Assembly (NCBI GenBank): GCA_964230645.1
Contig: CAXRHT010000002.1
Coordinates: 576,001-640,000 of the forward strand
Origin: Bdellovibrionales bacterium
GTDB taxonomy: Bacteria > Bdellovibrionota > Bdellovibrionia > Bdellovibrionales > JAGQZY01
DNA: 64,000 bases
Direction of reading: 5' to 3'
The notes below the pieces were generated by a model. The model searched no databases. It worked only from the letters and a program-made list of their open reading frames with translations, and was not told the origin of the DNA. Position numbers and translations under genes: made by a program. This document shows positions 1-64,000 of the stretch, one piece after another (the stretch's first letter is position 1; the number at the start of each line of letters is the position of its first letter).

Positions 1-217
1 AGCCGAAGGATCTTTTTTCGAGAGAATATGTCACTAGAAAGATTCTTCGCTTCGCTCAGAATGACACAAAAAAACGCTTGTCATCCTGAGGTGCAACCAC
101 TTGTCATCCTGAGGCGGAGCCGAAGGATCTTTTAGCGAGAGACTATGCCACTGGAAAGATTCTTCGCTTCGCTCAGAATGACAACGGGCTCAGAATGACA
201 AAGAGCTCAGCATGACA
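1..217. repeat. Cluster of REP-like palindromic repeats (GTCATCCTGAG...CGAAGGATCT / AGATTCTTCGCTTCGCTCAGAATGAC family)
   Basis: One full unit at 101-184 whose two ends are imperfectly complementary, a 5'-truncated copy at 1-66, and extra half-ends at 78-91, 188-200 and 205-217; intergenic. Confidence 0.85.
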
Positions 218-228
218 ATGAAATCTTA

Positions 229-1029
229 TTATTTAGTTAGGCAATCAGCGGAGATATAAACCTCGCCTGATTTTTTGTAGGCCTTGCGCCAATTGGTGCT
301 GTGAGGATCGATCCAAAGCTTTCTTCCCGCGCTGATAACTCCCGCCTTATCGCTGAATGAGCTATCCTCTTGATACATCGTGCACTCTTTAGTAAATTTA
401 TACATCCCGGCCTTAAAAGGTTTAAGCCCTGAGACATCGCGATCTTTTTGCTCCAAGCTTTGTTCGGCCTGCTCTTCAGCCTGCTCGAGTTTTTGTTCCA
501 CAGAGGCTAACTCTGAAGGTGCGTCGTCCTCTTCAGGTTGATACTCCTGAACCTCTTCTTGTAGTTCTTGTTTTCCTGATTGCAAATACTCGTCGCGAAC
601 TTGCTCCGTTTGGGGATCACTGATTTCTGCTTGTTCAAACTCTGGCACGGATTCTTCCACGGCATTGACGGGATCGACTTTTTCTTCCTCAACAGGGTCT
701 TCTAAAACCATCTTAGGACTGTGAACCGCAGGTTCGGCCGCACCTTCTTCAATATCGCCTGTTTGAACATCATCAACAGCTGTTACCTCTGGGGTCTCTA
801 AATCTTCGTCTCCTGCCTGCAAGAATTCTCTTTTAACATCCTCATAGGGAACATCTTCTTGCTCACCCTGGGTTGAAGAGGGAGAACGCTCAGAAGCCTC
901 GGCGGGCTGGTAGCCTTTATCTTTCATATAGTCGGGCATCGGAGGTGGTGGAATGTCTTTTTCGTCAATTCCCCACGCCGTTGGAAAAACTAAGAACTGT
1001 ATGATTAAAATTTTAAGGAACCATTTCAT
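229..1029 (-). CDS. Secreted acidic low-complexity protein with a small C-terminal SH3b-like domain
   Basis: N-terminal signal peptide, poly-Pro, long Glu/Asp/Gln-rich linker; C-terminal ~60 aa (CTMY...AGRKLWI...WRK...VYISADCL) resembles a bacterial SH3 pattern; GGGAG RBS. Confidence 0.7.
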   Translation of the reverse strand: MKWFLKILIIQFLVFPTAWGIDEKDIPPPPMPDYMKDKGYQPAEASERSPSSTQGEQEDVPYEDVKREFLQAGDEDLETPEVTAVDDVQTGDIEEGAAEPAVHSPKMVLEDPVEEEKVDPVNAVEESVPEFEQAEISDPQTEQVRDEYLQSGKQELQEEVQEYQPEEDDAPSELASVEQKLEQAEEQAEQSLEQKDRDVSGLKPFKAGMYKFTKECTMYQEDSSFSDKAGVISAGRKLWIDPHSTNWRKAYKKSGEVYISADCLTK

Positions 1030-1055
1030 ATAAAAAACTCCCGTTCACTAAAGTC

Positions 1056-1082
1056 CTATCGGTCTTTCCTTAGAAGGGGTTA
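1056..1082 (-). promoter_or_regulatory. Putative sigma28 (FliA) promoter
   Basis: Minus strand TAAC-N15-ACCGATAG upstream of the 229..1029 gene; consensus TAAA-N15-GCCGATAA. Confidence 0.45.
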
Positions 1083-1168
1083 AGGCTAACTGGTTGAAAC
1101 AGGACGAAGGACTATAAAGGAGGCGGTCACAACCGATTTTTTAACAGCGTGACTTAAAATACTAATAA

Positions 1169-1927
1169 TTATTCAAAAAAATCGTAAAACCTCGGCTCAC
1201 AAGGGAAAGACTGGTAGAGCTTTTCAATCTCCTCCAAAAAGGCATCAGCGATCTCTTGTTCTCTTAGTCCCCTCTTTGATTGACTCGCCAGGAGAGCTGA
1301 GAGCTTATAGGACTGTAAGACTCCTTTTTTCTCGGCACAGGTTTCGCTCTCAGTAATTGCCACCTCAGAAAAACTTTTAAGAAAACGCTCTTGGTTCAAA
1401 GGTTCAAAAAAACTCTTTCTCTCTCGGGTCAATTCTTCCCATGCGTCGGCCAGTTTTGAAAACCGCATTTTTTTTTCAGAACATCCGAAGTACCGCACAT
1501 CAATTTCGCAGGTCTCTAAATCCCTCACTCGACAGTGGGTTTTAATAGCATCGGTGTGAAGCTCTATAACTTCGTCAAGAGAGGCTCTTTTTGGTTCAGC
1601 CCTTTTGCTAGCACCATCTTTTGTTAACACTTCACCGTCCTCTAAAACGACAAAAGAATGGTAGGCCTCAGGGTATCCTTTGCGAAAAATCACTCCCAAG
1701 GCTCCCACCGAAGACTCGACGGGCTCACACTGGTCTTTCAAAAAATGATCCATTTCATAACGATGAATGTAGCGTATCTCCTGCATAAGACCCAGTGCTC
1801 TCAGACTGGTGTTATGACAATTAGGACCAGAAAAAATCGGAATTTCACCAATGATAGAATCCACTCGATCAAGTGGGTTGGCGTAAACGGTATTTGTCAA
1901 TAGAAATAAGAAAACAAAAAGTTTCAA
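1169..1927 (-). CDS. Secreted hypothetical protein, possible papain/NlpC-P60-like Cys-His hydrolase
   Basis: Signal peptide; SGPNCHN motif followed ~55 aa later by AYHSFV; TTG start with GGGGG RBS. Confidence 0.55.
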   Translation of the reverse strand: MKLFVFLFLLTNTVYANPLDRVDSIIGEIPIFSGPNCHNTSLRALGLMQEIRYIHRYEMDHFLKDQCEPVESSVGALGVIFRKGYPEAYHSFVVLEDGEVLTKDGASKRAEPKRASLDEVIELHTDAIKTHCRVRDLETCEIDVRYFGCSEKKMRFSKLADAWEELTRERKSFFEPLNQERFLKSFSEVAITESETCAEKKGVLQSYKLSALLASQSKRGLREQEIADAFLEEIEKLYQSFPCEPRFYDFFE

Positions 1928-2052
1928 AGGCCCCCCTCTAAGATTTTTTCACTTTAGCTAAAGGAGGTTTGTTTTTCTATTTTCAACCAGAAAAGAGGAA
2001 ATCTCTTCAATACAGCATTAAAAGGATTACATCCTAAGCACTGAGACCGAGA

Positions 2053-3150
2053 TCAGCTCCTATTATTCCCCTTCTTCTTTTTTTTAGGATTATCCAAGGG
2101 GCCTATATTATTAGCCGTTTTTTTAAGATTCTCTCCCGAGTTTTCAATCAAACTCCAAAAAGCCTCGCTAGAATCAGCGTCAAATCCAGCCGGCGTCCAT
2201 AAGAAGGGAATTTCGGTGGCAACCTCGCCTTCCGTGATCGCATTGATGAGCCAATTGCCGAAACCGCCCAAATACTCAAAAATGACATGCCTTGTGGAGA
2301 CGTATTCTTTCTCCACTCCGAAGACCTCCAAATCTTTAAAAAAAGTTTTAAAGTATCCCCGTCCCTCAGGCACTGAACCATAGGTTTCAAAAATGACATC
2401 CATCTCGCCATTTTGTATATCAATGGGAATATAGTGTTTTAGGAGTTCATTTGTGGAAGCGAGTCTGAAATTTCCAATTCCGGCATTGACGTCAAAAGGG
2501 ATGTCGGGATTGACGATATTCACACCACCATTAAGCTGGATTGGAGCATGACCATTGAGTTCCCCTTTTATATCGAAGGGTGATAGGTTTTCTTTCATAT
2601 AGTCAGGATCGACAAGATGGGTAATCTTACCATTAATTTTTCCAATATGACTGGCCACGAGACCTTTAAGAGCACTGATTTTCAAATCCACCGAAGAGTC
2701 TTTGAGCCTTAACGATTGGATCGACAAAGGGACAATCTCATCCAGAGCCGCTTTCCAACTTTCTTTGCTTTCATCCGTTCCAGCCACATCGTTTTTTCCC
2801 GATTCGCCATCAACAAAAGTGACATCGGCTTTGTAAAGAGCAATGTCCATCAAAAGCCTTCCTTGAAAAAGTTGGCTCCAATTAATGGAAATATCACTAC
2901 GATTGATTTTAACAAAAGCCACTTCCGGTACGGCTTTTTTATAAAGAACAAACCCATCCAGAGTGTATTGTCCATTGATCAAATGAAGATCGAAATCCTC
3001 GATGGAACCTTGATAGTTTTCAAGGTCATGAGCCAGAACGTGATTGACATATTTTTTCCCGGCCCATGGAGCCAAAGCTCTTAAAACAAGAAGAGTGAGA
3101 ACGACACCAAAGAGTGTCCATTGTTTTTTGTTGAATCGCGGTTTTTTCAC
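2053..3150 (-). CDS. DUF748/AsmA-like family protein
   Basis: N-terminal TM anchor then YVNHVL...YQGSIEDFDLHL, beta-rich body, GYFKTFFKDLEV; pattern typical of DUF748 proteins. Confidence 0.7.
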   Translation of the reverse strand: MKKPRFNKKQWTLFGVVLTLLVLRALAPWAGKKYVNHVLAHDLENYQGSIEDFDLHLINGQYTLDGFVLYKKAVPEVAFVKINRSDISINWSQLFQGRLLMDIALYKADVTFVDGESGKNDVAGTDESKESWKAALDEIVPLSIQSLRLKDSSVDLKISALKGLVASHIGKINGKITHLVDPDYMKENLSPFDIKGELNGHAPIQLNGGVNIVNPDIPFDVNAGIGNFRLASTNELLKHYIPIDIQNGEMDVIFETYGSVPEGRGYFKTFFKDLEVFGVEKEYVSTRHVIFEYLGGFGNWLINAITEGEVATEIPFLWTPAGFDADSSEAFWSLIENSGENLKKTANNIGPLDNPKKKKKGNNRS

Positions 3151-3167
3151 CGATATCTCCTTATACT

Positions 3168-3207
3168 AAAAAAAGGAAGCCAATCCTTTCAGACTCGCTT
3201 CCTTTTT
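3168..3207 (-). terminator. Intrinsic terminator
   Basis: AGGAAGC...GCTTCCT stem flanked by A/T tracts just downstream of the 3232..3876 gene. Confidence 0.65.
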
Positions 3208-3231
3208 GAACAAAAGAATTTCAATGGTTTC

Positions 3232-3876
3232 TTACGACTTCTTCGCAAGAACCAGCACTGCTTTTCTTGGCTTTCCTTCAGACTTAAAGACTCTAAACTT
3301 CTCTTTGCCTAGCTTCCCACCATGTTTTTCGTAAGCCAAAGTGGCTTTCAAATCCGTGCTGGTCGAATTAAACATATTGGAGAGCCAGTGGGCTTGCTCG
3401 GCCATATTAAATATAACCAAGTCCCCTTCGAAACCCGTGGATTTCACGAAGTTTTCGATAGAAAGAGAACGCATACTGGCGAGTTTCTTTTGATCAGCCG
3501 TAAGTTCCTTCCCTTTAGGTGGAAGGGGTTGATCAGCCCAAACAGCCAAGGTGAGTTCCATTGAATCTGGACTAGGATGTTGATTCACCAACTGCTCAAT
3601 CGAACGCTTTTGAGCGGGCGATAGAACAGCTGATGCTTTATTGAACTCAATACTTTGAGCCTTTAACTCTTCAGAAAGAACTGGGACAGGGTCCTTTGCC
3701 TCAGAGAAAGGGTTAATAATAAAGAGCATCAACACAGCGAGAACGCCTGTTGCAACAATTTCTTTGATACTAATCTTACCTTCTTCGGAGCCTCCTTCGA
3801 TAAAAAGTCTCCAAAAAATCTTCAGTTGTCGTTGTAGCATAGACATTCTCGTGTCTCCTTTGTCCGTGATCTTCAC
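3232..3876 (-). CDS. Hypothetical membrane-anchored protein, weak OmpA-C-like fold
   Basis: Single TM; IEFNKASAVLS...AVWAD...KKLASMRSLSIENF resembles an OmpA-like alpha/beta domain; the start may be 3846. Confidence 0.55.
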   Translation of the reverse strand: MKITDKGDTRMSMLQRQLKIFWRLFIEGGSEEGKISIKEIVATGVLAVLMLFIINPFSEAKDPVPVLSEELKAQSIEFNKASAVLSPAQKRSIEQLVNQHPSPDSMELTLAVWADQPLPPKGKELTADQKKLASMRSLSIENFVKSTGFEGDLVIFNMAEQAHWLSNMFNSTSTDLKATLAYEKHGGKLGKEKFRVFKSEGKPRKAVLVLAKKS

Positions 3877-4118
3877 TTACCACTATAGATTTTCTAGAGT
3901 TGTTTTTCTTTTAGGGATTGAATTCTAAATGTGTTTGTTCATATACAACAGAAAGTCTAGCTTTTAGGCAAAATTTCGGTCTTCTCCCCTCTCTTTGCTG
4001 GTTACAGGGGAGTTTCTGGGGATGGGTTGTGCAAAAAATTTAACATTTAATGAAAACCATTGAGAACCAATTGAAAGCCCTTTGGCCTAGTCTTGAGGTG
4101 AAAGTGAGGTAGTTAGAA

Positions 4119-4544
4119 ATGGATTTAACTCTAAAAAATATCGTCGTAGGTTTTATTAGTAATAAAGACCGTCAGGCTTTCGAACAGGATTGGCGTAAAC
4201 CCCACGATTTGGAAGTTCAATATCTCAATGCCGAGGAGGCCTTTGATCTCGTGGACCCCGACAACAATAAAGGGAGTGCGTTCAAGGGACTGTTGAGAAG
4301 TGTACAGAAACACATAGGCGGCGGACCCTCCGAGTTTTTACGCGATGTAAAGAGCATGAGTGACGAAGAGTACCTTTTGGCTTTTGAATATCATAGTGAA
4401 GAAAGTCCGCTTACCATTGGAGACATTAAGGAGAGTTTTCTTAGACACAATGTCCGCCAGGCCAAGCACTTTGGACAGTACTCCGTTGAGCACCTAACTC
4501 TTGATCCTGGTCACCGTGAGGAAATGCCAGCAATTTCGAGCTAA
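4119..4544 (+). CDS. Hypothetical protein
   Basis: 141-aa ORF with GAGG RBS filling the gap between flanking genes. Confidence 0.65.
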   Translation: MDLTLKNIVVGFISNKDRQAFEQDWRKPHDLEVQYLNAEEAFDLVDPDNNKGSAFKGLLRSVQKHIGGGPSEFLRDVKSMSDEEYLLAFEYHSEESPLTIGDIKESFLRHNVRQAKHFGQYSVEHLTLDPGHREEMPAISS

Positions 4545-5251
4545 TTCGATAAGGCGTGCCCCACTAAACCTACGGAAAAACCTATCAAAGTACCAAGAGC
4601 GGGTAAGTAAGCCCGCTTTAATTTTATCTGAGGGGCAATATCCTCGAAAATTAGGTAGAGAATCCCGCCACCTGCAAATGTCATCAGGCCGGCGAGAAGA
4701 TCCTCCCTCCCCACCAAAACAAAACATCCGCCAACCGCCGCGGCTACACCAAACGCAATGCTGGCAAAGAAAAACCCAAAAATTTTGCGATCATCCCAGC
4801 CTTTTTCTTTCATTTCCTTATAACTGCTAAAGCCTTCAGGTAGATTTTGACAACCAATTAGAACTGCAATGAATAAAGCCTCACTTTTTTGAGTCACAAC
4901 AACAGCCCCAACAGAGGTGGCTTCCGGCAGAAAATCAGACATCATCGCCACCCAATTACTCACAGGACTGTCTTTTTTCTTGAGATAAATATCGAGCAAA
5001 AGAAAGCTCACTCCGCCCATTAAAAATAAAAAAGTCAGATTAAAGGTTGAGAGCTTTTCAACCCCCTTTGGGATAAGAACAAAACAAATAGCCGAGAGTA
5101 AAGCTCCACCACCGATGGCTACAACAAATTTTGAAAACTCTTCTCCTAGTGCTTCGAAATATTTTAATTCCAAAAGTCCTAGAAAGCCCCCTAACGGAAC
5201 TGCCGCTCCCGCTAGACTTGTTAGAAGCAAAAGAAAATAGAGCTCCTCCAC
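4541..5251 (-). CDS. ZIP-family divalent metal transporter
   Basis: About 8 TM segments; GGGALL, DFLPE / QNLPEGF and AGGGILY motifs of ZupT/GufA-like proteins. Confidence 0.85.
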   Translation of the reverse strand: MEELYFLLLLTSLAGAAVPLGGFLGLLELKYFEALGEEFSKFVVAIGGGALLSAICFVLIPKGVEKLSTFNLTFLFLMGGVSFLLLDIYLKKKDSPVSNWVAMMSDFLPEATSVGAVVVTQKSEALFIAVLIGCQNLPEGFSSYKEMKEKGWDDRKIFGFFFASIAFGVAAAVGGCFVLVGREDLLAGLMTFAGGGILYLIFEDIAPQIKLKRAYLPALGTLIGFSVGLVGHALSN

Positions 5252-5252
5252 C

Positions 5253-6125
5253 CTAGTTGTCCATTTTAATCAGATCATGAAAGCGAGAGTAGTCCATGGT
5301 TACTGAGCCATCATCGTTATTGGTTAAAATATCCGAGAGTCTCTTTTTGCCGATAATTTCTGAGAAGCGATAAACGTGGGTGGCGTGAACAAGCTGAGCG
5401 GTTAGATCATCGATGCCCGTCATTGAGATAACAATGCGAACATTGAGCTGTTCCATTTGCTCCATACTTAGGTGTGCTAGAGGGCTCTCCTCATCAATTA
5501 CATGCATGACCGTCCAGCTCAAGGAAAATATGGGAGACTTTGAGCGCACAAGTCTTAAATCTCTGATTCTTTGCATGCTCACACCTTCTTGGGACTGCTC
5601 AGCAATAATAGCTGAGGCATCGATACTGGCATCAGCAATGTGACTGTCACGTGCATTGGCGACTCGAAACATCAGAGTTCTTTTTCCATCATAATTATGA
5701 ATGACACAATTATTAGTAAAAATAACTCGGGCCGTGGGTTTGGAAAACTTCGCTAAAGCCAAACCAGTGACAAGGGCTGCGAAAAAGAAGCCAAGAAGGG
5801 TGTCAAATATTACAATGATATTGGCGTATTGGGTGGCCGGCAGCAAATACCCATATCCGATGGTCGTACTGGTTTGAAAACTAAACACAAAACAGTCCCA
5901 CAAAGACCCCGGCCTAGCGTTGAGGATGGCATCTTCGCCAATAAAGTAGAGCCCCGCAAACATGAGGTTTAAAAAAATATAGACAACAGAGACAACAAAG
6001 AGAAACTCCCACCAGGAGGCTGCGAGCACATGGTGATAAGCATCTTTAAAAAGATTTTTCTTAAGGCCTTTTTTATTTACTTGCACCCGGAAAGGATTGA
6101 GCGAAGCATTCCATGGTTTGAACAT
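5253..6125 (-). CDS. Inward-rectifier potassium channel (KirBac-like)
   Basis: DAYH...WWEF slide helix, two TMs, FSFQTSTTIGYG selectivity filter, cytoplasmic domain with LMFRVANAR and SWTVMHVIDEESPL. Confidence 0.93.
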   Translation of the reverse strand: MFKPWNASLNPFRVQVNKKGLKKNLFKDAYHHVLAASWWEFLFVVSVVYIFLNLMFAGLYFIGEDAILNARPGSLWDCFVFSFQTSTTIGYGYLLPATQYANIIVIFDTLLGFFFAALVTGLALAKFSKPTARVIFTNNCVIHNYDGKRTLMFRVANARDSHIADASIDASAIIAEQSQEGVSMQRIRDLRLVRSKSPIFSLSWTVMHVIDEESPLAHLSMEQMEQLNVRIVISMTGIDDLTAQLVHATHVYRFSEIIGKKRLSDILTNNDDGSVTMDYSRFHDLIKMDN

Positions 6126-7591
6126 TACTGTCCTTTACGCACTTCCCAAAGAGTGCCCTCAGCGGAATCACGGATATCAATGCCCATTTGAGTGAGCTCA
6201 TCGCGCAGCCGATCGGACTCTTCGTAGTTTTTGTCTTTTCTTGCTTGAATCCTTTTTGAAACCAACTCGTTAATCTTGTCCCGACTGAGTCCCTTTTGCT
6301 CTAAAAGCATATCATCCAGAGTGGTGAGAAAACTCTCCGGCTCTTCTTGAAAAAGCGAGAGCGGGTCGCCAAACTCAATCACAAAATCCGCAAAAAGCTG
6401 AGAGACCGTCGCCGAAGGTCCTTTTTTCTTAGAACCTTCAGGGACCAGTTGATTATAAAGTCTGACAGTATCAAATAACTGGGCCATAGCTTGAGGGGTG
6501 GCAAAATCATCGGCAAAGAACTTATTGATCGCCTCACGAGCACTTGAGATTTGCTCTATCATCTTTTCCGTCTCTGGAGTTTTAAGTTTCGTGTCCCCAT
6601 TGGCATAACTTTTAGCCTTCCTAAGAGACGAATAGATACGACCCAGAGCTGCGACCGAATTACTTATTGTTGCATCAGAGAAGTCGGCTTGCGAACGGTA
6701 GTGAACCGAAAGAACAAGATATTTAAAGATCTCTCCATTGTATTTTTCAAGAAAACTTCGCATGGTGCGAATATTACCAAGGGACTTAGACATCTTCGCC
6801 CCACTAAAAGTAAACATATTATTATGCATCCAGTATTTTACGTAAGGCTTATCTGTAGCCCCCTCACTCTGTGCAATTTCATTTTCATGATGAGGAAAAA
6901 TTAAATCCATCCCACCACCGTGAATATCAATTTGCTCCCCTAATAGAGCACGAGTCATGGCCGAGCATTCAATATGCCAGCCTGGGCGCCCTTCCCCCCA
7001 TGGCGAGGGCCAAGACTGCTCCCCCTCCTTAGCGGGCTTCCAAAGAGTAAAATCCAAAGGGTTTTTCTTTTTCGGGTCGACTTCAATACGAGAGCCTGAC
7101 TGCATGTCTTCAGGCTTTCTATGACTTAACTTTCCGTAGTCCTTAAAGTTTTCAATCGAGTAAAAAACCTCACCCTCAACTTCATAGGCCCGACCATTAG
7201 CAATGATTTCCTCAATCAAGGCCACAATGGCATCCATATGTTCTGTGACTTTAGGGTTATGAGTGTGAGCCGTTAGCTTCAGCGCTTTGAAGTCTTTCCA
7301 AAACTCATCAATAAAGCGCTCAGCAATGTCTTTAGCTGTTTTACCTTCCTCTTTGGCACGATTAAGAATTTTATCGTCCACGTCGGTGAAATTATAGGCA
7401 TAAGTCACTTTGTAACCGAGATGCTCCAACCAATTGCGAACAAAGTTATAAAAGACCGCTCCCCGAAAGTTCCCAACATGAAGAAAGTCATAAACCGTGG
7501 GCCCACAACAATACATTTTTACCTCCCCTTCCTTGAGGGGAACAAAATCTTCTTTCTTCTGTGTTTGGGAATTATAAATTCTAAGTTCCAT
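6125..7591 (-). CDS. cysS: Cysteine--tRNA ligase
   Basis: MYCCGPTVY, HVGN (HIGH), GRPGWHIEC, IHGGGMDLIFPHHENE, KMSKS. Confidence 0.98.
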   Translation of the reverse strand: MELRIYNSQTQKKEDFVPLKEGEVKMYCCGPTVYDFLHVGNFRGAVFYNFVRNWLEHLGYKVTYAYNFTDVDDKILNRAKEEGKTAKDIAERFIDEFWKDFKALKLTAHTHNPKVTEHMDAIVALIEEIIANGRAYEVEGEVFYSIENFKDYGKLSHRKPEDMQSGSRIEVDPKKKNPLDFTLWKPAKEGEQSWPSPWGEGRPGWHIECSAMTRALLGEQIDIHGGGMDLIFPHHENEIAQSEGATDKPYVKYWMHNNMFTFSGAKMSKSLGNIRTMRSFLEKYNGEIFKYLVLSVHYRSQADFSDATISNSVAALGRIYSSLRKAKSYANGDTKLKTPETEKMIEQISSAREAINKFFADDFATPQAMAQLFDTVRLYNQLVPEGSKKKGPSATVSQLFADFVIEFGDPLSLFQEEPESFLTTLDDMLLEQKGLSRDKINELVSKRIQARKDKNYEESDRLRDELTQMGIDIRDSAEGTLWEVRKGQ

Positions 7592-7627
7592 AGCCCACTT
7601 TCTATTTCCGATTATTTAAATAAAGAC

Positions 7628-7819
7628 AATTTTTGATTCAAATTTTGAAGCCTGGAGAAATTCAGCTCGTCATTTTGGAGGGGCTCGAGCAACGAGCGCT
7701 GCGTATCTCGGGCTGCGGCATGAAATGGCGCAGGTCGGGAGACGAAGTGCACCCGGGTGCGTGCCGCTCCGAAAGGACGAGCTGAATTTCTCCAGGCTTC
7801 AAAATTTGAATCAAAAATT
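7628..7819. repeat. 192-bp element with 44-bp perfect terminal inverted repeats and a GC-rich core
   Basis: 7628-7671 is the exact reverse complement of 7776-7819; internal palindrome GCACCCGGGTGC at 7749-7760. Confidence 0.9.
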
Positions 7820-7897
7820 CCCGGCCCCCTTACTATAAAACCTATTTAAATACGTGGCAACGTTTGCACTTGGGTTTTTAAGTGGGTAGGAAGGGGT

Positions 7898-9265
7898 ATG
7901 TCTGTTGATGAATCTTATAAGGCGCAACCTATTTGGTCTGAACTTGGTCCTGGCTTCTCCGATTCTGTGGAGGGGGCTAGTTTCCCTAAACATATACTGC
8001 GCTACAGAAATCAAAAATGGGCCGGAAAAGTGGGCCTTTCAGGACTCACTGACCAAGAGTGGATCGAGCACTTTTCTGAGTTTAAACCCTTACCTGAAAA
8101 CTTAGAAAAGCCCCAGGCTCTCAGGTACCATGGTCATCAGTTCACCCACTATAACCCAGATCTTGGAGACGGACGAGGCTTCCTCTTTGCACAGGTACAA
8201 TACAAAGATAAAACCTTAGACTTAGGAACCAAAGGCTCCGGCCAAACCCCCTATTCTCGGCAAGGCGACGGAAGACTGACATTAAAGGGAGCCGTGAGAG
8301 AAGCCCTCGCCACCTCAGCCCTTGAAGGCTTTGGAGTGAACACTTCAAAAACCTTTAGTGTTGTTGAAACCGGAGAGGAACTCGTGCGAGGTGACGAGCC
8401 CTCACCGACAAGGTCGGCTGTGCTGTTTCGACTGAGTCACTCCCACATAAGGATTGGAAGCTTTCAACGACTGGCCCATTTTAAAGAAAAAGACAAAATG
8501 CAAACCCTCATAGACTACTGCCTTAAGCACTACTACCCTGAAGTAGGTAGAGAGGAATTCTTCCAGGCCGTTTGCGCGCGAATAGCGAGCACCACCGCTC
8601 AATGGATGGTTCACGGTTTTGTGCATGGGGTTCTTAACACCGACAATATTAATATCACTGGGGAAAGTTTCGATTATGGCCCCTATCGGTTCTTGCCTCA
8701 TTACGACACCTCTTTTACCGCCGCTTACTTCGATCACCAGGGTCTTTATGCCTACGGTCGCCAGCCTGTCATGGTTTTATGGAACCTCGAAAGATTGGCA
8801 GAATCTTTGACTCTCATAAACGATAAAGAAGAGACCTACAATAAAGGTTATGAGAAGTATAAAGAAGTTCTCAATGAAACCATTTATAACGAGTTCGCTA
8901 GGAAAATTGGAATTAAAGTCCCTGAAAATATCCAAAAGATAAAAAATCTTTTTCATCTTTGTCTGCAGTTTTTAGAAAAGTCAAAATGCCCCTACCAAGC
9001 TTTCTTTCATCATCTTTATTGCTGGCACCAAGATCTTAACCGCCCCCTTAAAGAATATTCTCCAGAGTTTTACGACTCCCCTTGGATTGAGGACATAGAA
9101 AAAGAGTTGGGTCTTATGGAGCGCTCCCCTCAAGCCAAAGAAAAATCCATCGATGACTATCAAACCTTGGTGATTGATGAGATCGAAAGCATTTGGTCTG
9201 AGATTGATACAAAGGACAATTGGCAGCCCTTTTATAAAAAGATCGATCAACTTGAAAAGGCTTAA
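7898..9265 (+). CDS. selO: Protein adenylyltransferase SelO/YdiU family
   Basis: YHGHQF, LGDGRG, KGSGQTPYSRQGDGR, SHIRIGSF, GFVHGVLNTDN, DYGPY. Confidence 0.95.
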   Translation: MSVDESYKAQPIWSELGPGFSDSVEGASFPKHILRYRNQKWAGKVGLSGLTDQEWIEHFSEFKPLPENLEKPQALRYHGHQFTHYNPDLGDGRGFLFAQVQYKDKTLDLGTKGSGQTPYSRQGDGRLTLKGAVREALATSALEGFGVNTSKTFSVVETGEELVRGDEPSPTRSAVLFRLSHSHIRIGSFQRLAHFKEKDKMQTLIDYCLKHYYPEVGREEFFQAVCARIASTTAQWMVHGFVHGVLNTDNINITGESFDYGPYRFLPHYDTSFTAAYFDHQGLYAYGRQPVMVLWNLERLAESLTLINDKEETYNKGYEKYKEVLNETIYNEFARKIGIKVPENIQKIKNLFHLCLQFLEKSKCPYQAFFHHLYCWHQDLNRPLKEYSPEFYDSPWIEDIEKELGLMERSPQAKEKSIDDYQTLVIDEIESIWSEIDTKDNWQPFYKKIDQLEKA

Positions 9266-9401
9266 CCCATATTTGAGGCGCTTTTTCGGCAGAATTCTCA
9301 TTATGAGAGACAAAAATTGTCTATCCTTTTGAAGAAATTATAATCATTTGACAGCTATCTAAAATAAAATCACCTCCCAGAAAGCTTAAACCCCTATTTT
9401 A

Positions 9402-9453
9402 TCAGGTTTCAGCCGGGACTAACCGATGGTCCAACTATGGCAACATTCTTGCT
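9402..9453 (+). promoter_or_regulatory. Tandem putative sigma28-like and sigma54 promoters
   Basis: TCAGGTTT-N12-ACCGATGG (9402-9429) and TGGCAAC-ATTC-TTGCT (9438-9453; GG-N10-GC). Confidence 0.5.
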
Positions 9454-9500
9454 CTTATATCAGGTTGTTGACTAAGAATTTTTAAGGAGAAGGGTTTATT

Positions 9501-10616
9501 ATGTATTCAAATCACACGTGTCCTAGATGTGCTAATCCAATTAGCTTAGAAAGAATGCTCGGCAATGTTGTTGTCTGTTCCTGCGGTTGGAGTGGTGACA
9601 AATCTCATTTTGAGCCACCAAAGCGCAAACTTCCCATCAAAAAAGCAATGTATGGTCTATTGATCGCCGGACTGATCTACACAGGTGTAGAAGGTCGTAA
9701 ATGGGGAAAACATTTTCCTGAGCGTGTGTACTATCAAACAATTAGTGCTCTTAAAATGACAACAGCCAAAGACGAAGCTCGTATGGCGACTGTCTGTAAA
9801 GATATGAAAAAACACAAATGCGCCGCCGATGCTTACACAAAAGCTCTAGCAAAGGCCCCTAAGTCCTATAATCTAGCGGGAGCCTTAGGTGTTGAGCTCT
9901 CTCGCATCGGAGAGCATGATCGCGCGATTTTAACCTTTCAAAATTTCTTTAGCCATGAAGACGGAAACGATGTGCACAAACAGCATTTCGCAAGATCCCT
10001 TTCAGAGAAAGAGTATATTGTTGACGCCACCGAGTGGTATTACAAAGCCCTTCAAGCCAATGCTAAAAACTTCGACGCTGCTAAAGAGCTTATTCAACAT
10101 TTGGTTAAAAATGAGCAACACGTTGAAGCTTTGAGTGTCATTGGTCACTACAATGTTCTTTTCCCTAAAACGAGAAAAGAGTGGGCTAAAACCACGGACC
10201 AAGTGAAACAAGCTTATAACGACTACACCAGTAAGTATGCCATTGAAGAAATTAAAATTGCTGGAATTAATAAGTATCTTCATGCACCAGTAAAATTTGC
10301 GGGCCATAAAGACACGCAACTTTTTATGGTCGATCCTGAGTCTGAGTTTCTAACTGTAGACTTAAAGCAGATCCAAGAAATGGGTCTTGACTATAAGGAT
10401 CTTGGTGAAAAAGAAGTTATGGCTACCAATGGTCGCTACCTTAAGGGTACGCAGATTGTTCTTCCTGAACTTAAAGTCGGCCCTTTTGCTTTACAAAATG
10501 TCAAAGCTATTGCCTGCGACCGCTGTGCTTTTATGCTAGGAAAAGATGTGATGAAGCGTCTTAACTTTAAAGCTCAAACCAACAAGGGAATCAAGTATAT
10601 TACCCTTAAGCAATAA
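9501..10616 (+). CDS. Zn-ribbon / TM / TPR / retropepsin-like domain protein
   Basis: CPRC...CSCG N-terminus, one TM, TPR-like helices, C-terminal FMVDPES...LKVGPFALQNV...MLGKDVM resembling a clan AA aspartic protease fold. Confidence 0.75.
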   Translation: MYSNHTCPRCANPISLERMLGNVVVCSCGWSGDKSHFEPPKRKLPIKKAMYGLLIAGLIYTGVEGRKWGKHFPERVYYQTISALKMTTAKDEARMATVCKDMKKHKCAADAYTKALAKAPKSYNLAGALGVELSRIGEHDRAILTFQNFFSHEDGNDVHKQHFARSLSEKEYIVDATEWYYKALQANAKNFDAAKELIQHLVKNEQHVEALSVIGHYNVLFPKTRKEWAKTTDQVKQAYNDYTSKYAIEEIKIAGINKYLHAPVKFAGHKDTQLFMVDPESEFLTVDLKQIQEMGLDYKDLGEKEVMATNGRYLKGTQIVLPELKVGPFALQNVKAIACDRCAFMLGKDVMKRLNFKAQTNKGIKYITLKQ

Positions 10617-10640
10617 ATATTAAATTAAAATTAACTCTTC

Positions 10641-10673
10641 AAAAAGCCCAAGATCAACTTGGGCTTTTTTTTT
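10641..10673. terminator. Bidirectional intrinsic terminator
   Basis: AAAAAGCCCAAG-ATCAA-CTTGGGCTTTTTTT between convergent genes. Confidence 0.85.
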
Positions 10674-10992
10674 AGCTGGTTACTTTTAGTCCCACAATCG
10701 AAACAATTAGCATAGATAAAAACAAAAGTTTTGATAACGGCATGGGCTCTTTGAATAGGAGTACACCCACTGCCACCACACCGAATGTGCCAATTCCCAC
10801 CCAAACAGCATAAGCTGTGCTTATGGGAATGTACTGACAAGCTCTAGCGAGAAAATACATACTGGCTGCTAAAAAAATGAGTGTAACAAGACTTGGAAGA
10901 AAGTTTGTCCAACCTTGAGTTCTCTTTAAACCCAAGGCCCAACAGATTTCAAACAAACCCGCTAAAAAAAGATAAAACCACGCTCCTGACAA
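10672..10992 (-). CDS. gdx: SMR-family guanidinium exporter Gdx (SugE)
   Basis: 106 aa, 4 TM, WFYLFLAGLFEICWA, TAYAVWVGIG; preceded by a guanidine riboswitch and AAGGAGG RBS with TTG start. Confidence 0.92.
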   Translation of the reverse strand: MSGAWFYLFLAGLFEICWALGLKRTQGWTNFLPSLVTLIFLAASMYFLARACQYIPISTAYAVWVGIGTFGVVAVGVLLFKEPMPLSKLLFLSMLIVSIVGLKVTS

Positions 10993-11014
10993 AAGGACCT
11001 CCTTAAATTTGAAG

Positions 11015-11055
11015 GCGTCGTCTTGTCTTGACCGGGTACGGCGCGTCTCGTCCGG
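11015..11055 (-). ncRNA. Guanidine-III (ykkC-III) riboswitch
   Basis: Minus strand CCGGACGAGACGCGCCGTACCCGGTCAAGACAAGACGACGC closely follows the ykkC-III pseudoknot consensus (two ACG motifs, CCGG/CCGG stem) and lies directly upstream of an SMR gene. Confidence 0.92.
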
Positions 11056-11092
11056 AGCCCCAGCTTGCGATCAAACGGGGGCAAAAAATGAG

Positions 11093-11437
11093 TTAATATG
11101 GGAGTCTGGACTTAATGTATTGGACCATCTCAGAGCCAAAAACTTTCTGAAGTCTTTTCTCTGGAGGTGTATTAATAAGGTCAAAAACGCGCTTTTTTAC
11201 TTCCGGATGCTTTTGACTGAGAGCCGAAGACATCCCAACAAATAAGGCTTCAGCAGGGTGCTCAAAGGCCCACTGCACATTTTTTTCAAGCTGAACTTCT
11301 TTTGAAATCACTTTGGCTTTTCGTTTTACTTTCTTTTTATCCACATCGACCATATCTTCCATTGTGGCTGATTGCCTTTCTTCAGGCTCGTTGGTTCGGT
11401 CTTCAACATCCATATGTAACGTATCGTCTTTTTTCAT
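11093..11437 (-). CDS. Hypothetical protein
   Basis: 114-aa ORF with GAAGGG RBS; no recognisable motif. Confidence 0.6.
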   Translation of the reverse strand: MKKDDTLHMDVEDRTNEPEERQSATMEDMVDVDKKKVKRKAKVISKEVQLEKNVQWAFEHPAEALFVGMSSALSQKHPEVKKRVFDLINTPPEKRLQKVFGSEMVQYIKSRLPY

Positions 11438-11675
11438 TGAATTATCCCTTCATTCTCAAACGCCACACTACCCTATTTTTTCTCGTTTGTAATTGTTTAG
11501 TATTTCAAGAAAGTGTGGATTTTTGGAAAAATCCTTTTTGAAATTTACTTTAGACCCCTTTTGTAATTATTTTATCCCACTACCCCCCTTACTCTTTATA
11601 AATCCTTCCTACCTTCACAGAAGAAATGCCGGGGTCAACGGCCTAATGCTAGACCCTTTGGTTGTAGGGGAAAAA

Positions 11676-12812
11676 ATGATTCGTTTTATCTTTCTGATAT
11701 TGAGCTTTAGCATGAGTGCTGGAGCGGCCCACGAGGTCGCCTTTGACGAGGTATGGAAACTCAATGACTCCCATCCCTTAAAAAAAGATTTGGATCTGAG
11801 TCTTTATATTTCTGAGCGCTCGGATTGGAGGAAATCAAAGATCAAGTCTCGCCTTTTGAGAGCCAATGAAATTCTCAATACTTGTGAGGTTCAGATCGCA
11901 AGGGTCTATGTGCATTCCTGGCTGCCTTCAAACCCTTTATTAAGACTTGATGAGTATATTTCTGAAAGCAAACACTACGATGGTCTTCGGCACGCCTCAT
12001 ACAAATCAAGAAAAGTAACAGACCTGCAACTCTTTTACTTTAAAGACTACTATGAAGGGATGACTAGCGGCCCAGCTCTTCCTTTAGCTGTTTATCCCAG
12101 TGAAAGAATTGAGCCTGTGACCTTCAATACCGCTTGGTTTCCTTATCTTTCAGCCCAAAGGCTACGCCCCCAGGGTTTTAAATACAACGAAGAGGCCCAC
12201 GAAATAGGACATATTCTCTTACAAACGGGACACACCCATCATGAGCATGAAAATATCCTGGCCAATGAATCTGAAAAACGTCGACCTTTGTTTTTGCCCC
12301 ACCAGTGCAATAAACTCCGCCAGCACCCGTCTTTAAAAGAGGGTTTGAAAGAAAAGGTCTACCCGCTCTTTGCCAGCTACTTCCATACATACTCTCGCGA
12401 TTTCTATATGACCGACTGGTGCTCACGCAACACTCAAAACCTAAGCCAAGCCTTGCATTCTCTTTTTGCAAAAGAAGATTTAAACGCCAAGCAGGTGTTT
12501 CTAATGCACAAGGAGGAAGGACGCTCACTTTATCCTCATCAAGCTCGAAAATTTATCTCGGGCTGGCGCTTTCATTCTTTTTTACTTTTAGACAACAACT
12601 GGGTTCTTGATTTGGACTACGGGAAAACTCCCCAAATAATCCCATTTAAACAGTATCTTACTTCAATGTTTGAAGAAGAATTCCAGGAACTAAAATATAT
12701 TCTCGTTGATCCGGCCGAAAATAGGGCCATCACCTACCACGAAGTATCAGCCCTTTTTTCCGCAAGGTCCTCAAAAAATATTTTGCAAACGAAAGACCTC
12801 TTCTATCAGTAA
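11676..12812 (+). CDS. Secreted two-domain protein: HExxH zinc metallopeptidase-like plus Cys-His-Asp glutamine-amidase-like domain
   Basis: Start reassigned to ATG 11676 (AGGGG RBS, signal peptide); AHEIGHILLQTGH; C-terminal WCSRN...WRFHSFLL...VLDLDY. Confidence 0.65.
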   Translation: MIRFIFLILSFSMSAGAAHEVAFDEVWKLNDSHPLKKDLDLSLYISERSDWRKSKIKSRLLRANEILNTCEVQIARVYVHSWLPSNPLLRLDEYISESKHYDGLRHASYKSRKVTDLQLFYFKDYYEGMTSGPALPLAVYPSERIEPVTFNTAWFPYLSAQRLRPQGFKYNEEAHEIGHILLQTGHTHHEHENILANESEKRRPLFLPHQCNKLRQHPSLKEGLKEKVYPLFASYFHTYSRDFYMTDWCSRNTQNLSQALHSLFAKEDLNAKQVFLMHKEEGRSLYPHQARKFISGWRFHSFLLLDNNWVLDLDYGKTPQIIPFKQYLTSMFEEEFQELKYILVDPAENRAITYHEVSALFSARSSKNILQTKDLFYQ

Positions 12813-12815
12813 GAT

Positions 12816-14132
12816 CTAGCACCCCCCCTGATTGTACTCTGGATATTTGTCTTTAAAGTAAGGGCAGATTTTGTTGTAAAGAATTTCAGTGAACTTCCGA
12901 GCTCCTGGTTTGGTGTAGTGAACGTAGTCATAATAATAAAGGGAGTCTTTGGGCATAAGCTTTGCCATATCGACTAGCTTCACCTGCGAGTCCCGAGCCA
13001 CCTTTCTTATAATATCGTTATAAGTTTCAAGCATGGTCCACATTTCATTTCCTGTAAGGCCTTGGCCCCACCCCACGTTGCCCGCTTGTAAGATCATACG
13101 ACCGAGGTTTACCCCTGTTCTCGGATCTACCGCCGGACCAAACAAGGCCGGCTGAGTGAGAAAAATGGGCTCTGAGCCTGCTTTGCGCGAAATAGCAATA
13201 AGTTCACGGAGGTTTTCCTCAACCCTCACTTGATTCTTTTTTTGTTTCGCCAATTCTTTTTGAACAAAGGCCATATTGTCATCGCGAGTCTCAAGTTTTT
13301 TTAAATGAACCTCATACTCATCGAGTTTTCTAAAATCAGATGTGTCGAATCCTTTTTCATAAAACTCAGGGAGGTAATGATGGCCTAGGTTTAACGACTC
13401 CGCCATTTTTTGCCTATACTGCTCTGAGAGATAGAGAAAAGTGAGAGAAAAGTCCCGGTAACGGTGAAAAAAATTGAAGAGTTTAAAGGTGAAGCTTTCA
13501 AACACCGCTTCAAAAGGCAAATTACTCACCTTCTTAACGTAATTCTCACCGGGCTTACTCCCATAATCGATGGGATTTTCTTGGCTAAAATAGTAGTCGT
13601 TCTGCTCGTTGGCGCCAATGAGAAACAAGATCACGTCAGGACTGACTCCCTCTGTGATAAAGTTTTTTAGAAAATCAATATGACCTTGAGTGGACTGACC
13701 ATCCACACCGGCATTCGCAAACCAGAAAGGTTCATAAATTTCATCCAACTTTTTGCCTAAAAGATCGACCCAGGTGGTGCCATCGCTTAAAACGATACAA
13801 GCGGTTGTGCTTCCCCCCATAGCCATAAAACTAAAACGGTCTTTGAAACTTTGAGGTGGGTCTTCCCCTCTCATCCCCAATCGATTCGTAGTAAGTGTGA
13901 TAATAGGATCAACTTTTTGGCTTGAGACATGCGGGACTTTGAAGCGAGAGCGGTTATCGACTTGTTGATCCTTGTTGGCTTGGTTTTCCATATAAACCTG
14001 AGGATCAAGTCTCGTTTGAAAACCAGTAAGAGAAAGGATCCCTTCGGTGGCTAAAAAAATGAATAACAGAAGGCCAATAAAAACAGAAAGATTGATGACT
14101 ACAATTTTTAGAAGCTTTTTAAGGGGCCGCAC
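12816..14132 (-). CDS. SGNH/GDSL hydrolase family protein, membrane-anchored
   Basis: N-terminal TM; blocks GGSTT, NAGVDG, IGANE and DYVHY. Confidence 0.85.
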   Translation of the reverse strand: MRPLKKLLKIVVINLSVFIGLLLFIFLATEGILSLTGFQTRLDPQVYMENQANKDQQVDNRSRFKVPHVSSQKVDPIITLTTNRLGMRGEDPPQSFKDRFSFMAMGGSTTACIVLSDGTTWVDLLGKKLDEIYEPFWFANAGVDGQSTQGHIDFLKNFITEGVSPDVILFLIGANEQNDYYFSQENPIDYGSKPGENYVKKVSNLPFEAVFESFTFKLFNFFHRYRDFSLTFLYLSEQYRQKMAESLNLGHHYLPEFYEKGFDTSDFRKLDEYEVHLKKLETRDDNMAFVQKELAKQKKNQVRVEENLRELIAISRKAGSEPIFLTQPALFGPAVDPRTGVNLGRMILQAGNVGWGQGLTGNEMWTMLETYNDIIRKVARDSQVKLVDMAKLMPKDSLYYYDYVHYTKPGARKFTEILYNKICPYFKDKYPEYNQGGC

Positions 14133-14141
14133 TGTTGAGGC

Positions 14142-14633
14142 TTAAATTCCGATATCAGACAGAGCTTTTGAAATGTGGGTCACACCATGATTGTGCATCC
14201 AAGCATTGACTTGTGAGATAAAAGACTCTGTCGCACTTTCCTCTTCCTCTCCAAAAGAAGCATCAAAGTACTGCAACAAATCTTTTTCGGTGACGATCCC
14301 AGCGACTCGGCCATCTTGAGTGAGCACAACTGAGCCCACCTGGTGATCCACCAACTTTCCAAGAAGCTCTTTGCGACTCTCGGTGACCTCCGCTTTAATC
14401 ACGGGCTGAATCATCACCTCTTTTACTTTTATATTTTTTAAAAGCTCAGAAAAACTCTCATTTCTGTCTTGAACTTCTTTTCTAGCTAGAAAATCGGTCA
14501 CATCTGTTTTTGAAACCATCCCTATAAGCTTACCCTCTTCCACGATGGGCACATGGCTAATAGAATTGTGCTGAAAGCAACTCAGAAGTGTTTTCAGATC
14601 ATCGTTTCTCTCTAGTATAATGACTTCACTCAT
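14142..14633 (-). CDS. CBS-domain pair protein
   Basis: ISHVPIVEEGKLIGMVSKTD and VGSVVL...GRVAGIVTEKDL. Confidence 0.9.
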   Translation of the reverse strand: MSEVIILERNDDLKTLLSCFQHNSISHVPIVEEGKLIGMVSKTDVTDFLARKEVQDRNESFSELLKNIKVKEVMIQPVIKAEVTESRKELLGKLVDHQVGSVVLTQDGRVAGIVTEKDLLQYFDASFGEEEESATESFISQVNAWMHNHGVTHISKALSDIGI

Positions 14634-15433
14634 AGGGTCTCCCAGAAGCTTTGTAGTTCAGTGGCCAACCTCTTCGGGTTTTCCATATTCATCGAATGGC
14701 CTTGATTGTCCATGACTTTAAGTTTGGCATTGGGTAGACGCTCTTTATTTTGTTCCGCCATTTCCATTTTCAAAACTTCGTCTTTGTCCCCATGGAGGAT
14801 AAGGGTCGGTAGACTGATCTGATCCATTTTTGCAGTGATATCAATTTGATCACTCAGGACATCGATCACACCTTGCCACATGGGGTTATCACAATTCCAG
14901 GTGATATTAAAAAGCTTGGTAAACTCCTCGGAGGTTGGGTCGCATCCATCGATGGTTGCTGCTAAAACACCGCGAGCGTACTCTTTGTCAACCGACATTT
15001 TTCCAAAGTGAGCGAGCACTTGGTTTTTAGGAAGTTCTAATTCGAGCCCTGTACCGCCGACCGAGTCTAAAAGTGTCAGGCTTTTGAAAAGTTCTGGTTT
15101 CTGTAAAACAGCCATCATCGCGATCAACCCACCAGTGGAATGACCCACTAAATGGACCTCGCTCATCTTTTGATCTTCAATCAAGTTCACAACATCAGAC
15201 GCGCAAGTTTCAAAATTAATTTCAAGGAAACTTTCAATTCCTTTCGATTCCCCGTAACCGCGCCAATCCGCAGCCACCATAGAACCTTCTCCTTTATTCT
15301 GACTAAGAATCTCCATGGTGGGATACCACCACTCTTTGGAAGCGAGATTGCCGTGAATAAAAAAGACGTTGCGTGAGCTTCCATCGACTTTTGTGTAAGC
15401 GATGTTAAAGCCATTGCTATCGAAAGTGGCCAT
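14630..15433 (-). CDS. Alpha/beta-fold hydrolase
   Basis: FIHGN, DWRGYG, GHSTGG nucleophile, HGDKD, GHS; start at ATG 15433 with GAGGAG RBS. Confidence 0.9.
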   Translation of the reverse strand: MATFDSNGFNIAYTKVDGSSRNVFFIHGNLASKEWWYPTMEILSQNKGEGSMVAADWRGYGESKGIESFLEINFETCASDVVNLIEDQKMSEVHLVGHSTGGLIAMMAVLQKPELFKSLTLLDSVGGTGLELELPKNQVLAHFGKMSVDKEYARGVLAATIDGCDPTSEEFTKLFNITWNCDNPMWQGVIDVLSDQIDITAKMDQISLPTLILHGDKDEVLKMEMAEQNKERLPNAKLKVMDNQGHSMNMENPKRLATELQSFWETL

Positions 15434-15471
15434 TTTTTCTCCTCGAACCAAAAGTTCGGTTTGGTAGTTTC

Positions 15472-16221
15472 CTAAAGAGTCATGCCGCCATCAACACTTA
15501 GGACGGTTCCATTAATATAGGAGGCCGACTCGGATGCCAAGAACATACAGGCTTGGCTAATGTCCTCAACACTCCCCAGTCTTTGCACCGGAACCTTGTC
15601 GGTCATCGACTTTAGGACTTCTGGCGGCATAGCCGCTGTCATCTTGGTTTCAATGAAGCCCGGAGCAATGGCGTTACTGGTAAAACCTTTTCGCCCCAGC
15701 TCCTTGGCCCAAGTTTTAGTCAAACCAATAACTCCGGCTTTAGCCGCTACGTAATTGGTTTGACCAAAGTTTCCATAAAGTGCCACGACACTCGACATAT
15801 TAATAATGCGGTTATTTTTTGACTCGGCCTTAAAAGACTCTTTTGTGATAAGGGCGTGGGTGACATTAAAAAGACCCGTAAGATTGGTGTCGATCACTGC
15901 CTTGAAGTCGTCATGCGTCATCTTTTTAAAACTTTTATCTCGAGTGATTCCAGCATTGTTCACTAAAACATCAATGTCTTTACACTCAGAGGCTGTCTTC
16001 TCACACATTTCTGGATTCGTGACATCCACAGCAAAAGTCTTAAGTTGTGAGGAATACTGGGAGAGTTCCTTTGTGGCCACATCCAAAGTTTCTTGGTTGT
16101 AATCCCAGATCACAACATTGGCTCCCGCTTGTAAGAAATTTTTGGTGATCGCAAAACCAATCCCTTGCGCCCCACCGGTCACGAGTGCTGTCTTGTTACT
16201 GAAATCAAAATTGGATGCCAT
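15472..16221 (-). CDS. FabG/PhaB-like short-chain 3-oxoacyl reductase
   Basis: TGGAQGIG, NNAGITRD, GNFGQTNYVAAKAG (YxxxK), APGFIET. Confidence 0.92.
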   Translation of the reverse strand: MASNFDFSNKTALVTGGAQGIGFAITKNFLQAGANVVIWDYNQETLDVATKELSQYSSQLKTFAVDVTNPEMCEKTASECKDIDVLVNNAGITRDKSFKKMTHDDFKAVIDTNLTGLFNVTHALITKESFKAESKNNRIINMSSVVALYGNFGQTNYVAAKAGVIGLTKTWAKELGRKGFTSNAIAPGFIETKMTAAMPPEVLKSMTDKVPVQRLGSVEDISQACMFLASESASYINGTVLSVDGGMTL

Positions 16222-16362
16222 GGAAGTCCCCCTTCAAAGATTTTGTCTATTACATAGGCGTTGCAAGCCGCCCATGGACGAAACAATTTGTTATTTCTGT
16301 TTGAGGAAATTGTCAAACTTTTGCCAATGGTTTATAAGCCAGACTCTTGCGGGGGGATTAGT

Positions 16363-17373
16363 ATGCATTCTATGGCCTCGGCCACAATCAAAAGTGTGGC
16401 CCACTATGTACCAGAGAGATTAGTAACCAATCAGTATTTCAATGATCTTTACAACAAAGACATCGATACTTTTTTAAAAGAAAGACGCAACATTCATCAG
16501 CGTTACTTTATGGCCGAAGACCAAGCCACATCCGACTTGATTGTTCCTGCCGCCGAAAGAGCTCTAGAAAAAGCAGGGCTTAAGCCCGATGATCTGCAAT
16601 TGATTATTGTGGCGACCGACACACCTGATTATGTTTCACCAAGTACTGCGGCTGTCGTGCAACATAAGCTCAAAGCCACAAAGGCCGGTTGTTTTGACAT
16701 GAACTCGGCTTGTGCTGGTTTTGTTACCGCCCTTGATATGGCCAACAAATACATTGTGGCTGATGAGTCCTACGAAAACATTCTGGTGGTGGGTGCTTAC
16801 GGGATGAGTAAGTTTTTAGATTGGGATGACTATAAAATCGCTTCGATGTTTGCAGATGGTGCTGGCGCTTGTGTGGTGAGCCGTAATTCAGGTAAGACCA
16901 AAGGCTTTATGGCATCGGAACTCTACGCTGATGGTCAGTACCATGATTATATGGGAATCTATAGTGGCGGAACTTTTGAACCTGTCACTCAAGATTCTAT
17001 TAAGAACAAACGTCACTTGCTAAATTTTGCTAAAAAAATTCCTGTCGAAACAAACGCTGTGCATTGGCCAAGGCTCACTCATAGTATTCTTGATCGCATT
17101 AAGAAAAAGCCAAGCGAGATTGATCATTTCTTCCTCACCCAACTGAATATCGACACCATCAACGCCGCACTCGACTCTTTGGGGCTCCCTCACGATAAAT
17201 CTCACAACGTGATGGATCAATTCGGTTATACGGGAAGTGCTTGCATTCCCATGGCGCTTTCCGACGCTTGTGAAAAAGAAAAACTCAAAAAAGGGGACCT
17301 TGTTTTTATGCTGGGCTCTGGAGGCGGAATGTCGATGGCAGCCCTTGCTCTTGAATGGGGTTATGACACATGA
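16363..17373 (+). CDS. FabH/KAS III-like thiolase-fold enzyme with non-canonical His/Asn positions
   Basis: DMNSACAGF, FADGAGA, LTQLN (usually HQAN), FGYTGSA (usually GNTxxA), GSGGG; start at ATG 16363 after a GGGGGG RBS. Confidence 0.88.
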   Translation: MHSMASATIKSVAHYVPERLVTNQYFNDLYNKDIDTFLKERRNIHQRYFMAEDQATSDLIVPAAERALEKAGLKPDDLQLIIVATDTPDYVSPSTAAVVQHKLKATKAGCFDMNSACAGFVTALDMANKYIVADESYENILVVGAYGMSKFLDWDDYKIASMFADGAGACVVSRNSGKTKGFMASELYADGQYHDYMGIYSGGTFEPVTQDSIKNKRHLLNFAKKIPVETNAVHWPRLTHSILDRIKKKPSEIDHFFLTQLNIDTINAALDSLGLPHDKSHNVMDQFGYTGSACIPMALSDACEKEKLKKGDLVFMLGSGGGMSMAALALEWGYDT

Positions 17374-18875
17374 TCCATGAAGCTCATGCGGACTGGTTGG
17401 GGCGCTGGAATCTCTATTCTCCCGATCAAGTGGCTTTTAAAGATGTGGTGCAGTCAAAAAGCTACACCTATGCCGAGTGCTTTCGGATTGCCAATGGCCT
17501 TGTGCCCTACTTAAAAAGCTTGGGGGTGAAAAAGTCCACCCGAGTGGCCGTTTTTGCCCACAATCGCATTGAGACACTATTGTTATTTTTTGCATTACAA
17601 AGAATGGGAGCCATTTTAGTTCCGATAAACTTTCGACTGGCTCCCTCGGAGACGGACTATGTATTGAGTGACTCCGGCTCTGAGATCCTCTTTTTTGACC
17701 CCGAGTTTGCAGAGCTTGTCGATAAGCTTCGCACTCCCGTTAAGGCTATTAAAATGGCAGCTTTAAAAAAAGAATGTGAGTCAGCGTCTCAGTGCCAAGA
17801 GGTATTTCCCTTTCTAGGAGAATTTGAAGAGGCTTGTAAAATTCTTTACACCTCGGGTACAACAGGCTTTCCCAAAGGAGTGGTAATCACTCCAAAAATT
17901 CTTTTTTGGAATGCGGTGAACACCTCGCTTAGTCTCGATATCAAGTCCAATGATCGCACCGTTAATTTCTCTCCCTTTTTCCATACGGGTGGTTGGAATG
18001 TTTTATTAACGCCCTTTATCCATCAGGGTGCCACGGTTATTTTACTTCCTAAGTTTGATGCCGACCATGTGCTTAGGCTTTGTGAAACAGAAAAAGTGAC
18101 CCTGTTTTTTGGCGTTCCTACCACCCTAGGGATGATGGCGCGCTCTGAAAATTTTGAAAAAACCGATCTCTCCAGTGTTCGCTACGCCATTGTGGGCGGT
18201 GAGCCCATGTCTTTAAACATGATCCAACTTTGGCACAAAAAAGGAGTCGCTATTAGGCAGGGTTTTGGTTTGACCGAATGTGGACCCAATTGCTTTTCGT
18301 TAAGTGAAAAAGATGCTGAAGAAAAGATTGGTTCTATTGGGCGACCTAATTTTTATGTTCAAACAAGAGTTCTCAGTGAAGAAAATAAGGACGTGGAAGT
18401 AGGACAGGTGGGAGAGCTTCTTTTAAAAGGCCCCATGTGTATGACTCAGTACTGGCAGAACGAGGAAGCCACAAAAAATAGTTTCTTTGAAGGATGGCTC
18501 CGAACCGGAGACCTGGTTAAGCGAGATGAAAGTCACTTCTTTTATGTCGTGGGTCGAAAGAAAGAAATGTTTATCAGCGGTGGCGAGAATGTCTACCCGG
18601 CAGAGGTTGAAAAAGTGATCAGTCGTCACCCGGAAGTCAACGAAGTGGCCGTCCTTGGTGTGGAGGATCCACAATGGGGCGAGGTTGGTAAGGCTTTTAT
18701 CGTCTCTAAACACAAAAAAGAATTGGCCACGGAGGAATTGGTCAATTTTTGTAAAGAGCATTTGGCCAAATATAAAATCCCTAAACAGTTTGAATTTCTA
18801 GAGGACCTTCCCAAAGGAGATTCAGGAAAAATCTTAAAGAAAAATTTAAATCCAAGAACCCAAACACAATTGTAA
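17370..18875 (+). CDS. Acyl-CoA synthetase / AMP-ligase (MenE/FadD-like)
   Basis: YTSGTTGFPKG, GFGLTE, TGDL, GRKKEMFISGGENVYP, YKIPK; ATGA overlap with the upstream gene. Confidence 0.93.
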   Translation: MIHEAHADWLGRWNLYSPDQVAFKDVVQSKSYTYAECFRIANGLVPYLKSLGVKKSTRVAVFAHNRIETLLLFFALQRMGAILVPINFRLAPSETDYVLSDSGSEILFFDPEFAELVDKLRTPVKAIKMAALKKECESASQCQEVFPFLGEFEEACKILYTSGTTGFPKGVVITPKILFWNAVNTSLSLDIKSNDRTVNFSPFFHTGGWNVLLTPFIHQGATVILLPKFDADHVLRLCETEKVTLFFGVPTTLGMMARSENFEKTDLSSVRYAIVGGEPMSLNMIQLWHKKGVAIRQGFGLTECGPNCFSLSEKDAEEKIGSIGRPNFYVQTRVLSEENKDVEVGQVGELLLKGPMCMTQYWQNEEATKNSFFEGWLRTGDLVKRDESHFFYVVGRKKEMFISGGENVYPAEVEKVISRHPEVNEVAVLGVEDPQWGEVGKAFIVSKHKKELATEELVNFCKEHLAKYKIPKQFEFLEDLPKGDSGKILKKNLNPRTQTQL

Positions 18876-18885
18876 GGAATTAATA

Positions 18886-19911
18886 ATGAATAAAATACTT
18901 TTTGTGCTGATCGGCCTACTTTTTACATCTCAAAGCTTTGCTTTCGACGAAGGGCTTTTTGAAGTCTCCGAGAATCATCATGTTTATTATCGTTATCAAA
19001 AGGCGGAGTCTGGCAAACCGACGATCGTTCTTCTTAACGGTCTCATTTATGCCATTGAAAACTGGGACGAGTACTTTGAGGAACTTTCAAAGTCTGGTGT
19101 AGGCGTTTTACAAATGGCCTATAGCACTCAACCGGAATCTCTGGTGGATTCCCAAGGGACTCCTTTTTATGCGGTTCCTGAACTCACCGCTTTTGGTTGG
19201 GTTCCTAAAGGGATTGAAACACAAACTTTGGTGGATGAGAGCATGACTGTGATTGATGCCCTTGGAATCGAGCGCTTTAGCCTTGCCAGTCTCTCCTATG
19301 GCTCCATTGTTGCCGCCGAAATGGCCGTGCAAGAAAAAGAAAGGATTGATCAACTCATCCTTATGGCTCCGGCCGTTATGAGTTCGGGTAGATACAATCC
19401 CTACGGACAGTCACGTCACAACTACTATACTATCTTAAAAGCGGCGGGAAATCCTGCCGCCGATATTTCTTATGACACCGAATTGTTCGGTACACTCTCG
19501 GCCATAATCACACCCTTAAAATATAACTTTGAAGATGTGTCGTTTACCTATTTCTTTGCGGGCGTTTATCAGATGGTGCGCTCATCAAAGTGGTTTGACT
19601 TAAAAGAGTACGCCGACGCCGATTTGCCACCCACTTATATGTTTCTGGCAAGCCTTGAGGACAAACCTCTTTACAAAGACCAACTCTTATTTTGGGAAAT
19701 GATGGATGAAAACAGTGCCAAAGAAGGTCTTGTCACTTTTGAGGGAAGCTTTCACGCCATTCCCGGTGTGGCGCCTGAAAAGTGTGCCGAGAAAACCCTT
19801 CTAATTCTTGAAGACAAACTAAAAGCCTCTGAGAGCAAAGTGAAAGTGGGAACGGGAAACCCTCCCGGGACTATGAAAGATAGTCTTGTAGACTTTTTCT
19901 CCAACTCCTAA
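18886..19911 (+). CDS. Secreted alpha/beta-fold hydrolase
   Basis: Signal peptide; IVLLNGL, SLSYG nucleophile elbow, LILMAP, SFHAIP. Confidence 0.75.
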   Translation: MNKILFVLIGLLFTSQSFAFDEGLFEVSENHHVYYRYQKAESGKPTIVLLNGLIYAIENWDEYFEELSKSGVGVLQMAYSTQPESLVDSQGTPFYAVPELTAFGWVPKGIETQTLVDESMTVIDALGIERFSLASLSYGSIVAAEMAVQEKERIDQLILMAPAVMSSGRYNPYGQSRHNYYTILKAAGNPAADISYDTELFGTLSAIITPLKYNFEDVSFTYFFAGVYQMVRSSKWFDLKEYADADLPPTYMFLASLEDKPLYKDQLLFWEMMDENSAKEGLVTFEGSFHAIPGVAPEKCAEKTLLILEDKLKASESKVKVGTGNPPGTMKDSLVDFFSNS

Positions 19912-19920
19912 GGACCCTCG

Positions 19921-20847
19921 ATGAGAATTTTATTCTGCCTGTTTATTTTCCTCTCGGCTTCATCACTTCTCGCACAAGACAGTGAGGTAAAAACTGAAGC
20001 CAAGGCACCGGCGACTCCTTTTTTGCCTGACTTTAAAGTCAATGTGGACTTTCTTCACTATGACTTTCAAGGCCGCCACCCTGCCGATGGAAACATCTAT
20101 GGCTTTGAGGGTGTGACATTCACCTCCGAAACCAGCACTTTTACTTGGATGATGACGCCTCTTTGGCAACTTTCTTTGGCTCTGCAATATGTCGAAAAGT
20201 ATGCTGAAACAGAATTTCTCGGCACTCTTTATAAAGATCGCACACAGGGTTTAGGAGATACGCGTCTAAGTACGAGTCGGACTTTTATAGATGGCACAAA
20301 TATCTATATCGCTAGTCTTGGCGTGAGTCTGCCAACGGGTTCAGTGGGAGAGAAAAACCAGTATAACCCTGCCATCAACTACCCCTACAATATGCAATTG
20401 GGCTCTGGAACCTATGACCCTTTTTTAAGCCTTATGGGAATTAAAACCATTGGCCGTCATCAGATCGGTCTTCTCGGCATGGGAACCTTTCGTACTGGGC
20501 GCAATGACTATGGTTACCGCATGGGAGACGAATACCTGGCAAAAACTTGGTACACCTTTAACCTTCGTTCTTGGTTTGCCCCGGGCCTTTGGCTTAACTA
20601 CAACCATATCCAGCGCATCACCGGACAAGATCGAACCTTTGGACGCAATCTTTTTGTGCAGTGGTACCACTCGCCTCGGGACTTCTGGGACTTGAGCTTC
20701 AACATCAACTCCAACATAAAGCTCAGTAAGTATATCAGTCTCAAGGGCCTTGTGGGACGCCCCATTTGGCAAGAGAGTAAGAACATCGACAATGTGCAAG
20801 TTTACGCTCAGTGGTTTGCTCAGGTGGGTGTGGAGGCCCGATTCTAG
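19921..20847 (+). CDS. Outer-membrane beta-barrel transporter (MetA-pathway/COG4313-like)
   Basis: Signal peptide, GLGDTRL, LGVSLPTG, MQLGSGTYD, amphipathic strands and C-terminal Phe (GVEARF). Confidence 0.75.
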   Translation: MRILFCLFIFLSASSLLAQDSEVKTEAKAPATPFLPDFKVNVDFLHYDFQGRHPADGNIYGFEGVTFTSETSTFTWMMTPLWQLSLALQYVEKYAETEFLGTLYKDRTQGLGDTRLSTSRTFIDGTNIYIASLGVSLPTGSVGEKNQYNPAINYPYNMQLGSGTYDPFLSLMGIKTIGRHQIGLLGMGTFRTGRNDYGYRMGDEYLAKTWYTFNLRSWFAPGLWLNYNHIQRITGQDRTFGRNLFVQWYHSPRDFWDLSFNINSNIKLSKYISLKGLVGRPIWQESKNIDNVQVYAQWFAQVGVEARF

Positions 20848-21030
20848 ATCGGGGCCAGTTTTGGGGCCTTTTCTCGCTTCTAATTTTCAGGGAAATGTCT
20901 GTAAATTAGGCACAGCTCCTGCTTTGCTGGCATCACCCTGCGGGTGAGAGCCTCCGGCTTGCCAGAGCCGTAATTTACAGACATTTCCCTGAAAATTAGA
21001 AGCGAGAAAAGACCCCAACATTGGTTTGAT
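20848..21030. repeat. ~180-bp long-hairpin element with a 41-bp perfect inverted repeat
   Basis: 20868-20908 is the exact reverse complement of 20971-21011, with imperfect extension to 20848/21030; inner hairpin TCACCC-TGC-GGGTGA at 20933-20947. Confidence 0.9.
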
Positions 21031-21104
21031 AACGCATGGGTCTTTTACCCTTTGGGGATTCGTTCTAGAATAGAATCGAATCTATTTTTGCTAAGGGGCC
21101 CTCT

Positions 21105-22466
21105 ATGGAAAAATCTACGGCTGAAAAAGCTCTCTCTTTGAACCTCATTCGTCCGCTCTATGGAACTATTGCTGAAATTGGTGCGGGGCAAGAGGTGGCT
21201 CGGTGGTTTTTTAAGGTCGGAGGGGCGGCTGGAACTATTGCCAAAGCTATGTCGGCTTACGACATGAAGTTTAGTGATGATATTTATGGACGGGAAACCA
21301 GTGGACGCTATGTGGTGGAGTCGCGTGTGCGGAAGATGCTTGAGCATGAGTACTCTTTGCTTGAAACAAGACTTTCTGATGAAGAAAACCGCAATAAATA
21401 TTTTTTCGCCTTTGCGGACACTGTAGCAGCTAAAAGTTTTAAATACACCGGTGATTGTCATGGCTGGATGGGAGTGCGCTTTCAACAAGGTCCTACGGAT
21501 AAACCGAGCCAAGTGATCATTCATGTGCGCATGCTTGATAAGACCAACCTTCACCAACAAGAGGCTTTGGGTATTCTCGGGGTGAATCTAATTTATGCCT
21601 GTTACAATTTGCACGACAAACCCGAGGAATTTTTAAAATCCCTCCTTCATGGGGAGCTTAAAAATCGGGTTGAAATCAATGTGATTCGATTTGAAGGTCC
21701 ACTTTTTGACGAATCTAAGGAAATCGAGAACAATCTACTTTTGTTCAAAAACAAGCTCACTCGCACCATCCTAATCCCTATCAACAAACAGGTCTCTCAC
21801 CTTGCCGAAGAGTTTTATGAAAAGCAGGTGATCATTCACCGTGGAAACTTTGGCCCTCCCTTAAAAACAGATATCGATATTCTACGATGTGCAAGGGATC
21901 ACTATTGCGGACAGAAAGTCGAAGGGCTCTGTGATCCCTATATGGTCAGCGAGGTGCGCTACGACCGCGATATCAATAATTTTGAGGCGCTTTTAAAGAA
22001 AGTCGAACTTTTGCAGAACTGTGATCAGAACATTCTCATTACCGACTTTGATAGAACTTACAAATTAACAGAGTACGTGGCAAAATTTACCAACAATCAT
22101 ATCAATGTTGTTTTTAGAACAACCAAAATCATTGAAATTCTTGAGAATGAAAGACTCGCCTCTCTTGACCGCTTGGCGCGGATTTTCAACGAACGTACGA
22201 GAATGTATATTTATCCTGTAGACTCAAATAAGGTGGATAAAACGCTGCAAGTTGACCCTAGTCAGCCGCTCTTTACTCTATCCAATTACAAACCCACGGA
22301 TTTAAATATAAATTTATATAGGCATTTGATCACCTCTCGTTATATACAGGAACTCACCAACTATGATGAAGACTTGGCCAAATGGGATAGTGAATCGGCC
22401 GCCTTGGTGAAGAAAAAAGACGCAAAAGTGTGGAAAAATTTACTGGCTTGCCAAGCCCCTGAGTAG
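21105..22466 (+). CDS. Uncharacterised CinA-like / nucleotidyltransferase-like protein (family often annotated nicotinate-nucleotide adenylyltransferase)
   Basis: YGTIAEIGAGQEVARWFF.VGGAAGTIAK.MSAYDM.FSD.IYG and CHGWMGVRFQ...QQEALGILGVNL are characteristic of this family; the C-terminal half is divergent. Confidence 0.6.
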   Translation: MEKSTAEKALSLNLIRPLYGTIAEIGAGQEVARWFFKVGGAAGTIAKAMSAYDMKFSDDIYGRETSGRYVVESRVRKMLEHEYSLLETRLSDEENRNKYFFAFADTVAAKSFKYTGDCHGWMGVRFQQGPTDKPSQVIIHVRMLDKTNLHQQEALGILGVNLIYACYNLHDKPEEFLKSLLHGELKNRVEINVIRFEGPLFDESKEIENNLLLFKNKLTRTILIPINKQVSHLAEEFYEKQVIIHRGNFGPPLKTDIDILRCARDHYCGQKVEGLCDPYMVSEVRYDRDINNFEALLKKVELLQNCDQNILITDFDRTYKLTEYVAKFTNNHINVVFRTTKIIEILENERLASLDRLARIFNERTRMYIYPVDSNKVDKTLQVDPSQPLFTLSNYKPTDLNINLYRHLITSRYIQELTNYDEDLAKWDSESAALVKKKDAKVWKNLLACQAPE

Positions 22467-22531
22467 TCATTATTATAAATTGAATTTAGTTAGTAGCTTT
22501 TGTCCCTGAATTTTAGTTAGAAGGATTAAAT

Positions 22532-22879
22532 ATGAGCTTAATGAACTTACTTTATGTTTGGGTACTTTCAGCCGTTATTCTCTACTTCACCGCATTCCTC
22601 GTTCCTGGCTTTCGAATCCGTTCTTTTGGTCGTGCCCTTGCTGGCGCCTTGGTTGTGGGACTTTTTAATGCCACTCTTTGGTGGATTCTATTTATCCTCA
22701 CAATTCCATTAACAGTTCTTACCTTAGGTCTTTTCACTTTTGTCATTGATGCGATTGTCTTACGAATTGCCGCAGGACTCCTTAAAGGTTTTGAAATCAG
22801 TGGTTGGATTCCTGCCATTCTTGGAGCTTTCGTCTTAGCCTTACTTCAACTTCTTTTAAAAAGTTTTTTGAGCGTTTAA
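22532..22879 (+). CDS. YvlD/DUF360 (phage holin family 4) membrane protein
   Basis: 4 TM; LTIPLTVLTLGLFTFVIDA motif. Confidence 0.85.
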   Translation: MSLMNLLYVWVLSAVILYFTAFLVPGFRIRSFGRALAGALVVGLFNATLWWILFILTIPLTVLTLGLFTFVIDAIVLRIAAGLLKGFEISGWIPAILGAFVLALLQLLLKSFLSV

Positions 22880-22889
22880 CTGGAGCATA

Positions 22890-23306
22890 ATGAGTTATAA
22901 AAGTATTTTTTTAATTCTATCTCCTCTGATCATCTTCGTGTTCTACTCTAATTGCGGATCGCGGGCAGAGCCGCCCGTCTACTCTTATATTCCATTGAGC
23001 ACGCTGCCTTCAGAAGAACTTAACAACAACCAAAGAAGCCGTATCATTTACGACTGCGCTGAATTTGACTACGAAGGCAACGAAAATATCGATATCTCGA
23101 AAGGCTGCACTTTTTTTAGCATGAATCCGATCGTTAATAGCCAGGCCGTCTTTGTTGATTACAAAGATTTTTCTGAGCAGGATTTAATGGAAAGAATCTC
23201 TGTTTTCTTTCCAGATTTTGAGAATGCTCCAGTAATTATACTCGAAGGTGATGGCGTTCTTGAGGAGGGTTTAAATAACCCGGGATTCAATCTTGTCATT
23301 CGATGA
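22890..23306 (+). CDS. Hypothetical lipoprotein
   Basis: Hydrophobic N-terminus ending FYSNC; GGAG RBS. Confidence 0.65.
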   Translation: MSYKSIFLILSPLIIFVFYSNCGSRAEPPVYSYIPLSTLPSEELNNNQRSRIIYDCAEFDYEGNENIDISKGCTFFSMNPIVNSQAVFVDYKDFSEQDLMERISVFFPDFENAPVIILEGDGVLEEGLNNPGFNLVIR

Positions 23307-23403
23307 CCATCACCAAGGTGAAACAACTAAGATTTAAATAAAGACGAGGGTACCTTGTAGCGAGCTTTGGACACCTTTACCCCTTACGGCTTCTTTTTAA
23401 TTA

Positions 23404-23419
23404 GGGCACAAGCCTTGCA
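23404..23419 (+). promoter_or_regulatory. Putative sigma54 promoter
   Basis: GGGCACA-AGCC-TTGCA (GG-N10-GC), 12 nt before the 23432 start. Confidence 0.5.
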
Positions 23420-23431
23420 ATATAAGTTAAG

Positions 23432-25012
23432 ATGAATCTCAGGAACTATTTTTCAGTCATTCTAGTTTCGATCCTTTTGCTGGCCCTTCCGATCAGCAAA
23501 ACTCATGCGAAAACAAATACTTGCAAGATTATCTTCAGTGAAAACCGGTATTTGGGCTTTATTGGCGACCAGATTGAGTTCGTTCTGAACAGAGCCGAGC
23601 CTGAGACGTCAGCAGAAATTGTCACCCAAATGCAGTCTCTCCAGTCAGGTGAGTTCGTACCTCAAGAACAGTCCAATAAGCCCATCGAGGAAAGGCTGCA
23701 GACGAAAATAATGGCTGGGCAACCACTCGGGGAGTTAGCCGATGAGTTCAATCTTCCCATTGAGACTCTAGGTCTCTTTAACAGAAGCACCGGAAATTTT
23801 GAACCTGACAGGGCTCGGCCAAAACAGCCCTTGGCTTTGGAAAATGGTGACTCAAAATTAAAAGCTATTCGAATTAACTACGAGTTCAGCTATGGATCAG
23901 ATGGTAATGCGTTTCCAGCTTTGCTTTCTAATTATTTGAAAGTCCTGCAAGTCATCCCTGACTTAGAGCTTTGGGTTGCTCTTCGTGAGTTCGACAAAGT
24001 CGATTTTGAGAACATGATTAAAGACGTCCCATTAGAAATTAAAAATCGAATAAAAACAGTCACTACCTCTTCCCTACAAGTAGAACTGTGGGCTCAAGAC
24101 GGTTCGAAACCCTTTGAAGACGGAGAAAGCACTCTGCTACAAACCAATGGTAACAAAGTAAAAAGGAGAGACTATCGAAAAGTCGTTTGGGACATGGAAG
24201 AAAGTGGCCTGATCACAACCGAGACTAGCTACTTTCGGTTCGAAGGCGGGAATGTCATTGTTGGAGACGATCACATTTTCTTAGGAGTTGATGTTGTGAA
24301 TGATCTTGTTGAAAATATTGGGATGGATCGTCCTGAAGCCTTATCAGCTCTCTCTTCCGATTTCGGAAAAGAAGTTATTGAAATAGGAATTCCAAAAATT
24401 GGGTCTAATCCTGAACAACCTGAATTCCATATTGATCTGACCATGTCACTTGTGAGAGACCGCACTAGTGGAAAAGAAATTGTCTTGTTACAGTCTCCTT
24501 ATGCTCTTTTCGAACAAGTCCTGGGATTTCGTAATATGAGTGAAGCGAACGAGGTCAGCTTTCGCAAAAACATCGTTGATTTTCTTTTGAAGATTAAACA
24601 ACAAATTCAAAGTGGACAAAAAAAATCACTAAGCATCGGTGAGACAAGGTTTATCGAAGAGCTTTCCAAAATAAATCTCGCCGAATTACGTTTAAAAGAG
24701 GCTCAATCCTCTTTTATTGCCGACCTTATTGAGAAATCGAATTATGAGGTCAAAAAAATACCCGGATGGAATAACCTGAGCTGGACTCTCTCGACCTTCA
24801 ACTACACCAACCTCGTTTGGTCAGAAAACTATGTTCTTGCCCCGGAATATGAGATTGATTTTCTGGATCAATATGTCTACTCCATTTTCGAAGAACTAGG
24901 CTATCAAGTGATTCCAATGAATTCTGTCCAGAAATTAATTTGCAAAAGAGGGGGCATTCGTTGCGCTAGCGAAACCTACAGACAGCCTCCATTGAGGGAA
25001 TCTGCAAACTAG
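23432..25012 (+). CDS. Secreted pentein-superfamily (peptidyl-arginine/agmatine deiminase-like) enzyme
   Basis: Signal peptide; LWAQD, FEGGNV, FHIDL, NYTN and GGIRCAS give the Asp/His/Asp/Cys set of guanidino-modifying enzymes. Confidence 0.75.
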   Translation: MNLRNYFSVILVSILLLALPISKTHAKTNTCKIIFSENRYLGFIGDQIEFVLNRAEPETSAEIVTQMQSLQSGEFVPQEQSNKPIEERLQTKIMAGQPLGELADEFNLPIETLGLFNRSTGNFEPDRARPKQPLALENGDSKLKAIRINYEFSYGSDGNAFPALLSNYLKVLQVIPDLELWVALREFDKVDFENMIKDVPLEIKNRIKTVTTSSLQVELWAQDGSKPFEDGESTLLQTNGNKVKRRDYRKVVWDMEESGLITTETSYFRFEGGNVIVGDDHIFLGVDVVNDLVENIGMDRPEALSALSSDFGKEVIEIGIPKIGSNPEQPEFHIDLTMSLVRDRTSGKEIVLLQSPYALFEQVLGFRNMSEANEVSFRKNIVDFLLKIKQQIQSGQKKSLSIGETRFIEELSKINLAELRLKEAQSSFIADLIEKSNYEVKKIPGWNNLSWTLSTFNYTNLVWSENYVLAPEYEIDFLDQYVYSIFEELGYQVIPMNSVQKLICKRGGIRCASETYRQPPLRESAN

Positions 25013-25055
25013 TGTGATAAGCTTCGAGCTTCTTTGATTGAAAAAAGTTAAAAGC

Positions 25056-25607
25056 TCAAGCGCCTTTATTCTTGACCTTTCGTCTTTCCGAACCTTTACT
25101 CACTTGATTTTGATAGGCAATATCTCCGAACATTTCACGTGCTGCTTTATTATAGGCCAATGCCGCTTGCTCTTCGGTCCCGTAATCTCCTAGGTAGTGA
25201 GAACGTCCATTTTTTTCAATACGAGCGCGCCAAATCTTTTTACTTTTCACAAAAGACACACCTTTATACTTAGAAGTGCTTTTATCCGCTCTTTTAGGGA
25301 GCATGCGCTGGCGCTCTTTCATCGAGCAAACTATTAGATTGGATTTACGGTAATCGAGTCCACCTTGCCATCTTCGTGGATAAACAAGCTTTCCCTTGCG
25401 AGGCTTCATTATAAATTGCCCCAAAGTCATTGTGCGGACTTTATCACCTTTACGGATACTTGTGACAACCGAGGGTTTGTTCGCTTTACCTGTGTAAATC
25501 ACTCTCCAACTTTTAGCATCGATGTCTTCAAAATCCTCAGCGTCGACTTTTACTTTTTCGCCCGATTTCGTATTTAAGTACTTCCAAGGTTTTGTTTTTT
25601 TTGCCAT
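25056..25607 (-). CDS. AP2-domain DNA-binding protein derived from an HNH-AP2 homing endonuclease; HNH catalytic residues lost
   Basis: C-terminal TSKYKGVS...WRARI...YLGDY.TEEQAALAYNKAA..MFG is an AP2 domain; the HNH region reads LGQFIM...VYPRR...LDYRKSNL; start ATG 25607 after GAGGAG. Confidence 0.85.
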   Translation of the reverse strand: MAKKTKPWKYLNTKSGEKVKVDAEDFEDIDAKSWRVIYTGKANKPSVVTSIRKGDKVRTMTLGQFIMKPRKGKLVYPRRWQGGLDYRKSNLIVCSMKERQRMLPKRADKSTSKYKGVSFVKSKKIWRARIEKNGRSHYLGDYGTEEQAALAYNKAAREMFGDIAYQNQVSKGSERRKVKNKGA

Positions 25608-25636
25608 CAATGAAACTCCTCTAGTCGCATAATCTT

Positions 25637-25663
25637 TCATCGGAAGAATGCTAAACTCCTTTA
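25637..25663 (-). promoter_or_regulatory. Putative sigma28 (FliA) promoter
   Basis: Minus strand TAAA-N15-TCCGATGA about 30 nt before the AP2 gene start. Confidence 0.6.
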
Positions 25664-25800
25664 AAAAAACAGCTTTTTTGACTTGTTCTGAGGCAAGCAG
25701 GCTTCAACCCAATAATTGCGGGACTTTGGGCTAGCCTTAAAGAGATTTAATAGAGCACTCTCACTGATTTTCTAGGGCTTTTTTGGTAATCTTGAAATTA

Positions 25801-26520
25801 ATGAGAACTCCTCAAAGATTCTGCATTTTTTTAATGGGCTTGTTTTTGCCGATCGTGGCCTCTGGTTTTGACGATACCATCAATCGCTTCAATCTTGACC
25901 TCCTTTACCATTACTCTCGAATCGAACGCTCCACCTTAGTTCAAACTCACAATTTCCAAAGTCGCCAAGGTGGAATGCTGCAATTCGAATACGAGGATGA
26001 AATTGATCTTTTTTGGCGTTGGTATGTTGGAGGAGACTTCACCTTCGCACGCTATGAAGCTTCGGCTACGACTCAATTCTCGCCCCAAGAGCGAATGCCC
26101 TGGCAGGCCTACATTGGAACGGGCTTTCAAATAGGAGCCCTTAAATCTTGGGAAATCTTTTTTGGCGCTGGGGGCTCAAGTGAGCACTACTTCGTAGGCA
26201 CGGGAGTGAACCAATTCGATTTCAGACAAACGGCCTCCCTCCGAGGACATCTGGGTTTGAGTTGGCGTTTTTTAAGTATGACAGGAGCGAGTGCAAAACT
26301 CCTCTTCCGCTACTCTCTTCCTCTGACACAAGTCAATCACAATGGTGCCGAAATGACTTACCGGGGAATTCTTGATGGCAATATCCGTTTACGCCATCGC
26401 TATGATTCTAGCTTTAGTTTTTATGGCGGCATACGATTTGAAGACTATAAACTCATGGATGAGTCCATTACCTATTTCACTAGCCGAGTTTATGCCGGAC
26501 TCGGACTGCATTTTCAGTAA
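25801..26520 (+). CDS. Putative outer-membrane beta-barrel protein
   Basis: Signal peptide, alternating aromatic/polar strands, C-terminal VYAGLGLHFQ beta-signal-like end. Confidence 0.7.
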   Translation: MRTPQRFCIFLMGLFLPIVASGFDDTINRFNLDLLYHYSRIERSTLVQTHNFQSRQGGMLQFEYEDEIDLFWRWYVGGDFTFARYEASATTQFSPQERMPWQAYIGTGFQIGALKSWEIFFGAGGSSEHYFVGTGVNQFDFRQTASLRGHLGLSWRFLSMTGASAKLLFRYSLPLTQVNHNGAEMTYRGILDGNIRLRHRYDSSFSFYGGIRFEDYKLMDESITYFTSRVYAGLGLHFQ

Positions 26521-26573
26521 GAACATTACTTAAAAAAAATACTGTCTCAAAAAAAGACAAAACTCTCTGATTT

Positions 26574-26601
26574 CTAAGTTTATTTCCGAAAAGACCGATA
26601 A
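26574..26601 (+). promoter_or_regulatory. Putative sigma28 (FliA) promoter
   Basis: TAAG-N15-ACCGATAA about 28 nt before the 26630 start; palindrome TGTCT-N7-AGACA just upstream (26543-26559). Confidence 0.6.
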
Positions 26602-26629
26602 GCATATATAGATATAAATAAGGTTTTTT

Positions 26630-29482
26630 ATGTGGTCCGTTGGTTGTGAAGAAAAACATTTTATCTTTCTTAGGCGTAGTGTTGTCATTGCGGGCCAGTT
26701 TCTATTATCTCTTATTCTTTTTGCTTGCGGGGCTCCCCCACAACAGATTGATGAAGGCTCAGAAAGTCCAGCGCTCCTGGTCCTCTCTCAAGACTCAACC
26801 ACTCATCTGCCCAATTTAATCAATGGCACCTCTACACTCCACAGTATCACTCTGATTAATATGTCTGCCACAGTCCCTGCGGAAAGACTGGCTCTGAGTG
26901 GTTTACCGGGGCCTCCATTTGCTTTTAGCGGCGGTCAGTTTCCTGGCCTTGGTGGCACCTGTAGTGAAGTTCTTAATCCTGGTAATACCTGCACCATGGA
27001 ATTTGAAATCACACCCACTGTGAGCACAAGCTTTCAAAGCACTTTTCAACTCGACTACTTTGATGGACTTGAAGATGAGAGTTTGGAAATAACACTGAGT
27101 GGACAATCAAGAGACCCCTTTCCTGCTCAATTGGTCCTCAACCCCTCTTCTGATTTTGACTTTGGCCCACTAGCCATCGGAGGTTTTAGAGATCGAGTGA
27201 TCACTTTAAGTAACTCGGGGGAAATGGCAGCGACCTCGATTAATCTAACAGGACTGGCGGCTCCTTTTAGTATCGAAAATAATTCCTGTGGAACTACACT
27301 CGGAGCTGGAGAACAATGTCAGTGGAGAGTGCGATTTTCACCACTCACAGACTCTGTGAGTACTGACTCTTTGAGCTTGAACTTTTTTGATGGTGAACAG
27401 AATCAAAGTGAGGACATCAATTTCCAAGGGGAGGGAAGAATTGCTGGATTTCTAGCGATCAACGAGGGTTCAAGTTTTGACTTTCAAATTTTACTAGCCT
27501 CTCAGAGCTCCCAAAGAACTTTGACTCTCGAAAATACGGGTGGAGGCAATGTCAGTGGAATTTCTGTGGGTTCTATGAGTGCACCATTTGCCATCGTCAG
27601 CAACGATTGTCCCACTGCACTTAGCCCATCTGAGAATTGTGAGGTCGTTGTCTCCTATTCTCCCACCCAGACCCAACTCAGTCTAGAAAACTTGAATGTT
27701 AATTACTTCGATGGATTTGATCCTCAACAAAGCCAAGCTCAGTTTCGTGGCCAAGGATTTAACAACACCCTTAGCCTCAGCTTACTCTCCCCTGCATCAA
27801 CGCCTTCTAATGATGACACTCCGGAGCTTCAGATTGAAAACACCATCGACGGCCTACGCCTCCACCTCTACCAAAGTGCCAGTTGTGGCACACTTAATTC
27901 GAATCAAACTGCGTCGGGTTCACAGTTAACTTTTGAACCCACGATGGCTGAGGGTACTTATCAGTTTCATGTCCGAGCCGAAGACTCTGAGGGGAACTTT
28001 ACAGCTTGCTCCTCTGATTTTGTGGCCTTTGAGTACGACAACACGCCTCCCGCTCCCCCTAATACAATTAGTTTTCTAAGCTCTTATACAAGTCTTTCCA
28101 CTACCACTCCGACGATCTCTTGGTCTACTAGTTCAAGCCCTGATGTCGTGGACTACCAAGTGGCTATTAGCAATAGTTCTGGAGGTGGTAACAGTCATGG
28201 AGGATTCACTTCAAAAGGCAATGTCTTATCGGCCACACAAACGGGGCTTTCTCTAACAGAATGCGAATACTACTACGCGAGTGTACAAACTGAGGATCAC
28301 GTCGGCCTTATTTCATCGAGCTTTTCCGTCTCCCCTACTAGTTTTCGATATGACTCAGCCCCACCGAGTCCTCCTTCTTCACTTAACGAAAGTGGTGATG
28401 CGAGTACCACAAACTCGGCCACAGTTTCATGGAGTGCTGGGAGCGACGCCTGTGGAGTGTCCCACTATCTCGTAGCTATAAGCGAGGACCTCAATGGCAA
28501 CAACATTCTTGATCCGGGAGAGCTAGGTAACATTTTAGGTTTTACGGATGTGGGAAATATTACGACCCACCGTTTCAATAGCCTTTCTTTAAATAACGGA
28601 GTGACCCACTTCACCAGTATTAAAACGGTCGACACCACAGGCAGAGAGTCTTCGACTGTGACCTCTAAGCCATGGATTGCTTATGACCCATCCGAAGAAC
28701 TCCCGAATATGATTGCATGGCTTGACGCTAACGATCTCGCCACCCTTGTAGATAGTAACGGCAATAATGCTTTAAGTGGCTCTTTTAATGGAGAGGTGGC
28801 TTCCTGGCGGGATAAGTCAGACAGTAATACTTATCATCATTTTAATGCCATTGGTAGCTCGACAAGACCCAACTTTACCCCCTTCCAAGTCAACTTTGAT
28901 GGCTCAACTACCGGCCTTACCACTGCCAATCATGATGAGATTAATACCGATACAGTGAGACAAAGAAATTTAACGGTCGCTTTTAGAACCTCAAACGATA
29001 TTTCAAGTCGACAAGTTATTTATGAAGAAGGTGGAAGCATTCGGGGAATGAATATCTATCTTTTTAACAACCGACTCTACTGTGGATTCTATAATGACTC
29101 TGGTGGCAGCAACGGAGACGGCGACGGCAACCAACCTTTTGTCTCCGTATCAAGACCTATCTCAGCAAACACAACCTACTTTGTGACTTGGGTTTTTGAC
29201 TATAGTCACTTTGACGGAGCCGACGGACCTGATGGCGACCTTAAATGCTATGTCAACGGAGTCAATTTCGATTCCACTACGACAACTTCAAGACTTTTTG
29301 CTCATAGCGGAGCGGTTGGCTTAGGAGTCGTTAACAGTCAAACCGTTTTTGAAGATTACAGTGTTGCAAACAGCGGCAACAACTTCCTCGGAAGTCTTTA
29401 CGAAGTGATGCTCTTTAACGATGTGCCCACTGATGCTGATGTTGTAAATGTTCACACCTATCTTGATAATAAATGGAATTAA
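26630..29482 (+). CDS. Surface lipoprotein: 3 choice-of-anchor-D/ASH-type Ig domains, Ig + FN3-like stalk, LamG-like tip
   Basis: Lipobox LILFAC; repeats with FSGGQFPGLGGTC...TC as in the giant protein; stalk homologous to the giant protein C-terminus; WLDANDL...YVNG...EVMLFN...YLDNKW LamG/ConA-like end. Confidence 0.85.
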   Translation: MWSVGCEEKHFIFLRRSVVIAGQFLLSLILFACGAPPQQIDEGSESPALLVLSQDSTTHLPNLINGTSTLHSITLINMSATVPAERLALSGLPGPPFAFSGGQFPGLGGTCSEVLNPGNTCTMEFEITPTVSTSFQSTFQLDYFDGLEDESLEITLSGQSRDPFPAQLVLNPSSDFDFGPLAIGGFRDRVITLSNSGEMAATSINLTGLAAPFSIENNSCGTTLGAGEQCQWRVRFSPLTDSVSTDSLSLNFFDGEQNQSEDINFQGEGRIAGFLAINEGSSFDFQILLASQSSQRTLTLENTGGGNVSGISVGSMSAPFAIVSNDCPTALSPSENCEVVVSYSPTQTQLSLENLNVNYFDGFDPQQSQAQFRGQGFNNTLSLSLLSPASTPSNDDTPELQIENTIDGLRLHLYQSASCGTLNSNQTASGSQLTFEPTMAEGTYQFHVRAEDSEGNFTACSSDFVAFEYDNTPPAPPNTISFLSSYTSLSTTTPTISWSTSSSPDVVDYQVAISNSSGGGNSHGGFTSKGNVLSATQTGLSLTECEYYYASVQTEDHVGLISSSFSVSPTSFRYDSAPPSPPSSLNESGDASTTNSATVSWSAGSDACGVSHYLVAISEDLNGNNILDPGELGNILGFTDVGNITTHRFNSLSLNNGVTHFTSIKTVDTTGRESSTVTSKPWIAYDPSEELPNMIAWLDANDLATLVDSNGNNALSGSFNGEVASWRDKSDSNTYHHFNAIGSSTRPNFTPFQVNFDGSTTGLTTANHDEINTDTVRQRNLTVAFRTSNDISSRQVIYEEGGSIRGMNIYLFNNRLYCGFYNDSGGSNGDGDGNQPFVSVSRPISANTTYFVTWVFDYSHFDGADGPDGDLKCYVNGVNFDSTTTTSRLFAHSGAVGLGVVNSQTVFEDYSVANSGNNFLGSLYEVMLFNDVPTDADVVNVHTYLDNKWN

Positions 29483-29615
29483 CAAACACCATTTTTGAGA
29501 GAACGTCTTAAAAAGAAACAATTGGACATTCTCAATTTTCGACGTCGAAATATTAGTGACTTTTTAGAGACTCAGACATTCTCTGCTCTCTAATGCCATC
29601 TATTTCTTTCTGATC

Positions 29616-29631
29616 TGGTCGCATTTTTGCA
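29616..29631 (+). promoter_or_regulatory. Putative sigma54 promoter
   Basis: TGGTCGC-ATTT-TTGCA (GG-N10-GC) about 28 nt before ATG 29659. Confidence 0.5.
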
Positions 29632-29658
29632 ACCCTTAAAGCTATGTTTGGGGGTTCT

Positions 29659-30621
29659 ATGAAAATTATTGTTTTTTCACTTCTCATTTTTTTACCGATT
29701 GTTTTTCAAAACTGTTCGGATGCGAACTTCTCTAATTCGGATACCTTCTCAGGAAAACGACAGGCCTCAGAAAGTGATCTCTCATGCTCTGAAGGTTTGT
29801 GTGAAGACATTGGGTCCGACATTATTGATGAGGGCTTAGTCGACCAAGACGATGATACCGACTCAATTAATAGTGGAGACGGCAATAGGGACCACGATGA
29901 AAAATCACCAGGAGAGGGCGACTATGCCAATCGTGACGATCAAGCTCCCCCTTCTTATCCCAATACGGAAGAACCTAATCTACTGGAACTTATTGAACAT
30001 ATTTTTGCAGTTGAAGATTTAAAACCCTTAAGTTCAGAAACATGTGCTGAACTCTTTACAGCTCTAGAGGGTGGGATGAATCTCGATGGACAGAGCTTAA
30101 AAATAAACGCTAACTTCCAACGGGTCATAGTAAAAAATGCCGGTGATGTAAAGATCAACGGAAACACCAGACTTTTAGTGATCGATGGTGCTAAAAATGT
30201 GAAGGTCAGCGGTAACGTTGGGAGCTTGTGTATTCGAGCCCAGCATATCGATGGGATCAATGGTAATGTTGTTGGAGGTCGACAAGCTCACATCATAATT
30301 GGTCAAAACATTGATGGGCAAAAAGCTCTGGCTAAGAATATAAACGGCAATACAAGTGTATCAACCTTGGTTTTGGACATCGATGTTGAAAAGATTAACG
30401 GAAATTCCAATTACTTGAGTATTAAAAACTCTGATGTTGATAAAATTAACGGCAATACTCGTTCATTGCACATAGAGAACGTGACTCTAGAAGAACTAAA
30501 CGGAAATGCTGGCGAACTTGTTCTAAAAAAATCTCTCATCAAAAAGGTCAACGGGAATATCAGAAAACTTGAATATGATGAACAATCCGCTCTTTTGGAA
30601 ATTAACGGTAACATCAACTAA
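29659..30621 (+). CDS. FQNC-type lipoprotein with a C-terminal beta-solenoid (xxINGN repeats)
   Basis: Signal ending VFQNC, acidic linker, about ten (I/V/L)NGN-type motifs, mostly at ~17-aa spacing. Confidence 0.75.
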   Translation: MKIIVFSLLIFLPIVFQNCSDANFSNSDTFSGKRQASESDLSCSEGLCEDIGSDIIDEGLVDQDDDTDSINSGDGNRDHDEKSPGEGDYANRDDQAPPSYPNTEEPNLLELIEHIFAVEDLKPLSSETCAELFTALEGGMNLDGQSLKINANFQRVIVKNAGDVKINGNTRLLVIDGAKNVKVSGNVGSLCIRAQHIDGINGNVVGGRQAHIIIGQNIDGQKALAKNINGNTSVSTLVLDIDVEKINGNSNYLSIKNSDVDKINGNTRSLHIENVTLEELNGNAGELVLKKSLIKKVNGNIRKLEYDEQSALLEINGNIN

Positions 30622-31971
30622 TCAATCACGCTTCCACAAACCGCCAGTGGGACGACCCAACTGGCGTTCTAGAATATGTTTTACGTCCTTTGCCAAAATT
30701 CGCCCGTGAAGGACCTCACCTCCCACATAAACAATGGGACCCAAATGAATACCTAGGTAGTTGGCGTAGTCGTTGTGGTATTGGACCACTTTCTGCATGC
30801 TTTGATTCACTAAGCACTTCTTAATTGGCTCTACTTTTAAATTGAGTTTTTCTAAAGCACCATAAAGCTTATTCTCAGTCTGCTTGTCGAGTGAACCCAG
30901 GGTTAATTGAAAGTAGCGCCAAAATTTTTGTGGATAGGTCTGCCATACACAAAGATGAGCCTGGGTGATCGTATTTTGCAATTTATTGGAAGCTAAAAAA
31001 ACGGGGCGATAATAGAAACTAATCTCTGCACTATTCCCGAGAACTGGAATCATTTTCTCTAGCCACTCCGCTGAGGCCTTCTCCCTAGTCCCTCCAAGAA
31101 AGGTGATCTTCAAAGGACCTTTCCCTAACCTAGGGGTCCACTCCTCCTTGATCTCCAAACTGAAATTAGGCTTTTTTACGTCTACTAAAATTGGGAATTT
31201 GATTAAGTACTTCTCTAAAATATAGTCCAAGGCTCGTTTCTTGCGATCCAGTAAAAGTCGATCACGGGTGGCCCGGCGATTGAAGTCATTGTCTTCCATT
31301 GAATAGGTTTTGAGATAGGTATCAATGTCTTTTTTGGAAATCTTTTTTATCAAACGTTTGTAAACATGGTCTTCCCGAAATTTTTGTTCGGACACCCCTA
31401 GCTTCTGCGCTTCCGCCTTTAATATTTTTTGTTTGAGAATTTTATCGACGGAAGCCAGTTTGAAATGAAAGATCTCTGTGGCGAGCGAACCCCAAATGAA
31501 ATTGTTATAGTCGATATCCTTTTCGTAAATTTTTTGAGAATCGACTTCGGCAATGGCTTCACTCAGGTTGGGGGAGGAAAACTGAATTTTGGTTCCGCCC
31601 TGCAGCTTTACTCCGTACTGGTTGAGCAAGGAAGAGACTGAGCGAGAAACTTTGGAAAAGCGCAGATTTAATGTCTTTACTGGTTTTTTAGCCCTTGAAA
31701 CGAACTGTTGGTAGATCAAGACAAATTGCACATCTTTTTTCTTACTTAAAAAAGCGTCCATGGATGGAGAGAGTGACACTTCCCTCTCGGTGACTTCAAA
31801 AGATCCCGACTTCGCCATGATCCCGTCTGGAAGGTCTGTGAACTTGAAATACACTTCGCCGATCTCGCCTGGTTTTAGAGAGTCTGTTGATTTTTTGGAG
31901 CTCGGTAGAAATATGTAAATCAGACCTAAAACGACGATCAGGCCGATGGCAATGATGGCACTTTTTTTCAT
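30622..31971 (-). CDS. SurA-N-like plus DsbA-like thioredoxin-fold protein lacking CXXC
   Basis: N-terminal TM; AIAEVDSQKIYEKDI...KILKAEAQKLGVS (SurA-N-like); thioredoxin region KITFLGGTREKAS, HLCVW...KKCL, LGIHLGPIVYVGG. Confidence 0.7.
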   Translation of the reverse strand: MKKSAIIAIGLIVVLGLIYIFLPSSKKSTDSLKPGEIGEVYFKFTDLPDGIMAKSGSFEVTEREVSLSPSMDAFLSKKKDVQFVLIYQQFVSRAKKPVKTLNLRFSKVSRSVSSLLNQYGVKLQGGTKIQFSSPNLSEAIAEVDSQKIYEKDIDYNNFIWGSLATEIFHFKLASVDKILKQKILKAEAQKLGVSEQKFREDHVYKRLIKKISKKDIDTYLKTYSMEDNDFNRRATRDRLLLDRKKRALDYILEKYLIKFPILVDVKKPNFSLEIKEEWTPRLGKGPLKITFLGGTREKASAEWLEKMIPVLGNSAEISFYYRPVFLASNKLQNTITQAHLCVWQTYPQKFWRYFQLTLGSLDKQTENKLYGALEKLNLKVEPIKKCLVNQSMQKVVQYHNDYANYLGIHLGPIVYVGGEVLHGRILAKDVKHILERQLGRPTGGLWKRD

Positions 31972-32078
31972 TCCTCTATTTTAAAAAATCATGGGGAAGT
32001 TGCAATCAGGGAGAAGATAATAGAGACCTTGAACTGGACCTATCAGCTATTATGTTACATTTAGTCGTTTGAGAGATT

Positions 32079-32192
32079 AAAAAAAATCCGCGAGTGGATG
32101 AGACCGCTCACGGATTCCTGTAACGCCCTTTCGCATCGTCCTGATCACTGATGCCTCCCAACTTAAAAAAGCTGGGCCGTCCGTGGCGCACA
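32079..32192 (-). ncRNA. Candidate CsrA/RsmA-sequestering small RNA (~115 nt)
   Basis: GGA motifs in hairpin loops (GCC-ACGGAC-GGC, ATC-AGGAC-GAT, plus ACAGGAA), a terminal stem followed by T8, and ACCGATAA just upstream; no ORF in this intergenic region. Confidence 0.55.
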
Positions 32193-32412
32193 CCTATTTA
32201 TCGGTGTTATTCTGTATATGATGCAATGAAATGTCTCAAATTAAGAAGGCAAACTTCTCTTTTGGTCTCTTTTTGCTCTGATTCTTAGTTTTTTAAAGCT
32301 GTCAAAAATTTACACACTAAATACCCTAACTTTAACATTAAGATCATGTGTTGATCTTCAATTTAAAGGGAGGTTTTTTCTTTTGAAGTTTCGTGCGGAC
32401 CACGTGGCCAAA

Positions 32413-32458
32413 AGGTCCTTCGGCTTCGCCTCAGGACGACACTTTGCCTCAGGACGAC
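32413..32458. repeat. Half copy plus partial copy of the REP-like family seen at 1-217
   Basis: Reverse complement TGTCGTCCTGAGGCGAAGCCGAAGGACCT versus TGTCATCCTGAGGCGGAGCCGAAGGATCT at 102-130; second GCCTCAGGACGAC at 32446-32458. Confidence 0.8.
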
Positions 32459-32484
32459 GTTGAGAACTAGGAAGACATTGAGAT

Positions 32485-33276
32485 TCAAAGCAATGGTGAT
32501 TTTTTTAGTAAAGATTGTATTGTTCCATACACTAGAAAAAAGCCGAAAGTTCCCGTCACAAAAGACGCTGTGCCATAGCCTGTCTGACAATCTAAAGGTT
32601 TTTTAAAGTTCTCTGGCTTTTCGAAATGAATGTCTCCTGAAGGTGATAAAAATCTTGGCTTCTCCATTGAGTAAACACAGGGAACTCCCATGGGACCCTT
32701 ACGAGGAAAGCCATGTTTTTGCCTGAGACGTTTACGAACATGAGAAAGAAGGCTGTCCTCTTTGGACTGAGAAAGATCGGCGTAAAATATTTTCGTTGGA
32801 TCCAAACGACCTCCGGCAGCGCCAGCCAGATGAACGGGGATTTTTCTTTTTACGCACTCAACCACCAAAGCTTTCTTGGCAACAAACTCATCCACCGAAT
32901 CAATGACGGCATCAAAGCCTTCAGAGAGAATTCGGCTGGCATTGGACTCATTAAAGTCCTCGTCAAAAATTTGGATTTTGATATTGGGATTTATTTTTTT
33001 TAATCGGTCTTTGAGAGCTTTTGTTTTTAGCTGACCAATATTGCCATCAAGAGCATGGATTTGTCGGTTGGTATTACTTACACAAATATCATCAAAGTCC
33101 ATAAGACTTATCTGCCCAATTCCCGAGCGCCCTAGTGCTTCGACCACCCATGACCCCACTCCACCAAGTCCTACAACAAGAACATGAGCCTCAGCCAAAA
33201 CTTGGCTTTGTTTTTTACCCACCAGTCTCTCTATACCACCGAAACGCAACTCGAACTCAGACACTTCATTGATCAT
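32485..33276 (-). CDS. tcdA: tRNA threonylcarbamoyladenosine dehydratase (ThiF family)
   Basis: RFGGIERL, VVGLGGVGSW, DFDDICVSNTNRQIHA, GAAGGRLDPT, DC..GYGTASFVTGTFG. Confidence 0.92.
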   Translation of the reverse strand: MINEVSEFELRFGGIERLVGKKQSQVLAEAHVLVVGLGGVGSWVVEALGRSGIGQISLMDFDDICVSNTNRQIHALDGNIGQLKTKALKDRLKKINPNIKIQIFDEDFNESNASRILSEGFDAVIDSVDEFVAKKALVVECVKRKIPVHLAGAAGGRLDPTKIFYADLSQSKEDSLLSHVRKRLRQKHGFPRKGPMGVPCVYSMEKPRFLSPSGDIHFEKPENFKKPLDCQTGYGTASFVTGTFGFFLVYGTIQSLLKKSPLL

Positions 33277-33483
33277 TCCCCTTGCATATAAAAAAAATCG
33301 AGGCTTGGGAATGAAAAAAAGTCCATATTTTTCTTTATCTAAACATTCTCTAAACGAAAACTTTACAGGAGGTCTAGTTATAAATTATTGTAATCACTAC
33401 CGTTTTAATATTCTCATTATGCAAGCTCTTGGAAAAATCCTATCATTAACCTGAAAATTGAATTTCGGAAAAAGGAGTTTCCA

Positions 33484-34032
33484 ATGAAAAAAATTATTCT
33501 CGCAGTCGCAGTTCTAATGATTAGCTCAATCACTTTAGCCGACTCCCCTTTTCTTCAGTATGAATTTGGTATGGAGCATAAGGGTGATGAGTACTACGTC
33601 AGCCTTAGACTATTTGAAAACACCGACATGTCCATTGAGGTGCGCCCCATTGAAGAGGCGGGAGCTCAGATTCTAAACCCTGACATTTTTTGGACTAATA
33701 TTGAACCTCTCTTGTTTGAGCAGCTTTATGCGGGTTCAAAAACTCTTTCTCAAGAGAAAACGGAAAAGCTTTTTAACCATTTTGTTTGTGAGCTTTATGT
33801 TCCCTACGCTATGCAAGTCAATCACCTCTATATGGCAACCCCTTACGATCCTCAAGCGCAGCAATTTTCCAGTGTTCTTGAACCAGTGAAAGGCCCCGAG
33901 GGCTGCTGGGTTAAAAATACGGTTTTCTTTACTGAGGAAGAAAACAATGAAAAAGCCAACGACTTAAAAATGAAACTAAGAAATTGGTTTCAACAAAGTG
34001 CGCTTATGAATCAGCTTGTGGTGGTGCGCTAA
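33484..34032 (+). CDS. Secreted hypothetical protein
   Basis: Signal peptide, AAGGAG RBS, one Cys pair. Confidence 0.7.
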   Translation: MKKIILAVAVLMISSITLADSPFLQYEFGMEHKGDEYYVSLRLFENTDMSIEVRPIEEAGAQILNPDIFWTNIEPLLFEQLYAGSKTLSQEKTEKLFNHFVCELYVPYAMQVNHLYMATPYDPQAQQFSSVLEPVKGPEGCWVKNTVFFTEEENNEKANDLKMKLRNWFQQSALMNQLVVVR

Positions 34033-34033
34033 C

Positions 34034-34777
34034 CTAAGAATCCGTTAAAGCGGCGAAGTTACTTTGATGGCAGACCAGAAGTTCCTCCACAGTCGTGGAG
34101 CGAATTTCAGCGGCCTTCTTTAAAACCTCTTCAAAGACTTTATTAGGATTGCCGTCGTCTATCGCATTTGAGGGCGTGTCACTTTCAAATAAAATCGATT
34201 CTTTGGGAAGCTTTTCTAAGGCTTCTCTAGCCTTTTTAAAGTTATCATTAAGAATATTAGGTCCAAAAGAAATAATGATGTTATTCGCAATGTATTGCTC
34301 AGCCACTTCTACAGAGCCTGAGAAGCTATGAACAAATCCTTTCACACTGTAGTCCTTAAGAATCTCCAAAGCTTTACCGTGAGCCTGTACAATATGAAAA
34401 ACAAAGGGCTTGTTATGGGCAATCTCTAACTGGCGTTCAAACACATTGATTTGTGCTTCCTTTTTGAGAGTGGCTTCATCCCCAAAAAAATCCAAACCCA
34501 CCTCTCCAATAAAATCGGCTTGATCAGCCCAAATTTTTAATTCCTCCAGATCGCGAGACAAATCAAATTCTTTGCTCTTAATAAACCACGGATGAAGTCC
34601 GAAACAGGTTTTTATTCGACCGGGAAATTGGTTTTTGAGAGCCACTTGATGCTCCCACTCAGAGGGTTGATAGCCTCCCATAATCCACTGCTTTTCGGCA
34701 TCGGCATCTTGGATAAATTCGGTGGCCTCATCAAGATTAAGAAAAGACAGATGGGAGTGACAATCAACAACAGACAT
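34034..34777 (-). CDS. tatD: TatD-family hydrolase
   Basis: DCHSHL, GLHPW, IGEVGLDF, FH, HSFSGS, FESDTP. Confidence 0.92.
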   Translation of the reverse strand: MSVVDCHSHLSFLNLDEATEFIQDADAEKQWIMGGYQPSEWEHQVALKNQFPGRIKTCFGLHPWFIKSKEFDLSRDLEELKIWADQADFIGEVGLDFFGDEATLKKEAQINVFERQLEIAHNKPFVFHIVQAHGKALEILKDYSVKGFVHSFSGSVEVAEQYIANNIIISFGPNILNDNFKKAREALEKLPKESILFESDTPSNAIDDGNPNKVFEEVLKKAAEIRSTTVEELLVCHQSNFAALTDS

Positions 34778-34914
34778 TTGACCTCAATTATGACACAGCT
34801 TCGACTCAATTTATTGCACTTTCTACCTGATACTTAGACCTTTAGCTAGTAATACCTGAGAAGTTAAGCACATAATATCTATTTATGTTCATTGCTATGG
34901 ATTTTTTGAAAACT

Positions 34915-36300
34915 TTAATCCCAGGTTCCCGCGTCGGGAACTTGTAACTTGCGATTAATCACCTCTTTAATTTCCCTCAAATCCGCTTGAGGTCCGAGAA
35001 CTTCTCCTGAAACAAAAATCACCGGACCAGAATAAATGCCAAGATAGCGGGCATATTTTTGGTGGTAATCGAGCATTGCAAGGGCTTGGTCACTTTGCAC
35101 ACAGTCTAAAACTTTTTCTTTGGATAAATTTAACTCCCCAATGACTTGAAAAAGGTTCTCGTGCGTCTGAACGGAGTAGGACTTCCTTGTTTTATTGAAA
35201 TAATTGAGAAACGACTCGGGGCTGAGTTTCCACACACAGTAGTCCACTTTATTATGAAGAAGATGGTAAGAGTTTTGGCTTGCAATAATGGGACGCAACT
35301 CCAAACGAAGTCCCTCATAGTCTTCAAAGAGTTTGCTGATCTCGGCAGCCAGCCTCAGAGATCGTTCATTTTTATGATCGGTAAAAAGTGTTACTTCGAT
35401 CTCAGAGGCCTTTTCACCGAAGGCTGCGACAAACTCACTTTCTATTTGTAACTCGAACTGAGGAGGATCAAGTCGTACTTGAATAGGAAGACTGAGTAGG
35501 TATTTTTCTAAAAAGTAATCATAGTGCTTTTGACGACGCTGTTTTTGTAACCAGGCTTTTGCCTTTTCTGCTCCTTCTTCAGTGTTTGGAAAATTGCGGG
35601 AACGTCGGGCTTTTTCAATCTCACTAGGATCCAATTCACTAGGGAGAGACTTGTAGACGAAGTCTTCAAGGTAGTCTTGAACGTTGACTGCTTGGTCACG
35701 AGCTTCCCGCAGAACTCTTTTTTCCTTAATAATTTTGTCTATGCCTTTTAAACGAGCTTGAAACATTAGAGTTTCTAGTCGTCCCCATAAATAGCTTTCT
35801 TGGTTGAGATCCGATTCCACTATAACCTTCGCGTCCACCCGAGCCAGAGTTTTCGAAGACTCCTTTTCGGCTAAAAAAATCTTTGTCTCTTCTCGGTAAG
35901 GAAGACCAAACTGATTGAGTAAACTTTGAACTGAGCGCCCCACCGGCCCCAAATGGAAACTCACTCTTTTGGGAAGATTTTTCTCATAAGCCACATATTG
36001 CTGATATATCAGAGCAAAAAGAATCTCTTTTCTTTTTTGCTCAACACCTTTAAAAAAAGTCAGCCTCTTGACCTCTGAGTGGGTCACTCTTATGGAATCA
36101 GACTTAGCCAACCAGTCAGCCTTTTTCTCCGGCACGAATTTATAATAAAGCCTGGCCTCTGGGTTTTTCTTCTTGGCTTGAACAGAAACCTTTGGCGCAT
36201 GGGCTTGCGAGGAGGACTTTTCACTCCTCCAACAGGAACAACGGGTGAGGCTTAAGCTCATGGCTAGGCCCATGAGAAGGGGCCATTTGAGAGAATTCAT
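34915..36300 (-). CDS. Second SurA-N-like plus DsbA-like protein lacking CXXC (paralogue of 30622..31971)
   Basis: Shared motifs LIYQQ(Y/F)V, RSV.SLLNQ(F/Y)G, WG.L.T, DY.LEKYL, A.YLGI..GP; LFTDHKNERS at the expected CXXC position; start ATG 36300 with a lipoprotein-like signal. Confidence 0.7.
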   Translation of the reverse strand: MNSLKWPLLMGLAMSLSLTRCSCWRSEKSSSQAHAPKVSVQAKKKNPEARLYYKFVPEKKADWLAKSDSIRVTHSEVKRLTFFKGVEQKRKEILFALIYQQYVAYEKNLPKRVSFHLGPVGRSVQSLLNQFGLPYREETKIFLAEKESSKTLARVDAKVIVESDLNQESYLWGRLETLMFQARLKGIDKIIKEKRVLREARDQAVNVQDYLEDFVYKSLPSELDPSEIEKARRSRNFPNTEEGAEKAKAWLQKQRRQKHYDYFLEKYLLSLPIQVRLDPPQFELQIESEFVAAFGEKASEIEVTLFTDHKNERSLRLAAEISKLFEDYEGLRLELRPIIASQNSYHLLHNKVDYCVWKLSPESFLNYFNKTRKSYSVQTHENLFQVIGELNLSKEKVLDCVQSDQALAMLDYHQKYARYLGIYSGPVIFVSGEVLGPQADLREIKEVINRKLQVPDAGTWD

Positions 36301-36610
36301 AGGTCTATGATAAGAAAAAAGAAAGACTCTGGCTATGAAGTTTTCCATAAGCCTCTGGCAAGAGGGAGCTTGTATTATGTGATTTGTGTAAGACTTTTAT
36401 CAAAATTGAGCGAAGGTTTCACTCACCAAGCCTATCGACTCAGTCATCACCCTATAATTTGCTCAACTATTTCAATGATTTATGGATTAATCACTAAAAA
36501 AGCAAAAAATGAAAGAAGTATAGAGTTGCCTGAACACCCCTGTCAGAGCCCTGTTAGCTGCCAAAAAACTATGCTAAAGGCTCCATCAAGCAATAACAAA
36601 GGGAGAAAAT

Positions 36611-37027
36611 ATGAAACATCTAATAACGATTTTAATTTTATTCACAGCTGGCCTGGCATCAGCTCACCAAAAAACCATCGACCAGAGCATAAACGACTTG
36701 GCCGACCAAGTGGTCTATGACCTTGAGATGCAAGATCTCTATGACATCCGTCTCTTAACTGATTTTTGGTATGAAGGTTCTCTTGAAGACTGCGAAAAGC
36801 TTTCACAAGGTGAGGCTTTCTCCGCTCTTGTCGACAATTACCGTCTTCCTCTAGAGGAGTATCAAACTTTTTACTACGAACTTTTTGAAGACCGTACTTA
36901 TTACGTATGCTCTGAGAGTGAATTCTATAACGCCGGTCATTACGCGGAAGGCAGTAAAAACAAAACCTCTTTTATATCTACAGACGGCAAAGTGCGCTTC
37001 CAAATTCAGTACACTTATATCGACTAG
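36611..37027 (+). CDS. Secreted hypothetical protein
   Basis: Signal peptide ending ASA, GGGAG RBS. Confidence 0.7.
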   Translation: MKHLITILILFTAGLASAHQKTIDQSINDLADQVVYDLEMQDLYDIRLLTDFWYEGSLEDCEKLSQGEAFSALVDNYRLPLEEYQTFYYELFEDRTYYVCSESEFYNAGHYAEGSKNKTSFISTDGKVRFQIQYTYID

Positions 37028-37048
37028 AATCATTTAAAGTTGTTGATT

Positions 37049-37080
37049 TCTTTAAGACTCCAATCTTGGAGTCTTAAAGA
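37049..37080. terminator. Perfect 15-bp inverted repeat (hairpin, terminator or operator)
   Basis: TCTTTAAGACTCCAA-TC-TTGGAGTCTTAAAGA between two co-directional genes; no long U tract. Confidence 0.5.
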
Positions 37081-37106
37081 TTCATAAAACCCTTATTGGT
37101 AGCTCT

Positions 37107-38096
37107 ATGAAGTTTTTATTATTTTTTATTCTTCTATTTTCAGTATCTCTTGCAGCCCATTCAAAATCCTCTCGCTATTACTCTTTAAGAATTAGTCAAA
37201 AAGAAGATTCCTCGGCTAGAGAAGATTTCGGGCACTGCTCTGGAGTCTATGATAAAATCGAAGAAGTTATCTACACGGCTGCTCATTGCTACCACAACAA
37301 AGCTTTTCATATTCGCACTAACAATGGCAAGCTTCTCTTTGATCTCAGTGAGGCTGAGTACTCCTATTATGAAAATGACTACGGTTTGGTCGACCTGTTT
37401 TCAATCCAAGGTTTTAATCCCATTGATGAACATAAGCTCATCTCTCAAGCTAGCCCTGTTGACTTTTCATCAATGCAGACGGACCGCCATTATGCCCTAG
37501 GCTTTCCTAGTCTTCACAAAACCGAAAGCCTGACCCGTCTCAATTGCTACAGGCTGGAAGACTTTAAAAATCATTTCATTTTTGAAATCGAGCAGGCTCT
37601 AGGAACCCAGCATTTGAAGTGTCCCTTCTACCAAATAGATCAAAATAGCTTTGATGATTTTACCCAGCATTCGGACGTGGCTGGCCTTTCTGGGGGTGGA
37701 GTTTTCCACAACAATGAACTTATTGGAATTATTTATCAGTTCGGAGACCGAAGAAAAGAGAACTTTGGTATTTACTACCAGTTTCAAAGCCTCGAGACTG
37801 ATGAGATTTCTCCCCTTTCGGTAGAAACCGCTAGAAGAAAATATCAGCTCGATAAGAAAATTTTTGAAGAAATTAAGGTTCCCAATCTCATTCAGACGGA
37901 ACTCAATTTATTTTTTTTGTTGAAGCTAAACATCTTTGATAACCGACAATCATTTATTAAAAATATTGAATGGCTCGACGATGAAACCCTACTTTTTGAA
38001 TTTATAGATTTTAACCCCATCGAAGTTCAGAAAAAAGATCTCAGCCACACCCTCCAAAGCTTCTTAAAAACCCTAAAGGTGCCTGGCTCCTTTTAG
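37107..38096 (+). CDS. Secreted trypsin-like serine protease
   Basis: Signal peptide; CSG...YTAAHC, GLVDLF, ALGFP, GLSGGGVF...LIGI. Confidence 0.8.
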   Translation: MKFLLFFILLFSVSLAAHSKSSRYYSLRISQKEDSSAREDFGHCSGVYDKIEEVIYTAAHCYHNKAFHIRTNNGKLLFDLSEAEYSYYENDYGLVDLFSIQGFNPIDEHKLISQASPVDFSSMQTDRHYALGFPSLHKTESLTRLNCYRLEDFKNHFIFEIEQALGTQHLKCPFYQIDQNSFDDFTQHSDVAGLSGGGVFHNNELIGIIYQFGDRRKENFGIYYQFQSLETDEISPLSVETARRKYQLDKKIFEEIKVPNLIQTELNLFFLLKLNIFDNRQSFIKNIEWLDDETLLFEFIDFNPIEVQKKDLSHTLQSFLKTLKVPGSF

Positions 38097-41000
38097 TTGT
38101 CGAAGCCGAAGGAGAGGGTTTCGTCTTCTTGTTCTTGGTAACCTGTTCGGGGTCCTGGTTGGTACCACATGATGAATTTATCACCTGGATTGACGGCTCT
38201 TAAGAGTCGTCCTTCATTCATTCCGTTATTTGGACCCCAGTAGTGGCGGAAAATATTAAAGTCGGATGTCCCCGTCATGGTAATTGTTTCCTCGACGGCA
38301 CCTGTGCCTAAATTCACCACTTCGACATCTATTGGATTTTCAGCGGCGATCGCCACCCAGTCCATATCTCCAGCAACGATAAAGTTTTCGCGGAACAGAG
38401 CGGGTGAAACCCAAGCGGCAGAAGAAAGACCATTAGAGTCGGCGTTACTGTTACCACCCATGACAAAAGGGGCTTCGGCTTTCATTACAAGTCCGGAATA
38501 CTCAGCCCCCGTATCTGGCACAGAGAAGATATTCCCAGCTGTTGCTGATTGAGTGTAGCTCGTAGAGTCTGAACGGTACATATTCACAATGCCTGTTCCT
38601 GATGGAGAAATATATCCCGTCCTTGAAGGGAAACCGATAAGCTTTTCGGCCGCCGGTGGAACAATTTGACCATCATCACGATAATTTGAACTGAAATGCA
38701 TGGCTATGAGCGCATCACTCACAACTTCAAATGCGCCATCTTGACCATCAGAATAAGTGTAACTATCCCCAGCATTCATAACTTCGGTTCGGCGTAACAC
38801 ACCATCTCTATAAAATTCTACAGTGCTATTCTCAAAAGCAAAGACCGAGAGCCTATGGGGCGTTGAACGAGTTCCCGTTACAAGAAAGTTTTTACCTGAC
38901 ATCCCACGATCTTGGAAACCAATGTGCATTCGGTTATTGAGGTTACCCATAGCATAAATCGGACCGTCGGCCTGTACTTGATCAAACTGCTGACAATTCC
39001 AATCTCTCACATCACCAGCATCCAAATTATCAGTTAAAAGAGTTCCACCACCTCGAGTCACTTCAATCGCTGTTCCATCGAATGCTGCCATAACTCGACA
39101 GTCATTGTCAGCGCCACCAAGGTTGATCGCAGTGAATAGAGTTGGATCAAAGAATGGAGTGTTCGGCCCCGTTTTAGCATCAATGATATTCGAGGCTGGT
39201 GCATCAGTACCATTGGATGCGACCACCATAAATTCATAATCCGTTGAAGGTGTTAAGCCTGTTACAGTTCCTGATGTCGCGTCCGTCACAGGGTCGACCG
39301 GTGCTCTCGTCCAAGCTCCTGCACCATCCAGACGATAAAATAATTTGTAATCCGACACAGGCGAACCGCTGCTTCCAGGATCAGTCCAGATCATCGAGAT
39401 CTCAGTTGAGGCCCGCTCGGCTAGTAGCAAGTCATCAACAGGATTAGGAGGTTGCGTTCTAAAGGACGGAGAAGAGGAAACAGTACTGATCTTTCCTGAT
39501 TCATCAATTGCTCTCACGTTCACAAAATAATCCACTCCGTTAGCAAGAGTAAAACTGGCGCCATCAACACCGTCAACAGGACGATAGGTTGTTACCAGTC
39601 CAATATCGAGCCAACCCATAGCATCAGTGGCTCCAGCGCTTGTACCAATTGAGATTTCATAGCGATCAAGATCACAATCATCGGTTGATGCGGCCCAAGT
39701 CGCTATTCTAGACTGTGTGCCCGTAGCAAAATCATTGAGTACAATAGTTCCACCACCAGGGGCCCCTGGATCATCAATATCCACTTCAAAAGGAACACCA
39801 GCTACAGCCAACACCGAATTATTACCGGCATTGTCTACAGTCCTGATTGTGGCGTAGTAAGGAGTACATCTTGCAAGTCCAAGACCTGTCAATTGATCAG
39901 AGTCCGCTTGGTTATCACCAGGGAAAGGAAGAGACTTCCAGCCACCCGCATCGTTTCCACCCAGAGGACTTGTTGAAATACCAATTTCTTGGAAATCCAC
40001 ATCAAGACTTGTAGAAGTGGTCCAGGTCACATTGGGAGAAGTCGACTGCGAATCATGCCAAACCGTAGCGTGAGCTATTGTTGTGGCTGCATTCGGAGCG
40101 GTTTGATCAACCTCGTAGTTAACGAAAGCAGTTGAACAGTTAGAATTAAATCCATTGGCATCAGTGAGATCCGCATAAAGAGCGGTTATTCCAAGACCCA
40201 GAGCCGAAGTCACTTGCACATCCACATTTGTTCCCGAAGAAATTTGCGTTCCAATTTCCGTTCCGCCAGTACAAGAGCTGTTTGCGTAAAGGCGAACTGT
40301 GGCTCCACTCGCTACAGCTCCCCCACTCACACGGATAAGAGGTGTGGTATCAGGACTCGGTGAAGAAACGGGATTCACGAATGCAAAAGTTGTCGGAGGA
40401 TCCGGCTGGTTCACACCTTCCCCTGTGATGGGGCGGGTGACCTGTTGAGCGAGAACTCCGTCATTGTAATCAATCAAAATGGTGTCGCCATCGACTTGTT
40501 CAGAGCTTGGCTGATAAGAAACAACAATATTACAAGAAGAACCGGCCGTGAGTGTTCCCGCACAATTTCCTCCCGTACCAGGGAAAGATCCACCGTTGAA
40601 ATCGTAAGGAGCGATTAGCCCACTTCCCGAAATTCCGCTGGCATCGGTTTGCCCGGTATTGTTGACCACAAAAGTTTTCGTTTTCAAGGATCCAGAAAGG
40701 GTGACACCGAAATCATAGGTGGGCCCATCGGATATCGTCAGAGTCGCAGGAGAGTTTCCTGTTCCTTGAATATCTCGCGCAACGGATTGTGTGGTCACAC
40801 CGTTGTTATAACTGATCGTAATTGTATCCGCGATCACCCCAGTTGAAGTCGGAGCGAATTCCACTTCGATATCACAATCAAGGCCTGGTCCAAGAGTGGC
40901 TGTACAATCCCCATTGTCTCCAGGAAAACTACCCCCAGAAAATCCAAAAGGAGCCGAAAGAGTGAGTTCACTAATACTAGTAGCAGCAAAACTTCCACCA

Positions 41001-44000
41001 TTTGTGATTGTAAAGATATGAACAGCCGAACCGTTTTGCACGACGCCACCATAGTTGTAGGGATCACTTTCTGAGATGGAAAGTGTAGCAGGATCGTTAG
41101 AGATTCCAGTCAGATCTCTTGTCGCCTGCTGAGGGCCCGCTCCATCATTGTAATCAATTTCAATGCTATCGTTGAAGGTTCCCGCTGTTGTTGGATTGAA
41201 GACAACAACGATATTACAGTCAGTAGTAATCACTGCTCCGCAATCTCCACCCGTTCCCGGATAAGTTCCACCTTTAAAGGTGTATGGAGCAGCAAGACCG
41301 GCACCGGTCACCGAGGTAGCCGCATCGTCGCCGGAGTACTGAACAGTAAAGACTTGTTCATTTGTGGAATTCGTTGCCACACTTCCAAAATCATAAGTCG
41401 GACCATTGGAGATTGTAAGAGTGGCCGGGTTTTGACCCGTTCCTTGGATCGACATATTGGCGGTTTGCACAACCACACCGTCATTATAATCAATCTCGAC
41501 GATATCAGAGGCTAGCCCTGTCATCGTTGGTTGAAATCTTAAAGAGATGGTACAGTTTGAACCAGCCGTTAAACTTGTTGTACAAGTTCCCGTGGTTCCT
41601 GGATAAGAGCCACCTTCAAATGTAAAAGGTGCGACGAGTCCTCCACCAGCCATTGAGGTGGCCGTCAATCCACCTGTGTTAGTGACGGTTAAAGAAATCA
41701 CGTCGTTGTTTCCAACGGTGACATTTCCAAAATCTTCTGGATTGGCCCCTGAAATTGTAAGGATCGCAGCTGGAACACCACTACCCTGAACTTGTCTTGT
41801 ACTTGTCGTAGCCGTCACACCATTATTGTAACTGAATTCAATCAGATCAGAATCCGTTCCCGTGCTTGATGGAGCGTAGCGAACCGCGATATCACAACTA
41901 GAACCATTTGCAAGTGAGCCAGCACAAGTTCCACCGGTTCCAGGATAAGATCCACCCACATAAGTAAATGGTGCGGCTAATCCCACTTCACTGATAGCAG
42001 TGGCTGGCACTCCACCGGTGTTTGAAACCGTGAAGACGTGGTTGGCTCCCCCACCCACAGCAAAAGATCCAAAGTTATAAGGATCGGATTCTGAGATGGC
42101 CAGTAAGGCCGGAGCGGCTCCCGTTCCTTGAATATCTAATGTTGTGTTGGTGACGATCGCACCATTATTGAAATTGAGTTCAATCTGATCGTTTTGTGGG
42201 CCACTGGCGATCGGTGAATAGGTCACAACCACATCACAAGAGGCTGTACTAGCAAGTGTGCCGGCACAGTCTCCGCCGACTCCAGGATAAGTTCCACCTT
42301 TAAATTCAAAAGGCGCATTCATGGTGGCGGCATCGGCAATGGCCGTTGCTGTCACGGCCCCGTTATTTGTAATTGTAAATGTGTACTCAACAGTGATCCC
42401 GTTAGGTTGGGTTCCGTAGTTGTAACTTGGAGCATCGACAAAATCCAAGGTGGCAGGACTTCCGGCCGTTCCTTGTAAATCTCTAGTGGCACTTTGGGCC
42501 ACAGCTCCATCGACGTAATCAATTTGAATACTGCCTGTATCAACGCCATTTGTTGCGGGTGTGTACTCAACAACAATCGTACAAGTTCCACCACCGGCAG
42601 CTAGGGTCGCACCACAAGTTCCACCGGTTCCAGGATAACCCGCTCCAAGAAAATCAAAAGGAGCTGCAAGTCCTGATTCACTGAGTGAAGAGGCGGCACT
42701 ATCGCCAGTATTTGTTAATGTAAAAGTATGAGTTCTTCTCCCGCCCGCTGCGATCAGACCAAAATCATAAGTGCCTGTTTCGCTGATAGTAATAACAGCC
42801 GGATTGATACCCGTTCCTTCTATGTCTCTAGAAGATGTTGTTGCAGCCGCACCATCGAAATAGTTGATCTCAAGAGTGTCGGCAATATTTCCCGCCGAAG
42901 TCGGTGCAAATCGAACGACGACAGTACAAGAGTCCGCTGAAGCGACAGTCGCTCCACAAGTTCCACCGGTTCCAGGAAAGGACCCGCCATTGAAACTAAA
43001 AGGAGCCACAAGACCACTTCCACCGACAGAGGTCGCCGAAACTCCACCCGTGTTTGTGATGTTAAAAGTTTTTAAGCGGAAGCCATTAACAGTTACAGGG
43101 CCATAATCAAAAGGATCGGTTTCCGAGATTGTTAATGTGGCCGCTGCAGAACCCGTTCCTTGAACATCACGTTCGGCATTTACCACAGTGGCACCATTGT
43201 TATATTGGAAATTGATGGTGTCCGGTTGAATCCCCGTTGTGCTTGGAGCAAATTCTATTACTACAGTACAACCACTGGCAGGAGCTAAGCTCGCCGTACA
43301 GTTTCCACCGGTTCCAGGAAAACTTCCTCCTAAGAAGCGGAAAGGTAAACCAAGACCCACTTCTGCAATCGAGGAGGCTGTGAATCCGCCACCGTTGGTT
43401 AGAGTAAAGGTATGAGTGGTTGAAGCTCCCACAGCCACATCGCCAAAACTGTACGGATCACTTTCAGAAATAGTGATCTGAGCCGGAGACACGGCCACAC
43501 CGGTGACATCTCGTTGAGAGTTTGTAACCACGGCTCCATTGTCGTATTGCACATTGATTGTTTCGTCATCAGCGGCACTGACAAGCGTTGGTGCGTATTC
43601 AATAGCGATATCACAACTAGCTCCAGAGGCCAGAGTCGCCGCACAGTCACCACCCGTTCCGGGGTAAGAGCCTCCAAGGAAACGATAAGGAGAAGCGAGG
43701 CCAATAATGGACATCGAAGTGGCTTGGAAATCACCTGTGTTAGTGATTGTGAAAATATGATCCGCGGTGGCACCTGTTGCCAATGTTCCGAAATTATAAG
43801 GATCACTTTCTGTGATAGTTAGAGTGGCTGGGCTGACCGCCACACCTGTTACATCACGCTCAACGGAAGCTGCGGCCACACCGTTATTATAATCAATTTG
43901 TACTGAGTCATCATCACTACCACTTAGACTCAGTGGTGCGTACTCAACAACAACCGTACAATTGGCGGCGGGATTAATCGTGGTTCCACATGTTCCTCCG

Positions 44001-47000
44001 GTTCCGGGATAAGATCCACCAAGGAAACTGTAAGGAACGGCAAGTCCTAAACCTGAAACGGAAGTCGCTTGCGAACCACCGGTATTTTGAACGGTAAAGA
44101 TATGAGTTTCCGCTCCCCCTACAGGAAGAGTGCCAAAATTATAAGGATCCGTTTCAGAAATAGTTAAGTTCGCAGCGGCCACCCCTGTTCCTTGAATGTC
44201 GCGATTGGCGTTTTGGGTTATCGCACCATTGTTATAGCTCATGCTAATTGTGTCCGTACTTAGACCTGTTCCCGCCGGAGCAAATTGAACATTCAGTGTA
44301 CATGAACCACCACTGCTCAAGGTCGCACCACAAGTTCCGGTCGTCCCTGGATAAGTTCCGCCAACGAAACCAAAACTTCCGCCGAGACCCACTTCTGCAA
44401 GGGCTGTCGCTGTAACACCTCCACCGTTTGTCACAGTGAAGATATGATTGTTCGATGCACTCACAGTTACATTTCCAAAATCAAATGGGTTGGATTCGCT
44501 TATGCTAAGGCTTGCAGGATCAGTCCCCTCACCTTCCACAGGATGAGAAGCGCTTGTCAAAATAGCACCATTGTTAAAATTGAGTTCAATATTATCTGAC
44601 TGAGGTCCATTAATGCTGGGTTCGAAGTTAACCACAATAGTACAATCAGCACCTGAGGCCAATGTTGGACCACAAGATCCACCCACTCCAGGATAGCTGC
44701 CACCTTTGAAACTAAAAGGGGCTGCCATTGTACCCGCATCGGCCATAGCTGAAGCCGTTACAGCTCCACCGTTAGTGACTGTAAATGTTTGTTCTGTCGT
44801 AGAACCTGTCGCTCTTGTTCCGAAGTCATAAGGTGACACTCCAGAAAAAATGAGTGTAGCGGGAGCTCCGGCACTTCCTTGAATGTCTCTAATCGAAGTT
44901 TGTACAGTCGCGCCATTGTTATAACTAATCTCGATCGAATCGCTGTTTGCTCCAATCGCCGAAGGAGAGTACTGCACGACGATAGTACAAGTGCCGCCAC
45001 CGGCCGCTAGAGTCGAACCACAATCACCACCTGTTCCAGGGTAACCACCACCAAGGAAATTAAAAGGCGCTGCAAGACCGACTTCACTCATTGCTGTCGC
45101 GGGACTCGCACCTGTGTTTGTCAGTGTGAAGGTATGAGACCTAGTTCCACCATTAGCAATGAGTCCATAACTGTAAGGATCACTTTCACTAATTCCGATG
45201 ACCGCTGGGCTAATTCCAGTTCCTTGAACATCACGAGTGGAGGTGGCTGAAGCCGCTCCATTAAAATAATTAATTTCTATCGTATCGTTAGATCCTACGG
45301 CCGAAGTAGGCGCAAACTCCACAACAACTGTACAGTTACTTCCATTGGGAAGACTGGCACCACAACTTCCGCCAGTTCCTGGATAAGAACCACCAAGGAA
45401 ATTAAAAGGGGAAGCCAATCCACTTCCACCCATTCCGGTAGCAGTCACTCCTCCGGTATTATTAAGTGTGAACGAGTAGCTCTTAGTGGCATTAACGGTC
45501 ACACTTCCATAGTCGTAAGGGTCGACTTCCGAAATTGTAATAAAGGCGGCCGCCGCTCCTGTTCCTTGAATGTCACGATCCGAAGCCACTGTGGCGGCCC
45601 CATTGTTGTAACTAAGAGAAATGGTGCTTGTGGCAAGTCCTGTTCCTGTCGGTGCGAATTCTACCACAAGGTCACAACTGGCAGAAGGTGCTAAAGTCCC
45701 CGTACATGTTCCACCCGCTCCAGGGAAACTTCCTCCCACAAAACGGAAAGGAAGACCAAGCCCCACTTCTGCAATCGAAGAGGCGCCAAAATTTCCACCA
45801 TTTGTGACAGTGAAAGTATGAGCGCGCGTGGCACCCACAGCCAGACTACCATAATCGTAAGGATCACTTTCGGTGATCGTAAGGTTTGCAGGATTCACTC
45901 CCGTACCAGTGATATCTCTATTGGAAGCCTGAGAGTTTACACCATCAAAATAGTTCATTGTTATCGTATCGTTATTTGTACCGGGAACCCCAGGAGCGTA
46001 CTCAATCACGATGTCACATGTGGCTCCGGCGGCTAATGTCGCAGCACAGTTTCCACCCGTTCCTGGATAAGTTCCACCAAAGTAGCGATAAGGCGCGGCG
46101 ATACCGTTTTCTAGGAGGCTCGTTGCTTGAAATCCGCCTGTATTTTCAATGGTAAATGTATGGGTGTTTGTCGCTCCGGTGGCTAGCGTTCCGAAATTAT
46201 AAGGATCGGATTCTGTAATCGTTAAAGTTGCCGGTGCAACGGCTACGGCTTGAAGATCTTTACTGGACTGCTGAGCGACAACACCGTCATTGTAATCGAT
46301 TAATAATGTATCATTGTCAGCGCCACTCACGGCAACAGGGGCGTATTCAATAACAATGTCACAAGAGGCTCCCGAATTAAGAGTCGCACCACAATTTCCA
46401 CCGGTTCCTGGATAGGATCCACCCACAAAAGAGTAAGGGGCTGCAAGTCCACTTCCCGCGATACTTGTTGCTTGGAAACCACCACCATTACTGATGGTGT
46501 ATGTGGCTGTACGAACCGCTCCTGTTGGACGCGTTCCGAAACTGTAAGGATCGGCTCCAGAAATAGTAAGGTTAGCAGGACTCACACCCTCACCTTCTAT
46601 ATCACGAGTGGCATTTTGCGTGGCCACACCATTAAAATAAGACATGGTGATCGTGTCGGCGTGCGAACCAGTGGCAATCGGAGCGTATTCGATCACTAAA
46701 TTACAGGAAGCACCGGCACTTAAACTAGTACTACAAGTTCCACCCGTTCCAGGATAAGATCCTCCCATGAATCGGAAAGGAGCACTGAGACTGACTTCGG
46801 CTAAAGAGCCAGCCACAACCCCGCCGGAGTTGTTGACTGAGAACGTATGAGTTCTTGTGGCTCCCGTCGCGAGAGTTCCAAAGTTATACGGATCACTTTC
46901 TGAGATCGCAAGACTTGCGGGAGCTGCCGCGGTACCCTCAACATCTCTAGTAAGAGATTGTGTGTTAACACCATTGTTATAGGTGATATCAATCGTATCG

Positions 47001-50000
47001 GCCTGAGGTCCTGCAATCGCTGGTTCAAAACTGACAACAATCGTACAGTTACCTCCTGAAGCCAATGTGGCTCCACAAGTTCCACCCGTTCCAGGATAAG
47101 CACTTCCTTTAAAGACGAATGGAGCGGACATGCTTCCTGCATCCACCATTCCTGTGGCTTGCACGGCTCCACCATTTGAAATGATAAAGGTGTGATCCGT
47201 CGATGAACCTTGAGCTAGAGTTCCATAATTATAAGGATCGGACTCAGTGATTGTCAGAGTGGCTGGAGCCCCACCTGTTCCTTGTAGATCGCGTGTTGCT
47301 GTTTGAGTTGTTACTCCGTCATTGTATCCAAACTCGATCGTATCGAGTTTCGCTCCACTGGTCAGAGGAGCAAATTCAACAACGATGGTACAGTTAGCTC
47401 CAGCACCAAGGGTCACACCACAATCACCACCCGTTCCAGGATAAGGACCACCAAGATAACCATAGGGGGCTCCTAAACCTGTTTCACTCAAACTCGTCGC
47501 AGTGGTCGATCCACTGTTGGTAAGAGTGAAAGCGTAAGATTTTGTTCCTCCGTTTGCAACGAGTCCAAAATCGTAAGGGTTACTTTCAGAGATCGTAATA
47601 TTAGCCGGCGTAATTCCGGTTCCTTGGATACCACGTGAGGAGGTTTGAGCGACGGCTCCATCATTATAGGTAATATCAATTTCATCAAAGAGTGTTCCCA
47701 CCGCGGCTGGTGCGTAGCGAACAATAATCGTACAGCTATCACCATTATTGAGTGTTCCGGTACAAGTTCCACCTGTTCCAGGGAAAGTCCCTCCAAGGAA
47801 GTTAAACGGAGAAACAACGCCGCCTCCGGCAATTCCTGTGGCTGGCACACCACCCGTGTTGGAAAGTGTAAAGGTATGGTTCACGCCCACACCCACTGTC
47901 ACATTTCCATAATCGTAAGGCTCAGTTTCACTGATTGTGATTTGTGCTGGAGATGAACCAATACCCTGCAGGTCCACAGTGGTATTTTGAACTGTGGCGC
48001 CATCATTGTAATCAATCTGCATCGTCGTCGTGGAAAGACCTGTAGCCGACGGACCAAACTCGACGACAAGAGTACAGTTAGAGGCTGGGTTTAAGGTTGT
48101 CGTACAAGTTCCGCCCGTACCAGGGAAAGTTCCTCCCACAAAATCAAAATCTCCACCAAGTCCTGAGATAGAAATACTAGAGGCTTGAAAGTTTCCACCG
48201 TTTGAAACTGTGAACACATTAGGCTCTGAACTACTGGTAGCCACAGTTCCATAGTCATAAGGGTCGGCACCACCGATTGTAAGGCTAGCAGGATTCACCC
48301 CTGTTCCTTGAATCACTCGATCCACAGTCTGTGGATTCACACCATCACTGTAGGCAAAACTAATCGCACCCACTTGCGTTCCTGTTGCTGAAGGTGCGTA
48401 CTGCACCTCCACCGTACATGAATCTCCGGCATTCAGAGTGGTCGAACAGTTTCCTCCTGTACCAGGGAAAGCTCCACCGGCATAAATAAAGGGTGCACCC
48501 ACTCCGGACTCAATCATGGCCGAGGCTTGGAAATCACCGGTATTTGAGATTGTAAATATATGTGTGCTACTTGATCCTGTCGCAAGGGTCCCGTAATTGT
48601 AAGGATCACTCTCTGAAATCTCAAGGAGTGCTGGAAGAACCGCAGTACCAATCACATCTCTTGTCACATTGGCTGCCGTAACCCCATTATTGTAATCGAT
48701 TTGTATAGTATCATCATGAGTGGGTGTACTCGGTGCTACAGGAGCGTATTCCACCACGATATCACAGTTCGCCCCCACACCAAGAGTGACACCACAGTCT
48801 CCACCAGCCCCTGGATAAGTTCCGCCTGCAAAACTGTAAGGTGCGGCTAGGCCACTTCCACCCATAGCTGTGGCGACGATTCCACCCGTATTAGTGATCG
48901 TGAAAGTATGAAGATTAGAGCTTCCTGTTGGAACCGTTGTGTAATTATAAGGATCACTTTCTGTGATGGTAAGGTTTGCTGGAGCCACACCACGGCCTTG
49001 AATTTGTCTTAGAGCCGTTTGCGCGATCGCACCATTGTAGTAATCAAGTTCGATCACATCGGGTTGTACACCGGTTGCGGTCGGAGTGAAGCTGATATCA
49101 AGAGTACAGGTTCCACCACTACTTAAAGTCGTACCACAAGTTCCAGAGTCACCAGGATAAGTTCCACCAGTAAAGGCATAAGGAGCACCAATTCCAGTTT
49201 CAGCCATCGTTGTCGCGGCCACCCCTCCACCGTTTGTCACAGTGAAGATGTGATTAAGAGAAGCGGTGATCGCCACATCCCCATAGTCGTAGGGATTTGT
49301 TTCTGAAATAGTTAGGCTAGCAGGACTCGCCCCTTCACCGGTAAGATCCTGTCCTGAACTTTGAGCCGTGGCTCCACTATTAAAAGAAACAAGAGCTGTG
49401 TCAGTGAATGTTCCCGTTGCAGCGGGCTCAAAACTAACGTCCACTAAACAAGTGGCTCCTGCGGCCAAAGTGGCTCCACAATCCCCGCCTGTTCCAGGAT
49501 AAGCTCCACCCGTAAAAGTATAGGGAGAACTTAAACCACCGCCATCGGCCATGGAAGTCGCCGTCACCGCTCCTGTGTTTGTAATTGTAAAAACATGAGG
49601 AGTGGATGAACCAACGGCTTTAATTAAATAGTCATAGGTGGCACCACCATCCCAGGCCAGAACGGCCGGAGCTCCACCACTTCCTTGAATATCTCTAAGA
49701 GCGGTCGCTGGTACAGCACCATTGTTGTAATCAATTTCAATCGTGTCAGAGAAAGGATTGATACTGCCTGGGGCAAACTCCACTACAATGTCACAGCTGG
49801 CCCCTGCTCCGAGAGTTCCTAAACAGTCTCCACCCGTTCCAGGAAAACCACCTCCCAGGAAATCAAAAGGAGCGGCAAGCCCTGACTCAACAATTCCCGT
49901 GGCACTACTCGCTCCAGAATTGGTCAGAGTGAAGGTTTGTGTGGCCGTTCCGCCGTTGGCGATGAGCCCGTAGTCGTAAGGATCTGTTCCACTGATGGTG

Positions 50001-53000
50001 ATCATAGCCGGAGCGATACCGGTACCAGAAATCAAACGACTGGAAGTCTGAGGAACCGCTCCATCATTAAAGTTAATATCAATACTACTGTTACTAGCAG
50101 CAGCCGAAACTGGTGCGAATGTCACCTCAATGTCACAAGAGCCGCCCGCAGGAATTGTCGCTGTACAATCTCCCCCAGCGCCAGGGAAAGATCCACCAGT
50201 AAAACTAAAGGGAGAGACCAAACCACTTCCGCCAACAGCCGTCGCTGCGACCGCGCCTGTGTTATTTAAAGTAAAGATGTGAGAAAGGTTCGCTCCCACT
50301 GTTACAGATCCAAAATCATAGGTGTCTGTTTCTGTTATTGTAATGGTCGCTGGAGCCGCTCCCGTCCCCTGTAGTGGACGAGCGGTGTTCACAGTGTTCG
50401 CTCCATTGGCATACTGAATCGTTAAACTGCTTGAAGCTAAACCTGTGGACGTTGGAGCAAAAATAATTTCCACATCACATGAGGCCGATGGAGCCAGTGT
50501 CACTGCACAAGTTCCGCTGTCTCCTGGATAAGCCCCGCCAGTAAAATCAAAATCCCCTGAGAGTGCAATTTCAGTCAGTGCAGAGGCTGTAAATCCGCCC
50601 CCATTTGTTAATGTGAAGATGTGGGTTGTGTTTCCACCCACGGCCACAGTTCCCATATCATAGGTCCCTGTTTCACTAATTGTAATTGAAGCTGGTGACA
50701 CGGCCACACCCGTTACATCGCGAGTGGCTGTTTGTGGATTCACTCCATCGTTGTAAGCAAAGCTAATAGTGTCATCATGAGCTGGACTAACAACACCTGG
50801 TGCGTATTCCACCTCGATGTCACAACTACTACCGGCCGCCAAGGTCGCGGCACAGTCTCCGCCTGTTCCAGGATAAGATCCACCGGCGTATCCGTAAGGA
50901 GCGCCAAGGCCTGATTCCACCATTGCCGAAGCTTGAAAACCACCACCATTACTGACTGTAAAAATATGAGTGCGTGAAGCTCCGGTCGCTAGTGTACCGA
51001 AGTTATAAGGATCTGTTTCTGTAATAGTTAAACTGGCTGGTGCCACAGCAACGGCTGTTAAATCTCTCGTAGAAGTCTGCGGCGAAGCCCCGTCGTTGTA
51101 ATCAATGAGAATTGTGTCTGTGTCTGCAGCACTCACTGAGACAGGATTGTACTCAACCACTATATTACAAGAACTACTCGCCGCTAGTGTCGCTCCACAG
51201 TTTCCACCCACTCCAGGATAAGATCCTCCTTGGAAAGAATAAGGGGCCGCAAGACCACTACCCGCTATTCCAGTCGCAGTGGAACCACCACCATTTGAGA
51301 CCACAAAAGTTTGGGGATTCACACTTCCAGTGGGACGAGTTCCGTAATCAAAAGTTCCTGGTCCGCCAGAAATGGTTAGACTGGCAGGCGCAAGCCCTGT
51401 TCCTTGTAAATCGCGAGCACTTGTCACAACAGTCGCGCCGTTATTGTATTGAATTTCAAGTGTGCCTGTTAAGAGACCGGTTCCAAGAGGAGCAAACTCA
51501 ACATCTAAGTCACAGGTTCCGCTCACCGCTAGGGTCGTGGTACAAGTTCCCGCCGTTCCAGGGAAACTTCCACCGGTAAATGTAAAAGGAGCTCCCAAAC
51601 TAATTTCTGAAATTGCTGTTGCAGGAACATTTCCATTGTTAGTTAATGTGAAAATATGATTGCTGCTCGCACCTTGAGTGATATTACCATAATCGTGTGG
51701 ATCACTTTCAGAAATTGCAATAACAGCTGGAGTAGCACCCGTTCCTTGCACATCATGATTAAGAGTTTGAGCCGCCGCACCATCATCGTAATCAATGGCT
51801 AAAATATCTGTGGCGAGCCCTGCGCCCGTAGGGGTGAACTGAATTTGCACGGTACAATTACTTCCAGCCGCTAAGGTGGCCGCACAAGTTCCGGTGATTC
51901 CAGGATAAGCAGCACCTGTGTAATCAAAAGGAGAGGCTAGACCTGCGGCATCGCTAAGACCTGTTGCAGGAAGAGAGCCTGAGTTTGTAATTGTAAGGGT
52001 GGCCACAGTGGTCGAACCATTGGCCTTTGTTCCAAAGTCATAAGGATCGGCTCCGCCGACAACAAGGTTCGCTGGAGTTCCACCTGTTCCTTGCACTTGT
52101 CTAAGAACGGATTGAGGAGCCGCTCCATCATTGTAGTCAATTTGAATACTATCGGGAAAAGGACCTGTCGCTACAGGTGAAAAAGCCACCACGATACTAC
52201 AACTCACGCCTGCACCAAGAGAAGAACCACAGTTTCCTCCGGTTCCAGGAAAAGAACCACCTAGGAAATTAAAAGGAGCGTTTAATCCCACTTCACTTAT
52301 AGCGGTTGCAGGAGAGTCACCGATGTTATCGATCGTAAAGGCGTGAGTGTTAACTCCACCTGTTGCAACCAAACCAAAATCAAAAGGATTGGTTTCACTA
52401 ATTGTGAGTTGTGCTGGAGTGATTCCTGTTCCTACCACATCGCGAGAAACAGTGGTGAGGCTGGCCCCGTTATTATAGTTAATATCAATTTGTGAGGAAC
52501 TCGCTACGGGTGCCGTCGGCGCAAAAGTCACGGCGATATCACAACTTCCACCGGAAGCAAGAGTCGCCGTACAATCCCCACCCGTTCCAGGGAAAGATCC
52601 GCCTGTAAAACTAAAGGGAGCTGTCAATCCACTGCCACCAATTGTGGTTGCGGCCACAGCACCTGTATTATTTAATGTAAATATGTGAGTGAGAGTGGCC
52701 CCTTGAGTCACACTGCCAAAATCGTAAGGGTCACTTTCAGTGATCGTAATCGTCGCAGGAGCCGCACCTGTTCCCTGAATATCTCTTGAAGATGTCACCG
52801 TACTGGCACCATTAAAATACTGAATGTCGATTGTGGCCGACTGCGCACCAGTCACTGTCGGAGAGAAAGCCACTTCAATATCACAAGAGGCCGCAGGTGC
52901 TAGTGTCGCGGTACAATTTCCGTTAGAGCCAGGGAAACCCGCTCCTGTAAAATCAAATGGGGCCGAAAGAGTCACTTCGCTAATGGCTGAAGCCGTAAAA

Positions 53001-56000
53001 CTTCCTGCATTGCTAATGGTGAAAACGTGAGGACGGCTGGCGCCTGTTGCTAGAGTTCCGTAATCGTAAGGATCGGTTTCTGTAATTTCTAAATCAGCGG
53101 GAGCTACGGCCACACCGGTTATATCACGAAGGGTGTTTTGGACCACAACACCGTTATTGTAGGATATATTAATCGTGTCATCGTCAGCCGCACTAACAGA
53201 ACCTGGAGCATATTGAATTTCAATATCACAACTGCTTCCGGCAGCCAGAGTTCCACTACAGTCTCCTGCAGTACCTGGGAAAGCTCCACCTGTAAATGTG
53301 TAAGGAGCATTGAGACCCACTTCACTAATGGCAGAAGCTTGAAAACCTCCTCCATTGCTAATAGTGAAAACATGAGCGTTACTTGCGCCTGTTGCTAGAG
53401 TTCCGAAATTATAAGGATCGGTCTCTGTGATACTTAAATTGGCCGGAGTCACCGAGGTTCCCTCAATATCACGGGTGCTTTGTTGGCTACTGGCTCCATC
53501 GTTGTAATCAATAAGAACGGTATCTGTATCTAAACCATTGGCCGCCACCGGAGCGTACTCAACTACAATATTACAACTGTCACCTGAGGGAAGAGTTCCC
53601 GCACAGTCACCCGATGTTCCTGGATAGCTGCTTCCTTCAAATCGGAAAGGTGCCGCAAGTCCACTTCCGGCAAGACCGGTGGCAGGCGCTCCCCCTGTGT
53701 TTGAAACCACAAATATTTTTTGAATCACACGCCCTGTTGGGTGCGTGCCAAAGTTGTAAGGATCAAGTTCTGAAATAGAGATCACGGCTGGGCTTAGACC
53801 CGTTCCCTGTAGATTGCGGGTCGTGTTTACAACACTGACTCCGTTATTATAGGCCAAGTCAATTGTATCAGTCAGAACCCCTGTTCCACTCGGAGCGAAT
53901 TCGATCACTAGATCGCAAGAGCCACCATTAGTAATGGCAACACCACAAGTTCCACCGGTTCCAGGATAAGTTCCACCAACATACTGAAAGTTTCCAGAGA
54001 TTCCGATCTCACTAAGACCTGTGGCCGGAACGCCTCCCGTGTTGGAAACGGTGAAGGTATGAGTGGTTGACGAGCCCACTGCAACATTGCCGTAATCGTA
54101 AGGATTGCCTTCACTAATGCCAAGAAGGGCTGGCGCCGCTGCGGTTCCTTGAATATCATGACTTAAAGTTTGAGCCGAAGCACCGTCATTATAAGTAACA
54201 GTTACAGTGTCGGTCGTGGCACCAACTCCAGAAGGATTGTACTGCACTTCCACATCACAACTACTACCGGCTGCAAGTGTCGCGGTACAGGTTCCGTTGG
54301 TTCCAGGGTAACCCGCTCCTGTGAAAGCATAAGGAGCGCCCAGTCCAAGACCGTCGGCCATACTTGTCGCTGCCACAGCACCAGAGTTGGTAATATTTAA
54401 AATAACAAAAGATGTACTACCATTGGCTTTTGTTCCAAAATCATAAGGATCCGGCCCCCCAACAGCCAACGTGGCAGGTGTGCCCGCTGTTCCCTGTAGA
54501 GGTCTTGCCACAGACTGTGGTGCGGCCCCATCATTGTAATCAAAACTCATTGTGCTCGAGTAAACTCCGTTAGAGCCTGGAGCAAACTCAACCACTACAT
54601 TACAAGAAGCCGCTGCAGCAAGAGTGCCTCCACAACTTCCTCCAGTTCCCGGAAAACCTCCACCAAGAAAATCAAAAGGAGACGATAGAAGAGTTTCTGT
54701 AATACCCGTGGCTGTACTGCCACCATTATTGGTTAGAGTGAATGTATGCGTGATGGTTCCACCACTAGCGATCAATCCGTAATCATAAGTACCCGATTCA
54801 CTAATGGAAATTAGGGCCGGAGTGATTCCTGTTCCCATAACGTCTCGGCTTGAAGTTTGACTTGTAACACCATCGTTAAAATTAATATCAATGGTGTCGT
54901 TGCTGGTTACAGCTGTGGTGGGCGCAAAAGTCACTTGAATGAGACAGCTGTCACCATTGTTAATTGTCGTTCCACAGTCCCCGCCTGTTCCAGGAAAAGA
55001 ACCACCGGTGAAACTAAAAGGGGCCACCAAGCCGCTTCCGCCAACTGTTGTCGCTGGAACCGCACCTGTGTTTGTTAATGTAAAGACCTTGCTCGCTGTG
55101 GCTCCTTGAGTGACGTTACCAAAATCATAGGTAGGACCATCCGTAATTGTTAGAGTCGCAGGAGCCGCTCCTGTTCCTTGCAAGGTTCTTGCCTCAGAAA
55201 CAGTGGTTGTTCCATTATTATATTGAATAGTGATTGTTCCAGAGGCTACACCCGTAGACACAGGAGAGTAAGCCACCTCAATATCACACGAAGCCGCAGG
55301 CGCTAGAGTGGTCGTACAGGTTCCGCTGGTTCCTGGAAAACCCGCTCCGGTAAAATCAAAAGGAGCACTTAAGCTTATTTCTGAAATGGCGGAAGCTTGA
55401 AATCCTCCACCATTTGTCAGGGTGAAGACATGAGACCTTGAGGCGCCGGTCGCAAGAGTTCCGTAATCATAAGGATCGGATTCTGTAATAGAAATGGATG
55501 CCGGAGTGACCGCTACACCCGCCACATCTCTTAGTGTGTTTTGAGGATTCACACCGTCATTGTAGGAAATGTTAATAGAGTCCGTGTCCGATGCACTCAC
55601 GACACTGGGTGAGTACTGGATTTCAATATCACAACTACTTCCTGCAGCCAATGTGGCCGAACAATCGCCCCCGGCTCCAGGAAAAGAACCACTCGTGAAA
55701 GTAAAAGGAGCGCTTAGGCCTACTTCGCTGATGGCTGAGGCTTGAAAACCACCACCATTGGTGATGGTGAAAATATGAGTGCCTGTGCTTCCTGTGGAAA
55801 GAGTTCCAAAATTATAGGGATCAGTTTCAGTGATAGTAAGATTTGCTGGACTGACAGCTATACCACTTAAATCTCTTGTGGCAGTTTGAGCCGCGGACCC
55901 GTCGTTATAATCAATTAAAATTGTATCGGTGTCCGAAGCACTCACGGAAATGGGGTTATACTGAACAACGATCAGACAACTAGAACCAGAAGCTAGAGTT

Positions 56001-59000
56001 CCTGCACAGTCTCCACCCGCTCCAGGATAAGCGCCACCAGCGAAGGTAAAAGGCGCTGCCAGACCACTTCCAGCCATTCCAAGCGCTGTGGAACCACCGG
56101 TGTTACTCACTGTGAAAGTTTTAGAATTAACGCTACCAGTGGGTCTTGTTCCATAATCATAAGTCCCTGGACCATCACTGAGAGCTAAAATTGCGGGAGC
56201 AATTCCTGTCCCCTGCACGTCTCTGTCACTAGTGACTGTTCCAGCTCCATTATTATATTGAATGCTAATTGTATCTGTTAAAAGACCGGTCGAAGTGGGC
56301 GCAAATTCCACATCGATATCACAGGTGGCTCCGGCTCCAAGAGTTGTCACACAGGTTCCCGCTGTTCCAGGAAAACTTCCACCGGTAAAGGCGTAAGGAG
56401 CGGCTAGACCAATCTCGGTAATGGCTGTAGCGGCGACACCACCACTATTTGTTAGTGTAAAGACGTGATTACTGCTCGCATTTTGAGTCACAGAACCATA
56501 ATCATGGGGATCACTTTCAGAAATGCCAATTAAGGCAGGATTCGCCCCAGTTCCTGTTAAATCATGATTTAAAGTTTGGGCTGTCGCTCCATTGTCATAA
56601 ACAATTTCAATGGTATCGGTAAGTGTTCCTACCGCAGTTGGATTGTAAGAGACTTCGATATCACAACTACTTCCAGCTGCGAGTGTGGCCGTACAAGTTC
56701 CATTGGTACCAGGAAAACTTGCCGCTGTGTAATCAAAAGGAAGAGCAAGCCCCGCGCCATCGGCAATCGAAATAGCAGGCACAGCCCCTGTGTTTGTTAT
56801 TGTTAATACTCTTACCGAAGTACTACCAAGAGCTTTCGTTCCAAAGTCATAAGGATCGGCCCCACCGACAACTAACGTAGCCGGAGTACCTGCTGTTCCT
56901 TGTAAGGCTCTTGTGGCTGCCTGTAATGCAGCACCATCACTATAATCAAAAGTCAGAGTGCTCGAATAAACTCCGTTAGAACCAGGAGTAAATTCTACGA
57001 CGACATTACAACTGCTACCTGCGGCAAGTGTGCCTCCACAGTTTCCTCCGGTTCCTGGATAACCACCACCGAGAAAATCAAAAGGAGCAGTAAGTGTAGA
57101 TTCTGTAATTCCAGTGGCAGTACTTCCTCCACCGTTTGTCAGCGTAAAAGTGTGGGTGCTAGTTCCACCACTAGCAATGAGTCCATAGTTATAAGTACCT
57201 GTCTCACTCACTGTGATCATAGCTGGAGTGATTCCTGTCCCAAGGATATCTCTTGTAGCCGTTTGACCTGTGACTCCATCATTAAAATTAATTTCAACGC
57301 TATCGTTACTGGCAACCGCCGATGTTGGTGCAAAGGTCACTTGAATCAAACAGCTATCACCGTTATTGATTGTGGCTCCACAATCACCACCCGTGCCAGG
57401 AAAAGATCCTCCAGTGAAACTAAAAGGAGCCACAAGTCCACTGCCCCCCACCGTCGTCGCTGGAACAGCACCTGTGTTGGTCACTGTAAAAATCTTTGCA
57501 GCTGTCGCTCCTTGAGTGACATTGCCAAAATCATAAGTGGGTCCATCAGTGATGGTTAGTGTCGCTGGCGAAGCTCCAGTCCCTTGTAGAGTTCTTGCTT
57601 CAGTAACCGTCGTAGCCCCATTAAAATACTCAATGGTGATGGTGCCATTAGCAAGACCAGTCGCTACAGGCGAATAGGCCACCTCGATATTACAAGAGGC
57701 CGAAGGTGCTAAGCTCGCCGTACATGTTCCACTAGCTCCTGGGAATCCGGCTCCAGTAAAATCAAAAGGCGCTGCTAGAGTTAACTCATTGATAGCTGTG
57801 GCTTGAAAGCCTCCGCCATTGGTAATTGTAAAAACATGATTTCTTGTGGCGCCAGTCGCTAGAGTTCCGTAATCGTAAGGACTCATTTCACTGATGGTCA
57901 GAGAAGCGGGAGTGACAGCCACACCAGCAACATCTCTTAGTGTATTCTGAGGATTCACTCCATCGTTATAAGAAATATCAATTGTGTCTGTGTCCGAAAC
58001 ACTAACGACACTAGGAGAGTACTGAATTTCAATATCACAGCTGCTCCCTGCTGCTAAGGTTCCGGAACAATCTCCTGCTGTACCAGGAAAAGCGCCACCA
58101 ACGAAAGTAAAAGGAGCACCAAGTCCCACCTCACTAATAGCTGAGGCCTGAAAACCTCCGCCGTTTGTGATAGTGAAAACATGAGCCCCTGTGCTCCCAG
58201 TGGCTAGTGTTCCAAAGTTATAAGGATCTGTTTCAGTGATACTGAGATTGGCAGGAGTGACTGAGGTTCCTTCTACATTTCTTGTGCTCTGCTGAGCCGC
58301 GGCTCCATCGTTGTAATCTATTAGTACTGTATCTGTGTCTAAACCATTAGCTGCGACCGGAGCATACTCGACAACGATATTACAGTTATCACCTGCAGCC
58401 AGTGTTCCGGTACAGTCTCCCGAAGTTCCAGGATAACTGCTGCCTTCAAAACGAAAAGGGGCGGCTAATCCACTTCCTGCAAGACCAGTGGCCGGAGCGC
58501 CTCCGGTGTTTGAAACGACAAAAGTTTTTTGAATCACGCGACCCGTAGGATGAGTTCCAAAGTTATAAGGGTCTAACTCTGAAATAGAAATCACTGCCGG
58601 GCTCAAACCGGTTCCCTGGATGTTCTGAGTGCTACTCACAACACTGACGCCATTGTTATAAGCTAAATCAATTGTATCTGTGAGAGCTCCAGTGGCCGCT
58701 GGCGCAAACTCGATCACAAGGTCACAGGAACCACCGCTGGTAATTGCCACTCCACAGGTTCCACCCGTTCCTGGATAACTTCCACCCACATAGCGGAAAT
58801 TTCCAGAGACTCCTGTCTCATTAAGTCCTGTGGCTGCCACTCCGCCGGTGTTGGAAACTGTGAAGGTGTTAGCCCTTGTGGCGCCTACAGCGACACTGCC
58901 ATAATCGTAGGGATCTGCCGCTGTAATATCTAATAAAGCCGGTGCGGCCGCTGAACCTTCAATATCATGAGTTAATGTTTGAGCCGTGGCGCCATCATTG

Positions 59001-62000
59001 TATGTGATTTCAAGGGTGTCAGAAGAGGCCCCGATGGAGGAGGGATTAAACTGCACTTCCACGTCACAGCTTGCACTGGCAGAAAGACTCGCTCCACAAG
59101 TCCCACCTGTTCCAGGATAACCCGCTCCAGTAAAAGCGTAAGGAGCCGCCAGTCCTAACCCATCAGCAAGGCTTGTGGCAGAAACAGCCCCTGTGTTGGT
59201 AATACTTAAAGTAACAACCGAAGTGCTACCATTGGCTTTTGTTCCAAAATTGTAAGGATCAGGGCCAGCGACAGTTAAAAGTGCCGGAGCTCCTGCGGTT
59301 CCCTGCACATCGCGAACAGAGCTTTGAACTGCAGCTCCATCGTTATAACTCAGCTCAATCGAGTCCGAATAAACACCCGTTCCCACAGGAGAGAAAGCCA
59401 CCACGATATCACAAGAAGCTCCTGCAGCGAGGCTCGCTCCACAGTCCCCACCTGTACCCGGAAAACCACCGCCGGCAAAAGCAAATGGAGGATTCAGACC
59501 CACTTCACTTAAGACCGTGGCCGAACTTCCACCGGCATTGTTTAAGGTAAATGTATGATTAAGAGTTCCACCATCAGCAATAAGACCATAATCATAAGGA
59601 TCGGTCTCACTGATCATAATAGTTGCCGGTGTGATACCCGTTCCGATCACATCACGAGTCACGGTCTGTCCACTGACACCATCGTTAAAGTTGATTTCAA
59701 TACTATCGTTACTAGCAATCGGTGAGGTTGGTGCAAAGCTTACTTGAATCAGGCAACTGGCTCCATTGGCAATGCTTGTTGTACAGTCCCCACCGGTTCC
59801 AGGAAAAGAGCCACCGGTAAAACTAAACGGAGCCACGAGTCCACTACCACCAACAGTTGTAGCGGGAACAGCCCCAGTGTTGGTCACTGTAAAAATTCTT
59901 GAACGACTGGCACCTTGGGTCACGTTTCCAAAATCATAGGTGGGTCCATCAGTGATGGTCAGTGTGGCCGGAGAGGCTCCTGTTCCTTGTAAGGTACGCG
60001 CTTCTGTCACAGTGGCTGCACCATTATTGTAAGCTATGGTAATGGTTCCAGTTGCAAGGCCCGTTGATACGGGAGAATAGGCCACTTCAATATCACAAGA
60101 AGCGGCTGGAGCCAGTGTCGCCGTACAAGTTCCACTCGCACCGGGAAAACCCGCTCCGGTAAAATCAAAAGGGGCGGCAAGAGTGGTCTCGTTAATGCTT
60201 GATGCTTGAAAGCCCCCACCATTAGTAATGGTAAAGGTGTGTGTTCTCACGCCACCTGTCGCTAGCGTTCCGTAATCATAGGGATCTGATTCTGTGATTG
60301 AAAGACTGGCTGGAGCCACTGCCACACCGGTCACATTTCTCAATTCATTTTGGGTGTTCACACCGTCAAAATAAGAAATATCTATCGAGTCGTTGTCCGC
60401 AGCACTGACCACACTGGGAGAGTACTGAATTTCGATATCACAACTGCTCCCCGGAGCAAGGTTACCACTACAGTCCCCGCCCACACCCGGGTAAGCCCCA
60501 CCGGTGAAAGAGTAAGGAGCCGCAAGCCCCACTTCGCTAATGGAAGAAGCGACAAAGCCTCCCCCGTTCGTTATTGTAAAAACATGGGTTCTTGCACTAC
60601 CGGTTGCCAGAGTTCCAAAGCTATAAGGATCGGTTTCAGTAATGCTTAAGTTAGCCGGTGTTACTGCCACACCCTGAACATCTCTTGATGAGATTTGAGG
60701 AGCCGCACCATCGTTATAGTTAATTTCAATACTGTCTGTATGAGAAGGATTGGCTGCAATCGGTGCGTATTCGACGACTATATTACAAGATGCACCCACA
60801 GCAAGGGTCGCTCCACAATCCCCAGAGGCCCCTGGATAAGTGCCCCCTTCAAAGCGAAAAGGGGCTGCTAGTCCACCACCAGCAATTCCGGTGGCGAGAG
60901 TTCCTCCACTATTAGTAATTACAAAGGTGTGAGGTTCCACATGGCCTGTTGGTCTTGTTCCAAAATCGTAAGGATCAATCTCTGAAATATCGAGGACCGC
61001 AGGAGTGAGTCCGGTTCCTTGAATGTCTCGGGTTAGACTTTGCGTGTTCACTCCGTCAAAATAATTAAAGTCGATCGTATCTGTAAAAACACCGGACGCC
61101 ACGGGTGCAAATTGAAAAACCACATCACAACTTGATCCGGAGTTAAGGGTAGCAGTACAGGTCCCCCCGGTTCCAGGAAAGCTTCCACCAGCAAAACCAA
61201 AAGGAGCGTTGATTCCCACCTCATTGATCACCGTGGCTGCAACCCCTCCCGTGTTTGCAATCGTAAAAGTATGATTGCGGCTAGCAGTAACAGTCACGGT
61301 TCCAAAATCATAGGGGTCCATCTCTGTAATTGTTAAGTTTGCAGGATTGGAGGCTGTCCCTTCAATATCTCGAAGAGAAGTTTGTGCTCCTGTTCCATCA
61401 TTGTAATCAATCTCAATTGTGTCCGTACTGTTAACAGCTGCTGTTGGCGAGTAAACGATCTCAATACTACAACTCGCTAGAGCGTTGAGACTGGCTCCAC
61501 AGTCCCCACCTGTTCCAGGATAGGTTCCACCGACATAACTAAATGGCGCAGCAAGGCCCGCTCCATCAGCGACCGAAGTTGCAGTTACCCCACCGCTGTT
61601 GGTGATGGTGAAGATATGAGGTGTGTTTGAACCCACGGCTTGGTTTCCGTAATCGTAAGGATCGGTTTCACTGATTTGTAAATTCGCTGGAGTAGTGGCC
61701 GTTCCTTGGATGTCACGGTCGGAAGTTACAACACTGGTTCCATTGTTGTAACTAAAGCTAATTGTGTCAGCATTCACCCCTGTGGCTGTCGGAGCGTATT
61801 CGATAACAATATCACAACTCGCACCCACACCCACAGTGGCTCCACAGTCTCCTCCGGTTCCAGGGTAGGATCCGCCAAGATATCTGAAAGGAGCCGCGAT
61901 TCCTGATTCTACAACCGCTGTGGCAGCGACGCCTCCGGAGTTTGTCACCGTAAAACTATGGGAAACCAAACCACCGTTGGCAATAAGGCCAAAATTATAA

Positions 62001-64000
62001 GGATTCGTCTCAGAGATTGTGAGAAGAGCTGGGGCAGCACCAACACCTGTAATATCACGAGAGCTTGAAACGTTACTAGCGCCATTGAAATAATTAATAT
62101 CAATGGTCTCGTTGAAGGTTCCGGAAGTGGCTGGGTTAAAGCTTACAGCTATATCACAAGAGCTAGCAGGAGCTAATGTGGCTCCGCAATCCCCACTTAT
62201 TCCTGGGTAAGTTCCCCCTTCAAAACTGTAAGGAGCACTAATTCCACTACCCGCCATTAAAGTGGCAGCCACTCCGCCCCCGTTATTTAGAGTGAACACT
62301 CTTACACTACTTGCCCCTTGAGCAAGAGTTCCATAATCATAAAGAGGACCATCGGTAATAGAAATATTAGCAGGGGCTGCACCCACCCCTGTAACTCCTC
62401 GAGTGGAGGTTACTACAGATGAGCCGTCATTGTATTGAATGGTAATGGTACTTGTATGAGTACCAGTTGAAACGGGAGCAAATTGAACTTCGATATTACA
62501 AGTTCCACCATTAGCTAAAGTGCTTGAACAGTCACCACCAGCACCAGGAAAGGCTCCCCCTGTAAAGGAATAAGGAGCGCTTAAAGTGGTTTCAGCAATG
62601 GCTGTGGCCGGAACATCACCCGTGTTACCTAATTGAAAAATTTGGGTCACAACTCCAGTGGTAGCAATGGTTCCAAAATCGTATGGCTCAGCCTCAGTGA
62701 TTGTAATCACGGCCGGATTCACTGCACTACCGATAACAGGTCTTGTGCTTGAAGTGGCAATTACTCCGTTGGAGTAATTAATTTCAATAGTGCTTGAATC
62801 CGAAGCTGTCACTGTCGGTGAGTATTGCACTTCAATTGTACAGTTACTTCCAGCAGCGAGTGTTGCGGCACAGTTTCCACCCGCCCCTGGATAACCCGCA
62901 CCACTAAATTGAAAAGGCAAAGCCAAACTTCCCGCATCCGCAAGGGCTGAGGCTTCAAAACCTCCGGTATTAGAGACTGTGAAGGTATGAAAATTATCAG
63001 AGTTCGTCGCTACGGTTCCGTAATTAAACGTCGGACCGTCAGAAATTTCTAAGAGGGCTGGAGCCACTCCCTCACCGCTTAAATCTCGGGTGGCCGTTTG
63101 CACATTGGCCCCATCGTCATACGAAATCTCAAGGGTGTCATCGTGAAGGGCCACTGTCGCAGGAGCATATTCAACACCCACGGTACAGGAGCTTCCCGGA
63201 GCGAGTGTAGCCGCACAATCGCCACCCCCTGGATAAGAACCACCCACAAACTGATAAGGAGGGGCTAATCCACCACCAGCCATGAGGCTGGCACCAAAAG
63301 CACCGGTATTAGTAATCGTAAATGTTTGGGTCCTAAGGGCTCCTGTTGGAACCTGACCAAAATTAAAAGTCGGTGCGAGATCAATTGTTAAAAGAGCTGG
63401 ACTGACCGAAGTTCCCTCAATATCGCGAAGAGTGGAAACCACACTGGCTCCATCGTCGTACTGTATTTCAATAGTATCGGCCGTGTTCCCCGTTGCGGTT
63501 GGAGCATAATTCACCACAATACTACAAGTGGCACTGACTGCGAGACTAGTACCACAGTTTCCACCCGTTCCCGGATAAGTACCGCCCGCATAGGAAAAGG
63601 GAGCCGCAAGACCCGCAAGATCAGTGATATTATTTGCTGGAACATCACCATTATTCACAATGTTAAAGGTGTGATTGGTCACACTTCCTTCAGCAACCGT
63701 TCCGTAATCAAAACTAGGAGCTTCCGAAATTTCAAGCAGAGCCGGATTAACACCTTCTCCTGTTACATCACGGTCGGCTTGCTGTGCTGCCACGCCGTCA
63801 TTGTAATCAATTAAAATGGTGTCGTTATGGACTGCCAGTGTGTTGGGTGAGTATGTGACGACAATATTACAAGTATTGGTCGGCGCTAATGTTGCTCCAC
63901 AATCCCCGCCCGTTCCAGGATAAGAACCCCCCGCGTAATCAAAGGGAGGCGCAAGCCCCACCCCATTCATACTACTGGCTACCACACCACCGGTGTTGGT
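38093..64000 (-). CDS. Giant surface protein/adhesin (>8,630 aa, 5' end outside the window): 68+ choice-of-anchor-D/ASH-type Ig repeats, Ig/FN3 stalk, C-terminal IgGFc-binding-like tip
   Basis: Uninterrupted frame to the window edge (TNTGGV precedes the called start); ~114-115-aa repeats PAxLxIxExDPYDFG...FxGGxYPGxGGxC...C...YNDG...RDxxG; FN3-like WTDPG...YKLFYR...VTGLTPSTDYEF; the tip assignment is tentative. Confidence 0.95.
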   Translation of the reverse strand, partial: TNTGGVVASSMNGVGLAPPFDYAGGSYPGTGGDCGATLAPTNTCNIVVTYSPNTLAVHNDTILIDYNDGVAAQQADRDVTGEGVNPALLEISEAPSFDYGTVAEGSVTNHTFNIVNNGDVPANNITDLAGLAAPFSYAGGTYPGTGGNCGTSLAVSATCSIVVNYAPTATGNTADTIEIQYDDGASVVSTLRDIEGTSVSPALLTIDLAPTFNFGQVPTGALRTQTFTITNTGAFGASLMAGGGLAPPYQFVGGSYPGGGDCAATLAPGSSCTVGVEYAPATVALHDDTLEISYDDGANVQTATRDLSGEGVAPALLEISDGPTFNYGTVATNSDNFHTFTVSNTGGFEASALADAGSLALPFQFSGAGYPGAGGNCAATLAAGSNCTIEVQYSPTVTASDSSTIEINYSNGVIATSSTRPVIGSAVNPAVITITEAEPYDFGTIATTGVVTQIFQLGNTGDVPATAIAETTLSAPYSFTGGAFPGAGGDCSSTLANGGTCNIEVQFAPVSTGTHTSTITIQYNDGSSVVTSTRGVTGVGAAPANISITDGPLYDYGTLAQGASSVRVFTLNNGGGVAATLMAGSGISAPYSFEGGTYPGISGDCGATLAPASSCDIAVSFNPATSGTFNETIDINYFNGASNVSSSRDITGVGAAPALLTISETNPYNFGLIANGGLVSHSFTVTNSGGVAATAVVESGIAAPFRYLGGSYPGTGGDCGATVGVGASCDIVIEYAPTATGVNADTISFSYNNGTSVVTSDRDIQGTATTPANLQISETDPYDYGNQAVGSNTPHIFTITNSGGVTATSVADGAGLAAPFSYVGGTYPGTGGDCGASLNALASCSIEIVYSPTAAVNSTDTIEIDYNDGTGAQTSLRDIEGTASNPANLTITEMDPYDFGTVTVTASRNHTFTIANTGGVAATVINEVGINAPFGFAGGSFPGTGGTCTATLNSGSSCDVVFQFAPVASGVFTDTIDFNYFDGVNTQSLTRDIQGTGLTPAVLDISEIDPYDFGTRPTGHVEPHTFVITNSGGTLATGIAGGGLAAPFRFEGGTYPGASGDCGATLAVGASCNIVVEYAPIAANPSHTDSIEINYNDGAAPQISSRDVQGVAVTPANLSITETDPYSFGTLATGSARTHVFTITNGGGFVASSISEVGLAAPYSFTGGAYPGVGGDCSGNLAPGSSCDIEIQYSPSVVSAADNDSIDISYFDGVNTQNELRNVTGVAVAPASLSITESDPYDYGTLATGGVRTHTFTITNGGGFQASSINETTLAAPFDFTGAGFPGASGTCTATLAPAASCDIEVAYSPVSTGLATGTITIAYNNGAATVTEARTLQGTGASPATLTITDGPTYDFGNVTQGASRSRIFTVTNTGAVPATTVGGSGLVAPFSFTGGSFPGTGGDCTTSIANGASCLIQVSFAPTSPIASNDSIEINFNDGVSGQTVTRDVIGTGITPATIMISETDPYDYGLIADGGTLNHTFTLNNAGGSSATVLSEVGLNPPFAFAGGGFPGTGGDCGASLAAGASCDIVVAFSPVGTGVYSDSIELSYNDGAAVQSSVRDVQGTAGAPALLTVAGPDPYNFGTKANGSTSVVTLSITNTGAVSATSLADGLGLAAPYAFTGAGYPGTGGTCGASLSASASCDVEVQFNPSSIGASSDTLEITYNDGATAQTLTHDIEGSAAAPALLDITAADPYDYGSVAVGATRANTFTVSNTGGVAATGLNETGVSGNFRYVGGSYPGTGGTCGVAITSGGSCDLVIEFAPAATGALTDTIDLAYNNGVSVVSSTQNIQGTGLSPAVISISELDPYNFGTHPTGRVIQKTFVVSNTGGAPATGLAGSGLAAPFRFEGSSYPGTSGDCTGTLAAGDNCNIVVEYAPVAANGLDTDTVLIDYNDGAAAQQSTRNVEGTSVTPANLSITETDPYNFGTLATGSTGAHVFTITNGGGFQASAISEVGLGAPFTFVGGAFPGTAGDCSGTLAAGSSCDIEIQYSPSVVSVSDTDTIDISYNDGVNPQNTLRDVAGVAVTPASLTISEMSPYDYGTLATGATRNHVFTITNGGGFQATAINELTLAAPFDFTGAGFPGASGTCTASLAPSASCNIEVAYSPVATGLANGTITIEYFNGATTVTEARTLQGTGASPATLTITDGPTYDFGNVTQGATAAKIFTVTNTGAVPATTVGGSGLVAPFSFTGGSFPGTGGDCGATINNGDSCLIQVTFAPTSAVASNDSVEINFNDGVTGQTATRDILGTGITPAMITVSETGTYNYGLIASGGTSTHTFTLTNGGGSTATGITESTLTAPFDFLGGGYPGTGGNCGGTLAAGSSCNVVVEFTPGSNGVYSSTLTFDYSDGAALQAATRALQGTAGTPATLVVGGADPYDFGTKALGSTSVRVLTITNTGAVPAISIADGAGLALPFDYTAASFPGTNGTCTATLAAGSSCDIEVSYNPTAVGTLTDTIEIVYDNGATAQTLNHDLTGTGANPALIGISESDPHDYGSVTQNASSNHVFTLTNSGGVAATAITEIGLAAPYAFTGGSFPGTAGTCVTTLGAGATCDIDVEFAPTSTGLLTDTISIQYNNGAGTVTSDRDVQGTGIAPAILALSDGPGTYDYGTRPTGSVNSKTFTVSNTGGSTALGMAGSGLAAPFTFAGGAYPGAGGDCAGTLASGSSCLIVVQYNPISVSASDTDTILIDYNDGSAAQTATRDLSGIAVSPANLTITETDPYNFGTLSTGSTGTHIFTITNGGGFQASAISEVGLSAPFTFTSGSFPGAGGDCSATLAAGSSCDIEIQYSPSVVSASDTDSINISYNDGVNPQNTLRDVAGVAVTPASISITESDPYDYGTLATGASRSHVFTLTNGGGFQASAISEISLSAPFDFTGAGFPGTSGTCTTTLAPAASCDIEVAYSPVSTGVASGTITIQYNNGTTTVSEARTLQGTGAAPATLTITDGPTYDFGNVTQGATASKVFTLTNTGAVPATTVGGSGLVAPFSFTGGSFPGTGGDCGTTINNGDSCLIQVTFAPTTAVTSNDTIDINFNDGVTSQTSSRDVMGTGITPALISISESGTYDYGLIASGGTITHTFTLTNNGGSTATGITETLLSSPFDFLGGGFPGTGGSCGGTLAAAASCNVVVEFAPGSNGVYSSTMSFDYNDGAAPQSVARPLQGTAGTPATLAVGGPDPYDFGTKANGSTSFVILNITNSGAVAATSMADGLGLGAPYAFTGAGYPGTNGTCTATLAAGSSCDVEVQYNPSGVGATTDTVTVTYNDGASAQTLSHDIQGTAAAPALLGISEGNPYDYGNVAVGSSTTHTFTVSNTGGVPATGLSEIGISGNFQYVGGTYPGTGGTCGVAITNGGSCDLVIEFAPSGTGVLTDTIDLAYNNGVSVVNTTRNLQGTGLSPAVISISELDPYNFGTHPTGRVIQKIFVVSNTGGAPATGLAGSGLAAPFRFEGSSYPGTSGDCAGTLPSGDSCNIVVEYAPVAANGLDTDTVLIDYNDGASSQQSTRDIEGTSVTPANLSITETDPYNFGTLATGASNAHVFTISNGGGFQASAISEVGLNAPYTFTGGAFPGTAGDCSGTLAAGSSCDIEIQYAPGSVSAADDDTINISYNNGVVVQNTLRDITGVAVAPADLEITETDPYDYGTLATGASRPHVFTISNAGSFTASAISEVTLSAPFDFTGAGFPGSNGNCTATLAPAASCDIEVAFSPTVTGAQSATIDIQYFNGASTVTSSRDIQGTGAAPATITITESDPYDFGSVTQGATLTHIFTLNNTGAVAATTIGGSGLTAPFSFTGGSFPGTGGDCTATLASGGSCDIAVTFAPTAPVASSSQIDINYNNGASLTTVSRDVVGTGITPAQLTISETNPFDFGLVATGGVNTHAFTIDNIGDSPATAISEVGLNAPFNFLGGSFPGTGGNCGSSLGAGVSCSIVVAFSPVATGPFPDSIQIDYNDGAAPQSVLRQVQGTGGTPANLVVGGADPYDFGTKANGSTTVATLTITNSGSLPATGLSDAAGLASPFDYTGAAYPGITGTCAATLAAGSNCTVQIQFTPTGAGLATDILAIDYDDGAAAQTLNHDVQGTGATPAVIAISESDPHDYGNITQGASSNHIFTLTNNGNVPATAISEISLGAPFTFTGGSFPGTAGTCTTTLAVSGTCDLDVEFAPLGTGLLTGTLEIQYNNGATVVTSARDLQGTGLAPASLTISGGPGTFDYGTRPTGSVNPQTFVVSNGGGSTATGIAGSGLAAPYSFQGGSYPGVGGNCGATLAASSSCNIVVEYNPVSVSAADTDTILIDYNDGASPQTSTRDLTAVAVAPASLTITETDPYNFGTLATGASRTHIFTVSNGGGFQASAMVESGLGAPYGYAGGSYPGTGGDCAATLAAGSSCDIEVEYAPGVVSPAHDDTISFAYNDGVNPQTATRDVTGVAVSPASITISETGTYDMGTVAVGGNTTHIFTLTNGGGFTASALTEIALSGDFDFTGGAYPGDSGTCAVTLAPSASCDVEIIFAPTSTGLASSSLTIQYANGANTVNTARPLQGTGAAPATITITETDTYDFGSVTVGANLSHIFTLNNTGAVAATAVGGSGLVSPFSFTGGSFPGAGGDCTATIPAGGSCDIEVTFAPVSAAASNSSIDINFNDGAVPQTSSRLISGTGIAPAMITISGTDPYDYGLIANGGTATQTFTLTNSGASSATGIVESGLAAPFDFLGGGFPGTGGDCLGTLGAGASCDIVVEFAPGSINPFSDTIEIDYNNGAVPATALRDIQGSGGAPAVLAWDGGATYDYLIKAVGSSTPHVFTITNTGAVTATSMADGGGLSSPYTFTGGAYPGTGGDCGATLAAGATCLVDVSFEPAATGTFTDTALVSFNSGATAQSSGQDLTGEGASPASLTISETNPYDYGDVAITASLNHIFTVTNGGGVAATTMAETGIGAPYAFTGGTYPGDSGTCGTTLSSGGTCTLDISFTPTATGVQPDVIELDYYNGAIAQTALRQIQGRGVAPANLTITESDPYNYTTVPTGSSNLHTFTITNTGGIVATAMGGSGLAAPYSFAGGTYPGAGGDCGVTLGVGANCDIVVEYAPVAPSTPTHDDTIQIDYNNGVTAANVTRDVIGTAVLPALLEISESDPYNYGTLATGSSSTHIFTISNTGDFQASAMIESGVGAPFIYAGGAFPGTGGNCSTTLNAGDSCTVEVQYAPSATGTQVGAISFAYSDGVNPQTVDRVIQGTGVNPASLTIGGADPYDYGTVATSSSEPNVFTVSNGGNFQASSISISGLGGDFDFVGGTFPGTGGTCTTTLNPASNCTLVVEFGPSATGLSTTTMQIDYNDGATVQNTTVDLQGIGSSPAQITISETEPYDYGNVTVGVGVNHTFTLSNTGGVPATGIAGGGVVSPFNFLGGTFPGTGGTCTGTLNNGDSCTIIVRYAPAAVGTLFDEIDITYNDGAVAQTSSRGIQGTGITPANITISESNPYDFGLVANGGTKSYAFTLTNSGSTTATSLSETGLGAPYGYLGGPYPGTGGDCGVTLGAGANCTIVVEFAPLTSGAKLDTIEFGYNDGVTTQTATRDLQGTGGAPATLTITESDPYNYGTLAQGSSTDHTFIISNGGAVQATGMVDAGSMSAPFVFKGSAYPGTGGTCGATLASGGNCTIVVSFEPAIAGPQADTIDITYNNGVNTQSLTRDVEGTAAAPASLAISESDPYNFGTLATGATRTHTFSVNNSGGVVAGSLAEVSLSAPFRFMGGSYPGTGGTCSTSLSAGASCNLVIEYAPIATGSHADTITMSYFNGVATQNATRDIEGEGVSPANLTISGADPYSFGTRPTGAVRTATYTISNGGGFQATSIAGSGLAAPYSFVGGSYPGTGGNCGATLNSGASCDIVIEYAPVAVSGADNDTLLIDYNDGVVAQQSSKDLQAVAVAPATLTITESDPYNFGTLATGATNTHTFTIENTGGFQATSLLENGIAAPYRYFGGTYPGTGGNCAATLAAGATCDIVIEYAPGVPGTNNDTITMNYFDGVNSQASNRDITGTGVNPANLTITESDPYDYGSLAVGATRAHTFTVTNGGNFGASSIAEVGLGLPFRFVGGSFPGAGGTCTGTLAPSASCDLVVEFAPTGTGLATSTISLSYNNGAATVASDRDIQGTGAAAAFITISEVDPYDYGSVTVNATKSYSFTLNNTGGVTATGMGGSGLASPFNFLGGSYPGTGGSCGASLPNGSNCTVVVEFAPTSAVGSNDTIEINYFNGAASATSTRDVQGTGISPAVIGISESDPYSYGLIANGGTRSHTFTLTNTGASPATAMSEVGLAAPFNFLGGGYPGTGGDCGSTLAAGGGTCTIVVQYSPSAIGANSDSIEISYNNGATVQTSIRDIQGSAGAPATLIFSGVSPYDFGTRATGSTTEQTFTVTNGGAVTASAMADAGTMAAPFSFKGGSYPGVGGSCGPTLASGADCTIVVNFEPSINGPQSDNIELNFNNGAILTSASHPVEGEGTDPASLSISESNPFDFGNVTVSASNNHIFTVTNGGGVTATALAEVGLGGSFGFVGGTYPGTTGTCGATLSSGGSCTLNVQFAPAGTGLSTDTISMSYNNGAITQNANRDIQGTGVAAANLTISETDPYNFGTLPVGGAETHIFTVQNTGGSQATSVSGLGLAVPYSFLGGSYPGTGGTCGTTINPAANCTVVVEYAPLSLSGSDDDSVQIDYNNGVAAASVERDVTGVAVSPATLTITESDPYNFGTLATGATADHIFTITNTGDFQATSMSIIGLASPYRFLGGSYPGTGGDCAATLASGASCDIAIEYAPTLVSAADDETINVQYDNGAVVTNSQRDVTGVAVSPAQITISESDPYSFGDVAVGASTTHTFTLTNGGGFTASSIAEVGLGLPFRFLGGSFPGTGGNCTASLAPASGCTVVIEFAPSTTGIQPDTINFQYNNGATVVNAERDVQGTGSAAATLTISETDPFDYGPVTVNGFRLKTFNITNTGGVSATSVGGSGLVAPFSFNGGSFPGTGGTCGATVASADSCTVVVRFAPTSAGNIADTLEINYFDGAAATTSSRDIEGTGINPAVITISETGTYDFGLIAAGGRRTHTFTLTNTGDSAASSLSESGLAAPFDFLGAGYPGTGGTCGATLAAGGGTCTIVVEYTPATNGVDTGSIQIDYVDGAVAQSATRDLQGTAGSPATLDFVDAPSYNYGTQPNGITVEYTFTITNNGAVTATAIADAATMNAPFEFKGGTYPGVGGDCAGTLASTASCDVVVTYSPIASGPQNDQIELNFNNGAIVTNTTLDIQGTGAAPALLAISESDPYNFGSFAVGGGANHVFTVSNTGGVPATAISEVGLAAPFTYVGGSYPGTGGTCAGSLANGSSCDIAVRYAPSSTGTDSDLIEFSYNNGVTATTSTRQVQGSGVPAAILTISGANPEDFGNVTVGNNDVISLTVTNTGGLTATSMAGGGLVAPFTFEGGSYPGTTGTCTTSLTAGSNCTISLRFQPTMTGLASDIVEIDYNDGVVVQTANMSIQGTGQNPATLTISNGPTYDFGSVATNSTNEQVFTVQYSGDDAATSVTGAGLAAPYTFKGGTYPGTGGDCGAVITTDCNIVVVFNPTTAGTFNDSIEIDYNDGAGPQQATRDLTGISNDPATLSISESDPYNYGGVVQNGSAVHIFTITNGGSFAATSISELTLSAPFGFSGGSFPGDNGDCTATLGPGLDCDIEVEFAPTSTGVIADTITISYNNGVTTQSVARDIQGTGNSPATLTISDGPTYDFGVTLSGSLKTKTFVVNNTGQTDASGISGSGLIAPYDFNGGSFPGTGGNCAGTLTAGSSCNIVVSYQPSSEQVDGDTILIDYNDGVLAQQVTRPITGEGVNQPDPPTTFAFVNPVSSPSPDTTPLIRVSGGAVASGATVRLYANSSCTGGTEIGTQISSGTNVDVQVTSALGLGITALYADLTDANGFNSNCSTAFVNYEVDQTAPNAATTIAHATVWHDSQSTSPNVTWTTSTSLDVDFQEIGISTSPLGGNDAGGWKSLPFPGDNQADSDQLTGLGLARCTPYYATIRTVDNAGNNSVLAVAGVPFEVDIDDPGAPGGGTIVLNDFATGTQSRIATWAASTDDCDLDRYEISIGTSAGATDAMGWLDIGLVTTYRPVDGVDGASFTLANGVDYFVNVRAIDESGKISTVSSSPSFRTQPPNPVDDLLLAERASTEISMIWTDPGSSGSPVSDYKLFYRLDGAGAWTRAPVDPVTDATSGTVTGLTPSTDYEFMVVASNGTDAPASNIIDAKTGPNTPFFDPTLFTAINLGGADNDCRVMAAFDGTAIEVTRGGGTLLTDNLDAGDVRDWNCQQFDQVQADGPIYAMGNLNNRMHIGFQDRGMSGKNFLVTGTRSTPHRLSVFAFENSTVEFYRDGVLRRTEVMNAGDSYTYSDGQDGAFEVVSDALIAMHFSSNYRDDGQIVPPAAEKLIGFPSRTGYISPSGTGIVNMYRSDSTSYTQSATAGNIFSVPDTGAEYSGLVMKAEAPFVMGGNSNADSNGLSSAAWVSPALFRENFIVAGDMDWVAIAAENPIDVEVVNLGTGAVEETITMTGTSDFNIFRHYWGPNNGMNEGRLLRAVNPGDKFIMWYQPGPRTGYQEQEDETLSFGFDN

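Follow-up and report, generated by a model that had tools for sequence, protein, structure and literature searches.

A giant lipoprotein and its DsbA-derived, often redox-dead partner form a conserved gene module in Bdellovibrionales

The route by which lipid-anchored proteins reach the Gram-negative cell surface is only partly known, and InvL, an adhesin exported by the T2SS, measures ∼500 aa as far as our sources describe it. The window analyzed here, a stretch of 64,000 nucleotides from a Bdellovibrionales bacterium, holds most of the gene for a member of a family of lipoproteins of roughly 6,600-11,200 residues with ∼80 disulfides, and next to it a candidate helper, related to DsbA, that has dropped catalysis. 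By what route could such a long chain be exported, and what is the role of a redox-dead DsbA? The pair makes both questions testable. An earlier note on this DNA had proposed a candidate system of five parts: long and short adhesins, a beta-barrel, a beta-solenoid lipoprotein, and two DsbA-like paralogues. The genes that it named are all present where it placed them (Table 1).

Table 1. Features of the locus, in window coordinates.
Feature	Position	Strand	Remarks
Small outer-membrane beta-barrel-like gene	25783..26520	+	239 aa from the likely start at 25801
Sigma-28 (FliA)-like promoter motif before the short adhesin	26574..26600	+	also in 4/5 orthologous loci
Short adhesin-like lipoprotein	26630..29482	+	950 aa; LFA-C33; 3 NF012200 repeats; neck in common with the giant
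INGN-repeat lipoprotein (candidate solenoid)	29644..30621	+	325 aa; bystander
Second CXXC-less paralogue	30622..31971	-	449 aa; uncleaved N-terminal signal anchor
tcdA	32485-33276	-	housekeeping; marks the locus in the genus
182-aa ORF between tcdA and tatD		+	
tatD	34034-34777	-	housekeeping; marks the locus in the genus
CXXC-less DsbA-fold protein	34915..36348	-	likely start 36300, 461 aa; large helical N-region, possible lipobox
Two ORFs separating pseudo-DsbA from giant: 138 aa, secreted, and 329 aa, trypsin-like	36611..38096	+	
Giant adhesin-like lipoprotein gene	38093..64000	-	3′ 8,635 of 9,514 codons within the window
Giant C-terminal tip, IgGFc-binding-like (PF17517)	38096..39163	-	26.7 bits vs cut-off 25.6
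Giant neck, Big_13-like and FN3 domains, between stalk and tip	39164..40411	-	

The reading frame of the giant continues beyond the window for 2.6 kb, up to a TTG start codon at the window-equivalent position 66637, and encodes 9,514 aa in total. Its N-terminus is a lipoprotein signal with, by motif, the lipobox FLVS-C31, and it shows the basic n-region, the hydrophobic h-region and the conserved lipobox Cys of Sec/SPII lipoproteins. Motif and alignment place L[VLT][SAG]C-[IV]A in 13/13 giant N-termini read, the sequence upstream of the window having been retrieved, and this bears out the earlier proposal that the giants are N-anchored and tip-out. The stalk consists of 76 choice-of-anchor D Ig repeats, 69 of them in the window. 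Every repeat has one Cys pair, as had been noticed from the window, giving 76 pairs in the full protein; 73 of the 76 are C-x9-C, and the spacing is 112-116 aa. The 159 Cys of the giant are thus the lipobox Cys, the 76 pairs and 6 in the tail. The repeat belongs to the curated NCBIfam family NF012200 (choice-of-anchor D; HYDIN/VesB/ASH Ig in Pfam), whose cut-off of 45 bits most of the giant's repeats exceed; the Cys pair characterizes every repeat here. The stalk is a 7-domain super-repeat, with maxima of inter-repeat identity at lags 7, 14 and 21 (0.58, 0.57 and 0.53, vs ∼0.45 elsewhere). The neck is homologous to that of the short adhesin (E 2e-30). Giants have stalk and neck in common and differ in their tips; the IgGFc-binding-like tip also occurs on the giants of the relatives G003 and G011.

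Several smaller genes accompany the giants. A secreted protein of 140-160 aa with two conserved Cys (L002:4807-5262 and relatives; 38 representatives, no family match) follows 6/6 giants with a tip of the second-giant type described below, and none of the 7 whose tip is IgGFc- or LamG-type. As its presence tracks the tip type, it may serve one kind of tip as a cap or chaperone. Copies of giant tips also stand alone as small lipoproteins near the matching giant (L024:7808-8704, L028:5913-6875 and L062:13034-13864), which may record past exchanges of tips. Both giants of this genome are flanked by small barrels (L005:5565-6790 and L002:6702-7229); one matches DUF3575, and the 182-aa one also precedes the giants of G003 and G008. 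The DUF3575-like barrel was rejected as a part of the system, since beyond the two giants here it was seen in one relative's locus only. A 430-aa lipoprotein (G000:C1:980505-981797, L004) has two C-terminal choice-of-anchor D repeats and no DsbA-like or barrel neighbor. The stop of the giant overlaps that of the convergent trypsin-like gene (window 38093-38096). MAT-like genes are also present in this genome.

Three known export routes were ruled out for the giant. A T1SS RTX adhesin is contradicted by the signal peptide and by the absence of GGxGxD nonapeptides (0 in the whole protein). A type V autotransporter does not fit either: autotransporter models have no match in the last 1000 aa, which consist of Ig, FN3 and tip domains, and the N-terminus is lipobox plus repeat. 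The same 1000 aa contain no match to an NCBIfam or Pfam sorting domain, which excludes a T9SS cargo. The view that the giant has no RTX motifs, autotransporter barrel or sorting tail, and is exported other than by T1SS/T5aSS, therefore holds.

The 461-aa pseudo-DsbA gene follows the giant on its strand at a distance of 1.7 kb. Behind a second giant of 9,628 aa in the same genome (C3:491410-520296) come a 151-aa secreted gene and, 549 bp past the giant's stop, a third CXXC-less paralogue. For the comparison with relatives, loci were fetched around DsbA-like matches irrespective of giants, and 73 DsbA-like proteins were aligned: 24 CXXC-less, 32 giant-type with CXXC, and 17 housekeeping. Linkage was defined as a distance of ≤10 kb from a large repeat ORF. 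For 17 of the 24 CXXC-less copies, the end of a repeat-protein gene lies ≤9 kb upstream, a count that includes three repeat-protein tail fragments flagged by hand, and all 17 are on the 3′ side. As to the remaining dead copies, for one (G006) the tail was found on a neighboring stretch, and six are ≤5 kb from a contig end. Linkage was found for 18/32 CXXC giant-type copies, six of them at 37-117 bp, and for 1/17 housekeeping copies, whose available flanks span only 6-7 kb. Pseudo-DsbAs are thus conserved downstream neighbors of giants, which supports their association in the earlier note, with the qualification that the partner is often CXXC-active (32/56 giant-type copies). Large proteins ending in RCC1 repeats (L058:2-2914, L061:10664-13567) have the same CXXC partner ∼116 bp downstream.

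Co-occurrence points the same way. In the order sample of 327 genomes, whose members, like those of the family sample of 26, are in part kin and not independent, 28 match the giant N-terminal profile and 32 match the long partner strongly (only 5-11 candidates scored per genome, with queries built from this same family); the overlap is 21, vs ∼2.7 expected by chance. The link is not obligate, as the long partner is missing from 7/28 repeat-bearing genomes. G015, G268 and G270 (96-99% complete) have repeat frames of >2,000 aa and only ordinary DsbA matches, and the 3′ flank of the G270 giant is intact yet without the long partner. Of the two giants in G016, one is without a partner within 15 kb downstream, and in G265 the gap between giant and partner is ∼15 kb. 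Such exceptions, together with the fact that tcdA and tatD are likewise conserved neighbors in one genus, could be accommodated if envelope genes had simply gathered in a variable island and been co-inherited with no functional tie. We consider this very unlikely: the linkage is found again and again, in four families whose flanking genes differ, the partner is nearly always 3′ of the giant, sometimes at ≤120 bp, and the arrangement exists twice independently in this genome. The giant lipoprotein and its DsbA-derived partner, often redox-dead, are a real conserved module.

The partner itself retains the DsbA fold. The model of the pseudo-DsbA (pLDDT 85.8) has a C-terminal domain that matches ScsC, DsbA2 and BdbD at Z 18-19 in a structure search (ScsC, Z 19.1, rmsd 2.4, 167 aligned; BdbD, Z 18.6), and the thioredoxin fold, helical insertion and cis-Pro loop of the DsbA/ScsC class are all there; the CXXC motif is not. 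In 15 dead copies, neither the proline at the cis-Pro position nor the helical Cys pair varies. At the CXXC site the three dead paralogues of this genome have HKNERS, TREKAS and SISSPN, and a fourth paralogue elsewhere (C2:451821) bears CXXC as CEDC. The two paralogues of the window are 30% identical. Judged by its active site, the CXXC-less partner is not a functional DsbA. The trees require ≥3 changes by starred branches and suggest three CXXC losses; a single origin was not rejected by the AU test (p 0.145, with four long or partial rows dropped). An uncleaved signal anchor was seen in ∼16/24 dead copies and a lipoprotein signal in 16-17/17 housekeeping copies, so that, by this crude motif, about two thirds of the dead copies have exchanged the lipobox for an anchor. 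A lipobox on the 449-aa paralogue was rejected, its N-terminus being such an anchor. The SurA-N domain that the earlier note had assigned to both window paralogues was not detected on them by profile search; similarity to it is clear only in housekeeping relatives (above cut-off in 1/10, weak in 3 more), with one marginal case among 28 giant-type copies (E 0.03). In the fold search, the DsbA domain filled the match list and no match to the helical N-region was isolated.

Outside the order, a 350-aa lipoprotein with CPFC is almost universal (279/401 phylum genomes match; 17 were read), and we therefore read the housekeeping oxidase as mostly lost or diverged in Bdellovibrionales. In our reading, this CPFC-derived oxidase was kept, with an extra N-domain, beside the giants, and was there duplicated and inactivated. 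A CXXC copy is also kept in 17/20 genomes with a dead copy. The CXXC-less proteins might instead be structural or regulatory partners, either a periplasmic base on which the giant is held or a subunit directing the CXXC paralogue to it. Their membrane anchors and retained fold would suit such a role, a dead copy often has a live one next to it (G016, G019, G023, G025, G121, G243), and the role of TraF, a comparable protein, is called unclear in passages of PMC11315126. Descent from a near-universal CPFC oxidoreductase argues against it, as does the observation that CXXC copies hold the same place behind giants in other families, and we regard this alternative as rather unlikely.

The beta-barrel next to the short adhesin had been proposed as a translocon, part of a single export system with the solenoid, the pseudo-DsbAs and both adhesins. 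The 239-aa barrel has ∼10 amphipathic strands by eye and no Pfam or NCBIfam match; its ESM Atlas neighbors at 0.96-0.97 include OpcA/OMP_b-brl clusters, none of its 30 database homologues is annotated, and no paralogue was found in the genome. Slam proteins have a SlipAM barrel with an N-terminal TPR region. A search of the barrel for the Slam model PF04575 gave no match, but the control also gave none, and the barrel is only 239 aa. It lies directly 5′ of the short-adhesin orthologue in 6/6 barrel-carrying genomes, and all parts are ≤13 kb apart here, as one system would have it. Close barrel homologues are, however, confined to one genus (6/26 family genomes), and none was found in the giant-bearing G011, G015, G016, G017, G019 and G022-G025. 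Since most giant-bearing genomes are without it, the barrel is not the giant's exporter. In G002, G003 and G008 the barrel and short adhesin sit on another contig than the giant, and G009, where no DsbA partner was found, has the unit as well. Nor is the solenoid conserved: the INGN-repeat lipoprotein has no conserved orthologue at the locus and two weak, unlinked matches in 25 relatives. A single export system is thus most improbable, and its barrel-translocon version is largely refuted for the giant. The co-occurrence predicted with repeat proteins was found for the long DsbA-like partner (21/28 genomes) and failed for the barrel.

We read the barrel and short adhesin as a separate two-gene unit, placed beside the giant locus in this genome. 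The short adhesin has orthologues in five relatives (∼50-55% identical) and a LamG-like tip (PF13385, a match below the cut-off). Orthologues of the 449-aa paralogue sit after tcdA in G002, G003, G006, G008 and G010, and in G002, G003 and G008 no barrel/short-adhesin pair stands behind this tcdA-side copy. The position of the pair here looks inserted, because relatives carry it away from the giant/tcdA locus. An AP2-domain gene (window 25056-25640) closely follows the pseudo-DsbA in G003 and G006, and marks the apparent insertion point of the barrel/short-adhesin/solenoid block here. The 138-aa secreted and 329-aa trypsin-like ORFs were not seen in relatives' loci.

A different candidate apparatus is a cassette of a TPR lipoprotein, MotA, MotB, a membrane-anchored FliG-like protein and a small barrel, found in 46/327 genomes in a search that scored 3 candidates per genome. 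If it were a dedicated non-flagellar rotary machine, it could export or move the giants with the DsbA-like partner as one of its parts. Among 30 fetched cassette loci (L056-L099 range), 26 have a G/A/S/T-rich Ig-like ORF of ≥950 aa within 8 kb; five have the cassette directly after a giant and its DsbA partner, four more hold both nearby, and in G119, G123 and G132 CXXC-less DsbA genes lie inside the cassette. It is also present in this genome (G000:C3:577031-583019, L076), where, however, it adjoins a different lipoprotein of 3,120 aa, and the second giant is 57 kb away. Nine family genomes with the repeat (G003, G005, G011, G015, G016, G019, G022, G023, G024) yielded no cassette among the 3 candidates scored in each. 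FliG is the top, though weak, fold match of the FliG-like protein (E 0.036), from a poor model (pLDDT 52.6), and a PDB sequence search with its alignment gave no match. We hold the rotary machine to be unlikely, and would put at the same low level an undescribed biogenesis pathway for titin-sized lipoprotein filaments, in which a housekeeping disulfide oxidase was recruited to giants and repeatedly made into an inner-membrane pseudoenzyme that feeds a MotAB/FliG-like, ion-driven machine for export or motion. A FecR-like gene (label by eye) also occurs in the cassette loci. The 3,120-aa lipoprotein (G000:C3:567660-577022) is cysteine-poor and has another Ig type; a sigma-28-like -10 box lies 12 bases before its called start.

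The host genome encodes GspD (523 bits vs cut-off 351), GspN (71 bits vs cut-off 50; missed by Pfam T2SSN alone) and two LolA genes. No gsp genes were recognized beside giants in the ORF lists of the loci read. From the lipobox Cys on, the giant reads C-I-A-D-V-N-E-P; the definition of the G/S- or N/D-rich sorting motif expected after the Cys of lipoprotein adhesins of the InvL/PulA kind comes from Acinetobacter. By analogy, the T2SS would be the most economical route for the giant, because GspD and GspN are present and InvL needs both. A known secretion signal or apparatus at the giant's 5′ end had been named as evidence against an undescribed system, and the Sec/SPII signal there and the T2SS with GspN provide it in part. 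As for regulation, a sigma-28-like site, TCAAG-N14-GCCGATAA, lies ∼100-120 bp before the giant, and the strict pattern matches 7/2448 upstream regions. A relaxed pattern, tuned after seeing matches, occurs before 6/13 giants and 5/6 short adhesins vs 75/2448 background ORFs, and before 0/24 dead paralogues and 0/6 barrels. The attack-phase consensus of B. bacteriovorus is given as TTAAG-N16-CCGATA in the consulted part of PMC3627812.

The giant of the module is likely a surface adhesin and its partner likely a dedicated folding helper. We give an even chance to the full explanation, in which the giant is a lipid-anchored surface adhesin, the CXXC-less DsbAs are its dedicated, membrane-tethered folding chaperones, and export is by the T2SS. 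The giant, with its sigma-28-like motif upstream, its lipobox, repeats and tip, would be expressed in the attack phase, translocated by Sec and lipidated. Its chain would emerge over a long time, and CXXC enzymes would form the 76 local C-x9-C bridges; candidates are the CEDC paralogue and a VKOR-DsbA-like fusion with CPHC (G000:C2:64760-65929; label by eye), the latter a likely source of periplasmic oxidizing power. Meanwhile the CXXC-less paralogue may hold or fold repeats, using its helical N-region and the DsbA groove that it has kept, a division of labor that would resemble the TraF/TrbB split and PpiD. In the least certain step, the folded giant would cross the outer membrane via the T2SS and GspN. 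An Ig domain is ∼4 nm long, and the giant, if it stays lipid-anchored, would form a stalk of roughly 300 nm.

Among the closest known systems is InvL of Acinetobacter baumannii, described in passages of PMC9245377 and PMC12802150 as a 492-aa Ig-repeat lipoprotein adhesin that requires GspD and GspN. As far as these sources go, the giant resembles InvL and PulA in its N-terminal lipid anchor, in having no barrel of its own and in a host with GspD and GspN, and InvL also in its Ig-like stalk with a binding tip. It differs in size, InvL being nineteen times smaller than 9,514 aa, and in its choice-of-anchor D rather than invasin-like Ig domains, and the passages mention no pseudo-DsbA neighbor of InvL. 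By this analogy, the giant probably works as a lipoprotein adhesin of the InvL type that has its own cognate helper. CpaB and LipH, from partial descriptions, are client-specific cognate T2SS chaperones, as the pseudo-DsbA may be for the giant. TraF and TrbB of the F plasmid, in the portions of PMC11315126 consulted, likewise pair a CXXC-less thioredoxin-fold protein with a CXXC paralogue at an envelope-filament locus, and the redox-dead TraF is not seen alone there, to be compared with the 17/20 genomes above. The partner here, by contrast, belongs to the DsbA/ScsC class, has a membrane anchor and a large helical N-region, and its client would be one giant polypeptide rather than a pilus machine. 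PpiD, according to part of PMC2956729, is a membrane-anchored periplasmic helper that combines a SurA-like module with a catalytic domain without activity, which is a parvulin there and DsbA here.

Full-text searches of the main texts of open-access papers found no description of such giants or of their link with a pseudo-DsbA. The repeats are those of the choice-of-anchor D family (HYDIN/VesB/CFA65 Ig, ASH); what differs is their arrangement as 76-78 tandem copies on a lipoprotein. The Omnitrophota giants, in the text at hand (bioRxiv 10.1101/2023.11.21.568195), are likewise encoded by giant genes of suspected predators and proposed for adhesion, with T2SS-like conserved genes and a rotamase nearby; unlike the giants here they have TM regions and SecA-like domains, and 'lipoprotein' and 'DsbA' give 0 matches in that text. 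From the same lineage come the MAT fibers of Bdellovibrio, also variable-tip surface fibers, which the consulted part of PMC13689555 describes as trimeric with an N-terminus of their own, whereas the proteins here are Ig-repeat lipoproteins whose N-terminus differs by inspection. With a promoter that is likely of the attack phase, the giants would be a second class of variable-tip surface fibers in predatory bacteria, besides the MAT fibers.
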